A stretch of DNA of 64,000 nt from Stegostoma tigrinum (taxonomy: Eukaryota): assembly GCF_030684315.1 (NCBI RefSeq), contig NC_081367.1, positions 18,148,792 through 18,212,791 of the forward strand, read 5' to 3'. Below are positions 1 through 64,000 of the stretch, in pieces. The notes beneath the pieces are model-generated. The model was given only the letters and a program-made list of their open reading frames with translations. It was not told the DNA's origin and did no database searches. Position 1 is the first letter of the stretch, and each line of letters starts with the position of its first letter. Both the position numbers and the translations under genes were made by a program.

Positions 1-123
1 AAGGGTCTCGGCGTGAAACGTCAGCTTTTATGCTCCTGAGATGCTGCTTGGCCTGCTGTGTTCATCCAGCTTCACACTTTATTATCTTGGATTCTCCAGC
101 ATCTGCAGTTCCCATTATCTCTG
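1..123 (+). mobile_element. 3' end of a Penelope-like element (pLTR/tail), cut by the window edge
   Basis: AAGGGTCTCGGCGTGAAACGTCAGCTTTT...CAGTTCCCATTATCTCTG matches the terminal ~125 nt of the long PLE copy at 25215-25338. Confidence 0.85.
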
Positions 124-189
124 TTGTAATTAATGTAGTTTTTATTGCAAATTTGTACTTGCTTTGTAATTATTGGGCTTTTGCACCTG

Positions 190-1270
190 GAAACATAGGA
201 TTAGGAACAGGCCAATTAACTCATTACGGCTTGTAGTTCAAGATTGCGGCTGATTTGTTAAGTAACTCTGTTTATTTAATTTATGAATACTACTTGGAAA
301 TTTTGCACTCCCATCTAGATGACTTAAAAGAACAACTATCCTTGTATCAGTGAATATGTGATTATCTATTCCAACGGTTCTCAACCTTTTCAGTATCAAG
401 CATACTTCAATGAGGAAAAACAATTCCACAGCGCACTCAACTTCTTCATACCATTTGCATTGTATCAGAAGTCTACACATACATAGCTCTGGAGGCTTGC
501 GCATGGCAGTCAACAGGGGCTCCTGGTGTCTGCAGATACTGCTTTCAATTATAGACATTGAGGCTCTGCAGGAGCAGAAGAATGGATCTGTCCTCATGAC
601 TAACGTAAAGTGGTGCTGCTTCCTGAAAATTTCACCAGTGTGCCATAGTACTCTGGTTTATAATCTCTGATACATCCCACAGTCGAGGTTGTTGGTTAAG
701 TGTGATGAGTAGTTGAGACTGCAACATGGATCTTTACAGCACTAATCACATCCTGCCAACTGGAGCCACTGTCCATTAACACTTCTCTCTGTCTCCTTGC
801 GCTTAACCCAGTCAGGTCAGTCACAAGTCTTCAATTCCACTGGTTCCAAATTTAGATAGTATTCTCTTTTGTGTTGTATTATGAAAGCCTTCTAGAGGTC
901 TATGCAGATAATATTGTCTGCATTCTCCTGATCACTGCTTTCAAAAACATAAGCTCGAGTCATCGGCTGTGACCTACCCTTTTCAAATCCATGCTGGCTC
1001 TCTCTGATTAGCTGAAAATGTTCACCATGTTCAGCAACTCTGTCCTTAATTATAGACTCCTGTAATTTTCTAAAAACACAAGAAGCTTACTGATTTATAA
1101 TTCTTCTATGTTTTTCTTGCACCTTTCTGACTTAGTAATATGAAGCATACAACCTGAAGGAATGGTACTTGAATCTAAGGAATTTTGGAAGATTATAATT
1201 GGGGTACTTGCAATTTCCTCATCTACATTCTCAAAATTCTGGGATGGACATAATCTGGTTCAGGGCACTT
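190..1270 (-). mobile_element. Old degenerate CR1-type LINE fragments
   Basis: Begins with the reverse complement of a shark CR1 3' tail (AACATAGGATTAGGAACAGGCCA..), like 40495 and 42420; remnants of RT-region sequence at 750-1270; no intact ORF. Confidence 0.45.
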
Positions 1271-2764
1271 GTCTGTTTATTGAAAGTTTATTTATGCTTA
1301 TTTTAGTTAAAATAACAAAGAAAAATCACATAGAACTGTCAGCCAATGACTTACAAGGATATTGGCGGTTTGCATCATAATTATTTGGAGGATGGTAAAC
1401 ACATGAACCTCTCAAATCTCTTCAGCCAAATCCCCATTGATTGGATCTGACACTTCTATGTAAGCAGGAAAGAAAGTCAAAGGGCATTTCAGTGTAACCC
1501 ACAACCTCATCTCCATGTACTAGCAGGTGTAGAAAAATACATGACATTTCACCTGGCTTTTCAATTAGGAAGTGGTCTGCAGCACAGTTAAAGTTAAATT
1601 AGGAGAATAAATGGATGCTAGTGTTAGTCAAATAATATAACAAGGCTGTTAGTAACGTTATCTCAAAGGCTGCTGCTGGTTCATCTTTTATATGATGTTT
1701 ATGATCACCTTCTAAGTAAAATATATGAGATAGAATCAGAAAGTCTGACTAAACTATGAAAAAAATCTACTAAATAATAATTATTTTATATATAAGCATA
1801 AGAAATTATATTTCACTTTCATGGAGTGTTAGTGACAAGATGCAATGATTCAAGATATCAACATAAAACCATTTCTCTAAGATACCTATGGCACCATAAG
1901 ACATAAAGTACCATATAATGCGATAAGAAAGTATGAGAACATTTAATGCATCACACCTGTGCCAACTCTTTGAAAGATGTCAAATTAGCTCCAGTGAACG
2001 CTGGTAGGTTATATTTTGAAAACATCACTCTATCCCCAGCATATAGCAACATTTTATCCTTTATCTATTTATTCAATTCCAGTTTGAAAGTTACTATTGA
2101 ATCTGCTGTCACCATCCTGTCAACAGTTAATTCCTGATCAAAACCTTGTGTACAAATTAAAAAATCTCCTCATCTTGCTACGGGTTCTTTTGTCAATTAT
2201 CTGAAAACTTTTCATGGTTTTAAACATAACGTGAGCTCCAAAACCTTCTGTGTTTTCTCTACAGAATCAAAATCCATCATCTTTGATTCTTTGGCAGCTT
2301 CTGTCTCATAAGACAATGGTACACCATGTGGTTGTCAACTCTTTGTTGAACATTACCTGGTCTGGTTCAAAAGCTTTACTGTGGTATGGCAGCCACCCTG
2401 GTGCTTGCTGCAGAGAAAGACAGTGGGCTGATAAGTTATAGGGTTAACTGGCCTCTGTTCACCTCTCTTCTTGAGAAGTGGAGCTTTTTATTAGCTCTTT
2501 AAATGTCTCTCCAAACAGCCAACCTCTACAAGTCACAGCCATTGGTGACTGTCTCCCATCTGTATGTATTGATGTCTGCCAAGTTATTATCACATGTGCA
2601 TCTGTCGTTGTAGTGGAGCTACAGGCATTGAGTAGCTCATTGAAAGTTCACTATACAGAAGGTCCCTGGGTACATGTTTGATATCCATGTGATGGATGTG
2701 GCTGAGTTGGTACATTGTCATTGGTTTAGCATTGGGAGTATAACAATGGAATTAAGGAGCTAAT

Positions 2765-2880
2765 TGTGGTGTGATGGTAAGGCCCCTACCTCTGAGCCAG
2801 CAGGTCCAGATTCAAGTCACACCTATTCCAGACATAAGTTAATGATATTGCTGACAGGCTGATTAGAAAATATTTATGAA
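2765..2880 (+). mobile_element. tRNA-derived SINE remnant
   Basis: A-box-like TGGTGTGATGG and B-box-like GATTCAAGTC; a similar sequence occurs inverted at ~15750-15945. Confidence 0.45.
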
Positions 2881-3744
2881 AATGGAATTTGCACAGCTCT
2901 TCCGTTTTACAGAGTTTATCTTACAAGGAGATACAAAACATACATCTATAATACAAATATAGAAACTATCTATTCTTTTCTCATAAATTATACAACTCTA
3001 GTCCACCTCTGCGTATCCTATAAGTCTTTGACCTCCCATTCTATTCTCTACTGCATTTCCGATTTTTTGCTATTTGCAAACTTTGAAATTGTGCAACATG
3101 TCCATGCCATTAATATATCCAAAAGGTGAAATTCAGAATTACTCTCTGTTTCTATCTCTTAGTCAATCTTGCATCTCGGCTAGGACTACTTCTTTAAACC
3201 CATGGCTTGAGTTCCACTAATGATTATGTAATGACTATTGAAATGCCTATTGTCTACACACTATCAACTGCATTATATTACACATATAATTTCATTTTAA
3301 CTCAATCTATGTAATTGAACACAATCTTCTTTAATAAATTCTCCCTGACCACGTGTTATGAAATGACAATTGATGTGTTTCTGATTGTGTCTTTAAATGG
3401 CTCCTCACATTGATTTCAGGCTGAATGACCTATAGTTGCTAGGATATTGTTCTCCTGATATTAGAATTGGAGCCCATCACTGACACCTCACCCATATCTG
3501 AGGAATATCACTGGTGTATCTGTCTGATCTACATGTGACTCCTGATCCACAACGACATGGTTGACTCTCAAGTGCCCTCCAAAATGGTTTAGAAGGCACC
3601 GAGAATAATGAACCCACTACATGTAAGAAAGGGAGCCATACCAGATAGGCCATCTGACATCAACCTATGCAGCAGAAATGACAATGGCTAACCCAATCTG
3701 TCAAAACTGAAAGGCCTCTTTATTGGCATGTAAGGGTTTGTTCA

Positions 3745-5170
3745 AAAGCTAACCTATGTTTTGTGGCTTATCCTTTTTTTTGAACAATAGCATAGTGTTT
3801 GCAATTCCCCAGTCCTCTGGCCCTCCTCCTGAAACTAAGGAAGATTGGAAATTTATGGTTAGTGCCTGCATAATTTCTGCTCTCATTTTGAGTATCGTTG
3901 GAAGCATCTTATTGGTCCCAGATGATGGGTCACCTGTAATTACTGATAGCCCATTCTTTCAACCATTGAACCCTTCCTGCCAATGAATTGTCTCACGGTG
4001 GCCTGGATAACATCTTCCTTGGTAAAGACAGATGCAATATGTTAATTTATTACTGCAAGTGGGCCTGCTGCTTCCATATATAGATCCCTTTCTTTGTTTC
4101 TAATAAGCTGGATCCTTTTTACCACACTTTCATTATTTATATGCCAGAAGAAGATTTTGAAACTTCCCTTTATGTTAACTGCCAATCTTTTTATATACTC
4201 AGTTTTTGCTTCTCTTATTTGCATTTTCACATCCCATCTGAACCATTTACACTCAGCCTGGTTCTCTGTTGTATTTTCTACCTGATACCTGTAATCAGTA
4301 TTTACTTTCTCCTTTATGTTAATTTCTATCTTATTTTTCATTCAGAGAGCTCTGAGTTTGTTTATCCCACTGTTCCCTTTTCAGAGAATATACCTTCTGC
4401 CCAAACCAATTTCTCTTTGTTTAGGTCAGTTCTCCCCAGTCCATATAGCCTAGCTCTGTTTTTGCCATTGAAGTCAGCCTTCCTTTAGTTAATTGTTCTT
4501 AATCTAACTGTACATTGTTCTTTTCCATGGTCATTCTAAACCTTATATCACATTGATAACTGTTCTCTAAATCTTCTCTCACTGACAGTTGATCTCCTTG
4601 ACCCACCTCATTCCTAAGAAGTAGGTCTTTTCTGATTGGATTGGACACGTATTGTTATAGAAAATTCTCCTGAAGCCAACCTAAGAATTCTCGTCCCTTT
4701 ACAATGCCATTATTCCAGACTGCATTCAGGTAACTGAAGTCCTCCATTGTAATTTAATGTTTCCACCACTCTATAATTTCATTGCAGAATTGTTCTTCTA
4801 TTTCTTCCCACTAGTATTGACTTATTGACTTGAACAGGCAATATAATTTCTTTTGATTTGTCCCTTAGCTGTAGATAAATTGATTTTGCCAGGGGCATCC
4901 TCTCTCTCCTTATCAATGCAATGTTCTCCTTAACCAGTATTACCACAGCTGTCTTCTTTACTTCTTTTCCTGTTTTTCATGGACATCTTGAATGTAAAAA
5001 CTTTTGACAGTCAGTCTTCGATGTGCCAGGTCTCTATTATAGCCACAGTATGCTACACTTCAAACTGGCGTTGTAACTGACAAATCTTATTTACAATTCT
5101 CTGTGCATTCATATATATGCACTATAATCCTGTTTAGCTTGTTTCAATTTCTCCTTTATTCCTTGTTCAG
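3745..5170 (-). mobile_element. Degenerate CR1-type LINE ORF2 fragment
   Basis: ORF 4042-4341 peptide IREAKTEYIKRLAVNIKGSFKIFFWHIN is typical of the CR1 endonuclease-RT tether region. Confidence 0.6.
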
Positions 5171-5184
5171 GATCTTCATTACCT

Positions 5185-5480
5185 GGTATTCATATGACAC
5201 AAATGTTACTTGCCGAAATTTATCTGAACTCTGAATGTTGTCAAGGTCTTGCTGTATATGAGCAAGGATTGCTCCAGGACATGAGAAGATGGAAATGATA
5301 CTGAAATTGTGCAATCATCAGCAAACATCCCTATGTCTGCCTTTGTATTGCAGTGAGGGTTGTTGATGAATTGGCTGAAAATGGTTGGGCCCAGAACACT
5401 GGCTTGAGGAACTAATGCAGCAATGTCTTCAAGTTGAGATGATTCCCCTTCATCAACTATAACCACCTTTCTTTGTGTGA
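5185..5480 (-). mobile_element. Non-LTR retrotransposon RT core fragment
   Basis: VPQASVLGPTIFSQFIN...GMFADDCT matches the RT motifs (G)VPQGSVLGP and (Y/F)ADD. Confidence 0.75.
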
Positions 5481-7514
5481 TTCATTGTCCCAAATTATAT
5501 GGCAACTTCTCCCAATCTGCCTTGGTGAAGGTTGAATCCATGTCTTGGGAAAGTAGTCCAGGCCTTTGGATTACTACTTCAGAAACAGTACCACACTGCT
5601 ACTACCCCGTTCTCTTTTTTCAAAAAGCAGTTTTCTTGACCATAAATGGCAAGAAATGAACTGTAATATGTAACTTCAAAAATGAGGCTCAAACCTTCTG
5701 ACTGAAATTCAGGGGCATCAACTCTGAGAAATAACAGAAGAAACCAGAATGCTTGACAATAGTGATGTGAGGATGAATTTACCAATGTTGAGCTGTCAGT
5801 GGTCAGCTGCACACTGACGATAAAATGAGTTGCAGATGGGGCCTGATGCTTTCAACAAGAAAAATGTAGGAGAAAGGTGAAGGCCATTCAGGAAAACATG
5901 GCTCCGAGGTTCAAAAGCTGGCGTATAAGATGAATGAAGAAAATGATATCTTGCGATGAAATGCAGCTTCTATGACTGGAGAACTACAAAAGGGGCAAGA
6001 TTTGTTAACAATATAGGAAACAGATACCACCCCTAACTCTGACATGTTGTGTAAAAAGAAAACTACTGTTGGCAGAACGTTCACTTTCATGAAAAGTGTG
6101 CACTTTGTAAGAAAGAACAACCTGTGCTGCACACAAAACCTGTATGAAACGCTCTAAGGCTTGTCCTACAGTATGTTGAAGCCATTTGTGACACTTTAGA
6201 ATTTAAATCCTAAATTATTACCATTGTCTGATTTAAATTTCATGGCTAAAAGCTACAAACATGCCTGTTTCTCTCCAGTAACAAGCCAGCTGCACAGCTC
6301 CATGAGCACCTTTGCAGGTCCATTTTGGTTCATTACCAGAAGAGCTGTGATTTCACTGTTTGTGATTCACCTTAAGTGAGAAGACAAGGAATGGGAAAAT
6401 TCCTTTTGGGAGCTGTTGATATTATATCGACAAGCAAGCATAAACAGATACTTGAAATTAGTTCAACATTCAATGCAAGTTCAAGCATTTAATAGGCATT
6501 TGATGTTAATTCTTAATAAATTGCACATGTGGGTGCACTACAGTATAAGTATTGTTTCTGAACTATAATATACCCAGGAATGATTTTAAATTAAAGATTA
6601 TAGATCAAACACATTGGAGCCTACTAGATATAATGTGTGCAGGCAGTTGCCATTGCACTTTTTGTGCTCTGATCTAACAACTTCCCACATAGCAGAAGTG
6701 CTCACAATTGTAGAATTGAGAGCAAGTCAAAACAGTACAAATGTGAATATGGGGGTGAATGCTGCAATTGTCAAGTTTTTGAAGGGTTGAGCTGCAAAGC
6801 AAAGGACTTTTAAGATCAAAATCCCATGGGTCAACTCCATGTATCAAATATTTTGCAATAAAACCAGAGTTTCAGTATGAATCTGAATGTGGATTTACAT
6901 CGAAATTCTAATATCACTAAATGTGCAAACTACCTTGCACTGTCCCTGAGGTTAGGGTATGAGAACACCATATAATTATTCAGATAGATTTAAGAGAATC
7001 TTGTCATTTGAATCATTTGACAAGATTCTTATTCTAGAAGGGAATTAATTTTCTGAGGGCATATATTGGAATTCAAACCCACTCCCCATGAACCTTGTAC
7101 ATTTCTTTTTTGAAATGAAAATAATAATCACTGCATGCCTGAATTCTGATTGAGTTATAAAATCACTCTTTTGATTACTTTTGTGCTTCTTAATTTAGAA
7201 ATGAAATTCAATTTTATTAGTGCTCTGCGTTTTTGAAATGCCACAAGTGGACATGTGACAAATGTGAATGAGAAAGGCCATTTAGTCAATCCTACTGTAA
7301 TCATCAGAAAAAATTCTATCATTCCCTTTCAAGTCATCCAGTTGTTTTCTTGATTGCAAGACATTTATCTACATCATCCGTCGTTGAGATTTACTCCATG
7401 CGTTAATTTATTTTCAAGTGAATTAAAACCTCTCCCAGTTTGCCTTTTGGCATTCTGAAGCTATGTTAACTTGGATGAAACAAGAGAATGAAGCAAATTC
7501 AATTACCATTTAAA

Positions 7515-7697
7515 TAAAAAAAAGAACTGCAGATGCTGTAAATCAGAATCAAAAATAGACAGTGTTGGAAAAGCTCAGCAGGTCTGGCAGCATCTGTGGA
7601 GAGAAATCAGAGTTAACATTTTGGATCAAGTGACTTTTCCTCAGAACTCAACACTGAGGAGGGGTCACTTGACTTGAAGCATCAATTCTGATTTCTC
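7515..7697. mobile_element. Old PLE-derived hairpin mini-element ('family C')
   Basis: AGAACTGCAGATGCTG..CTCAGCAGGTCTGGCAGCATCTGTGGAGAG arm followed by a short inverted arm with a degenerate hammerhead core (CTGAGGAGGGGTC..GAAGCATC). Confidence 0.6.
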
Positions 7698-8289
7698 AGT
7701 TACCATCCATTGGATCTGTGCATTGTAGTCTTACATTAACACTGATAGTTAAAACAATGCATCAATAAGAGAAACCACTCCCACCTCAGAGGAGGTAAGA
7801 GGCTATTGACTAAAGATGTTTTCAAGTAACTCCTCGACATGAGAAAAAGTTTATGATATAAGGTTAATTGTCCAACTCACCAACAAGCTGTAAATTTGCT
7901 CTACTGAAAAAAATGAGAAAGTGCAGTTGTCATTGTGCAAAGAATTTTTCTGAAAATCATTGGAATACACTGTAAATGTTTCTATTAATAAGTATGTTAT
8001 TTCTCAAAGGAATTAGTTTGGTTCAAGACGTTCTTATCAAATATATTTTTGTTGTTGGCAAACAATAACATACTTTACTTCAAAAAGAATAAGGTTGTAT
8101 AATTGTGGCACATGATGTAATTCAACATGATTAAGATAATTGCATACATTTTCCAAATAAATGTAATGAAAATTTTGTGTTTAACTTGGGCAGAGTCTCT
8201 TTTGAGCAAAACAGTTTTATCTTCCTGTAACTATGGACATGAAAGGTCAAAAGTTGAACAGACATTTAATCATGACAGCAAAGAGAGAT

Positions 8290-9600
8290 TCAGGCTGAAT
8301 TTTAACCACAGAGGCAGGAACAAGTGCCAGGTCTGTTTCTAGGTCACAAACCCACCTCTGATAGGAAACTGATTGAACTGCAGATGGAATTAAGCCTTTG
8401 ATTGAAAAGGTGAGAAGTTGTCTGTTTATTTAGAGCCAGTGGAAATGTGTCAATCCGGTGAAGTGTGGAACTCATTTAGATTCCCTACAGTGAACTTCAC
8501 TGACACTGTTGGGAGATGTCATTACTCCTTCACATCCCTCAAGTCATGTTATCTCCCAAGGGAGAGATTCATATTTTGTGCCAAAATCTTCCACAGCAGA
8601 AGAGTAGGATGTGACATGGGAGCCAGAAGCCAGTACAGGACCCGTGCTCTGCTACCTTAATGCTCACCTAGTATCTAATGCCAGAGGCAACGGGAGAGAG
8701 AGGAGCACTCCTCTTCCAGAGGATGGCAGAAGGAGGCTACCTCACTGTGCAGCAGGGGCATTTCATTGCACAACATTATCTCCAGTTCAACTTCCTCTGT
8801 CACTTCCTGCTGCTCCCTCAATAAGCTATCTCCTTCTAGGGCCTTGATATCCTCACAATTCACTCCATGCTGGAGGTCCATGTTAGAATGAGCACCACTG
8901 TGACTGATAGGCTTGCAGGAAAATAGTGAAGGTGTCCAAACTCATATCTCTATAAACATGATGACCTGGTCAATGGCCCTGTTGAGAAGGTGGGATTAGT
9001 TGTTACATCTCTGTAGTTTTGTCTGATGTTCCTGTGGAGGGATTAATAAATATTCTTTGTCCCTTGGATCAAACCATTCACTTTGTGGGGTGAACTGAAG
9101 ATCTAAGGAAGATGAAGGATTCATAGCAACTATGAGAAAACTCTTGCAATGGTTGTAGACCAGTTGGACACTGAGGGAATAGAATCCCTTCCTGTTGTTG
9201 AAATTTACCAGTTGGCCACTAGGTGCTTTGATAACCCCATGAATGTACCAATGAAACCTTCCTTTTGGGGGAATAGAGTGATGGAAGGGAAACCCAATAC
9301 TCCCTGTCCCCATAAGACAGTGCCTTTTGTTAAATTAATGTGCTGTCCAACTCTGGAAAAGAAAATACTTTCTGACCAGAGAGATGCAGTTGTGCAATGT
9401 CATTTGTGAGATACCATTGTCCAAGGTGTGCAGTTGATCCTTGCAAGGAGCCAGAAGCAAAGACTTTCAAGGTCACAGTGACTTTGACACCCTTTATTGA
9501 GCAGTGCGTGAGGTGTAGAATCCTCAGTGACAAGGACACAACTTCCTTTCCTTCTTTTTCTGCCATTACCCCCCAAAGTTTGGAATTTTGCTTCATCATC
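8290..9600 (-). mobile_element. Degenerate PIF/Harbinger DNA transposon (HARBI1-like DDE transposase remnant)
   Basis: Peptides VKVTVTLKVFASGSLQG, HGVIKAP...NFNNRKGFYSLSVQLV and DKEYLL..PQ....QRCN resemble Harbinger transposase motifs; several frameshifts; TIR-like GGCTGAATTTTA at ~8293. Confidence 0.7.
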
Positions 9601-10280
9601 CAGAAACAGACCCTTGTTCTCACATTGCCCACTGCTTTCCTTCTGAGCAGATGTATTTATATTTGTACATTGTAATCGAATTGACACAAAAACCGTAATC
9701 CTAGACCACTTCCTGAGCAAACTGTTTTATTCTTGAGTTTTAATTCTAGCTAGATGAGTTTAACTCTGTGCTATCAGTGATGAGTGTTGCAAACAGGAAT
9801 TACAGTATAAATTTCACTGCAGACACTGGGCCAAAAATAAATCCTGAGGCCATCCTTCCAAGACACAGGACAGAGTCAACAATATTCCCAGAAGCGACTT
9901 CCTAATTTCCTGCAGACTTGCCATCCAATTTAGGGCAGCAATTGGAAGGTTTCTGATGCTGTTGGCCAATCAGAAGACTGGCAGCTATGATACTTCTATA
10001 ATGTCACTGGGTGTTCTGGGTGACAGGTATGTTAAAATTAAACTTGAGGGAGTTGAGGGAAGTAGGCCCTGTAGAGTTGTAGGAACCCCTCCAACAGATT
10101 AATGGGACAGAGAAGGCTGTACTTTCCAGAAATGGTTTGTTCAGCCGTTAATAGAAGAACTGCAGATGATGTCAATTGTCCTCACCAAAGTTCTGAGTCT
10201 GGATTCTCAGCATCTCTTGTAGATGGAAATGATCTGGTGGCAGCTCATTTCCATATTCTGGTCAGCTCTTCCTCTCATTT
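9120..10280 (+). repeat. Left arm of a ~1.16-kb inverted duplication
   Basis: Reverse complement of 16389-17551 with only scattered substitutions; ORF track shows near-identical peptides on opposite strands (10102+ vs 16346-, 9400- vs 16949+). Confidence 0.95.
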
Positions 10281-11029
10281 TATTTTACCTTCATTCATGT
10301 AATGTAGCATGGTGTGACATTGTACTCGGAGGTTACTGTAAGACACATTAGTTATTCTCCATTGGTGCACCCCAACTGGGACGTAGGTGAGTTCTTGATT
10401 GGTTGTGCCTAGCCCATGGAGTGTAGACTAGAGAGGAAACTGGAAATGAGGTCTATCAAAGCATGTTGTTCACAAGCCTGATTGTGGCGCCGTGGGCCTG
10501 ACACCCAATGCAGTTTTCCTTTGATTCTGAAGTTGCTTGCCACTTGCAAAATGGAACTTTTGGCAATTTTTGCTTTCTAACACAGCAAATTAGTTTTATT
10601 TAAACACACGTACGGACATCCTCAGGCCCACATGCTTGTAGCCCACACTCATGCCCACACACAATAGTTTATGCACTGGTAAACTCTTACCCATTTCCTG
10701 CAATGCTAAGACTACTGCAATGCAGACCATTGAGCATTTGGACTTCTTGTTTTGCATTTCCAATTGTGATGAATATTTCTCTCTTTAAGTTACAGATCTA
10801 ACACTGGTCACTTTATTCTAAGTGGAAGAAATGTTACCACTTCTATCATGGAAAATAACCATAAACTGCAAGTTAATGAATTCACTAATTAAAGATAATT
10901 TTTTTCTTATTTTACCAGCAATGGACAAACATGAGTACAATAGCAGGATGCATGATAAAATTTCACAAAACAAACCATGTATTTTCAATATGAATTCTAT
11001 TCTCTTACCATTCTCATATGATTCGCACC

Positions 11030-11175
11030 TTTATCATTTCAAAGTAAAATACTGCACATGCTGGAAAACTGAAACAAGCACAGGAAGTTCTGTAGAAATT
11101 CAGCATATCTGGAAACAACTGTGGAGAGAGAAGGGGAGTTAATATTTTGAATCTGATATGACTGTTCTTCAGGAT
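11030..11175 (-). mobile_element. Single-arm family C PLE-derived fragment
   Basis: AAAGTAAAATACTGCACATGCTGGAAAACTGAAACAAG..TGTGGAGAGAGAAGGGGAGTTAATATTTT, degenerate. Confidence 0.5.
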
Positions 11176-12509
11176 AGGGCTGAGCCAATTGGTTCCTACT
11201 TCCTTTACGTTAGGTAAATCTATTGATGATTGAGAGTGGCTGTGGGTGGAGGGCAACCTGAGAGGTTGGAGTAACACCTTGGGGTGTGACGGCCCTGTAA
11301 TGCACAGGGAAGCCTGCCAGACTGGTCAGTTGGTATTGTGCCTTTCCCTCCACAGGTTAAATTTCAGTTTGGTCCAATATAACAAATATCCAATGCCACA
11401 CCAATTATAGATATTATTGTGGTAGAGGCAGGGCGAGCAGGTCATTCACTAGATTTAACAACCCCTGAATCTTTACTCCTGTCAATGGGGCAAGAATAAA
11501 GTTGAGTCCCTCCTGCCCTTCAGTACCCCACTATATTCACAAGTCACTAGCAATCTGAAGTATAAAGTAAATGTATGCTTCTGGTACTTATCCCATAATG
11601 AAGATATAAGGAGGGGAGTGAGTTAAAATCAAGAAAAACACCCATCTCCAATGCTCTCCTTGTCTACTCGTTGAAAACCATCTCCCCTTATTTTAAAATC
11701 TCCTCAAACCATAAGTGTATGTTATTTTTGTATGTGTAGTATGCTTAACATATTCATTCAATCCTCCACCTACTTGATGCTGGTATCTCTGTCTATCTCT
11801 CTGCCAAATTTAGATTGCTGCAGTAATGTTACATGCAGACTCAGCAGTGGGACAGTCTGAGAAGTTCTGTCCAAACCCCCAGGACTCTGTGCAAATGCCT
11901 CTGACTCTGAATTAGGGCTGAAGAGTAGGGAGTGATTTGAAATACTCCCCTGGATAATTAATTACCCAATGTTCGATAGATTAAAACCAAGTTTAATTGT
12001 TAGGTAACTATACCGCTGACACCTGTGACTCCCCAGTGATCTTCCTGCCATGTTTCCTGACCCTGTGACTGCCTACTTATCCTCTGGCACCACCGACCAT
12101 CAAGCATCCCCTGACCTTCTGACTCCCTGATCCTTTGACACCCCGACCATTCAACACACCCCCAACTGTCCGAATCTCCCAAACGTCTGACACAGCCTCG
12201 CCCTCTGACATGCCCTGAATCTCTAACTCCCCTCCTGAACCATTGTCAACCCAAACCTTTGCTCCTTTCTGACCCACCAAACCCCCCTTTCAACACTTTA
12301 ACTCCACCCATGCTCTGATCATCCTAAATATCTGAATCTATCGCTCAATCTCACCATCTAAATCCTGAATCCCTTCTACCCTGATCTGACTTCACCACCA
12401 TATCACCCCATCCAGCTGCTACCCTGATGCATAACTCGCTCACACTCCTTCATCAATATACAGTAAAGTTAATTAATTTAAATAATCGCATGATGGTATT
12501 GGGAAGACT

Positions 12510-13915
12510 GATCACTGTACAGACCTTGTGGAGACAAAGCCTTGCCTTTACATTGAGTATACCATTTATCGTGTTGTGTGGCACTATCACTGTGCTAAAT
12601 GGGACAGACTTCAAACAGCTCTGGCAACTCAAGACGGGGCATCCATGAGGTGCAGTGAGCCATCAACAGCGGCAAAATTGTACTCCAGCACAATCTGCAA
12701 CCTCATTGCTCAGCATCTCCTTCACTCAACCATTACCATCAAGCCAAAGGATCAAACCTGGTTCGCCAGAGAGTGCAGGAGGGCATGTCAGGAGGAGCGC
12801 CAGGCATACTTAAAAAAACAAGGTGACTGTCTGGTGTAGCTACAAAACAGGTCTATTTGCATGTCAGTTAGTTAGAACAGCAAGCGATAGATAGAGTTAT
12901 GTGATCCCACAATCAATGGATCAGATGTAAACTCTGCAGTCTGCCACATCCAGTTGTGAATCGCGGTGAACAATTAAACAACTCACTGGAGGAGAAGGCT
13001 CCAGAAATATCCCCATCCTCAATGATGGAACAGCCCAATATATCAGTGCAAACAAAAAGGCTGAAGCATTCACAGTAATCTTCAGCCAGAATTGCTGAGT
13101 AGATGAACCACCTTGAACTCCTCCAATGGCCTCCAGCATTGCAGATACCAGTCTTCAGCCTATTTGATTCACTCCGCACAAAATCAAGAAACAGTTGGAG
13201 GCGCTGGATACAGCAAAGGCTATGGCCCTGACAAAATTGTGACAATAGTACTGCAGAGTTGTGCTCCAGAACTTGTCATTCCCCTAACCAAGTTCTTCCA
13301 GTACGGCTACAACACTGCCATCTACCCAAAAATGTGGAAATTTGTCTAGGTCTGTGCTGTACACAAAAAGCAGGACAAATCCAATCTGGCCAATTACTGC
13401 TCCATCACAGTCTACTCTCGATCATCAGTAAAGCGATGGAAGGTGTCATCAGCAGTGCTATCAAGCAGCAACTGCTCAGCAATAACCTGCTCAGTGATAA
13501 TGGGAACTGCAGATGCTGGAGAATCCAAGATAATAAAGTGTGAAGCTGGATGAACACAGCAGGCCAAGCAGCATCTCAGGAGCACAAAAGCTGACGTTTC
13601 GGGCCTAGACCCTTCATAAAGGGTCTAGGCCCGAAACGTCAGCCTTTGTGCTCCTGAGATGCTGCTTGGCCTGCTGTGTTCATCCAGCTTCACACTTTAT
13701 TAACCTGCTCAGTGATGCCCAGTTTGGGTGCTGCCAGGACCACTCCGCTCCTGACCTCATTACAGCCTTAGTTCAAACATGGACAAAAGAGCTGAATTCC
13801 AGATGTGAGGTGAGAGTGACAGCCCTTGACATCAAGGTCACATTTGACCAAGAGTGGTATCAAGGACCCCTACCAAAACTGGAATCAATGGGAATCAGAG
13901 GCAAACTCTCCATTG
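12510..13915 (+). mobile_element. Non-LTR retrotransposon ORF2 fragment (CR1/L2/Jockey supergroup), interrupted by a PLE mini-element
   Basis: SKGYGPDKI..VLQSCAPELVIPLTKFFQ and LLSDAQFG..QDHSAPDLITALVQTWTKEL...TALDIKVTFD are RT domain 1-3 motifs; ends in a 17-bp tandem duplication (13898-13937). Confidence 0.8.
13497..13700. mobile_element. Palindromic PLE mini-element (family A) with TSD
   Basis: ~120-nt minus arm plus ~80-nt plus arm; TAACCTGCTCAGTGAT duplicated at 13483-13498 and 13701-13716; the host LINE frame resumes after it. Confidence 0.9.
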
Positions 13916-13939
13916 AGGCAAACTCTCCATTGAGGCACA

Positions 13940-15640
13940 TTTCCAAAGTTGCAGGCTTGTATGACAGAAAAAAAAAATCTCCTCACCTTTGTCCTAAAAG
14001 AATGATTCCTAATCTTAAAACAGTACCTCTAGGTTTGGACTGTCCAATAAGGAAAAAAAAAATCATCCATTTTACATTCACTTTGGCAGGATCTTAACTT
14101 CTCCACTCCAGTGGAAATACATCCAGTCTGTTTAACCTTTCCTCTTTCCTCTTAAGACAATCCACTTTTTTTGGGTATCAATCTAGTGAACCTTCTCTGA
14201 ACTGTCTGCAATGTGTTTCAATCCTTCCTTCAGTCAGCAGAACAAAACCCCACACAACATTCAACATGTGGTCTTACCAATGGCCTGTGTAAATGAAGTG
14301 CAACCATTTTATTTTTATATTCAATATTTTATATTCCCTTTCTTTCAGAATAAGTGGTCACATATCCCATTAGCCTCCTTGTTGACATGCTGTACCTGCA
14401 TACTAATGTTATTTTTAATTACGCATTGAAACACCTGAATTCCTCTGCAGAGATATTAGGAACTGCAGATGCTGGAGAATTTGAGATAACAAGGTGTAAA
14501 GCTGAATGAAGACAGCAGGCCAAGCAGCATCAGAGGAGCAGGAAGGCTGATGTTTTGGGCCGAAACCCTTCTTCAGAAAAACGGTTTGAAGAAGGGTCTA
14601 GGCCCATAACATCAGCCTTCCTGCTCCTCTGATGCTGCTTGGCCTGCTGTGTTCATCCAGCTCTACACCTTGAATTCCTCTGCACCTCAATTGCTGCAGC
14701 TGTTCTTCATTTACATAATAATCTGTTTTTTTATTCTTCCTTCCAAAATAAATAACTTCACATTTTCCCATATTATACTCACTTCTTTTTACCCACTCCC
14801 TCAACCTATCTATATCCTTATGTAAATTCCTTTCGACTTCTTCAAAACATACTTTTCTACCTGTCCTCATGTCAGTTCCAAATTTAGATGCCATGTCAAA
14901 CTAAGTCATTGATGTAAATTGTAAAAAGATGAGTTGCTTTCTCAGACCCCACTCAATTAGACCAAGACCCATTTAGGCATTCTCTCTGTTTGCTGGCAGC
15001 TAGCCAATCTCCCATCCATGCAAAATCACAAAGAACTTAATTTTGGCACAGATTATCATTTCCAAAACCGCTCGAGCGTTCTAGTAAATTGTTTGTTTCC
15101 ACCACTTCTATGTTTACCATAACAAATATCTCTTCCATCTTTCTTTTCTTCCCTCTATTTCCTGAGCACCTTGTACTCTGCATTATTTGATATGCAGTCC
15201 TGCTGTTTTTAGATTCAGGTCTTTGTTGTTGCCTCAACATTATATTACACATATCTATTTCTGCTTGCAGCTGACCAGTTTTACTTGCAACACTTTGCAC
15301 ACTCACATACATGCATAGTGAACCCGAATTAGATTTTACTGTGCTTCCTTTCAGCCTCATTGACAAAATTTCTTCCTGTGATGCTATCTGTTTCTTTCAA
15401 TTCTTTATGCTCCTTATTTTTTCTTTCCAATGCCACGTTTTGGTATCTATCTTCTTGCCAGTTTTATCTAAACTCTCTCTTATAGCTTTAGCGAACTGCC
15501 CACAGGCAAGCAGGTGTCTGCCCTGTGTTTCATTCAACCCATCTAGTTTGTACAGATCCCAGTTCCTCAGAACCAATCTCAATGTTCCATGATTCAAAAA
15601 AATTTCACTTTATACCGTCTCTCCAGCTATATATTTACCT
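13940..15640 (-). mobile_element. Fragmented CR1 LINE (ORF1 esterase-like and ORF2 RT pieces)
   Basis: SKFGTD..RNLHKDIDRLREWVK..YNMGKCEVIYFGRKN (CR1 RT C-terminus) and WDLYKLDGLN (ORF1 LYxxDGLH-like motif). Confidence 0.7.
14450..14670. mobile_element. Palindromic PLE mini-element (family B) with TSD
   Basis: Inverted arms around 14580-14586; TGAATTCCTCTGCA at 14436-14449 and 14671-14684. Confidence 0.88.
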
Positions 15641-15744
15641 CCTGTTGTGTGTGAAATTGTCCCTCAAGATGAAGAAGACCTTTGCTCTTCACAAGAATCT
15701 ATGCATAGAATATCTTAACATGGACGTGTTGTCATGCTTTGGCT

Positions 15745-15945
15745 AGCACATTGTTCTGCCTGATGAGGAAACCCAACCACACTCACTGTTTGCCACAGAT
15801 GTATTGAAATGATTTACAAATTACTAACCAAGCTGTTTGGAAACATAACGACATCTGTGGTCATCAAGGCCTGGTGGTATGGCTTGAACCCAGAGCTTTC
15901 TGGCCCTGATATAGGGACATTACCAATGCTCCACAAGACCTCCTT
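15745..15945 (-). mobile_element. tRNA-derived SINE remnant
   Basis: Reverse strand shows GGGTTCAAGCC B-box and a tRNA-like head; related to 2765-2880. Confidence 0.45.
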
Positions 15946-16388
15946 CTCCTATTTATCTACTGAATGGGCCTGGGACTGATTTTTGTTTCCTTTCTAGCTT
16001 CTTAACAAGCTGCCTATAAAACTGCATCCCTCTTTCCACATCGATTGAAACTGATATGGACCATGACCTTTGGCTGTTCACTTACCTTCCTCAGAAGGTT
16101 TGGTAACCACTCAAGTATATCCTCAAATAATCTCCTTTCTGTTCCTCTAGAGATAGACTACCAACTATTAATGCTGACTTAACAAACCTCCTCCTCTCCC
16201 TCGATCCACCCACGTTATCATAACCTTGCCTGTGCCCGCTCTTATGAAATGAACCATAATTTTCAGCATACCAGTTCAGGAGTGAAACACATTCAATGGA
16301 CTCAAGATGTATTTGCTTGGTCTTTGTTGACTTTAAGGTAATTGTTCATCCCATGGCTGCCTCCACATCCTTCAGGTGAAGAGTGACC

Positions 16389-17551
16389 AAATGAGAGGAA
16401 GAGCTGACCAGAATATGGAAATGAGCTGCCACCAGATCATTTCCATCTACAAGAGATGCTGAGAATCCAGACTCAGAACTTTGTTGAGGACAATTGACAT
16501 CATCTGCAGTTCTTCTATTAACGGCTGAACAAACCATTTCTGGAAAGTACAGCCTTCTCTGTCCCATTACTCTGTTGGAGGGGTTCCTACAACTCTACAG
16601 GGCCTACTTCCCTCAACTCCCTCAAGTTTAATTTTAACATACCTGTCACCCAGAACACCCAGTGACATTACAGAAGCATCATAGCTGCCAGTCTTCTGAT
16701 TGGCCAACATCATCAGAAACCTTCCAATTGCTGCCCTAAATTGGATGGCAAGTCTGCAGGAAATTAGGAAGTCGCTTCTGGGAATGTTGTTGACTCCGTC
16801 CTGTGTCCTGGAAGGATGGCCTCAGGATTTATTTTTGGCCCAGTGTCTGCAGTGAAATTTATTCTGTAATTCCTGTTTGCAACACTCATCACTGATAGCA
16901 CAGAGTTAAACTCATCTAGCTAGAATTAAAACTCAAGAATAAAACAGTTTGCTCAGGAAGTGGTCTAGGATTACGGTTTTTGTGTCAATTCGATTACAAT
17001 GTACAAATATAAATACATCTGCTCAGAAGAAAAGCAGTGGGCAATGTGAGAACAAGGGTCTGTTTCTGGATGATGAAGCAAAATTCCAAACTTTGGGAGG
17101 TAATGGCAGAAAAAAGAAGGAAAGGAAGTTGTGTCCTTGTCACTGAGGATTCTACACTTCACAGCACTGCTCAATAAAGGGTGTCAAAGTCACTGTGGCC
17201 TTGAAAGTCTTTGCTTCTGGCTCCTTGCAAGGATCAACTGCACACCTTGGACAATGGCATCTCACAAATGACATTGCACAACTGCATCTCTCTGGTCAGA
17301 AAGTATTTTCTTTCCCAGAATTGGACAGCACATTAATTTAACAAAAGGCACTGTCTTATGGGGACAGGGAGTATTGGGTTTCCCTCCCATCACTCTATTC
17401 CCCCAAAAGGAAGGTTTCATTGGTACATTCATGGGGTTATCAAAGCACCTAGTGGCCAACTGGTAAATTTCAACAACAGGAAGGGATTCTATTCCCTCAG
17501 TGTCCAACTGGTCTGCAACCATTACAAGAGTTTTCTCGTAGTTGTTATGAA
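16389..17551 (-). repeat. Right arm of the ~1.16-kb inverted duplication (includes part of the Harbinger transposase remnant, here on +)
   Basis: Reverse complement of 9120-10280. Confidence 0.95.
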
Positions 17552-18988
17552 ATGGATTTAATTCTGACATGCTAGAGATTGCCGCAAACATGAGAAACAG
17601 TGAATTAGTTCGAGCTTAGAAGAGGACAGATACATAGACAGTTATGTATTTTACAGCCAATCACTGAAGGTAGGATCCATGAACCTGATCGAGGGTGTGA
17701 GTGGCTGTAAGAGTGAGAGCGAATAACTGGCTGCGAATGTGTGTGTGAAGGAGGTGCCTGAGTGATATGTACCTGGTTGTGTTGGTGAATGGGTGCATGT
17801 GTGATAGGAAGTCTCACATCTCCAATTCATAGGTATGTGTCACTGGTATATGCAACCAATGGCAGCCAAGCTCATTTCAGCCTCAAAGTTATTTCTGGTA
17901 TGAATTACTGCCCCTCCAACAACTGCAGCTGAAGACTAGTTAAAGACCAGGAAATGCCGATAGAGATTATCATTGCTGTCAAATGATTTTTCCTTCTGGG
18001 CTTGTATTCTTTTGAATACTCAAGATGTAGACTTGATCCTTTGAGGTATTTTAAAAAAGTTAAAACTATTCAATATAATATAGTCAAATTATTCCCTCAG
18101 GCTGGGGACATTGTCTTAAAACTAGACCTAAGCCTTTTAGGAGCTAAATAGTGAAACACTTCTTCACATAAATGAGTGGTAATAATCTGGCGCTGAATTT
18201 TGTGGTGCTTGGAGATGCCCAAGCATTGAGGCTGAAAGTGGGAGGTAACCACCATTCAGGAGAAGGTGCAATAAGTCCAATAAATTCATACTTACTGATT
18301 CCCTTATCATGGACGTTCATTTTACAGAAGTTGTATGCGATTAAAATCAAAGTTAAAAACAACATTGATGCACAAAAATTGTGAATCATCCAGGTCAGTT
18401 TCTGACCTAAAATAGATCAGAGAGGAATTAAAATTTGTCATGCACTGCACAAATCAGTGAAGTGTAGATTTATTCAAGCAAAGTTATTAGTTCTACCATA
18501 TTGCTTTATATTGGCAGATATACTAACGTCTAGAGCTGTTATATAATTTCTTGTGGTCACATGCACCATTTTTGTTTGGAAATAAGATACAAATATTTGG
18601 TGAAAAAATGGTAGCTAAACTTCGTGCAAGGAATGCTCCCAAATATTGTAGTTTGGAAAATATGGCAATTTACGTCCTTTGTTTGCATACTTAAGCAAAG
18701 TGAGATTTTTGAATAAGGTTTTAGGAAATGGAGAAAAATCAACATTAAAAAGTGTAACTCACATACTATGTCCTGTAAACATTTAAAAATAACATAGCTA
18801 ACCTCCCATTTTAATACTGTTGTGTCATCCATAAACCGGGCCAAAATTATGATATTAGATTCTTGACTAGAATTGCTTTTAACCTCATGGGTCTTTTGTT
18901 TTAAGGCCACCACTCAGATTTTTGGGATAGGTGGTAGCTGAAATATAAACATTCTGAGCTCAATTCGAAACTAGTTGTTGAGGAATGT

Positions 18989-19036
18989 TTCTGTGAATTA
19001 TTGATTGTAAACTTCTGTGAATTATTGATTGTAAAC
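18989..19036. repeat. Perfect 24-bp tandem duplication
   Basis: TTCTGTGAATTATTGATTGTAAAC x2. Confidence 0.9.
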
Positions 19037-20619
19037 CCCTTAGCTGAAGAGAGCACATAGTTGAATCCAGGAAAAATGCTCAGAATTTAAACATTGATTA
19101 TATTCCCTTATACAAATACCTTTAGCATTATGAAACGTACCTGCGCACCCTAGATACAAAAGTTTCACGTGTAGTGGAATCATTCTGTGGTTTGATCTTG
19201 GTAACATTCAAATGCATGCAGCATTCAATCAGAAATAAACTAGAGCTAAGCAATACTGAATGTGACATCTTTACAGTCTGTTAAGTCCAATTGTAGAAAT
19301 GTGAATCAGTTCCATCCTCCCCATCTTTTTAACCCCATGCTTGGCCACAACAAAGATTTTTAATTTTTTTAAGTACTCAGCTGTCACACTTCAATTTAAA
19401 CTCGCATGATGTTTGAAATTCCAATTTTGTAATTCAAATCTAAAAATGCTGCTATTGAATTGAGACTAATGTATAAATAATGTTGACTAATGACTTCCAT
19501 TCTAAAAAGACATTGGATGGAATTTTATTCTTGTCCTGGAAGCAGACGAGGAGATGGGTGGTTGATTTAATTTGACAGGAAGGGCTGGGTGAGACCCACC
19601 ACCAGCCTGACTCACTACCATCAAGTCCGTGTTGGGAAGTTTCAAGGATTGCCTTCCTGTCTGAATGATGATTGAAATCTTTAATTGCTCAATTAATGTC
19701 CATTCAAGGGTGGGAAACTGGGGCCGTGACGTGTGTACTACCCTCCAGGCACATTTGACAGGCTGTGTTTGTCTTCCCTTCTGCCTGATGAGACTAAGAC
19801 CAGCAGACCCCTTGAACGATCCTGGGTAAAGACCTCCACCTGCCCTAAATGCGAAGCAAAGACTGCTTCCCAACCTCCTCCAGCACCCATTGGCTTGTGT
19901 ATGCCTTACTCTGATGAACTCACTCCAGTTGCCAAATGCCATGGGCATAAACATAAATCCTCTGCCTTGGACTTCTGAAGTATCAGCAGTAACCACCATT
20001 CCTGGTTGTGCTGTGGTGATGGAGAGCTGCAGGGCCATCGTACCTTCTGGAAAATTCATCTTTTCTGTGGACGCCGATTCCAAGCAGGAATGTGCCTGAG
20101 TGAGTTGGGTCAGTCACAGAATGGCTACAGTGGTATTTTCACTGGATCTCTAAACAATGAATGCACCCACTAACAAAGGCAATAAATTTCACTCCATGAG
20201 TTTACTGTTGGCCAACCAAGTAACTGCAATTTACTGTTTGTTCTACTGTAAACAGTATTTATTGAAACTCTGAGGTTAAAATTGATGATAAGGAGGAACA
20301 CTAAGGAAATTAATAGGCATCAGGTGCAAGTTGGTGGAGTTGTGATTTGAATTTGTGATACATATATAGCAGAGCATTTACTTTTTTAGTAAGATATTTG
20401 AAACATAAGAAGAATCAAACTTTCAGCATTTTGCTTTCCTCCCAATGTAACTGTTTAATCAAATTTTCTCCAAACTGATTAAAAGCATATAGAATAGATC
20501 CACTTCCTTTTACTCAGTATCTGCGTGAGAAAGTGCTTCTACATCAATACCCTGTTTCTCATTGCCACACAACTGGCATTTATACAACAAGTTTAATATT
20601 GCAAAACATCCTAAAGCAC

Positions 20620-20827
20620 ATCAATACAATGTGGAGCTGGAGGAATAGAGCATGTTAGACAGCAGCAGAGGAGCAGGCAAGTCAACATTTCAGGTTGGGA
20701 CTGAATAAGGTTCCCAACCTGAAATGTTGACTTTCCTGCTCCTCTGATGCTGCCTGACCTGTTGTGTTCCTCCAGTCCCACACTGTATTGACTCTGACTC
20801 CAGCATCTGTAGTTCTTGCTATCTCTG
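20620..20827. mobile_element. Older palindromic PLE mini-element, long arm on the right
   Basis: Inverted arms about 20700-20710; degenerate TSD CATCCTAAAGCAC / CATTCTGAAGCAC. Confidence 0.75.
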
Positions 20828-20829
20828 AT

Positions 20830-21240
20830 CATTCTGAAGCACTATATAGGAACATTGTCAAACCACTTCATTCCGAGTCTCAATGGGAGATGAGAACAAA
20901 TAATGATGTGTTGTCAGGGAGATAGGTTTTCAAGGAGCATTTTAAGGGAATAAACAGATAGAGAGAGAGGTGGAGAGATTTAGGGCAGATATTCCACAGC
21001 TCAGGGCCTCAGAAACTGCAAGCATGGCTGTGAATGGTAGAGCAATTTAAAGCGGAGATGTATTTGAAGCCAGAATAGAGTTTTAAGCAGTTTAATGACT
21101 GGAGGACATTGCAGAGTGGGAAGGCCAAGATCAAGTAATGATTTAAAAACAAGAATGACCATTTTAAAATTGAGGTGTTGTGGAAAGGGAGCCAATGCAG
21201 ATCAGTGAGCGGAGGTAATAGATGAATGTGAATTGGTATG
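20830..21240 (-). mobile_element. L2 LINE 3' fragment
   Basis: PQHLNFKMVILVFKSLLDLG resembles the L2 ORF2 C-terminal motif; related pieces at ~36230-36600(+) and ~37780-38090(-). Confidence 0.55.
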
Positions 21241-21290
21241 ACTTACAATATAAGCAATTGCAATGTTAAGAGTAGATTTTAGTTTCACAC

Positions 21291-21560
21291 CTTTAGAATT
21301 GTTGCCTTTAACTTCTCTAGTGTCTGTGGGTCACTGGTTGCATTACTGACTGGATTTTCTGCCACACATTTGTACATGTATTGGTCCTGTTCATGACCAT
21401 AACTTATCACCAGTTCAGCTCCATCAATGATTCTATTGGTGGCTCCAGACAGGGATTGTTTTCCAGTGTAATGTGACATCTGTTCCCTTGGAGACAGAGC
21501 AGCCCAGGCTGACAATTATAGTTGAACAATTTATTTTTATGAACAGCTTGGAAACTGGCT
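21291..21560 (-). pseudogene. Ig C2-domain exon of a CD2/SLAM-like pseudogene
   Basis: Acceptor TCTATTTTAG; phase-1 (E)PVSKLFIKINCSTIIVSLGCSVSKGTDVTLHW, frameshift at ~21460, then KQSLSGATNRIIDGAELVISYGHEQDQYMYKCVAENPVSNATSDP; 3' boundary uncertain. Confidence 0.8.
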
Positions 21561-22471
21561 CTAAAATAGAGACAACAGTTCAGAGGTGAATGATAAGACT
21601 TTACTGTATTTCTTATTCTTGGTATTATATCTCATACTTATTCTTCCAATTTTGTTTTGCCATTTTACATTTAGTGGGAAATAATTGCTCAATTTTGATT
21701 ATTGTTGGAAAGAGAGACATATTGCCAAAAGTATTTCTCTCTTTAAGAATTCTTTCCTCATGGTAATGCCTCAGACAATCATAGTGAAATTGCCAACCAA
21801 TCAGCACCCTGTTCTCCTGCAGTAAAAATCATTGAGATTATTTGAAATTTGGTTTTTGTGAGTTTGTTCTGATGAGTGCAAAATCAAAAGCACCAGCAAC
21901 AAGTCTCTGTGTTCAGTAATTTTCAAATACTTAGTCACATTCCAACGGAGAACAGAAGTATATATTGCTGAATTGCCAGAAATGATTGTTTTATCACGCA
22001 CACAAATAAAAGCTTGGAAAAAAAGATACTGTCACTTAAATCTCTCTCCAGAAAAAAATCTCCAGTTAATTCTATAAAGCTCCTGCAGGCTGAAAAAAAA
22101 TCAATGTGAAAGATATAAACGCACAACCTCCAAAATAAGAACAGAAATTTCCGAGATAACAAGGTGTAGATCTGGATTAACACAGCAGGCCATGCAGCAT
22201 CAGAGAAGTAGGCCTAGAATTTCCTGTTTGCTGAAGCTGGTGAATGTTCTGTATGAATGAAGCTTCTGGAAGAATAAGAAGTGTGCCCTCAGGGTGAATA
22301 TATTATCATTCTCCTCCTCTATCGCATTTCTGACCTCAGTTACAGTCCTCATTAGGGGCTAAGAACTTTTTCACTGAGTGAGCATAGCAATACACTTTCT
22401 CATAATTGTTACACATTCACATTGAGTTTATATTAATGTTTATTTTAAAATTATATGATAAAGCAATGTAC

Positions 22472-23001
22472 CAAACACTGGAAAATCAAATAATATTTCA
22501 TTTGTCTCCATCACTGCTGCATCACTGCAATTAATTTGTATTCCATACAGTTTGGTATCATTAATCTATACATTCTGCAGCACCAAAGAATCTTGTGTGT
22601 CTTTGCAGTCTGTTTTCATACAATAGACGTTAGATGCCTTCAAGGCAGAGATCGACAAATTCTTGATCTCACAAGGAATCAAGGGTTATGGGGAAAGTGC
22701 AGGGGAGTGGAGTTGAAATGCCCATCAGCCATGATTTAAATGGCGGAGTTGGACTTGATGGGCCGAATGGCCTTACTTCCACTCCCATGTCTTATGGTCT
22801 TATGGTCTAATATATGTTTGTGAAATGTATGCATTCCCCAATAAGTAAGTTTAGCATAAATTGGTGATTTTGACAGAAATGTTACTTCATACTGGGTTCC
22901 ACACTGGACAGACAAGGGAAACAAAATCTGTTCACCTACAATTGCGTTCATGATAGATTTGGCTGAGATCTCTGTCATACATGGTGTAAATAAATGGAAC
23001 A
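22472..23001 (-). pseudogene. Ig V-type N-terminal domain exon of a CD2/SLAM-like pseudogene
   Basis: Acceptor TTCCCTTCTAG; VFHLFTPCMTEISAKSIMNAIVGEQILFPLSVQ..LTYWG..HKHIL[LINE]YENRLQRH, frameshift, DSLVLQNV*INDTKLYGIQINCS..FDFPVF, phase-1 donor GTAC joining E-PVS of the next exon. Confidence 0.78.
22626..22808 (+). mobile_element. 5'-truncated CR1 LINE 3' end inserted in the V exon
   Basis: TTCAAGGCAGAGATCGACAAATTCTTG...GGGCCGAATGGCCT...(TCTTATGG)n tail; flanking AATA repeat (22622-22625, 22809-22812) whose removal restores the HKHILYENR frame. Confidence 0.85.
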
Positions 23002-23092
23002 CTAGAAGGGAAATTAAACATATGTACAGTCAATTAATGAAAATGTATCCTCCTGAACAACAATAAAGTTAATAGTTCCAAAAATATTTTAC

Positions 23093-23111
23093 CTGAAATC
23101 AGCATCAGCAT
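23093..23111 (-). pseudogene. Probable leader (start-codon) exon of the CD2/SLAM-like pseudogene
   Basis: ATG CTG ATG CTG ATT TCA G|GTAAAA, phase 1, giving signal-like MLMLISVFHLFTPCMT; upstream acceptor TTTTGTCCTTTTGCAG at ~23208. Confidence 0.5.
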
Positions 23112-23466
23112 TTTCACATTGAGGAGATAGAAGTTTTCTTTTGTACCTGTGCTGCATACTATTTTATTTTAGTTTCTTGTTTTCGAAAGCTGATTCCAAA
23201 AGAATTTTATCTGCAAAAGGACAAAATATATTTTTGAGTAATGGTATTGTCATTTTATAGACTCTAAATTTCATTTAATTGGAGTAGGGTTGAGGCATTT
23301 TGTAGTGTGTGCAGAAACATCAATGATGGACATGGGTCATTGTACTAGAGACCATCAAGACTAAGAGAATTGGAGTTCTGTCAATTGAAGGTGGAAAAGA
23401 TAATGTTTGCTGCCAGGCTTGCATTTAACACTGCAACAATCCAAGTAGAAACAAGCAACTGAAACA

Positions 23467-25341
23467 TTTTCTCCCCTTTGGTCCAGGAACTCGCTACCTA
23501 CGTCCGTGACACCACCCATGCCCTCCACCTCCTCCAGGAGTTCCAATTCCCTGGCCCCCAACACCTCATTTTCACCATGGACGTCCAGTCCCTATACACC
23601 TGTATTCCGCATGCAGATGGCCTCAAGGCCCTCCGCTACTTCCTGTCCCGCAGGCCCAACCAGTCCCCTCCACCGACACCCTCATCCGCCTAGCCGAACT
23701 CGTCCTGACCCTCAACAACTTCTCTTTCGATTCCTCCCACTTCCTACAGAGGAAGGGGGTGGCCATGGGCACCCGCATGGGCCCCAGCTATGCCTGCCTC
23801 TTTGTAGGTAACGTGGAACAGTCCCTTTTCTGCACCTACAAAGGCCCCAAACCCCACCTCCTCCTCCATTACATTGATGACTGTATCAGCGCCGCCTCTT
23901 GCTCCCCAGAGGAGCTCGAACAGTTCATCCACTTCACCAACACCTTCCACCCCAACCTTCAGTTCACCTGGGCCATCTCCAGCACATCCCTCACCATCCT
24001 GGAACTCTCAGTCTCCATCTCAGGCAACCAGCTTGTAACTGATGTCCATTTCAATCCCACTGACTCCCACAGCTACCTAGAATACACCTCCTCCCACCCA
24101 CCCTCCTGCAAAAATTCCATCCCCTATTCCCAATTCCTCCGCCTCTGCCGCATCTGCTCCCACGATGAGGCATTCCACTCCCGCACATCCCAGATGTCCA
24201 AGTTCTTCAAGGACCACAACTTTCCCCCCACAGTGGTCGAGAACGCCCTTGACCGCGTCTCCCGCATTGCCCGCAACACATCCCTCACACCCCGCCCCCG
24301 CCATAACTGCCCAAAGAGGATCCCCCTCGTTCTCACACACCACCCCACCAACCTCCGGAAACAACGCATCATCCTCCGACACTTGCGCCATCTACAATCC
24401 GACCCCACCACCCAAGATATTTTTCCATCCCCACCCTTGTCTGCTTTCCGGAGAGACCACTCTCTCCGTGACTCCCTTGTTTGATCCACACTGCCCTCCA
24501 ACCCCACCACACCCGGCACCTTCCCCTGCAACCGCAGGAAATGCTACGCTTGCCCCCACACCTCCTCCCTCACCCCTATCCCAGGCCACAAGATGACTTT
24601 CCATATTAAGCAGAGGTTCACCTGCACATCTGCCAATGTGGTATATTGCATCCATTGTACACGGTGTGTCTTCCTCTACATTGGGGAAACCAAGCGGAGG
24701 CTTGGGGACCGCTTTGCAGAACACCTCCGCTCGGTTCGCAATAAACAACTGCACCTCCCAGTCGCAAACCATTCCCACTCCCATTCTTTAGATGACATGT
24801 CCATCATGGGCCTCCTGCAGTGCCACAATGATGCCACCCGAAGGTTGCAGGAACAGCAACTCATATTCCGCTTGGGAACCCTGCAGCCCAATGGTATCAA
24901 TGTGGACTTCACCAGCTTCAAAATCTCTCCTTCCCCCACTGCATCCCAAAACCAGCCAAGCCTGTCTCCGCATCCCTAGCCTGTTCTTCCTCTCACCCAT
25001 CCCTTCCTCCCACCCCAAGCCGCACCTCCATTTCCTACCTACTAACCTCATCCTACCTCCTTGACCTGTCCGTCTTCCCTGGACTGACCTATCCCCTCCC
25101 CACCTCCCCACCTATACTCTCCTCTCCACCTATCTTCTTTTCTCTCCACCTTGGTTCCGCCTCCCCCTCTCTTCCTATTTATTCCAGAACCCTCACCCCA
25201 TCCCCCTATCTGATGAAGGGTCTAGGCCTGAAACGTCAGCGTTTGTGCTCCTGAGATGCTGCTTGGCCTGCTGTGTTCATCCAGCTTCACACTTTATTAT
25301 CTCGGATTCTCCAGCATCTGCAGTTCCCATTATCACTGTTA
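23467..25341 (+). mobile_element. 5'-truncated Penelope-like retroelement (Neptune-like), RT + GIY-YIG, defective
   Basis: FTMDVQSLYT, GVAMGTRMGPSYACLF, YIDD (RT); CNRRKCxxC linker; NVVYCIHCTRC..YIGETKRRLGDRFAEH (GIY-YIG); frameshifts and a stop; TSD CAACTGAAACA at 23456-23466 and 25342-25352. Confidence 0.93.
25210..25237 (+). ncRNA. Minimal type I hammerhead ribozyme motif in PLE pLTR
   Basis: CTGATGA-A-GGG-tctagg-CCT-GAAAC-GTC (G-U wobble in stem II). Confidence 0.65.
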
Positions 25342-25842
25342 CAACTGAAACAAACGTTTGAGACGTCCAGGTCAAGGGCCTGGAAAAGAATCAAGAAGAA
25401 GATGAGTTATTTTTTTTAGAAAAAAAACGAAATGTTTGGAACTGACAAAAAGGAGAAAAAAATCTTCAATGATGGGAAGAAAAGCTGTGACAGAAGAATT
25501 TGAGATAGAGAATCTGTCAGATGACCAGCTGTATCTTCAGTTTCGTTAGCAAGTCAGAGAATCTCCGCGCATGCAATAGTGTCCCAACCCTAAGCTGTTT
25601 GGGGTTTGGTTTGACTACCTATGTTTTAAATACATCATTACCATCTGGCAGAAAAATTCATCAGCTTTCAGGCATGGGAATCGGAATTTGCGGCAGGAAT
25701 ACAGCACACCAAGAAAGAGAATAAACTTACCTCGCTTGCTGCAGAAGACTGAGCCAGTTAAGAGATGTCACTGTTGAGGGAGAAGGGTATGAGTGAGGCT
25801 ACAGACAGCGTGTAAGAGAAGCTGCCTGGGTGAAGGTTAATA

Positions 25843-25955
25843 AAAACGAAGTTGCTGGAAAACCTCAGAAGGTCTGGCAGCATTTATGAAGGAAAAAGAG
25901 TTAACGTTTCGGGTCCGGAGGCCCTTCCTCAGAACTGTTCTGAAGAAGGGTCAAG
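25843..25955. mobile_element. Truncated family C hairpin PLE derivative
   Basis: GTTAACGTTTCGGGTCCGGAGGCCCTTCCTCAGAAC-TGTTCTGAAGAAGGGTC: inverted hammerhead-core halves. Confidence 0.6.
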
Positions 25956-27099
25956 TGGGATTTAAACCCTGGAGTCCCAGTTTATAGGTAGGGATACTAA
26001 CACTGTACCGCAAGAACCGTTTTGGGTGCCGGGTATCATGACTTATCAGTGTAGGCTTTATGGGAATAATCCAACACCCAGTCAATCAGTTCCCTAATAA
26101 AATCTTTAAAAATGCCCACTAATGTGTCAGTGTGTGTGTGACAGAGAAAGTGCGGTCAGGTTATCTATAGATTCACTTAATTTTTCTTTCCATTTCCGTT
26201 CAACTTTTAATGATTGACATTAATCGACAAACTGACAAATATTGGGCCAACAATCCCCGTTTCCTTTTACTTTAAACAAGTCGAAACATTTCTCGAAAGT
26301 TTAGAAATGTTTATGTATTTGCACGGATAATGGAAGAATCCTTAAATATTTCTATTAGAATATTATCAGGTGATTGTGTCTTTAACGAGGTGGAACAGAA
26401 TGGCGACGATGAGAATCGTTTTGCAGTGGGGCCAGTGCGCTAGGAAGCCTTCGTCCGTTGAAGCAAATTGTTCCACTAAAGGATATAGATTAGAAATGGA
26501 ACGAGATGCACTTGAAACAAGTGAATTGTGTGAAACAGATAGGCCGCGCTCTGATTCCTCAATGAATTTCTGCTACAATGGTCCTGAAAGGTCGGATGTT
26601 GCCCGTCGGTCTTTAGATTCTGTGATGTCGCCAAGGTAATGTACAAAACTGTATTTTCATTTTGGGTATTTACCCACGCGAGCAGGTTGCTTATTTATTA
26701 AAATGGCTATATTAGAAAGAATGTAACCAATTACCTCATAAATCTCCTTTCCAAAATGCACTATATTCAGTAAGAACACTGGAATTTCAGTTAAGGAGAG
26801 AAACAGGTTCACGACTAGACGGTTACTTTTATATTTTAATATTTCCATGCATTTTTTTAAATAGTGTGGTACCCCAAAACATTTCAACTTTCTTTTCCAA
26901 TCTAACTCGTATTTACATAGCTCCTTTATTGCAGGGAACGGTCCCCACACAGTTTGGCACGTCGCATAAATATAGAAATCCCATTCCCCTTTAGGCACAA
27001 TTCCCCTAATCCCCAATCTACAGTCGCAATAATGAGCACTGCTTCACCTTTTCAACACTGTAATGAGTGACCACTTACATCCAGATGGACTTTTTGACA

Positions 27100-27346
27100 G
27101 AGATCACAAAGTGTGGAGCTGGATGAACACGGCAGGCCAGGCAGCATCTTAGGAGCAGGAAAGCTGACGTTTCGGGCCTAGACCCTTCATCAGAAATGAA
27201 GGGTCTAAAAATAAATTTCTGATGAAGGGTCTAGGCCCGAAACGTCAGCTTTCCTGCTCCTAAGATGCTGCCTGGTCTGCCGTGTTCATCCAGTTCTGCA
27301 CCTTGTTATCTCGGATTCCCCAGCATCTGCAGTTCCTACTATCTCA
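27100..27346. mobile_element. Palindromic PLE mini-element (family B) with two intact hammerhead cores
   Basis: Minus-strand core 27166-27193, plus-strand core 27219-27246; extra partial ATGAAGGGTCTA in the loop; degenerate TSD GACTTTTTGACA / GACTTTATAACA. Confidence 0.88.
27219..27246 (+). ncRNA. Minimal type I hammerhead ribozyme motif
   Basis: CTGATGA-A-GGG-tctagg-CCC-GAAAC-GTC: conserved CUGAUGA and GAAA boxes, 3-bp stem II, palindromic ACGT stem III, GUC cleavage triplet. Confidence 0.72.
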
Positions 27347-27605
27347 GACTTTATAACATTCGCTTTTAAAATAGAAAGAAAAGCAGCATCTGAGAAAGAG
27401 CAGCTGGGATCACGGTGCAATTCCGGCCATTGTGCATCAACCCAAGAGACCCCACAACAAATCAATTCCTCAAACAGGACAGAAGCTCCTGGCAAGTGTC
27501 AGCGGTTCAGGCATCCTGTCTGGAGGGAGGGAGAGAGAGAGAGAGAAAGTAAATTTGTCAGATCACTGTTCGGTTTTTGCTTCTATTCAGTTCTTTTTCA
27601 TTTCA

Positions 27606-29021
27606 GAGATAATGGGAACTGCAGATGCTGGAGAATCCAAGATAATAAAGTGTGAAGCTGGATGAACACAGCAGGCCAAGCAGCATCTCAGGAGCACAAA
27701 AGCTGACGTTTCGGGCCTAGACCCTTCATCAGAGAGGGCGATGGGGTGAGGGTTCTGGAATAAATAGAGAGAGCGAGGGAGGCGGACCAAAGATGGAGAG
27801 AAGATAGGTGGAGAGGAGAGTATAGGTGGGGAGGTAGGGATGGGATAGGTCAGTCTAGGGAAGACAGACAGGTCAAGGAGGTGGGATGAGGTTAGTAGGT
27901 AGGAAATGGAGGTGCGGCTTGGGGTGGGAGGAAGGGATGGGTGAGAGGAAGAACAGGTTAGGGATGCGGAGACAGGCTGGGCTGGTTTTGGGATGCAGTG
28001 AGGAGAGGGGATGAACTGGGATGGTTTTGGGATGCAGTGGGGGAAGGGGAGATTTTGAAGCTGGTGAAGTCCACATTGATACCATTGGGCTGCAGGATTC
28101 CAAAGCGGAATATGAATTGCTGTTCCTGCAACCTTCGGCGGCATCATCGTGGCACTGCAGGAGGCCCATGATGGCACTTGCCCCCACACCTCCTCCCTCA
28201 CCCCTATCCCAGGCCCCAAGATTACTTTCCATATTAAGGAGAGGTTCACCTGCACATCTGCCAATGTGGTAGTGGTGCCAATGTGGTATACTGTATCCAT
28301 TGTACCCGGTGTGGCTTCCTCTACATTGGGGAAACCAAGCGGAGGCTTGGGGACGGCTTTGCAGAACACCTCCGCTCGGTACGCATCAAACAACTGCACC
28401 TCCTAGTCGCAAACCTTTTTAACTCCCCCTTCCCATTCTTTAGATGACATGTCCATCATGGGCCTCCTGCTGTGCCACAATGATGCCACCTGAAGGTTGC
28501 AGGAACAGCAACTCATATTCTGCTTGGGAACCCCGCAGCCCCATGGTATCAATGTGGACTTCACCAGCTTCAAAATCTCTCCTTCCCCCACTGCATCCCA
28601 AAACCAGCCCAGTTCTTGCCCTCCTCCCACTGCATCACTAAACCAGCCCAGCTCTTCTCCTCCCCCCACTGCATCCCAAAACCAGCCCAGCCTGTCTCTG
28701 TCTCCCTAACCTGTTCTTCCTCTCACCCATCCCTTCCTCCCAACTCAAGCCGCACCTCCATTTCTTACCTACTAACCTCATCCCACCTCCTTGTCCTGTC
28801 CGTCTTCCCTGGACTGACCTATCCCCTCCCCACCTATACTCTCCTCTCCACCTATCTTCTTTTCTCTCCATCTTCGGTCCGCCTCCCCCTCTCTCCCTAT
28901 TTATTCCAGAACTCTCACCCCATCCCCCTCTGTGATGAAGGGTCTAGGCCGGAAACGTCAGCTTTTGTGCTCCTGAGATGCTGCTTGGCCTGCTGTGTTC
29001 ATCCAGCCTCACACTTTATTA
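27606..29021. mobile_element. Head-to-head inverted Penelope-like element (minus arm 27606-28174, plus arm 28175-29021)
   Basis: Both arms end in the pLTR; GIY-YIG remnant in the plus arm; intact minus-strand hammerhead core 27705-27732; TSD TCTTTTTCATTTCA at 27592-27605 and 29022-29035. Confidence 0.92.
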
Positions 29022-29856
29022 TCTTTTTCATTTCATCTAGGTTTCAAAATAGTCCCAGTTCGCTTCACACACGCGTTGCTGGTTCAATAAACCCGACAAT
29101 AAATTCGACAGTGCGGTAGTAATATTAAAGATCAGCCTGTTATTCGCCTGTGAAATACACTGGAGAGCGAAAAATATCTCACAAAACATTAAAATGACAA
29201 ATCATATAGTGGGAAAATAAAACCTAGAGAACTGTGAATTCTGGAAATCTGAGACCAAAACAAAAATTGCTGGCGAAATTCAAGCGGGTCTGGTAGCGTC
29301 TGTAGAAGGAGAAAGACAGTTATTATTTCCGAGACCTTTCCTCGGGATTAGATAGATTGAAAAAGAGAAACCTGTGAAATATTGTTGCTCCAGGACAAGC
29401 AATCATTGTTGGCAAACTTTCTTACACCAAACAGTGAAAAGATTTTGTTTCTAATGACCGGGAAATCCGTGATTGCACTTCGCTCCAAACTGAATTAAAC
29501 ACGGTGTTTTAAAGTTCCAGCTCTTTACTGATTTGAGAATTCCTTTTCACTTTGTTGTAAACACTCGGTCAGATATTTTCAGTCTGAAATCAAAGAATGC
29601 AGCTTCTATTGAACGAGTTTACAGTCGGCCCACTCTGCTTTCTCTGTCACCTTTAATAATTTACCCAGTCGCCGAGTCTCTCTGAGACTCATTCACTTAC
29701 ACCCACTGCTCTCTGACTTGCTGCTCCTCCCATCAAGGGCCTCCGCTCCATCGGTTCACATTGCCCTGAACACGGGGCATAAACCAGAACCAGAGGTCGC
29801 AATGAACGGCCGGCTGATTGACGAGCGGTGGACTCTTGTCCGCTCACACACAAGTG

Positions 29857-30010
29857 AGAGATAGTGAGTACTGCCGATGCTGGAGTCTGAGATAACACAG
29901 TGTGGAGCTGGATGTACACAGCAGGCCAAGCAGCATCAGAGGAGCAGGAAAGCTGACGTTCCGGGTCTGGACCCTTATTTAGAAATGGGGGAAGGGAAAG
30001 AGGGCTCTCA
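29857..30010 (-). mobile_element. Single-arm family B PLE 3' fragment
   Basis: GAGATAGTGAGTACTGCCGATGCTGGAGTCTGAGATAACACAGTGTGGAGCTGG...GACCCTT. Confidence 0.75.
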
Positions 30011-30126
30011 AATAATTGTCCGAGTGATTCTGAGCTGTGGACAGGCGAAACATAGTGACGTTATAAATCCAACCTGCCTGGCGTGTAGATGAAGCTGTGT
30101 TTAAAGCTCCGCTTGCAAAGATACTT

Positions 30127-30306
30127 TTTTTGCAGAAACTCAGCAGGTCTGGCAGCATCAGAGGAAAGAAAAAAGGCTCTCTGGACTGAAACTTGAACTC
30201 TGTTTCTCTCTCCACAGATGCTGCCAGACCTGCTGAGTTTCTGCGTCAGTTTCTGCTTTTGTTCTTCTTTCAGATCCCCAGCAACCGCCGTTCTTTGTTT
30301 TATCTC
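30127..30306. mobile_element. Palindromic family C PLE derivative
   Basis: GCAGAAACTCAGCAGGTCTGGCAGCATC ... GATGCTGCCAGACCTGCTGAGTTTCTGC inverted pair with a longer right arm. Confidence 0.7.
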
Positions 30307-30491
30307 AGATATTTCTGACTTGGCGATGCTGAGACTTTTTTTTGTAGTTCGGTACATATTTATCTCTTGCGAAGAAGAGTTGATTTTCAGAGGGGATGTG
30401 GTTATCAGAGTGATTTCTTTCTGGGCAATATCTGAATCAGACAAAATGCGAATCGGCCCAGTGAGTTCAGAATAGGGCTGGGTTCTAACTT

Positions 30492-32281
30492 GTGATAAGG
30501 GGAACTGCAGATGCTGGAGAATCCAAGATACTAAAATGTGAGGCTGGATAAACACAGCAGGCCCAGCAGCATCTCAGGAGCACAAAAGCTGACATTTCGG
30601 GCCTAGACCCTTCATCAGAGTGGGGGATGGGGTGAGGGTTCTGGATAAATAGGGAGAGAGGGGGAGGCGGACCGAAGATGGAGAGAAAAGAAGATAGGTG
30701 GGGAGGAGAGGACAGGTGGGGAGGTAGGGAGGGGATAGGTCAGTTCAGGGAAGACGGACAGGTCAAGGAGGTGGGATGAGGTTAGTAGGTAGATGGGGGT
30801 GCGGCTTGGGGTGGGAGGAGGGGATGGGTGAGAGGAAGAACAGGTTAGGGAGGCAGAGACTGGTTGGACTGGTTTTGGGATGCAGTGGGTGGAGGGGAAG
30901 AGCTGGGCTGGTTGTGTGGTGCAGTGGGGGGAGGTGACGAACTGGGCTGGTTTTGGGATGCGGTGGGGGAAGGGGAGATTTTGAAGCTGGTGAAGTCCAC
31001 ATTGATACCATTGGGCTGCAGGGTTCCCAAGTTCTTCAAGGACCGCAACTTTCTCCCCACAGTGGTCAAGAACGCCCTTGACCGCGCCTCCCGCATTTCC
31101 CGCAACACATCCCTCACACCCCGCCCCCGCCACAACCGCCCAAAGAGGATCCCCCTCGTTCTCACACACCACCCCACCAACCTCCGGATACAACGCATCA
31201 TCCTCCGACACTTCCGCCATCTACAATCCGACGCCACCACCCAAGACATTTTCCCATCCCCACCCCTGTCTGCTTTCCGGAGAGACCACTCTCTCCGTGA
31301 CTCCCTTGTTCGCTCCACACTGCCCTCCAACCCCACCACACCCAGCACCTTCCCCTGCAACCGCAGGAAATGCTACACTTGCCCCCACACCTCCTCCCTC
31401 ACCCCTATCCCAGGCCCCATGATGACTTTCCACATTAAGCAGAGGTTCACCTGCACATCTGCCAATGTGGTATACTGCATCCACTGTACCCGGTGTGGCT
31501 TCCTCTACATTGGGGAAACCAAGCGGAGGCTTGGGGACCGCTTTGCAGAACACCTCCGCTCGGTTCGCAATAAACAACTGCACCTCCCAATCGCAAACCA
31601 TTTCCACTCCCCCTCCCATTCTTTAGATGACATGTCCATCATGGGGCTCCTGCAGTGCCACAATGATGCCACCCGAAGGTTGCAGGAACAGCAACTCATA
31701 TTCCGCTTGGGAACCCTGCAGTCCAATGGTATCAATGTGGACTTCACCAGCTTCAAAATCTCCCCTTCCCCCACCGCATCCCAAAACCAGCCCAGTTCAT
31801 CCCCTCCCCGCAATGCACCACACATACAGCCCAGCTCTTCCCCTCCACCCACTGCATCCCAAAACCAGTCCAACCAGTCTCTGCCTCCCTAACCTATTCT
31901 TCCTCTCACCCATCCCTTCCTTCCACCCCAAGCCGCACCTTCATCTCCTACCTACTAACCTCATCCCACCTCCTTGAACTGACCGTCTTCCCTGGACTGA
32001 CCTATCCCCTCCCTACCTCACCACCTATACTCGCCTCCCCACCTATCTTCTTTTCTCTCCATCTTCGGTCCGCCTCCCCCTCTCTCCCTATTTATCCCAG
32101 AACCCTCACCCCATCCCCCTCTCTGATGAAGGGTCTAGGCCCGGAACGTCAGCTTTTGTGCTCCTGAGATGCTGCTGGGCCTGCTGTGTTCATCCAGCCT
32201 CACATTTTATTATCTTGAGCTTTTGTGCTCCTGAGATGCTGCTGGGCCTGCTGTGTTCATCCAGCCTCACATTTTATTATC
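30492..32281. mobile_element. Head-to-head inverted Penelope-like element (minus arm 30492-31031, plus arm 31027-32217, terminal duplication 32218-32281)
   Basis: Open plus-arm frame covering RT C-terminal region, Cys linker and GIY-YIG (within ORF 30864-31892); CCAAG microhomology at the inversion junction; TSD CTGGGTTCTAACTT at 30478-30491 and 32282-32295. Confidence 0.93.
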
Positions 32282-32319
32282 CTGGGTTCTAACTTTACCA
32301 TTTTCCAGATGTGCAGTCC

Positions 32320-32424
32320 CTTCCAGACACGAAACGTCAGCTTTCCTCCTCCTCTGTGTGCTCATCTAGCTCTACACCTTGTTATCGCAGATTCTCCAGC
32401 ATCGGCAGTTCCCACTATCTCTGA
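32320..32424 (+). mobile_element. Family B PLE 3' fragment with internal deletion
   Basis: CGAAACGTCAGCTTTCCT...GCAGATTCTCCAGCATCGGCAGTTCCCACTATCTCTG. Confidence 0.7.
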
Positions 32425-33960
32425 AATAATGTGACAAATGCAATTATACAATGCAATCTTTTTTTTGCCGGGTCAAGAAAATGCTGTGTGAAAATGTTTA
32501 CATTAAAATACCATCCCGCACATGGCGCTGTTGCTAGCTATAAATAAACTTGCTTCACTTGTTGTGGGCGGATTTCAGATTCTATTTTGCACCGATTTAT
32601 TTGTGATTTTCTGTCTCAAATGTTCACAGGATGCTAACACCGATCCCCACTGCACTGAATATGACGAAGAATGCACACCAAGCCTTCTCCTTTGTTTTGC
32701 TGAAAACGGAAGCCCGCACCCGTTTCAGAGACGTGTCTGTTTCCAGCCACTTCCTGCAGAGCGAGTCCACCGCCTAATACTTTACTGTTTCACACATTTT
32801 CCATTCGGCGCTTCAAGACACATTGAACAAATCAGTTTTATCAACCCCAGTTGAGGAAAGTGTGTGCGTGTGAGAGAGCCTCGCGCTTCAGTCGCTTCAA
32901 TAAAAGGCCGTCAGATATATTTATTTTGTACATGAAGGTATAAAATATGTGCAACCGGAGGTAATTTCACTCCGTCGCATTTATTCTTTGTGGCAGATTA
33001 CGTTCACACCTGCTATCCATTCGTGTCGCCTTTCATAACTTTTAGTTAGATTAAACAATTATGAATGCTAGCACTTAGCGTTGGCAATCTGTCCATGTTA
33101 TGCTAAATAAGTGTGATACGGAGGTTCAATTTATATTTGGGGAGGATTGGGCCCGTCAAAACAACTTCCCCCAAACCCCGTTTGCTAGGCCTGACACCTT
33201 TGAAAAGGCAAGGGAGGTCAAGCTGAGCCCATAACTTCATCTCTAATTACAGAGGGATATTGACAGAGCTCAGTAAGCAATTTACCTGCACTAGCTAGGA
33301 AATTAGTAAATATCTCTTGTTTAGCCTCAACAATGTAAAATGACTTTTTTTTGTAAAGCTAGTGATAACCAAGGATTGGTGATCATTCATTTCTGTGGCT
33401 CTCTGCCCACTACCTTTCAAGCACCACACTCATGACACAATCATCGAATCCTTGCAATGTGGAAGCAGGCCAATCAGCCCATTGAGTCCACACTCCCCTT
33501 CCAAAGATACTTCCCTTTGATCATAGAAAAGAACAGCAAGGACACCATACATTTGTGCCAAATCTTTGGAAGGGCTATCCAGTTAGTTCAATTTTCCTGC
33601 TATTTTCTCACAGTCGTGATATTTCCCCAATTGTATAATTCACTGATTCACTTTTTAGAGTTTTTTTAAAATCTGGATGTGTTTCCTCTACCCTTGTTTG
33701 CAGTTCATGACAAATCATAACAACTTGCTATGTGAAGAGAAACGCTTCCCTCAGCCTGCTTTTACCTTTGGCTGTTGCCAATCATCTGAAAACTAGGCTC
33801 CTGTGTACTGATCCTTCTGCCATTGGAAACAATTTCTCTCTATTTACTCTGTCAAATTGTGAGATTATTTTGAATATCTCTTCTGAGTCCATACTAAATC
33901 CTTTCCATGCTCTAAGATCTTAACATCTCTCCTAGTATGTGATATCCAACTTTGAAAGAA

Positions 33961-34160
33961 TACAAAACGGCAATTGCTCGGAAAACTCAGCAGGTCTGGC
34001 AGCATCTGTGGAGAGAAAGTAGACTTAACTTTTATGGTTCAGTCACCCTTCTCAGTGCCCCTTCTTTAGAATGATTGAGTTCTGACCTGCTGAGTTTTCC
34101 TAGCAGTTTCATTTTTTTGTTTCTGAATTCCAGCATCCGTAGTTCTTCTGGTTTTTTTAG
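33961..34160. mobile_element. Palindromic family C PLE derivative (old)
   Basis: AAAACTCAGCAGGTC ... GACCTGCTGAGTTTT inverted pair plus a tail on the right arm. Confidence 0.65.
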
Positions 34161-35656
34161 TGGAAATAATATCCCAACAGAGGCCAAACTAATGATGATT
34201 TATGATTTAGCATAGTTTAATTGTTTTAGTATTCTGGAAGTCAGGAGAACCTAGAATTGAAACATAATGATATTAATTCATAAATCATTACTTTGGCCTC
34301 TGCCAGAGGGCGCTTTTCAAGTTTGTTAGAATGGTCCCAGTAAAGAGGGGTACCAGTTATGAGGGTCCACTAGAGGAACCATTCTCTTTATAGCATTAGT
34401 AAAACTGTAACGCCCGCGAATGTTCCTTTTTCCATCCCCCAAACTCTACCACATAGAAGAACAAAACAGCTGGAACACAATCATCTGCAAATTCCCCTCT
34501 AACACTTTTGCCATCCTGACTTGAAACTATTCTTTCACTATGATTGTGCTCAGAACGTGGAACTCCTCCAGAACAAGCACAGTGTAGAGTATGTGGATGG
34601 CAGTGGCTCAAGATGGCTCAGGTACAATTACAGATGGGTATGATAAAAGTTGTCCTGTCAGTAGTGCTCACATCTCATGTATGGAAAACAAAACAAATTT
34701 AAGCATTTCTCATTGCCCACCCATAAAATTATGCTGAACTTCTTGTAAGTACAGCAAACCAGATACCACCAACTACTCCAATAGAAAAGCAACAATAAAT
34801 ACCACACATTTGAACATGGAAAAATAGTTAAACATTTAGTCCTATAGTCCACAGAAACATGCACACATAACTATTGTTTAACTTATCTAATTACTTTGCT
34901 TTTAGCAATGTACACATGGAGGTACACTCTAGACCAAGTAACCAGTACCAAAATTTTGAACCATGATGTTCCCAGGAATTCTTTTAATTCAAAAATTCTA
35001 AACCAGGCAAAGGAAAATCGACTGAATATAATATATAGAGGCAGTTGCCGCCTCATTCAGAGTGGCCTAACACATTAAGCCACGCACCTGAATAGATCAG
35101 TTGCAGAATTTTGGAGAACGTCAAACCAATGCAACATTGAATGTGTAGGTGACTACCACAAAGGCCAAACCTTTGAGATGTGGAGGAACCTGACACAGCA
35201 GTAAGGCTTCAATATTAAGAGCATGTAGGAACGACTTAATGCATCGAATGCTTGATAATAACACATCGGTTTCTGCATGAATTCTTGACACTAAATTTAT
35301 ATTGAAATTCTGTTGTCACATCAAAGCACAAACTATTTTGCAACCACTCTAGCTTTGCAACCACTGTAATGCTGTGGTCAAAATAAATTGTAAAAATATG
35401 CATGCGTATATGTGCATGCTTTGACAGTGCTTAAACCTGACTACACACTCATACAAGTTCTATTGATTCTGGCTTAGCCTATGACAACAACTTAGAAATT
35501 AAAGGCTTTTTGAGTGTAAATGAGTCTCACTGCATTGCCTCTTTGCTGCTTTTATTATGGGAATGAATAACTACAGCATAGAGATGTACAGCACTGATAT
35601 AGACCCTATGGTTCAAATTGTCTTGCCAACCAGATATTCTTAATTAATCTTAATTT

Positions 35657-35978
35657 AGAATCCATACAGTGTGGAAACAAGCACTTTGGCCCAACAAGTC
35701 CCCACTGACCCTCAGAGCGTCCCACCCAGACTTATCTCCTGACAACCCACCTAATCTAGGCATCCCTGAATATTGCAAGCAATTTAGCATGGTCAATCCA
35801 CCTAGCCTGCACATCTTCAGACTGTGGGAGAAAACCAGAGCACCCAGAGGAAACCCATGCAGACACAGGGAGAATGTGCAAACTCCACACAGTCACCCGG
35901 GGTTGGAATCAAACTTGGGTCCCTGGCTTTGTGAGGCAGCAGTGCTAACCACTGAATCACTGAGCCACCGTGCCACCC
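35657..35978 (-). mobile_element. HE1-type V-SINE (elasmobranch tRNA-derived SINE), near full length
   Basis: Minus strand starts GGGTGGCACGGTGGCTCAGTG..GTTAGCACTGCTGCCTCACA..CCAGGGACCCAAGTTTGATTCC; central V-domain GTGTGGAGTTTGCACATTCTCCCTGTGTCTGCATGGGTTTCC; CR1-like tail. Confidence 0.88.
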
Positions 35979-35987
35979 AAGAACATG

Positions 35988-36047
35988 TTCCCTGATTGGG
36001 AAATGAACCCAGGCCGCGGTGGTGAGAGCACCAAATCCTAACCACTA
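35988..36047 (-). pseudogene. 5'-truncated tRNA-Glu(CTC) pseudogene
   Basis: TAGTGGTTAGGATTTGGTGCTCTCACCACCGCGGCCTGGGTTCATTTCCCAATCAGGGAA aligns with vertebrate tRNA-Glu(CTC) nt ~13-72, with mostly CpG-type changes. Confidence 0.8.
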
Positions 36048-36859
36048 TTGGCTCATATCCCTCTAAACCCTGCCCATTCATATACTCATCCGGACAAAAT
36101 TAAGAAATGAAACATAGTTTACAAATCTTGAAATTAAAAGCTAATTGAAAATGAACAGTGAAAATACAAGTGAGGTCATCCAAAGGTCTGCAACCCATAC
36201 CCTAACTCAGCCATATTCCATTCATATATTACTCTTGATCTTGCTGATCTGCATTGGCTCCTGGTCAAACAACATTTAGATATTAAAGTTCTCATTCTTG
36301 TTTTCATGTCCCTCAATGGCCTTGCACATTCCTATCTTTGTTATCTCCAGCTGCATAACTCCATGTGGTATCTACACTTATCTAATTCTAGCTTGTTGAG
36401 CATCACCAATATTAATTGTTCTAGAATTACTGACTGTTCTTCAGCTGTCATTTCTTCAGTTCATGAATTTTCTCGCCCCACAGCAACTTGTTATCCAAAC
36501 TTTGGATCAATTGACCTAACTTCTCCTTATGTGATGCAATGTTATAATTTGATTGATACCATTCCTTTGAAGACTCTTATGATGTTTTATTACATGGCAG
36601 GTAGTGTATATAAGTTGATGTGTTTCAGTGATTGCATAAGAATTGGCTTATGTTTCTCATGCTTCACTCAATGCAATAAATATAATGTTTCAGTTCGATC
36701 AGCTGTTCTGACAAGGCTCCAATTTTTCAATTATTTGTACTGGTTTCCCCAAATAGATTCAAAATCCATAATTCCTCAGACCTGAATTTGTAATTCAATT
36801 TCACTCACCGGGTTCTTCAGGCATTCATTGTAATGGTGAGATAATCATGCAGATTTTGG

Positions 36860-37300
36860 CATACTGTGTTCAGTTCTGGTCCCCCTGTAATACAAAAAAT
36901 GTTGTGAAACTTGAAAGGAATTAGAAAGCATTTACAAGGATGTTGCTGGAGGGTTTGAGCTTTAGAGGGGCTGAATAGGCTGCCGCTATTCTCCCTGGAC
37001 TGAGGGGTGACATTATAGAAGTTACGAGGTACATGGATAGGGTGAAGAGCAAAGGGGCCTAAGGGGCAGGTGTTTCACACAGATGGTGGCGTGTGTACGG
37101 AATGAACTTCCAGAGGAAGTGGTGGAGGCTGGTACAGTTATAACATTTAAAGGCATCTGGATGGGCAAATGAATTGACAGTATTTAGAGGGATATGGGCC
37201 AAATACTGGCAAATGGGACTAGATTAATTTAGGATACCAGCTCGCCATGGACAAGTTGGACCGATGGTTTCCATGTCGTATATCTCTGTCTCTATGGTCT
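36860..37300 (+). mobile_element. CR1 (HER1-like) LINE 3' fragment
   Basis: ATACTGTGTTCAGTTCTGGTCCCC...TTTACAAGGATGTTGC...GGGATATGGGCCAAAT..GGCAAATGGGACTAGATT, a typical shark CR1 3' region. Confidence 0.75.
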
Positions 37301-38869
37301 ATTACAAGGCCGAATTTCTAGTCTATATAAGCAATGCAAGTTTCTACTGGGTCAACCTAGCTTACATTTACCCTTCAGATCAGATTTTTGAGTTTAGCTC
37401 TGCAGGAAGGGAATTCAATCTGTTTTGTACCTTTGTAATAATTATTTGAATTGCTGCGAATGAATGTCCCGAAAATACAGAAATTAAACAAAAATTAGGA
37501 AGACTGCTGAGTCAATCCTGTTCACTCATCCAGAAAGAGTCTGTCAAGCCCCCATCAAGACCTTTACCTACTTTCATTGATTCCAAGACTTTTACTTCCA
37601 TTATCATATGAAGATATTTAAATCATATCTTCATCATTATTTGTGCAAAAGAAAACATTTGGCAACAGTTCCCACTTCCCTGTTCTAATCTGAACCTAAA
37701 CCATATTGGATGAAGCAATAGAAATGAAAGTCAACAACCATACAAGTAGCACAATACCATCAATGTATGTTCATATGGTACCCTTAAAGAAATGTAATAT
37801 CTCAAGACACTTCACAGGACCATTATACATATCAGAATATGAGATCAAGCTACAAAAGAAGAAATTAAGTTGGGTAATCAAAAGCTTGGTCATCAAGTAG
37901 ATTTTAGGGATCGTTTTGAAAGAGGAAATGGGATAGATAGGCATAATCATACATAGAGAGGATTCTAGCATTTAGGACCTGGGCATTTGGAAGTATCCCA
38001 TCAATGATGTACCAGTTAATATTGGTGATGCTCAAGAAGCCAGACTTGGAGGAGCACAGATATCTTACAGCATTGTGGACTTGGAGGATGTTGTTTGTTG
38101 GCTCCTTTAGCTTTGGAAAGATTACAGAGTTATTGGTATGTTGAAACATCAACAGGTTTATTGAATCTTAACGTACTCTACATGATTGGGTCTTACAGTA
38201 CAGAAGCCTGAATATTCCTCAACAATGTCATGATAATGGTTTGGAATTCCAAAATACTGTGGAAACTTTTAACCTCTGATTCTAAAATATGTTTTTTTAA
38301 AAAAAGATTGTAATAGACAAGTAGAGGCTGTGGATTTGTATTTAGTGCAGTCTAGCAAAATCTTGTTTGGGATTCATGGAATATTGTACCTGTAAAGAGT
38401 CAGGGAAGCTTCAATCGGAGAAAGAACTAGTAGGAAGAAATAATGAGGAGGGGCTGTCTATCTCACTCTCTCTGTAGAAAGTAACCCTTTGCAGACAATT
38501 TTTATTTTGTGCCCTTCTAGGGATATACAAATAAAGGGTTCAAATCTGACTGCAACTCTGGTCTGTGTACACTTGCCGAGGAAAGTATGCTTGTGAACGA
38601 AGGTGTGCGGGAACTAAGAAATCTATGCATACTAGCCTAGGTTCAGGCAGTTGTGTGTTCCGATGTTCATTGTTGAAGAGCCACTCATTCATTATTGAAT
38701 GAATGTTACTTTCAAGGTTGTAATGAACTGCTGCCAGTGGAAAAACTAATCTGTTTCATAATCTCTGCATTATCCGTGTGTTCAAATCTCACTGTTACAT
38801 TTCTGGCCTAATCGGCGGGACGCAACAGCACAGGCATCAAATCATGCCAATAAGGTTGACGTGGGATGT

Positions 38870-39100
38870 GAGCAAAAATAGCTGGGCCAGCATTTATTGC
38901 TCATCCCTCATTACTCTTGAGAGGATGGCAGTGAACTGCCTTGTTGAACTACTGCAGTCCATTTAGTGCAGGTAAGCCTACAATGCTGCTAGGGAAACAA
39001 TTCCAAGAGTTTGACCCAGTGGCACTGAAGATATAACAGCATGTTTCCAAGTTTGCATGGTGTTGAGGCTTGGAGGGGAGCTTGAAGGTGATAGTGTTCT
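38870..39100 (-). mobile_element. Non-LTR retrotransposon 3' end
   Basis: Minus-strand PSKPQHHANLE..FSATGSNSWNCFP is an ORF2 C-terminal WN motif followed by a 3' UTR. Confidence 0.5.
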
Positions 39101-40077
39101 CAGACTCTTGCTGTGATTTGTGATCTGATTGATGCCATTTCACTCATCTGGATCAGAGCACTTGACCTCTTCCATCTGTCCACAAACATCCTTTTCATTG
39201 TCTGGGGTTTCTGGTAATTCATGACCTGATTGAAAATCACATTTAAGTGAGGATGTGGTTTTGGGTTGAACATATTAAGAGCCATCCAGGCATCCTTGTA
39301 AGGCATGCATGGTGACTGCTATGAATAGCACATTACAAGGTCAGCAAAAGGTATTCAGAAGTCTTTGACCTTGATCTGTGCACTCATGCTGTATCAGCCT
39401 GTACAGGACCCCAGAACTGTTCAAGCACCAGGGAATTGGGTTTGATCTTCTACCTTCCCCAAAACCATCACTGCTTTTGAAGACTCATACCAACTGTCTC
39501 CCACTGGTTGATATTAGGCCTGGCTAGGACTTCATGTGTCACGTGCAACAGAGTTCCCATTTGGTGTAACTCTAGCCGCTATGGTATAACTGAATCACAA
39601 AACTGTTTAGTTGATGGTCACTGTATGCTATGTGTAGTTGTCAGAACAGCAAACAGGAGGAAAGAGTGTCTTTGGTAGAAAGAGGCCTCTAGGGTAGAAG
39701 AATCAGACAGAAAAGGATTCCCACAACTAGATACAAATCATTAGATGCTGGAGCAGATGTAGGCCATTCATCACATCATGTCTGCTCTTCCAATCAATGA
39801 GATTATGGCTAATTGGATGACCTTCAACTTCACTTTCTGCTTTTTCCCTATAACTTTTGATTGGCATTATTCCCTGTAAATATAGTGTATTCCATGCTTA
39901 ACCTTGATTTTTCTTCATGTTTGTAATGACCGGTGATGCCAGTGGAATAAAGAATCCCTGCTTTATGATCTTCAGGCAGTTCACGTACTCAAAATTCATG
40001 TTTCAAGCAGTTGCTATGTGTATAAATTTGTACCCTGGAGAAAGGGCAATGTTCTGCAGAATGAGAGATGAGAGATC

Positions 40078-40289
40078 AGAGATAATGGGAACTGCAGATG
40101 CTGGAGAATCCGAGATAACAAAGTGTGGAGCTGAATGAACACAGCAGGCCAAGCAGCATCTCAGGATCACAAAAGCTGACATTTTGAGCCTAGGCCCTTC
40201 CTCAGGGTCTAGGCCCGAAAGATCAGCTTTTGTGCTCCTGAGATGCTGCTTGGCTTGCTGTGTTCATCCAGCTCCAAACTTTGTTATCT
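40078..40289. mobile_element. Palindromic PLE mini-element (family A) with TSD
   Basis: Arms meet at ~40200; ATGTTCTGCAGAATG (40049-40063) / ATGTTCTGGAGAATG (40290-40304); AGAGAT stutter between the left TSD and the element. Confidence 0.85.
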
Positions 40290-40494
40290 ATGTTCTGGAG
40301 AATGTCTGATTACTAAGACACTTTGAATGAAAGGAACAAAGGGAAGAGGTTTGAGGTTAGATTTCTATCTGGGATATGACTAGTTCAGTAATGATATCGA
40401 TTGGAATGAAAATGTACTGCATCATCTGTCCATTCTGTAAGATTACTAATGTTTGCCTGTAATTTGTGTGGTCTTTCTCAGTAGCAACACTGGA

Positions 40495-41005
40495 ACACAG
40501 GAGCACAGAACCTAGGAAAAGGAGTAGGCCATTTGACTCTATGAACCTGCTCCACCATTTAATAAGATCACGACAGATTGCCTTGTGGTCTTGACTCCAA
40601 CTTCCAGTCTGCCCCCCAAAACATTTTCCGTGCCTCAGAATTCAATCTAAATCAATTTGGAAAATTTAGCAACTCAAACTCCTCTGCTTCCTGGGGAAGA
40701 GTATTCCACAGACTAACTACCCTCCGAGAGAAAAAGAAAGCATCATCTCTGACCTTTAGTTTTTTTATACTGAGTTCACCAGATTCAGTCTCTCCCACAA
40801 GGGTTCAAACCTCCTGGTCCATCCTAATAAGTCACCTCAGGATCTTTTACATTTCAATAAAATCCGTTCCCTATCCTTCAAATTCCAATGGATTTAGGCC
40901 TAATCTGATGTGAACCCTCTTTATCACATAAGTCCTTCATACCCATGAAATGAGTTAAGTGAGCCTTCTCTAAACAGCATCCAACCAAGCCAAATCCTTT
41001 TCAAA
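40495..41005 (-). mobile_element. CR1 LINE 3' fragment
   Basis: AGGAGTAGGCCATTTG..CCTGCTCCACCATTTAATAAGATCA..GGGGAAGAGTATTCCACAGAC is the reverse of a CR1 3' end. Confidence 0.65.
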
Positions 41006-41666
41006 CAATGCCATGAATGTGTAGTTAAATATTGTATATTTTATAAAGAAGGTTAATTTGACGTTATATAATAGACTCAACACATAAAAATGGCTGCCAG
41101 AAGTTATATGCCTGATTCTTGTTCATTTATCGCAACCAGCCAAAAAGCAGGCAGACTGGCTTGATATCTCAACAGTAGCCACAAAGAGATCCATCTGAAA
41201 CTCAATTACACCGTTTTTAAGATGTCAAAATCCAAAACTTCTGAGCCAAGCAAGGTACTGGACAGAACAGGGAATTCAGCATAACTGACACTGCTATGTG
41301 GGACCACAATTTGTTAGCACTTAAGCAGCCATCTTAGGTGTGAAGTTCATCAAAGGTGAAACACCATTTTATAATTAGAACTTCCCTGAAGATCACTGGT
41401 AGGCAACATCAAAGGAGAAGAGAATTCTCAACTAAAAAGAAAGGGCTGAAAAAGCACAGATAATCTGCAAATATGCTAACCACAGAATTAGTGAGAAACC
41501 AGAAACTTTCTCTCTCTCTTTTAAAGCCTATACGTCTGGGAAAATATCAGCTATTCAAATACAGAAACAAAAGCAGTTACTGGCTTCAAGGATTAATCTC
41601 TTCATTTCAGCAAGAACAAACTCAAACAACAAGCCTGAACAACACATGACAGAAAATTATTTATTC

Positions 41667-41906
41667 AGAGATAGTAGGAACTGCCGATGCCGAAGAATCT
41701 GAGATAACAAGGTGTAGAGCTGGATGAACACAGCAGGCCAAGCAGCATCAGAGGAGCTGGAAAGCTGATGTTTCGGATCTGGACCCTTCTTCAGAAATTC
41801 TTAATTTTGATTTCTGAAGAAGGGCCCAGACCAGAAACGTCAGCCTTCCTGCTCCCCTGATGCTGCTTGGCCTGCTGTGTTCATCCAGCTCTACACCTTG
41901 TTATCA
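41667..41906. mobile_element. Palindromic PLE mini-element (family B)
   Basis: Inverted arms around an AT loop at 41798-41810; CTGAAGA-type hammerhead cores; degenerate TSD ACAGAAAATTATT / ACGGAAATTTATT. Confidence 0.85.
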
Positions 41907-42419
41907 CGGAAATTTATTGGACCTTTTACCTTGTAAGTTTTCCTTTGTCTTATCCGAATTTGTTTAAATCAGTCTCTGTAATTTTTATTTACTAAATATT
42001 TTTCTTTGTTTTTAAGGAGTCTTCAGCAATAACTTGTAATGAAGCAACATTTAACCTGTTTAAACAAACTGCTTGTCTACTTTAGCTTAAATCTCACAAA
42101 GTAAAAAAGGGGGATAAATTAGTTTTACTAAATCACAGTACATTGGCCAAACAGTGGATATGTCTGACAACTGGAACTTCATGTACGAGAGGGGATGGCA
42201 AGCCGAAGCCAAAATTCAAACAAAAGTTAAGATTTACTCCACTGCGAAGCAAGCTGAATTTGATTTGCAATTAACATGGAAGTGGAAGTAAAGTATCAGA
42301 ATCAACCTGTTTAAAAGCCAAACTAGATTTACAATGATGAGATCTTGTTTTGTATACGTATTAATAATAGTGAGATGGTGACTTTTGATGATCAAGACCT
42401 TACCAATCATAACAACACA

Positions 42420-44110
42420 AGAACTAGGAGCAGCAGTCAACTATTTGATCCACTTATGTCTGCCCACTGTTCTAAAAGATCAAAGCTAATCTGGCCCTGA
42501 ACTCAACTCCTCTTTAAAACCAGTTCCTCATAGACCTTGATAATAAAATGTGAGGCTGGATGAACACAGCAGGCCCAGCAGCATCTCAGGAGCATCATAG
42601 ACCTTAACTCCTTGATACTTCAAAAATCTATCTCTTTAAATAATATCATATCCGGCCTGCATAACTCTCTGGGGTGGAAAATTCCAGATATTCATTACCC
42701 TCTGGGAGAGGAAATTTCTTTGCGTCTCAGTTTTAAAAGAATTTCCCCTTTTTCTTTAATTGGTACAAGTTCAAAATTCCTCACTAGTGGAAACATCTTC
42801 TTAACATCACCCTGTTAAAATATTGCCTGTTCTATAAGATCATCCCTCATTCTCCTAAATTTGAATGAATAAAGGCCCAACCCATGTAATTGTTTTTGAC
42901 AAGCTTACACCCTTGATCCCAGAAATCAGCCTAATCAAGCTCCTTTGAGCAGCCTTCAATGGCAATATATGAGAGGCATAGATAGAGTGGATAGTCAGAG
43001 AGTTATTTCCAGGGCATAATTTTGAGGTGATTAGAGGAAGGCATAGGGGAGATATCTGAGGTAGGTTCTTTACACAGAAAGTGGTGGGCATGTGGAGTGT
43101 GCTGCTGGCCTTGGTAGTGGAGTCAGATACTTTAGAGAAGTTTAAGTGACTCTTTGATAGGCACATGGATAATAAAATGTAAGATATGCAGGGTAGTTTG
43201 ACCTTAGTAGGATAATAGGTTGGCACAACATTGTGGGCCGAAGGGCCTGTACTCTGTGTACTGTTCTATGATCTATGATCTTAAACATGGGAGCCAAATT
43301 GCACATGGTGTTCTAGGTGCAGCCTCACTATATCCTGTACAGTTGGGACTATTCCTATTTTTAAATTCCAACTTTCTTAATGACTAGCTTCACCCGCATG
43401 TTAACTTTTTATGTTTCACGAACAGAAACAGCCAGGTCCTCCTGTACAAAACTTTTTTGGAGTCTCTCTCTCCATTCAAGTATTTGCCTTTTGTTTCTTC
43501 CTACCAAAATGCATGACCTCACACAAGCCTGAATTAACCCCTATCTACAAAGTTTTTGCCCACTCACTCAAACTATCTATATCCCTTTGCAGATTCTTTA
43601 CATCCCCATCACAACATGCCCTCCCACCTGTTTTTATTATCATAGGCCAATTTGGATCCATTACTCTTCTCACTCCTCTAAGTTGTTAATATAAATAGTA
43701 AATAATTGAGGTCCTCGGACTGAATCTTGCGACACTTTACTAGTTTTGCCTTTCTGATCTGAAAAAGACTCATCAAGCCCAACTCTCTGCTTTCACTGAG
43801 CTAACCAATCCTCGATCCATGTTAAAACATTATTCTCAATGTCATGAATTGCTAGGTTGTGCAAGTCCTTTTAGATGCTACCTCATTGACTGCCTTCTGG
43901 AAGCCCAAATGTACTACACCTATGAGTTCTGACTTATCAACACTGCTGGTTAAATCCTCAAAGAACTCTAGCAAATTTGTCAAACATGATTTCACTTTCA
44001 CAAAGCTATATTGAATCTGTTTGATTGCAGTAAGCTTGTCTCAATGCCCTGTTATTCCTTCCTTTAAATATTCCAGCGTTTATCCTAATGATGGATGTTA
44101 GGCTAACTGA
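42420..44110 (-). mobile_element. Old CR1 LINE (minus), containing a younger plus-strand CR1 3' end (~42968-43280) and a PLE tail insertion
   Basis: Reverse-strand CR1 RT/3' UTR remnants; nested segment ends GGGCCGAAGGGCCTGTACT..TGTTCTATGATCTATG. Confidence 0.65.
42539..42594 (-). mobile_element. 56-nt PLE terminal fragment with TSD
   Basis: GATAATAAAATGTGAGGCTGGATGAACACAGCAGGCCCAGCAGCATCTCAGGAGCA flanked by TCATAGACCTT (42528-42538, 42595-42605). Confidence 0.85.
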
Positions 44111-44234
44111 CCATTGATTTGGGAGCATTCAAGTTGGTAGAAGTTATAGTCCTTAGATATGAACCGTTTAAATCATTGCTATAAAAGTAGGTCTTCAAAT
44201 CCCAAACAAAACAGACAGACAGGGATTCTTGTGA

Positions 44235-44600
44235 ATGCTGGCTGAACACTTTGAGTTCAACCCACTGTCAGACCAGACGACAGAAATTGAATCAAAACCT
44301 GGCCTGGTTATTTCAGCTCAGTTGGACCTGGAAAATTTAGAGACAGTGTTGGAGTTTAAAACCAGAGAAAAAGAGATAGAAACACCAATTCAGAGAGAAG
44401 AAAGATTAGCCAGAGAACAAGCTAGACAGAGATGTGGAGTTTCAGCAACAAAGGCTGGAGTTAGAACTACACATGCAGAGAGATAAAGAACAAAAACACT
44501 TTGAAGCTGCTAGGAAACATCTCACTGCCTAATTGTAACTCAAATCCCAGTAACCCCAAAATATGTCTCAAATTTTGAAGTTTTCCAAATTCTCCAAAGT
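44235..44600 (+). mobile_element. Possible Gypsy-type gag remnant
   Basis: E/R/K-rich coiled-coil LEFKTREKEIE..REERLAREQ followed by PK-F-like remnants; weak. Confidence 0.3.
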
Positions 44601-44604
44601 TGTT

Positions 44605-44945
44605 CATAGAGGTTTATAAAAGCATGAAGGGCATGGATAACATGAATGGTGAAGCTCATTTTCCCAGGGTAGGGGGGTCCTAACCTAGAGGGCATAGGTT
44701 TAAGGTCTGGGGGGAAAGATTATAAAAGGAACCTAAGGGGCAACTTTTTCATGCTGAGAGTAGAACATGTATGGAATAAACTGCCAGATTTAGTGGTGGA
44801 GGCTAAAAGGCACCTGATTGAGTGCACAAATAGGAGGGTTTAAAAGGATATGGATCAAATGCTGGCAAATGGAACTAGATTAATTTAGGATATCTGGTTG
44901 GCATGGACGGGTAAGGATCTGTTACCATGCCATCCAACTCTATAA
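44605..44945 (+). mobile_element. CR1 LINE 3' fragment
   Basis: ATAGAGGTTTATAAAAGCATGAAGGGCATGGATA..AGAGGGCATAGGTTTAAGGT..GGATATGGATCAAATGCTGGCAAATGG. Confidence 0.75.
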
Positions 44946-45951
44946 ATCTGAGGGATAGAGATAGAATTCTTTGAAATAACTCCACAGAGGCTGGTATCCT
45001 ATCACCAGGTCACCATTTACTTACATGTGGAAAGTCCTTGACATTGATCTAGCTACCTCAGAGCCAGCTCTCGGAGTGACAGGATGTTTTTATCTGTCTG
45101 CCAGAGCTGCCTGATTGGACCGGATTAACAGCCCCAATCAGGGAACTCATATTCTATGAAGATCATCTGGCTAATGTCATTCCAATCACTAAGTCCTTCT
45201 TTACCGTTTTCTGCAAAGAAACATTTATGCGAGAAGCTATGAGCCTGCCAGTTAACAGTAAAAGGCCAAGACATTTGTTCTTGCCTATTTCTGATCTGAC
45301 TGCTGATAACAAACAGATTAAGGAGGTATGCCTTAGTGTGTGGCATCTCATGCCAGAAGCAAATTGTCAGCAATTTCAAGTTTCATGTTTAAAGTGTAAA
45401 TGTACATGAACAATTCTAACTAATGAGGAATACTCTGAGATGCCCTTCTCCAGTAAAACCAGTGCCATTAAAGTTTGATTTATTCTTCTATGTGTACCTT
45501 TTCTGCTTAAACTTAAGAGGGCGCCATTGGATTTAAAAAAAAACAAACTGGTCAGTTCATAAATTGAAACAGATCTGAATTTGTTCATAGAAAGGGCACA
45601 TTGTAAAAATCTTCAAGGAAGAGAAGTGACGTTTTTTTTCTTGTCAATTTAGGCCAAGCCAATTTAAACATTTTGTCCCAAAGCTAGCCAGGAGCGCATT
45701 CAAAGTCCGAAGCTCAATTTTATTTTGAAGCCTTTCTTTCAATCACTGCAGTCCCTTAAAAGATATGTAAGTATCGAGATTCTATTTAGAAATCTTTAAG
45801 TATAAATTGAACCATTGATCTATAAATAAAATGAAATTTAGTTTAAAACTTTCAAATTTATTTGCAAAGCACATAAATGGTTTAATTTGTAATCACTGCT
45901 AAATATTTGAATAAGATGGGACTGATTAGATGTTTTTTTTCATTAGTTAAA

Positions 45952-46009
45952 ATGAAGTGCATTGTCTGTATTGGGCTATTTATATTTCTCGTCCTGAACA
46001 TCCTGACTG
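45952..46009 (+). CDS. OTOS: Otospiralin coding exon 1 (signal peptide)
   Basis: Acceptor TTTTTTTTCATTAG at 45946; MKCIVCIGLFIFLVLNILT+G, 58 nt, donor GTAAGT; a possible non-coding upstream exon ends at 45766 (GTAAGT). Confidence 0.85.
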
Positions 46010-46253
46010 GTAAGTTTCGCAAAAACTAGTTGTGAAACATTTTAAAGCTTCAAAATTGCTATGAGTTCTAAAAACTAATGTTGACATTTTAAAATATTTT
46101 AAGGTGATTCTAATTTTGTTCAGTAACCTAGATGAATGTTTAAAATGCCATGTTGGCAGTGCTCAAATGAAGTGTTTTATTTCAGAGCTATGAAAAGCCC
46201 TTTGTGAGTTGTGTGGCTGAATTCTGATCATGTCTCCATTTATTTATTTGCAG

Positions 46254-46280
46254 ATGCCAGTGTAATCCGACAGTCAGATG
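46254..46280 (+). CDS. OTOS: Otospiralin coding exon 2 (27-nt micro-exon)
   Basis: TTTATTTGCAG acceptor, (D)ASVIRQSD+G, GTAAAA donor; phase 1/1 keeps the frame. Confidence 0.8.
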
Positions 46281-47214
46281 GTAAAAAAAGAGACATTTTA
46301 TATATACTATATACATTTTGTTTTATTCCAGTGATTTTTTAATTGTATATAACCTTGCTATAATCACCCCAGCATAGAAATGTAGTTTGGATTTGAAACC
46401 CATGGATTATTTAAGTGTCATCTCAGGTAGAAAGTAGAGGTTAGAGAAGAAAAACAGGAATAAGATTCACATCCAAAAGAGGCAAGTTGACGATCCTTTA
46501 GATTTAGAGGAAAAATAAATTATTTACACCTCAGAAGAAAGCTTAAAGCATAACAAGGTGAATACAAACAGGCATCTGTATTGCAAATAGCTTGAATGAC
46601 TGCATGGGCAGCGGAAAGCTGGCAGGTAATAAAAGGTTAGTTGAAATAAAATGTCAAATACATTTTCTGTGGCAACTCTTATAAAATACTTACAATGCTC
46701 TGTATGGATCACACAGTTTAAATATAATTATAGGGCAATGTATGATTTTCATTAAGTCCTGAATTATTTGGACATAATACTGTGAATTTTCAAAGCTAAG
46801 GATATATATGGGTAACAAAAGTGGTGATATTGCTTTGATATTAGAATGTGTAGTATTTGTGCTTATTTACTGATAATCAGGATATGACACGCATTTATAG
46901 ATTATTTATATTCACAGATGATTTAGGTATCAATATACCTGTTTTAGATTTCTAGTATTATTTCAATGTATCTGCAGTGCAGCTAAAGTATTTTTATGAT
47001 GAGTATCAGTACTATAATGAAAGTATATTGATATTGTAGGGTGCCCGTATTATATTAATATACAGAAGTCAATTTATGTGGAATATATTTGAATTGGCAA
47101 TTATGTAGCATACGACAGCCGGGTTGCCAATATTATCAAATTGTTTTTTACTGATAAACGCATTGTATTCTCATGTCAGAAGCATCTATTTGTGGATTTT
47201 CCCTCCGTATATAG

Positions 47215-47444
47215 CTCACCATGTGGAAAAACGAAGCCCACCTTATTGGCCTTACTCCACCACTGATTTCTGGCGATATGTAGAGTATTTCCGAAGCATT
47301 GGAGACTATGAAAGGATCCAGCAACTGGCACACACTTTCTTTGCTCATTTTCCTATAGGGAATACTATGGGCTACGACACTCCTGAGCAACAAGAAGTAC
47401 AAAAAGAAGTACAAGTCGAGATTGCAAAGGAAGCACATGAATAG
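47215..47444 (+). CDS. OTOS: Otospiralin coding exon 3 (conserved domain, stop codon)
   Basis: PYWPYSTTDFWRYVEYFRSIGDYERIQQLAHTFFAHFPIGNTMGY matches mammalian otospiralin [38 protein letters not shown]; spliced CDS 315 nt = 104 aa. Confidence 0.95.
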
Positions 47445-47937
47445 GGAAAAAAAGATACGATGAGTGGGTACCATTTGGTTTAACATGTAAACAAGTAGAA
47501 TTACAGTGAACTGCATTGTTACTGAATTATTGTAACATTATAATCTGCTCTCTCTGTCTGTTGCATCTAAATAGGGATTAATTATGTGATTCCTTTTATA
47601 TAGTCCCATTCCAGAATTTGCTTGCATTGTATTAAAAGCTTCTCTTAATTTATGCATCCTCATTCTAGTTTGGAAAGAAATGGTTTGTTTTAGTTTTTGT
47701 CACATTAAATTGTAATGTTTTAATGTATGTGATGGGGAGGAGAGATTGTTGTAATCGTTGGTCATTTATATGGATTGTTCAAATGGGCCTAATTTCTTTT
47801 TAAACATGCAATGTCATAAATTCAGAGTTTACTGTGCATAGGCTGATTTATGTCTACATGACTAGATGAATTAAAACACAAGTGCCAATTGAATTGGAGT
47901 ATAATTATGCAATTTATTGTATTGAGAATACCATCAG

Positions 47938-48073
47938 TTGGATAAGCATATGGACATACATGGAATAGTGTAGGTTAGACGGGCTTCAGATTGGTATGAC
48001 AGGTCGACACAACATCGAGGGCCGAAGGGCCTGTACTGTGCTGTAATGTTCTATGTTCTATATGTTCTATGTT
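47938..48073 (+). mobile_element. Short CR1 3' end with (ATGTTCT)n tail
   Basis: CACAACATCGAGGGCCGAAGGGCCTGTACTGTGCTGTAATGTTCTATGTTCTATATGTTCTATGTTC. Confidence 0.8.
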
Positions 48074-51000
48074 CAATTCTCTAATTTCTTCATTTTAAAT
48101 AGAAGGATGGCTCCCTTGAATTACATAGAGTGGGTTTTGATTTGCTACAGAACTACATTTGGGATTTGGTGACATTGGAACCACAATATACATATATTAA
48201 AGTATCTGTACGTGAAACATGTGAAAACTAAATGCCCTCAATTCTTGATATCTATTCACCAACCATTGTACAATTTAGTTGGATAATCTTCCCACAATGT
48301 CATGCTATTAAAAACATCTTTGTTTCAATATATACACATTCCAACTTCTAGTTGTCTAAATTTTAAGATTATTCTGCTGAACTGTGAATCCAGTGCAAAA
48401 CCCTGCAATGATGCTCTTCATTGTGAAACTTCCCAAATTTATAGTGACCTAAAACTGTCAGATGATATGCGCAAGACATTTTTATCCCATTCCTAGTAAG
48501 TACCTTATTTACAGTTTATATCTTGGTATTCCCGGTCACTGTTTTTATGTTTCTTCCCATAGATTCCCAGAAATAGTAAGTTTTCTAAATGTCCTAAACT
48601 ACCCTATCTATTATAAATAAATAAAACCTAAAGGGAATTTCTTTTAGAATCTGACCACTATAACGTATCATGGGAAGATACACGATAACAGTGACTGTGA
48701 ATGCCAACATATAAATTGTAGATAGGGAACTAACCTAGGAGCAGAAAAAAGAATGCCTGTGCACACATCATTTGGCAGTATTAGGTTAGTATGAATTTAG
48801 GAAATTGTGCAATAAACAGTGCCATTATTATATATTATTGTTATTATTATTAAAGACTCTTAGAACAGGGCCTCAGAATGGAAATTATTAACAGGTACTT
48901 CACTACTTACTACGCTGACCCCGTCCAATATTTTTTTTAGATTAGATTTCCTACAGTGTGGAAACAGGCCCTTCGGCCCATATTCATGTACTCATATTGT
49001 AAACCAGCTTTGCACAAATGTTTTGTTGACTTTGATAGAAGATGAAAATGGAAAAATGGAGTTTAAACCCTGGCTCATCCTCGAGGACAGAGACATTTCT
49101 GCTACACAATACACTGTGATATTACAAACAGGCATTCGACGAGTACCAAATAACATCAACACTTTGGGTCTTTCACAGGTCTTGTCTGCAGCAATTCCTT
49201 GGGACTGTGAGTAATAGTGCCACAATCAGAGCAATGCGCAGATTTGCTGAGTCTCTCTGTGACCCACTTGATATCGGGACCCACAACAGGGAGAATTTCT
49301 ACCCATCTCTGCCAAGGCTAGTAGCAGAGGAAAAGGCAGGGTCAGAAATAGCAACATGGGAACTCTTAGCCTGGGACTAGCTCAGGGGAAGATTGCCAAG
49401 TGAGAAGTAATGTTCCAGCTCAGCCAAGCCTCCTTGTGATTCCCAGCGCAGTGGCTTGAAGGTAAAAGAAGGTCTGTAATTATTAATGCATCATCCCCTT
49501 AGAAACTAAGTCACTGGGACACCCATACATCCAACTGAGAGAAGGTGATACTTTCCCAGCTTTTTCCTGGAATTGTGAGACTTAATAGTCATCTTGAGTA
49601 ATCTGAGTAAATGAACAAAGTAATCCAAATGGGTAACCACCTCCTGAATCTATGCAATACACAGATTTCTGATGCTGCAGGGTCGGTGCACTAAATGATC
49701 AGGCACCTATTAATAATTTCCTTTCTGAGGCCCTGTTTGAAGAATTTATTTCACAGGCATCAACTGAAGCATCTTTAACGGTTTAAAACTACAACTTGCA
49801 AACCTTTTCCAGGAAAGCTTTATAAATTTTACGCTTATCGAAATGATGAGCAGCAGCGATGAGGCATAAAGCATTTTCAGATAAGCAAAGTATTCATTCT
49901 TGCTATGATTTTTAACAGAATTGCATAGGATGACCAGGTTTTCAAAGTGTAAAGAAATTCACTAAGTTATCACAGCAATTAGTATGTTAGGATTAAAGCA
50001 GAATCTAAACAACATGGAAATTTCAAACTTTGTCAGAACTCAGTTCTTCTTTAGTATTGCTCACAGACTGAAGTGTGAAATGGTCATACAATCATTGCCA
50101 GCCACACACGTATAAGCTTATTTTCATTCCAAATTAGATATCTTGTAAAAGGGGCTACTATGATCTGCAAGAACCCTGTGCTATAAGATTTGAACAGCAC
50201 ACAAAGGCAACAGCTATCAAAACAAAAACAATTTCTTTTTAAGAAAGGTGAATAATTACAGATTGACAGACACTGATAAGCCATCTTGGTAGTCAGAAGA
50301 AAAGGATCAATTTCTAAGTTGAATTTCCATTAAAGATTGAGTCACTGGGACTCCATATAATTAAGAAATCATATTGGATTATGAATATAATCTTTGTCAT
50401 TTGTATTAGTTTGAATATTCAGTTCTTTCCTTTTACATGTAAGTTTAAAGTAGAACTGTCATGTATAAAAGTCTTTAATTACTATACAATCCGGGATATA
50501 GTATGAATTCATACAATGTAATCCAGAATTGATTCTTATAATAACTAGTAATAAGTGAATATTAAAATGTTGTAATCTCATTTTTAAACCTTCATGAACC
50601 AACACACAGAATCCTGGAATTATTTAAATAGATTAACTTAGGTTAATTCTAAGTTAATTCAGACAAGCTGTTTCTGTGATAATATACCTGTAGGTATGTT
50701 CTATCCTGAGATAATTTTTGTAATCTAGAAATTCCTGGGGAAGGACACTTCATTATGTGTCTAGTCTGTAACTAGTATCAATGATAAAAATCGTTTCATA
50801 TTCTGAAATTTCTTTTCATTGACGTTTAGGTTAAAAATAAGTTTGACTGAGTAATTTTAACTTGCTCGTGAATATAGGCAGAAGAACCATTGGCAAAAGA
50901 AACTTCAGTCTCGGCCATATTTCTTCTCACTGCTACTCTTTTATTCCACAGTCCCCCATGATCTATCCTACGTCCACTCCTCTTCCTCAACTCCATATTG

Positions 51001-53599
51001 TCCATTGGAACTATTAACTGCAGACATGGCATCATCATTCATGTGTATGCTAAAGGCACACAGCTCTGCTGCTCCCCAGCCTATATCAATCCTTCCAATT
51101 CCTCTTTGCTGACAGATGGCTGGTCTGACATTCAACATTTGGTGAGCAGTAAATTCCTTCAGTACCTCAACATATCCTTGATTCTTCTCACCACTGATTG
51201 CGAGCAAGGATGTACCTATTTATACATCAGAACCTGAGTTAGTGAGCCTGTGGAGGTAACGTGGCTGAGTTACATTGCACAGTTGCATAGCAGTGTTTCG
51301 TTTTAGCTGATGATCTGTGGGATCTTGCTGTCTGGATGGCCAGCATCAATCACTCTTTCACTTTGAGAAAGGCAGCAATGTGGTGATCTTGGTCATCCAG
51401 TTTTCATTAATTGACAACCATGTCTTCAAATGTGCACCTAGCACCCAAAATCAGATGGAAGAAATATGAATGGTTGCGAAATTCAACGTTTACTGGATGC
51501 TGTATTAAAACACACCTTCAATCTCAATGTTTCTTTTTCTCAGCCCTGGAAAAACAAAATGCACAGTTAGAGGCCAGAGAAAACTGCTGAGCATGTCTCA
51601 ATCCAGAAGGAAGCATTCAGTCCTTGGCCAGGGTTGATGTACATTAGATGTGAAAGGGGATGACAAATTTCATAACAGATTTCTGCATCTTTTGCCTTGC
51701 CTCATGTCCAGAAAATCTACACACCCAAAATGGAATGCTGAGGAAAATCAGGCCCATATACTTTCATAAGGTGCTACAGATTTCCCACTTGACTGTAGAA
51801 GTTGTACTTTTAATGTTTTTTCTCATCACTGCTCCTTTACACATTTAACTGTGTGGCTACCTCAGCCACTAACATTCATTCAATCCCATGGTAATGGAAC
51901 AGCAATGTTTGGGCTGAAGAATTTGAGATCGTGAGATGGCAAGACAGAAAGCCAGATTTTCCTCCACTGACCCTTAGTTCTGGCATTGATAGTTTTAACT
52001 AAGCCCTAAGAATACAAGAACATTTTTGGCACAGTTTCAAGCTCACATAAGGCATTTTATTGAATGTATTCATAACCTCAGTCTGTTTTTTTTCCCTTTG
52101 TGTGATGTGTGCATTGGCTCATTTTTGGAAAGGTCAGATTAAACAAATTCGTTCACCATGGGCTCAGTGTAGTAGGTTTGATTTATGTCTTCTGTAGCTG
52201 CCTGCATGTTACACTGATGAATCCACTGATAGGAGACTGAAATTCACTTTGAAGAGACAAAGTTGATTTTAAAAGGTTGTTTTCATATGCATGTTTTTAT
52301 TATTTACATTTTAGTATTAATTTCCATATCTAATTATGTTAAAATTAAAGACTGGACATCCCTCCATATAACCAACGATATGGTTTGTGTTTTTAACTGT
52401 AGTATCATACTGATTGAGTCACTCCAATATAGCAAATGGGCTGCGGCAATATATCATTTAACTAAGAGGAAGGAAAAGAAATTCCAACTTTCTGGTACTG
52501 AAAGAAACAACAACTGATTGATATACATGAGACATAATTTACTTAGATGCTTCACAAAACATGCTTGAGGAGTAACTTTGTTTACTTTCCACACTCATTG
52601 TCTATGTTTATTTATTTCTACAAAATAGTTGTAATTTATTTTGTTCTTTTGGCTGTTTATGATAGGCAGAGTGCTGCTTGCGGTCCCAAAACCCAAAACA
52701 AAGTGCCTACTGTTAGATGTGATTCTTCCATTCAGCTCGATAATCATTAGCCTGCTAATAGCTATACCACCAACAAATTAATCAGTCAAGCTTGTAAGTT
52801 GGCTCGTTTATACTTGTTAAAAATGACATACACTCATGTCAGAGTAGGAAAATGTTTATGTAGTACATCTTCTTAGAACAATGCAGGAGCTTGGTGAGCT
52901 TATTACACGCTCTGTAGAAGTGCCTCAATTGTTGAGTCAGGTTGCCAACCAATCAGCACCCATTTCAACTGCAGGAAAAATGTTATTACCACTTGAAGTC
53001 AAAAAGCTTGGTATCTTATCTCTTTCAGCAATATTTGAGGTCTGTAGATGCAATTGTTTCAAAAGATTTACTGAAGTCATAGTTTACTCCATTTGTGAAC
53101 TACGAATGTGGCATCTGTGCAAATCTTCCTCTACAACATTTCTTTGAATCTATGGACCTTTCATCAATGGTGAAGCTGGATTTTTTTTGAAGTTTGGGTA
53201 AAACAATGAGGCACATATGGAAACATGAAGATCTGGGGTTTCTGGCCCCTTCAGTGATTTGTAATGATGAAACCTATACTCTCAATCTATTTGTTACTGA
53301 GTGGGTCAGCTTTCACGAAGAACTCAATTATATTCACATCAGTTTGACGTTGTTACTAGTATTAACAAAATCTGAAGTACCAATATTTGAAACTGTGTAG
53401 AATAACATCAGCACTTGCAAATATCTGCTTTCTCAAGCTTGCTAATTTGGGAGAATTATTTCCTTTGCTCCAAAACGTTGTGAAATCGGCAGTCTGTGGA
53501 TTTACTTTGTCGATATCGGCAAAACGTTGCTGCTAGAACATCAGTTTACAAAAGAAAACATTATTTAAAGCATTACTGACAACTCCATGTCTGAGAGAG

Positions 53600-55590
<1,991 letters not shown>

Positions 55591-56039
55591 TGGTGAATAC
55601 TTGACGAAGTGGGGCTCGGTGGGAGGAGGGAGTAAAGGAGACCGGAATGAACCATCAGGGACAGGCCGCCCGCGCTACAGGGTTACGAATTGAATAGCAA
55701 CCTCCAGGACCGTGCTGAATGCAGCCTTGCAGGGGGACAAAATCACAGGACGTTAAACACCATTGCATTCTCTTATTTTAAAAAAAGGGTGTCCAAGTGG
55801 GATCTGGCTGACAGTCATCAGATTGGATCAGGAATCGTTTTGCTTTCCAGTTGGTGTAGGAATGCAGTGAGATGTACGATGAACGTGTTGTCCGAACCGT
55901 GTCGGGGCAAGTCTTGCGATGGAGTTTCCAGGAATAGATAGTTGCCAACCCAGGTCCAGTGCCAAGTGGTTGTGGATGGCAAGGGGGGAGGAGTGAGAGC
56001 AAGGAAACAACAGTATTTACATAGCTCCATTATTGGAAA

Positions 56040-57078
56040 CAACACATCCCTCACACCCCGCCCCCGCCACAACCGCCCCCAGAGGATCTCCCTCGTTCTC
56101 ACATTGCACCCCACCAACCTCCGGATACAAAGCACCATCCTCCGACACTTCCGCCATCCACAATCCGACCCCACCACCACCACCACCCAAGACATTTTTC
56201 CATCCCCACCCTTGTTTGCCTTCCGGAGAGACCACTCTCTCCACGACTCCCTTGTCCGCTCCACACTCCCCTCCAACCCCACCACACCCGGCACCTTCCC
56301 CTGCAACCGCAGGAAGTGCTACACTTGCCCCCACACCACCTCCCTCACTGCATCCCAGGCCCCAAGATGACCTTCCATATTAAGCAGATGTTCACCTGCA
56401 CATCTGCCAATGTGGTATATTGTATCCATTGTACCCGATGTGGCTCCCTCTACATTGGGGAAACCAAGCAGAGGCTTGGGGACTGCTTTGCAGAACACCT
56501 CCGCTCAGTACGCAGCAAACAACTGCACCTCCCAGTCGCAAACCATTTCAACTCCCCCTCCCATTCTTTAGACGACATGTCCATATGGGCCTCCTGCAGT
56601 GCCACAATGATGCCACCCAAAAGTTGCAGGAACAGCAACTCATATTCCGCTTGGGAACCCTGCAGCCCAATGGTATCAATGTGGACTCCACAAGCTTCAA
56701 AATCTCCCCTCCCCCCACTGCATCCCAAAACCAGCCCACCTGTCTCCGCATCCCTAACCTGTTCTTCCTCTCACCCATCCCTTCCTCCCACCTCAAGCCG
56801 CAACTCCATTTCCTACCTACCACCTCATCCCACCTCCCTGACCTGTCTGCCTTCCCTGGACTGACCTATCCCCACCCGACCTCCCCACCTATACTCTCCT
56901 CTCCACCTATCTTGTTTTCTCTCCATCTTCGGTCCGCCTCCCCCTCTCTCCCTATTTATTCCAGAACCCTCTCCCCATCCCCCTCTCTGATGAAGGGTCT
57001 AGGCCCGAAACGTCAGCTTTTGTGCTCCTGAGATGCTGCTTGGCCTGCTGTGTTCATCCAGCTCCACACTTTGTTATC
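56040..57078 (+). mobile_element. 5'-truncated Penelope-like element in COPS9 intron 1
   Basis: Cys linker and GIY-YIG (NVVYCIHCTRCGSLYIGETKQRLG) with frameshifts; intact hammerhead core 56987-57014; ends without the long tail. Confidence 0.9.
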
Positions 57079-57154
57079 ATTGAAATCAGAATATCAGATG
57101 AGCAGTGTGACAAATTAGAAGCAATTAGGAGTCAACAGAAGTAGCAGTGACATC

Positions 57155-57300
57155 AAAACAGAAGGTTCTGGAGAAACTCAGCAGGTCTGGGAACATCTGC
57201 GAAGAAAGAAACGAAGCTCACATTTCAAGTCCAGTATGATGCTTTCTCCAGCATTTTCTGTTTTTATTTCAGATCTCCAGCTTCTGTAGTGTTTTTAATT
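57155..57300. mobile_element. Old family C PLE derivative with internal deletion
   Basis: AAAACAGAAGGTTCTGGAGAAACTCAGCAGG ... TTCTCCAGCATTTTCTGTTTTTATTTCAGATCTCCAGC. Confidence 0.6.
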
Positions 57301-58800
57301 TTATTGAACTGGTATTGAGGTTGAGTTAGGTGAAAAGGAAGAAGTCACATTTCAGATATACAGGGCACTAATACAAACGCAGAGTTTCAGAAACATTCAT
57401 CTGGAGCCCTGTTTTCAGTTCTGGTGCTCACACTTCAAGCAATGTGTACATGTTAAATGAGGGCATATTCTGTTATATTTGGGAAGTTGAGTTGTATAAT
57501 TGAGGGGATGATGTTACTACTGAAACTGGAGGAGTGCACTGTTACTGTAGTTCCACTACTCCATGAAGTAAAATAAAAATGCTTTTATTCCAATTAAATA
57601 AATCTTTGTAAATTGTATTTTTAACCAAATTATAATAACTAGCGTTTTTAATAAACACATTTCATAGTTTGTTATCAAAACAAAGCCTTATTAATTGATT
57701 AACATATGTGGTGAGGTATAGAGAGCTATAAATGCTTATCCCTGTAAACATCCGTAATTATGCAAAATCTTCAGGAAAGTGGGGTGGGGGGGAATTTTCT
57801 GCAGAGCTCAACTTTCTGAAAATGACACTGGTCAGTGAGTTATTCTTGAAAATATAAGGATAAAGCATAAGATGTTCTGGATTCTATTTGCTGTTCTGCC
57901 GCATGAAGTCGGGTAAATTTTGCACTAAGTAATGAATTAAGTGCATTAGTCTTGCATGGTTGTCCTCAAGTCTTGTAGGCACAGCTTGCTCAGGAAGCAC
58001 AATCCTGAGATGTTATTTCAGTCACTGTTTCAAAAAAAAAGAGGTTTCAACCTGAACTGATGTAGTGTTTTCTTTATAGAAATGAGAGATCAGCTAGGCA
58101 GTTTGTATGTAGTGGGTTTTTCTTCAACTTCTCCAAGTCCAAGCCTCAGCAGACTTTGCTTCAATTGAACCAGGTAAAGACAGTCACTGTTCAAAATTGC
58201 CCCAGGTGTGTCTACAGTAAAACAAGCAGTTATCATCTGCCGTTTGGTTTCTAGGAAGCTTTGCATACAAATAAACCTTCAGAATGCCCAGGGAACTTTC
58301 AACGACCTAATAAGGAAGCCACTTCAAATATGTCTACAAAATGTGAATTAAATTTATTTTTCCTCAATCCATCAAAACTTCAGTCTTCCGAGCCTTATTA
58401 GACATAAAGCAAAATTGTCACAATTGAAATATGATAGCATTCCATAGCGTACCTACAGAAAAAAAAATTCCTTAAGTGGGATTAAAAACAAAAGTGAGAA
58501 TCTTAAAATTAGAAACAGACCACCAACAAAGAGAAAAGAATGATGGAAATCTGAAACTCTCCCTCAGATGACTATGGATATTAAATTTTGAAATCTGAGA
58601 TTGATTGTTTTTTGTAGGGTGAGTATCAAAAAAAATGCAGCGCACATGAATAAACAACAATGATTTTCAGCTGAAAATCAATGATGAAAGTGGCTCAATG
58701 GCACTCCTGGCTTACTCTTATGTTCCTGTTGCAATGGAGCCTTCATTATTTACACTCCTTCCTTCTGCCAGATGTATTGCAAATCAGCCCCAATATTACT

Positions 58801-58920
58801 GGTCTAGGCCCGAAACGTCAGCTTTTGTGCTCCTGAGATGCTGCTGGGCCTGCTGTGTTCATCCAGCCTCACATTTTATTATCTTGGATTCTCCAGCATC
58901 TGCAGTTCCCATTATCACTG
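58801..58920 (+). mobile_element. Short family A PLE 3' fragment
   Basis: GGTCTAGGCCCGAAACGTCAGCTTTTGTGCTCC...CAGTTCCCATTATCACTG. Confidence 0.85.
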
Positions 58921-60078
58921 ATATATAACTCTGCGTGGTTATCTTTTGCTTTTAGTGAACTTCTTTAGTTCTCTTTAAGAACATCACAAATATTCATTTG
59001 TTGTTGGTTATTACGTACATATCTTCATTCTCTTTCTCATTATTTCTGTGCCACATATGGGACAAAAAAATTCAGGAGCTCCTGGAAAAAATATTTTAAA
59101 AATGCTCATGAATCATACAAACATTTGAAAGTGTATTTGGACTGGAACAATTGTGCATGTACAGATTTCAGTTGATAATTCCTCCCCAAATCAATTGTTT
59201 TGATAGTCAATTTGCCAAGCCCTTAAACTCTGAACTTCTGTACCAAGCCCTCTTTACTTCTGTTCCTCTGAGATATTCCTCCCAGCTTATACCTTTCATG
59301 AAACTTTTGGTATTTGATTACAATATCCATATCTTTATGTGGCTGAGTGTCAAATATTATTATGTAATAGTCATATGAAATGTATTGGAATTTTATTTCA
59401 TTACTCCACCTGAGAGAAAGGGCATATTGTTTGTTTTCTGCTATAATAAAATTGGTGAATACAGTTTAAAATCCATTCTGTGGCAACTTTCTGGTACTTC
59501 TCTTTTATTAGTGTTTTATTTAATAATAAAATCACGAATGTGCTATTCTGGGAAGTGAAGTGTAGCTCCTACTCTAATGTGTTGGTTCTGATATTTTAAT
59601 GTTACATTTTCACCTCGTATTGATATTCTCCTTTACAGTAAGGTAATGAGTTGTACTTGATTATGAATCTGTTGGCAGTACTCCAGGATATTTTCAAATG
59701 GGCGTTCTTCACGTGAATGTCTAGATGGGAGTATTCACAGCTTGATTATAGCCACAACATGGCCACATTTGTCTTGTCCTTTACAATGCCTAAAAGTGTA
59801 CTTTACACTGGAATCAGGAGCAGAAAACATGGCTGATGGTTTATTTCATCCCTTTCCTTTGTAACTGTCCTGTAGTCACCATACACCTATCCATTTAGAA
59901 TTGAATCATAGAATAATACAGTACAGAAGAGAACCTTTGGCCCATTGGATCTGTACAGCCAATCTGGAATTATTAGATTCTGTAGCATCCTGTATATTTA
60001 AGTCATTGGGAGAAGTTAGAATGTGCTATTTTTCAACATAAATGAAAAACTTAACAACCTTTGAAGCCCATTAAATAA

Positions 60079-60261
<183 letters not shown>

Positions 60262-62829
60262 TAAGTAGTTTCTGCTTTAATTTGCAAATACCTTTATGTG
60301 TAGGAGATGTTGAAGTTTGAAACTCTCCCAGGTCAGACAGCATCTATTGAGAGAAATTTAATGTTTTGGGCCATGATAACCCATCAGTAATCTTCCTTTT
60401 GCTTTTAAATCACTTACAAAGGATGTGGGTTAGTAGTGCGTAAATGAACTTAAGGTGCAGATCAGCTGTGTTCTAATGGGAATGGTTGGTGTACAGGCTG
60501 AAGGAACTGACTGTCTTATTCCTTTGTTGTGGTGAGGGATTCATTTTCATTCTTCTGTAACATTACCTCATATGCAATCATGTATCCTCTACATGTTTTT
60601 GATTGTTTGATACATATCTCTAATACTTTTGTCCTGTGTAGTAGTTGTCTCTCAAAATCTTCTACTTTTAACTTGTTCTAAGTCTAAGATCTTGATCTGC
60701 TAAGTCTCAATATTTTATGAGTTCAGCATTATCTCATCTGTTTCACTTTCTCAAATCCTCTGCCTTCACAACTCTGGTACTAAATCCACTTGACTAGTAA
60801 AGTCCATCTTTGTTGTAAGTAATTCTGTGTTTTTTTGTTTCTCATCATGTTAAAATTCATTAATGCTGATGTATTCTTTGGAACTGCTGGCCATTATAAT
60901 TTGATAAAAGTAGGGTAATCTGAATGGTTTTCCATTACTCACCCTTAAAAATGGCTGGATTCTAAACAGAGTGATTTAGTCAACATTGAAGTTATCTTTT
61001 CTCAAAAAAAAGGAAAATGACCCTGACATAAAAACGTTTTATTTAAAAAAAGAAAACAATAGACTTGTGTTTGCAAATGGTGCACTTAATTTTTTAAAAA
61101 TATTTTCTGTTTTGTTTTCCGATCTAGTCAATTTGAAATTGGTTTTCATGTTACTTTGCCCAAAATTACAATTTTAAAAAAATATATCTATACAGCATAA
61201 GATAGTGCAGTTATGGCTTGGGATGTTCAGCTGCTATTGGTTTTCCCCACCGCTAGATGGCATCAGCTGTTTGTTGCAGCAGGTGTCAAGTCTGACAGAC
61301 GCTGTTTAAAATAGTGGTGTTTTTCAAGCATCCGATTGTAAAATTTCAGATCAAGTGAATTTGTTTGCTGGATATTAGACACCCAGTTTTTACATCCCGA
61401 ATCTGAAGATGGGTATGTGATAAGGTGATGAGTAAAGTTCAGCTGTTCTGTGCAGTCTTCACCCCTTATGAGGAAAGTTCCTGCAATTTTTTTTCACATG
61501 CTACACCAGACATCCTCTGGCTTCTTTGAAAAAACTTTTTAAACTTGAGACAATCTTTCACATCTTGGTTGTTCAGTTTACATTGCATTCACACTGTTCT
61601 TAGAACCTTGACAGTCACCAAAGATTGGTTGCAAAAACAATAGATCAGGATTTCACCATTTTAAAGTCAGACTTTTACCTGTCGCATATATAAATTCATT
61701 CTTAATTTTCTTAAATAAATAAACTGAAAGGGTGTATTTAGCTCCATTTAACTCAAGATAGTAAGATTTGAACAGGAAAGAGTCTAATGTACCATAAATG
61801 CAGTGTTGCACTGCATGTGTAGTTTATGATTTTAACATGCAATTTTGCGAATAAAAGCTTCAATTATTTTTAGAGTTGCAGCTAACTACATTTCATTTAC
61901 CATGAGGATTCCATTCAGAATCCCTGTAATGCAACCTCAGTTTATCATATCATCGATAATTACTTTTTAATAAGTACAACAAATGTTTGATACTGCTAGG
62001 ATTTCACTTTATGACAAGTAACGATTAATTACTCTTTATTACTAGCCTGAAGGTCTTATAAAACAAATAAACCATGTTTCTATTAGCTATTTTCTCCAAA
62101 CAAACTGTCTTCCTGTAGACAATGCATTATCTCTAAGCTCAAGGTGTTTCATCACTCAGTTATTACTAATAATTTGGATTGCAGTGCCTGAAAGAGTGAG
62201 AGGAGATTCACCAGTAACCTTTATTTTGAAAAAAAAAACTGTCTTAGGAAACAGAATTCTTCCAGGCGATACAGAAAATGGCATAGAAGTAGGATTAGTT
62301 CAAATAGCTCTTACATAAAATACAACATTGATATGATGGGCTGAGTGACCTATGTACTGTATAATTTGGCCCTTCCCTTCATGCTTCTTTGGTAATTGTC
62401 ACCTTTTCACTTCATGCTGATGTCTTGTATGCTTTATACGTTGTGATGACAGTTGTCGTATTCTCTGTTAAACTGAGTTGAGTACAATATACTGTTCTTA
62501 CTTGAGGAATTATTTTTGTTTAATTCCTCATGACTACTTGTACTGTCTTGACTTCTGTATTCTTTAGTGGAAGCTATCTCTTTCTAAATACTTCAATATT
62601 CCAAACAATCTGACTTAACCATTTCCCTCTCACCAAATTTGGCAGTTCTACTAGGGCTGCAAAATTATTGATTAACTTGATTTTCCTACTTAACATACTT
62701 ATTTCGGTTCTAAAATTTCCAGTATCAACAAGCCAACATCTAAATGCTCATTTATCCAAATTTCATATATTAAAAAATAAAGTACTTCCCATTTAAGACA
62801 TTTTAAGGTCATTTAGACTTTTGAATTTA

Positions 62830-63350
62830 CTTTTCTAGAGGGCAGTGAAGACTGAGTCATTAACACAACTTTGAATATTCTCAAACTTTTGATGTACAAG
62901 CGAGTTATAGGGTGCAGGCAGGAAAGTGGAGTTGAGGCCGTGGCAGATCACCTGTAGTCTTGCAGAAATGTATAGCAACGTATATCAATCAAATGGTGCA
63001 GGGTGTAGCCTATTGGCTGGATAATAAGAATCAAGCAAAGACAGATAATTTTCTAGTTGACAGAATGTAAAGAGTGGTGCACCACAGCACTGACACCTCA
63101 GCTTGATACAAATATAGAACTGATTTGGATGAAGGACTGAAAGTATGGTTGCAAGTTGTGAAGCACAATTAGGCTAAAAAGGGAAATAGATAGGTAATTG
63201 AGTGAAGATCTGGTGAATTAAGTATAATGTGGAAAAATGTAAAATTGTCTGTTTTAGCCTCAAGAAGGTTGGTAGCTTGCAGAGCTTTGAGGTACGGAAG
63301 CATCTAGGTTCACTAGTGCATGAATCACAAAAGGTTAGTGTGCAGGTGAG
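62830..63350 (+). mobile_element. Degenerate CR1 fragments
   Basis: CR1 3' UTR-like piece plus RT-region peptide (YN)VEKCKIVCF...HLGSLVHESQKVSVQV. Confidence 0.55.
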
Positions 63351-63907
63351 CTCCCGGGTGAGAACAGATGAATTGGCTCCACTTCTTTGTTCACCCGTAC
63401 CCTTGCTTGGTCACAAAGTTAATTTTTTAAAACAAGAACCCCCCCTTGTATGGATGCTTTTCTTGTAGACAAAATACATTCCTTTTACAAAGGAGTCAGT
63501 TTAATCTAGCTTATTGTATACTAAGTATAAGAATAACTAATAGTGTATCACACATACACTCTGATTAGAAGTGAATCCAAAAAAATGTTAAAAGCTTAAC
63601 AGATCAACTGCCAAGTCAGTTGTGAAAAATAGACGATAGACATTGAATGAATTAACCTTATTGTCATGTACTCAAATGGGTAAGTGAAAGGTTTTTAAGT
63701 CACCGTTTACAGCACCATCTTAGATACAAATGTACTCAAGTACCCTCCTTTGTTACAGAACAGAGAAACAAAGAAAAAAAGTTACATTACAGCTATACAC
63801 ATTATGATCATAATTTAGAAAAAGCAAGAAACAGTTAAAAAGATAAACATCACAGCCTGTCTCTCAAAGCTTTCTGCAGCAGACCAATGCAGGAGCTTCC
63901 ATGTGAC

Positions 63908-64000
63908 ATCGGTATTCACCAATTCGCCAAGGAGAGGGACATGACAGATGTTGAGGTTAGGGATAGATGTTTGCTTACTCTAGGTCAAGTTGACATAAGG
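63908..64000 (+). mobile_element. Start of a CR1 ORF2 fragment running off the window
   Basis: TCGGTATTCACC..AAGGAGAGGGACATGACAGATGTTGAGG resembles the CR1 'SVFTxE' region. Confidence 0.4.

Follow-up and report, generated by a model that had tools for sequence, protein, structure and literature searches.

Short palindromic insertions with a one-sided tail form the lower end of a size series of Penelope-like elements

Anatomy of the short palindromic insertions

Six short palindromic insertions (minis) lie in the window, the whole 64-kb stretch of DNA analysed here. Their total length is 207–247 nt, with arms of 80–101 nt that are 86–97% complementary, and the inverted repeats are present at all six sites for which an earlier note had claimed insertions of ~200–250 bp, which confirms that claim. 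As that note had also described, both arms of all six correspond to the terminal segment of a Penelope-like element (PLE) with the 3' ends pointing outward. Its statement that only two inverted copies of this segment are inserted is correct for the layout, but the arms are unequal: a tail of ~36 nt is found on exactly one arm of each mini. Moreover, the six represent at least three sequence subfamilies rather than one family.

The whole minis are given without a strand, and arm starts are numbered from C3 in the hammerhead core. The mini at 13497 (13483..13716, subfamily A; 16-bp target-site duplication (TSD) at 13483–13498 and 13701–13716) has a tailed left arm (13492–13617, minus strand) starting at +4 and a tailless right arm (13619–13702, plus strand) starting at +7, with one extra base between them; it has no intact hammerhead core. 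Its surroundings look, by sequence, like a putative older LINE RT remnant. The mini at 14450 (14436..14684, subfamily B; 14-bp TSD at 14436–14449 and 14671–14684) consists of a tailed left arm (14448–14579, minus) starting at −3, a 7-nt linker and a tailless right arm (14587–14672, plus) starting at about +2; the GAAA box is degraded in both arms. The mini at 20620 belongs to an older subfamily, C (20607..20842; decayed 13-bp TSD at 20607–20619 and 20830–20842), and here the left arm (20620–20701, minus; start about +11) lacks the tail, which is carried by the right arm (20701–20827, plus; start +1). The same orientation is seen at 27100 (27088..27358, a subfamily B variant; decayed 12-bp TSD at 27088–27099 and 27347–27358), where a linker (27199–27214) that includes a 9-nt sense-strand restart separates the tailless left arm (27100–27198, minus; start −5) from the tailed right arm (27215–27347, plus; start −4). 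At 40078 (40049..40304, subfamily A; 15-bp TSD at 40049–40063 and 40290–40304), the tailed left arm (40077–40205, minus; start +1) overlaps the tailless right arm (40204–40290, plus; start +8), and 13 additional bases repeat the tail end. Finally, the mini at 41667 (41649..41918, subfamily B; decayed 13-bp TSD at 41649–41661 and 41906–41918) has a tailed left arm (41666–41798, minus) and a tailless right arm (41810–41907, plus), both starting at −4 and separated by an 11-nt linker.

The earlier note had assigned each insertion its own TSD of 12–16 bp. This is clear, at p ≤ 0.001 in a comparison with 2000 random flank pairs, for the minis at 13497 and 14450, where the TSD is exact, and at 40078, where it has one mismatch. 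The three decayed TSDs have two mismatches each and were not above chance in a free search (p = 0.16–0.43); they were significant only when the match was forced to abut the element ends (p = 0.005 at 20620, 0.018 at 27100 and 0.002 at 41667).

DNA transposons of the MITE type have symmetric terminal inverted repeats, with a TSD that is short and of fixed length. Unlike these, the insertions studied here have ends that are unequal by the 36-nt tail, TSDs of 11 to 16 bp and arms that match a retroelement end. An Rfam search returned nothing but miRNA-like matches, all of them sub-threshold. The hazard for annotation is that the stubs resemble MITEs or miRNA hairpins, yet they are retroelement stubs.

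Longer copies and the source element

The longest PLE copy of the window (23456..25352, plus strand) is 5'-truncated and of single orientation, and has an exact 11-bp TSD. It comprises an RT remnant (23510–24481, plus), a CX4CxxC linker with the GIY-YIG region (24485–24976, plus) and then a pyrimidine-rich UTR. The C3 of its hammerhead core is at 25210 (plus), with predicted cleavage between 25237 and 25238; the no-tail end lies at about 25301–25303 and the tail end at 25338. Two long inverted insertions, likewise given without a strand, carry GIY-YIG sequence and have exact 14-bp TSDs. One (27592..29035) joins a tailed left arm (27604–28174, minus) to a tailless right arm (28177–29024, plus) that includes the GIY-YIG region; the other (30478..32295) joins a tailed left arm (30492–31031, minus) to a right arm (31027–32217, plus) that is followed by an extra terminal direct unit (32218..32282, plus). 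This unit runs from exactly +29, the base that immediately follows the predicted site of hammerhead cleavage, to the no-tail end.

Another long 5'-truncated copy (56040..57078, plus) has the no-tail end and an intact core at 56987, and its TSD is not significant. Solo arms include one of 56 nt with the no-tail end and an exact 11-bp TSD (42528..42605, minus; start about +37) and one with the tail that starts at +10, inside stem II (58801..58920, plus; TSD not significant). Subfamily B contributes a tailed arm with an internal deletion (32322..32424, plus; start about +12), a tailed arm with ~26 nt of its own upstream UTR and a decayed core (29857..30015, minus) and a short arm (22150..22212, minus; start about +39), and a tailed arm of subfamily A (1..122, plus) is interrupted by the window start. 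The window also contains a second family, which is older and is laid out in the same way. The list of copies in the earlier note was right about the six minis and omitted the long inverted copies (27604–29024 and 30492–32282), the solo short arms and the second older family. No full-length PLE copy was found within the 64-kb window.

The six minis and the two long inverted copies form a size series of one anatomy: in 8/8 cases there is a TSD, and one of the two arms, never both, has the tail. Each 3' end also occurs solo with its own exact 11-bp TSD, the tail end at 23456–25352 and the no-tail end at 42528–42605. Over 118 nt, the left arm of the mini at 13497 shows 100% identity with the arm of the long copy at 27609, and the family A minis are 97–100% identical to ORF-bearing copies. 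The minis are the shortest members of the PLE size series.

In the longest copy, RVT_1 (E = 0.0039) and GIY-YIG (E = 0.0004–0.0014) matches, both under the Pfam cut-offs, occur in the order typical of EN+ PLEs, RT and then a C-terminal GIY-YIG. A homology search gave a 420-residue match (53%, E = 4e-146) to an 803-aa RT-EN protein; no named clade reference was among the 120 matches listed. The CCHH motif, as defined for EN+ PLEs in PMC8557442, is present (VVYCIHCTRC..YIGE, two cysteines between GIY and YIG and two later histidines; 24485–24976). The CX2-5CxxC RT-EN linker, described in the same paper as common to Neptune and Nematis and absent in Penelope/Poseidon, was found as CNRRKCYAC at the start of 24485–24976 and also in the homologues. 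The complex-insertion layout of EN+ PLEs, an inverted 5'-truncated copy with one ~36-nt tail and a TSD, was seen in 8/8. These sequence comparisons support a Neptune-type PLE of a shark-like host as the source, and the PLE origin with a Neptune-like RT/GIY-YIG source that had been proposed is upheld by the domain matches, the RT-EN homologue and the linker motif.

The minis might also derive from full insertions (inverted pLTR, direct pLTR, ORF, pLTR) that lost their middle through recombination between the direct pLTRs, in the manner of solo LTRs. PMC3846280 gives this full layout, together with a TSD, as the usual structure of a PLE, and such a deletion would leave the TSD and the apex in place and conform to the one-tail rule. 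However, just ~95–130 bp of homology would be available, the window contains no such precursor (the inner direct pLTR is missing from both long inverted copies), and the start of the pLTR at the core would be left unexplained. We consider this origin highly improbable.

Hammerhead cores, junctions and public contigs

A strict scan for minimal hammerheads gave eight matches in the window, compared with a mean of 0.07 (maximum 1) in 30 shuffles. The element has the minimal type I core (CUGANGA / GAAA / NUH, stem II, palindromic 15.2–16.2), as had been claimed for the source element. The further claim of a ribozyme motif on each strand is true of one of the six minis, that at 27100 (C3 at 27193, minus, and 27219, plus); only 3 of the 12 mini arms pass the scan (both at 27100 and the left one at 41667). 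The youngest-looking copy, at 13497, has no CUGA in either arm because both are truncated inside the core. According to folding prediction, the probability that the core is unpaired within the folded hairpin is 0.001, with a cost of freeing of 24–29 kcal/mol; the hairpin is thus predicted to bury its hammerhead core. All 12 mini arms reach beyond the predicted cleavage site. The extra unit starting at +29 is, as read from sequence, only a hint of ribozyme self-cleavage; we found no junction exactly at a predicted hammerhead cleavage site in the published literature.

The inner ends of the six minis lie at −5 to +11 relative to C3, in agreement with the earlier claim that the arms meet at or beside the core. 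Of the 24 arm 5' ends in the window, 14 lie within −5..+12; when events are counted instead, the figure is 8 of 16 (binomial P from 5e-7 to 3e-4 under three exponential nulls), the band having been chosen post hoc after seeing the data and the ends assigned by hand. We found no such pile-up around the ribozyme core in the published literature. It is likely that the inner-end pile-up just ahead of the ribozyme motif marks the start of the element's RNA. In the D. virilis Penelope the start site is described as lying ~120 nt ahead of the ribozyme and separated from it by an intron (PMC2377424, PMC4209133), and an RNA start at −4 is therefore without direct precedent.

The public contig sets X4 and X12 represent two organisms (X1 and X4 are one sample, from which the window itself may come). 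Loose 3' ends were found in at least 412 contigs at +94 and at least 1087 at +127 in X4, and in at least 139 and at least 318, respectively, in X12; both positions top the listed table in each set. A separate table for X4 gave at least 627, 1208 and 1482 contigs at +92 to +94 and at least 783 at +129. Loose 5' ends were found at −4 (at least 693), −3 (at least 1035) and −1 (at least 423) in X4 and at −4 (at least 271) and −3 (at least 357) in X12, the pile-up at −4 and −1 being in part mere divergence of subfamily UTRs from the reference used. Ten of the 12 joints listed with inserted letters lie at −4 to −1. The terminal unit also occurs head-to-tail, in short tandem joints only, with the tail end joined to −1/+1. 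No symmetric fold-back joint was among those listed in either contig table. Opposite-strand joints were found at 25209–25258 (at least 5 contigs, depth 197–294), 25209–25260 (at least 3–6 contigs, high depth) and 25302–25338 (at least 10–17 contigs, high depth), and these three may be recurring junction forms. At the 27100 linker, the summed depth in X4 was 12–19 (96 in the bin 27202–27207) versus 1–10 million in the arm, and single listed contigs had a depth of 5–8. This apex, the one examined of the six, is near single-copy.

The earlier note had offered, as one option, a retrozyme-like hairpin that self-cleaves, is copied whole and propagates itself, for which identical junctions were to be the sign. 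Tabulated over the six window copies, the junctions are all different (6/6), which speaks against whole-hairpin copying. The stereotyped size with TSDs, the intact cores on both strands at 27100 and the three opposite-strand joints would suit such an element, but the apex at 27100 is near single-copy, most arms fail the ribozyme scan, the youngest copy had no cores from the outset, every base of the core is paired in the predicted hairpin and the arms track the ORF-bearing subfamily. In addition, a retrozyme is by definition built of direct tandem units (bioRxiv 10.64898/2026.07.22.740005), whereas the stubs are inverted. We regard this reading as extremely improbable.

Proposed origin and known systems

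The minis are very short insertions in which the last ~130 nt of a Neptune-type PLE stand head to head, each probably made afresh by priming of reverse transcription from both cut strands of a single target site. The 11–16-bp TSDs suggest that the target is cut in a staggered fashion, presumably by the GIY-YIG domain. The first cDNA would begin at the tail end (+129) and the second ~36 nt further in (+92 to +94). Both 3' ends are observed in the window and in the contigs; that they serve as RT start sites is suggested by analogy with an anole PLE, for which cutting and extension of both strands and two adjacent internal start sites that define the tail, with no requirement for ribozyme cleavage, are described in vitro (PMC11167929). 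Both cDNAs often end at about −7 to −3, and this observed pile-up would correspond to the 5' end of a transcript initiated from the pLTR, with the RT entry sites lying within its first ~130 nt. With the downstream repeat copy as the template, the arms would extend into the UTR and ORF and yield long inverted copies. Joining of the cDNA 3' ends by repair could leave the observed junctions, with few bases lost, overlaps of 1–3 nt or short templated inserts. As a hairpin, the product is a predicted dead end: read-through RNA would make the antisense arm first and bury the ribozyme. An inverted 5'-truncated copy with a 30–40-bp tail at one end is described as typical of PLEs (PMC8557442, PMC3846280). 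The earlier note's other option, a by-product of two-ended target priming, fits the unique junctions, the one-tail rule and the near-single-copy apex.

Junctions such as that at 40078 (2-nt overlap, 5-nt loop) fit equally well the fold-back of one cDNA, which would prime itself near the ribozyme on a few complementary bases and copy the second arm, with endonuclease trimming at the no-tail site. The overlaps of 1–2 nt with loops of element sequence at 40078 and 20620, the 9-nt sense-strand restart after a 3-nt overlap at 27100 and the arm pairs mostly of the same subfamily agree with this, as do the attribution of palindromes at inverted junctions to self-priming in PMC3846280 and of the tail to endonuclease resolution in PMC8557442. 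However, the no-tail end is also found by itself, flanked by a perfect TSD (42528–42605), and a partner arm is therefore unnecessary for its making. Arm differences at subfamily-diagnostic positions in the mini at 27100 and the long copy at 27604 are a weak hint of two templates, and the anole enzyme is described as extending both strands in vitro (PMC11167929). Fold-back is, in our judgement, distinctly unlikely.

Unique junctions do not refute re-mobilisation of single arms, in which the arm (−4 to +129) would be a SINE-like unit with an internal promoter, transcribed outward and then inserted again by the PLE enzyme, whether singly, in tandem or in a fresh inverted pair whose junction is new each time. 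In the window, ORF-bearing copies number 0/15 in families B, C and D versus 4/9 in family A (tblastn, Fisher P = 0.012, with the window-edge copy 1..122 scored as short); the long copies of the older families may, however, be lost or lie outside the 64 kb. The head-to-tail units in contigs and the internal promoter of the D. virilis Penelope pLTR (PMC2377424) are compatible with such a unit, but the family A minis are nearly identical to ORF-bearing copies. The anole enzyme is described as requiring RNA to +172 of the ORF, past the main start at 111–118 (PMC11167929), and stubs without sequence past the tail would speak against the SINE-like unit if the shark enzyme shares this requirement. 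We hold it to be very unlikely.

A joint reading, which we put forward as unlikely, treats the ~130-nt unit (−4 to tail) as a self-contained cassette of internal promoter, hammerhead and RT entry sites, which would be to PLEs what strong-stop DNA is to retroviruses. Outward transcription from the stub apex would yield arms that are re-mobilised as ORF-less SINE-like families (B–D) with a new palindrome per insertion, and exact +29 junctions would reflect ribozyme-cleaved RNA as a germ-line template. If this is true, the shark genome would record, naturally and on a large scale, where the PLE RNA starts, where it is cleaved and at which two sites it is primed.

The formation of tandem and inverted PLE insertions is still called undefined in PMC8557442. 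The stubs are abundant and hold both outer and both inner ends inside 250 bp, and a genome-wide stub table could therefore put two-ended priming to the test, locate the probable RNA start and indicate whether the template is ever cut by the ribozyme in vivo.

Among known systems, non-LTR retrozymes (bioRxiv 10.64898/2026.07.22.740005) are likewise described as non-coding and derived from PLE pLTRs with a type I hammerhead, and are reported in one chondrichthyan. Theirs are direct tandem repeats with a complete ribozyme per unit, whereas the window holds single inverted pairs with mostly broken ribozymes, 1/6 having two intact cores on opposite strands. The common internal junction expected of a self-copying SINE- or MITE-like hairpin was not found among the six either, and a new self-copying ribozyme element is not supported.

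The minimal type I hammerheads of metazoan PLEs described in PMC4209133 share CUGANGA, one unpaired base, G10.1-C11.1, GAAA, palindromic 15.2–16.2 and the lack of loop 3. For Schistosoma, that paper reports dual motifs on opposite strands 100–700 bp apart, and it also describes many single motifs that stem from truncated PLEs; its results and discussion do not deal with sharks. In the window, the motif pair is 0–30 nt apart and helix I has only 2 bp.

The anole Poseidon PAc (PMC11167929) is similar in its two adjacent tail-defining starts, in the cutting and extension of both strands, in the hammerhead just upstream of the starts and in the use of uncleaved RNA as a template, as all 12 mini arms pass the cleavage site. 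It differs in clade, Poseidon being described as without the CX2-5CxxC linker present here, and its main text describes no inverted products or 5'-end pile-up.

The inverted truncated copy, the tail, the TSD and, in vitro, two adjacent RT starts on both cut strands have already been described for PLEs (PMC8557442, PMC3846280, PMC11167929). The closest likeness is with EN+ PLE complex insertions (PMC8557442, PMC3846280 for Pen2a_Av, PMC8969392), which are also head-to-head, their 3' ends facing outward, and have a TSD that flanks the entire unit, a one-arm tail (31 bp in Pen2a_Av) and a source with RT and with GIY-YIG at the C terminus. The published cases, as described there, frame an ORF-bearing copy, whereas those reported here mostly contain two terminal units only, with inner ends clustered within ~17 nt at the ribozyme core.

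The inverted pairs and their source element

All six short palindromes described in the earlier note, at 13497, 14450, 20620, 27100, 40078 and 41667, were found in the window, with arms of 80–101 nt that are 86–97% complementary. As had been claimed, both arms of each are the terminal segment of a Penelope-like element (PLE) with the 3' ends pointing outward. An individual target-site duplication (TSD) was clear for three of the pairs (16, 14 and 15 bp; p ≤ 0.001); the TSDs of the other three carry two mismatches each and are significant only if the match is required to abut the element ends (p = 0.002–0.018). The final 7 bases of the 13497 TSD (13492–13498) are identical to the 7 bases with which the tail, the extra 3' end carried by one arm, finishes, and overlaps of 2–3 nt occur at several other PLE ends. 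Such short overlaps would be expected if priming were helped by microhomology. The window, with a GC content of 41.6%, also contains a 400-bp AT-rich imperfect palindrome (48414–48819; 69%) that is unrelated to the PLE end and is possibly an old MITE, as well as approximately 2 kb of C-rich low-complexity repeat (53640–55690) that gives long proline/glycine pseudo-ORFs.

The longest PLE copy lies at 23456–25352 on the + strand, and the best named match of its reverse transcriptase (RT) remnant is from Chiloscyllium punctatum (66% identity), which makes a shark the probable host. The CX4CxxC linker and the GIY-YIG domain with a CCHH motif, located 3' of this remnant, appear from their sequence to fit Neptune/Nematis as defined in the available portion of PMC8557442. 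No literature was found under the name Penelope1_Vert, a repeat-database label. We numbered the PLE ends from C3 of the hammerhead core (+1, position 25210 in this copy), which places the predicted ribozyme cut between +28 and +29, the short, tail-less 3' end between +92 and +94, and the end of the tail at +129. In all four copies translated, from subfamilies A and B (25258–25338 and the equivalent arms), a hydrophobic frame of 27 codons starts with an ATG at +49 and continues through the tail; a tblastn search using 120 homologues as queries found nothing significant there (best E = 0.34). The pLTR, or terminal repeat, of A. vaga holds an ORF start, which this ATG would match; with no homologue matching, the ATG is at most a candidate ORF start in the shark unit. 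Directly after the PLE stop codon there is a 30–45-nt unit in one to three copies, differing among insertions, and one long inverted copy has the extra units in each of its two arms (27990–28050, 28610–28690, 30880–30980, 31760–31890).

A scan for the minimal hammerhead, the standard PLE type according to the accessible text of PMC4209133, gave 8 matches in the window versus 0.07 in shuffles. In Rfam, no hammerhead family was reported, and the 16 matches, all below gathering scores, were mostly generic hairpins. The proposal that a ribozyme motif lies on each strand held for the 27100 copy and failed for the other five; only 3 of the 12 arms passed the scan. The youngest-looking pair, 13497, has arms beginning at +4 and +7 and therefore never possessed the core. 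The predicted folding energies of the hairpins range from −123 to −196 kcal/mol, and in the two pairs retaining the core boxes the core would be paired (modelled probability of being unpaired 0.001; cost of freeing 24–29 kcal/mol).

Unequal apices and a single tail

The earlier note had offered transposition of the whole hairpin as one option. In the window, the junctions of all six pairs differ: the arms start at (+4, +7) in 13497, (−3, +2) in 14450, (+11, +1) in 20620, (−5, −4) in 27100, (+1, +8) in 40078 and (−4, −4) in 41667, and the linkers reach 16 nt at one extreme and give way to a 2-nt overlap at the other. The six pairs span at least three subfamilies, and the left arm of 13497 is 100% identical to a long copy over 118 nt. 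At 27100, the only apex tested, the summed depth of contigs from public sequencing runs was 12–19 over 27190–27201 and 96 over 27202–27207, and 1–10 million in the arm (single listed contigs there, 5–8), a gap of about five orders of magnitude, summed depth not being equal to copy number. The differing apices and this low apex depth make it extremely improbable that the hairpin copies itself, in spite of three opposite-strand joints of ambiguous structure found, among the joints listed, in 3–17 contigs with a depth of up to 294. Symmetric fold-back joints were absent from the contig joints listed for both regions compared (24781–25380 and 27190–27354), listings that say nothing on hairpin number. 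By geometry, read-through RNA from either side would produce the antisense arm first.

Two long inverted insertions (27604–29024 and 30492–32282), each flanked by an exact 14-bp TSD, are also present in the window, along with two long copies running in a single direction and five short arms that stand alone; the short pairs are one end of this size series of PLE insertions. The collapse of a fuller insertion in the manner of a solo LTR is very unlikely and, together with the self-copying hairpin, is weaker than the other readings. The tail of ~36 nt is present on exactly one arm in all eight inverted insertions, and the tail end and the no-tail end are each also found alone with an exact 11-bp TSD. 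In the terminal region, both lead the tables of loose ends (positions where a contig match stops) for run X4, from the same sample as X1 and possibly the source of the window, and for X12 and X5, from other organisms. Opposite-strand joints from the no-tail end to the tail end were seen in 10 and 17 contigs (24781–25380); these would be 3'-to-3' neighbours or a PLE inserted into its own end.

Arm 5' ends at the hammerhead core

Fourteen of 24 hand-assigned arm 5' ends of families A–C (window-edge copy and family D omitted) fall within −5 to +12. Counted as events, the fraction is 8/16 (three exponential nulls gave P values between 5e-7 and 3e-4, with the band picked after the fact). Among the best six rows per run, the top 5' loose ends lie at −4, −3 and −1 in X4 (693, 1035 and 423) and at −4 and −3 in X12 (271 and 357), this contig pile-up being partly the point where subfamily UTRs diverge. 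In the largest loose-end class, the upstream sequence is long, AT-rich and unalike (agreement 0.34). Of the 12 listed joints that carry inserted letters, 10 have their landing point between −4 and −1; of the 15 listed for 24781–25380, 5 involve −1.

An older PLE-end family, ~70% alike, likewise stops at the core and has its tail on one side (7524–7700, 11051–11180, 25850–25953, 29228–29345, 30130–30290, 33965–34160, 57155–57290 and 60315–60380). It has its own hammerhead variant (scan match at 25932, − strand); its copies end at the core, and several are inverted pairs with the tail on one arm and the second arm often shortened.

Ribozyme cleavage was excluded as the main cause of the pile-up, since all 12 arms of the short pairs reach 18–34 nt beyond the cut site; a stop ~30 nt upstream of that site is not caused by cleavage. 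A splice acceptor at −4 was set aside, as there is no AG there. A structural stall fits poorly because the RT is already past the ribozyme at the stop. The simplest cause would be the template's 5' end. PLE transcripts begin in the upstream pLTR (portions of PMC6765202 and PMC2377424), and an RT that enters ~130 nt downstream from the RNA start would yield such short cDNA. In the fly element, by contrast, the RNA start lies ~120 nt before the ribozyme (excerpts of PMC2377424 and PMC4209133). A search that left most subscription papers, Repbase and Dfam outside found no literature describing palindromic stubs of shark PLEs or a clustering of 5' ends at the hammerhead.

An extra direct unit (32218–32282) begins exactly at +29, the first base past the predicted cut, and one of the six listed X4 rows leaving the tail end joins it (25338) to +29 (25238) at a depth of 93, the kind of joint not being stated. 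The exact +29 match concerns 1 of 24 ends, with a chance of ~10% by rough estimate, and +29 junctions as a record of cleavage are a lead only. Joints from +30..+39 to −4..−1 also occur in contigs of both organisms (27190–27354). Their inserted letters suggest short direct hammerhead duplications with a ~40-nt period; the letters that open the core recur near +42, and this internal repeat may have helped.

Formation of the pairs and known elements

We consider it probable that the pairs arise by two-ended priming: the two start sites would each prime a cDNA, both cDNAs would run off at the RNA 5' end, and end-joining would then unite them. The folding back of one cDNA would yield the same junctions. 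When arms were compared over 70 columns, the partner was the best or tied match for 9 of the 12 arms, the exceptions being the left arm of 13497 and both arms of 40078; one- and two-template models are alike under this comparison, and we regard the fold-back as unlikely. Re-mobilisation of single arms in a SINE-like manner is compatible with the unique junctions and with the distribution of ORF-bearing copies (0/15 in families B–D versus 4/9 in A; P = 0.012), and is judged quite unlikely.

Two-ended priming has its counterpart in the anole PLE enzyme, for which the available text of PMC11167929 describes the cutting and extension of both strands, two adjacent start sites that define the tail, and a reaction that proceeds whether or not the ribozyme cleaves. 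The inverted pairs are real, and their layout is already known: an inverted 5'-truncated copy with a 30–40-bp tail at one end is described in the accessible parts of PMC8557442, PMC3846280 and PMC8969392, and Schistosoma was already noted to have dual minimal hammerheads, one on each strand (PMC4209133, in part). The shark pairs are members of the ordinary PLE insertion spectrum and not retrozymes as defined in the excerpted text of bioRxiv 10.64898/2026.07.22.740005.

Follow-up and report, generated by a model that had tools for sequence, protein, structure and literature searches.

The window analysed here, a 64-kb (64,000-nucleotide) stretch of the Stegostoma tigrinum genome, holds at 30478-32295 an insertion with the anatomy of an EN+ Penelope-like element (PLE), namely a pLTR, an inverted 5'-truncated arm, an optional 30-40 bp tail and a TSD (Table 1). 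TSDs of 10-16 bp were recovered at six of the 11 insertions tested in the window. The forward body of this insertion carries a minimal hammerhead motif in its pLTR and closes on a short tandem duplication, the second copy of which begins at the cut site predicted for that motif.

Table 1. Features of the Penelope-like insertion, in window coordinates
Feature	Position	Strand	Basis
Left TSD copy, 14 bp	30478..30491	+	Longest string common to both flanks
Inverted left arm: tail (to +99), pLTR, ORF end	30492..31031	-	Inverted repeats, BLAST, alignment
Minimal hammerhead motif in left arm, one change at 15.2	30591..30618	-	BLAST, motif alignment
Forward 5'-truncated body: C-terminal part of RT-EN ORF (to 31892), CX4CX2C linker, GIY-YIG, pLTR ending at +67	31032..32217	+	Translation, Pfam, homologues
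Minimal type I hammerhead motif carrying A13G, with cut predicted after 32150	32123..32150	+	Motif comparison, criteria from the available part of PMC4209133
Copy 1, element +1..+67, contiguous with upstream motif	32151..32217	+	Alignment, TRF
Copy 2, element +1..+64, blunt start at predicted cut site, putative first-synthesised cDNA	32218..32281	+	Alignment, TRF
Right TSD copy, 14 bp	32282..32295	+	Longest string common to both flanks

The element, its hammerhead and the end duplication

The assignment to EN+ PLEs, which encode one ORF that has RT and, at its C terminus, a GIY-YIG endonuclease, draws on a weak Pfam match and on homology. One of three translated fragments was matched by Pfam, with a GIY-YIG hit (E = 0.0006) below the Pfam cut-off, and the homologues of the body ORF comprise 24 RT/GIY-YIG proteins, the best match being a shark protein at 92% identity. 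The 5'-truncated copy at 31032-32217 lacks the RT core; the RT part is present in a sibling copy at 23510-24484, at 48% to P0002. Between RT and EN, a CX2-5CxxC linker is the criterion for the Neptune clade (PMC8557442, available part), and the translation contains CNRRKCYTC, of the form CX4CX2C. Judged from its translation, the element has a Neptune-type linker, and its class rests on this linker, which Nematis also carries. A PDB search with the RT fragment found no relative, and a scan of metagenome contigs for a family motif returned 0 stretches.

The description of a minimal type I hammerhead fits sibling copies at 27704 and 57015, as well as a related family at 27165 and 27247. The sibling motif comprises a CUGAnGA core with an extra base after A9, a 4-bp helix II, G10.1-C11.1 closure, GAAA and UH, and a palindromic CG (15.2-16.2) stands in place of helix III. 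The motif at 32123-32150 departs from this intact core, reading GGAAC against GAAAC in the siblings, an A13G change in the catalytic core. Cutting of the copy 2 template would have been the work of a different motif copy; the A13G at 32123-32150 may be the mark of an uncleavable second template or, equally, a later mutation. Helix I is 2 bp long in the family of the duplicated copy and 4-5 bp long, with compensatory letters, in copies at 25932 and 7611, and because helix I covaries in register across the families in the window, the register of the predicted cut is fixed. Against an active ribozyme stand the shortness of helix I in the family of the duplicated copy, only 2 bp, and the predicted lowest-energy local fold, which is an inactive hairpin. 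The Rfam hammerhead models returned 0 matches at the gathering score across the 64-kb window and, within 32000-32300, no match at E values up to 10. The copies with the 4-5 bp helix I represent another family with hammerhead motifs, in which the triplet is GUU and which occurs at 25860-25960, 7560-7640, 30136-30290 and 33983-34060, and a small extra piece of the hammerhead 5' half lies at 27195-27214, between the arms of a head-to-head insertion.

Position +1 of the element is the first base beyond the GTC at the end of the hammerhead motif: 32151 in the duplicated copy and 27704 (minus strand) in the copy that served as reference in the contig comparison below. An initial sequence-only reading of the locus had claimed a 67-nt terminal duplication inside the TSD, with a second copy starting at the first base 3' of the GUC triplet, and both claims are borne out. 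The 67-nt unit is followed immediately by its second copy, with 64 of 64 bases identical (at one locus in the assembly), and TRF assigns a period of 67 with 100% matches. The junction is blunt: a G precedes copy 2 where the element's own -1 is C, and copy 2 opens with A where the continuation of copy 1 would be G. Copy 1 matches a sibling copy at 58820 over all 67 bases, and both duplicated copies, together with the left arm, carry three subfamily marks common to five of the 14 family copies in the window. The alignment ruled out microhomology at the junction, and splicing was rejected as an origin: the AG at +1/+2 is retained in copy 2, whereas a splice would begin at +3.

The target site at 32282-32290 resembles element +65..+73, just downstream of the RT start (7/9 identical). 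Pairing of this site with element sequence may have helped priming, though the likeness is absent at most other copies. Elsewhere in the window, at 42539-42594, a 56-nt insertion (+9..+64) with an 11-bp TSD belongs to the same subfamily as the duplicated copy.

Element ends in the window and in public contigs

A seed scan of the window gave 28 matches, 22 of them from the two closest families. One of these 22 is cut by the window start, six run on for over 200 nt upstream, and in the remaining 15 the 5' end lies somewhere from -52 to about +18. Eleven of the short 5' ends fall at -19 to -31 and one each at -52, +9, about +18 and +1, the sole +1 end being the duplication copy at 32218 itself. 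With 260 to 40 positions to choose from, at least one of 15 such ends would land on a fixed base with a probability of 0.06-0.32; the window alone therefore proves little on +1. The ends near -30 may mark the transcription start of the RNA. Short head-to-head insertions, with arms starting at -21 to -31 and a tail on one arm only, occur at 13492-13702, 14450-14668, 27100-27348, 40075-40289 and 41667-41905; their arm starts fall just before or within the hammerhead core. A 1.6-kb G-rich low-complexity tract of period 7-8 occupies 53914-55578.

Contigs from four public runs, covering three organisms (A, B and C), were aligned to the reference copy at 27580-27960. Organism A is the same species, represented by 212,641 and 179,900 contigs in two runs (X2 and X4) of one sample, which is possibly the assembled one. 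Organisms B (1639 contigs) and C (52 contigs) gave no +1 row among those listed and are too thin to count either way. Loose 3' ends are concentrated at +65, where X4 has 1490 of them, and at the tail end, with 1028 and 568; the main 5' end is at -29, with 869 loose ends in X4; +1 is absent among the best 24 of 1158 loose-end rows. The dominant 5' breakpoint sits upstream of the cut site by about 30 nt, which makes +1 a minor peak at most.

Joints between element ends were taken from the best 15 of 125 in a table that gives the joint kind and from the best 12 of 333 in a table that does not; these are the best-supported rows, from counts that were capped, rather than a random sample. Rows running from a higher to a lower coordinate were read as same-strand because all 11 opposite-strand rows run from lower to higher. 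Excluding the 11 opposite-strand rows, two skip rows and four joints without a usual 3' end (27734-27695, 27736-27702, 27736-27701 and 27819-27814), six distinct head-to-tail joints are listed, three of which restart exactly at +1 (27704), each after a different 3' end (27603, 27636 and 27651); the others start at 27699, 27733 and 27951. The +1 joints to 27603 and 27636 occur in both runs and that to 27651 in X4 only. At 12.5 per contig, their X4 depths of 93, 46 and 50 translate into roughly 7, 4 and 4 loci, and each joint could stem from one source copy. The deepest is read as blunt because the two letters between its sides match the element's continuation in the loose-end consensus. For best-supported rows such as these, at least three of six starts would coincide on a fixed base with a probability of 3e-4 to 1e-6; if a 3-base window is allowed, the range becomes 7e-3 to 3e-5. 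The junction at 32217/32218 is not itself among the joints listed (best 15 of 125, best 12 of 333).

Flanks at the 3' ends are AT-rich in the contig table and show no consensus. Among the opposite-strand rows are many joints of 27601-27608 to 27638-27642, at 7-31 contigs per row in X4, which place the tail end with the +64..+67 end as tail-to-tail pairs. The joints 27736-27702, 27736-27701 and 27734-27695 would duplicate the whole hammerhead (about -32 to +3/+4, and -30 to +10), and such short tandem duplications could allow dimer folding.

Proposed origin of the end at +1

Taken together, we favor a reading (probability roughly 0.6) in which RT primed internally at +64, ran off an RNA 5' end that was likely made by the hammerhead, and re-initiated at the internal site +67. 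The GIY-YIG endonuclease would nick both strands 14 bp apart, and RT would start at the right nick from +64. After 64 nt it would reach a 5'-OH end left by cleavage after GUC. Re-initiation would follow at +67 on another pLTR, from which RT would copy 1186 nt, passing through an uncut motif. The left nick would prime at the tail site (+99), and the two cDNAs would be joined head to head at 31031/31032. In target-primed reverse transcription, orientation and TSD give the order of synthesis, and on this logic the right-hand piece was synthesised first, as the sequence-only reading had proposed. The same reading had RT copy a short RNA first and then re-prime at or jump to the 3' end of a longer one. 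The jump did not lead to an RNA 3' end: the two pieces both stop at +64/+67, where RT of this family chiefly starts internally. A cut RNA, moreover, need not be short. The forward pieces ending at +64/+67 and the left arm ending at +99 correspond to the two 3'-end pile-ups, matching two internal RT start sites; a start at +64 and a restart at +67 are likely because the piece ends match these pile-ups and because the anole element discussed below also starts internally. Uncut RNA appears to be the common template, given that the 5' ends of most short copies lie some 30 nt upstream of the cut, and cleaved RNA would be a minority template.

Of the ways in which an RNA or cDNA end could arise at +1, hammerhead cleavage is the best candidate. 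An ordinary 5' truncation that happened to land on +1 before re-initiation would sit comfortably with the window, where a hit on the fixed base is not rare by the estimate given above and other copies are cut at +9, about +18 and -19; the contig rows, moreover, are a selected sample. However, three more joints with different partners begin on the identical base, and because exact +1 restarts thus recur in other copies, the coincidence is probably not chance; we regard this explanation as improbable. It is a little less unlikely, though still doubtful, that +1 is a minor transcription start, with RT running off a capped RNA begun at a CA step and re-initiating without any ribozyme cut. The -1/+1 pair is the only CA step between -28 and +12, its context fits five of the six positions of an initiator motif, and a promoter may fire close by, given that most short copies begin near -30. 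A G also stands before +1 at 32217 and at one of the three contig joints, which copying of a cap could explain, but the G at 32217 is the element's own +67, a 3' end seen in other copies (two joint rows), and the deepest +1 contig joint lacks an extra G. Such a start would, in addition, have to coincide with the scissile bond by chance.

The duplication could also have arisen by self-insertion at the DNA level, if the endonuclease nicked an older pLTR at -1/+1, RT primed from +67, and the new cDNA paired without a seam with the homologous strand upstream, so that +1..+67 was doubled. PLEs do insert into or beside their own copies (PMC6765202, PMC11167929, available parts), and every +1 junction visible is a head-to-tail joint. 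The nick preference, however, would need to match the scissile bond, the 3'-end flanks are AT-rich without a consensus, and the subfamily marks shared by both copies and the left arm are as expected for one event; we consider self-insertion quite unlikely. Stalling of RT at an RNA structure is a much weaker contender. The motif does fold into a hairpin with its base at +2 (a 56-nt local fold pairing -28..-23 with -4..+2 at -11.4 kcal/mol), but its z-scores against shuffles are -0.06 and 0.84, a stall would favour +3, and the predicted structural barrier at +1 amounts to 0-0.9 kcal in all five copies (80 nt of context), with stronger barriers near +33 (5-11 kcal), -7 and -16. Least probable of all, in our estimate, is that the assembly is in error or that the DNA was duplicated later through slippage or repair. 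The likeness of the two copies exceeds what the age of the insertion predicts, with 0 differences in 64 nt while the left and right arms differ at 4.1% of non-CpG sites (P = 0.07 from arm divergence, P = 0.035 from private changes). A later duplication, however, would need to start on +1, to end no more than 3 nt from the element end and to be accompanied by one particular change, at +65, bringing copy 1 back to the family base, and an assembly error would not produce the +65 difference.

Under the preferred reading, in which RT ran off a hammerhead-made end, the minimal hammerhead probably cuts RNA in the living animal, as the coincidence of junctions with the predicted cut suggests. Whether cleavage is moreover a regular step of the PLE cycle is a more speculative matter, and we hold the following version to be unlikely: RT would make a short strong-stop cDNA and would normally jump to a matching cut 3' end or travel around a ligated circle. 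The ribozyme would thereby be restored scarlessly and the pLTR generated, and junctions like 32217/32218 would be rare mis-jumps that make the step visible. On a cut RNA, the RT start sites would lie only 64-104 nt from the 5'-OH end.

Significance and comparison with known systems

The element type, the ribozyme class and the idea that the ribozyme processes PLE RNA are already published. A literature search, incomplete in coverage, found no paper that maps PLE insertion junctions to the hammerhead cut, and the available part of PMC8782182 holds no PLE data. The junctions bear on in vivo cutting by the minimal hammerheads of animal PLEs and on the use of the cut RNA as a template; a 2021 paper, in its available part, calls the function of these hammerheads unclear. 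With a very high-copy family that records RNA 5' ends in its junctions, the question becomes one of a base-by-base count on the assembly, and the family motif offers a named substrate for cleavage and template-jump assays.

The motif closely resembles the metazoan PLE minimal hammerheads of Cervera and De la Pena (2014; PMC4209133), which share the type I core in the pLTR, the extra base after A9, the G10.1-C11.1 pair, the palindromic 15.2-16.2 positions, the lack of helix III, the short helix I and the high copy number. The available part of that paper reports low in vitro activity, states that in vivo evidence is absent and, unlike the present comparison, does not map insertion junctions to the cut site. 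Non-LTR retrozymes (PMC7229834; bioRxiv 10.64898/2026.07.22.740005; available parts) likewise form PLE-related tandem units processed by type I hammerheads, but a retrozyme holds a complete hammerhead in each of at least two tandem units, whereas the 67-nt unit begins after the core and contains only the part 3' of the cut. The Pen2a element of Adineta (PMC3846280; overview in PMC8557442) shares the inverted 5'-truncated arm, the TSD and the one-sided tail; no extra head-to-tail piece from a predicted cut site is described in the available parts of these sources.

A functional comparison can be drawn with PAc, a Poseidon element of Anolis carolinensis (Frangieh et al. 2024; PMC11167929), as far as the available part of that study extends. 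The tail of PAc is set by a pair of internal RT start sites that lie downstream of its hammerhead, and, as proposed here, each of the two target strands is cut and extended. PAc belongs to the Poseidon clade, whereas the Stegostoma element has the Neptune-type CX4CX2C linker. Uncut RNA is the dominant template of PAc, hammerhead mutants left in vitro insertion unaffected, and RNA-seq gave no reads that started or stopped at the cut site, which weighs against the preferred reading; in the Stegostoma element, by contrast, genomic junctions fall on the predicted cut site. A precedent for such junctions is found in R2 elements with HDV-like ribozymes and in Perere-3 with twister variants, where the cut site is recorded in genomic 5' junctions (PMC3774820, PMC8501958). 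According to the available parts of PMC3774820, PMC3414825 and PMC8501958, these junctions include tandem duplications of matching length, and the R2 RT jumps from a 5' end to a second RNA in vivo. [quoted passage not shown]
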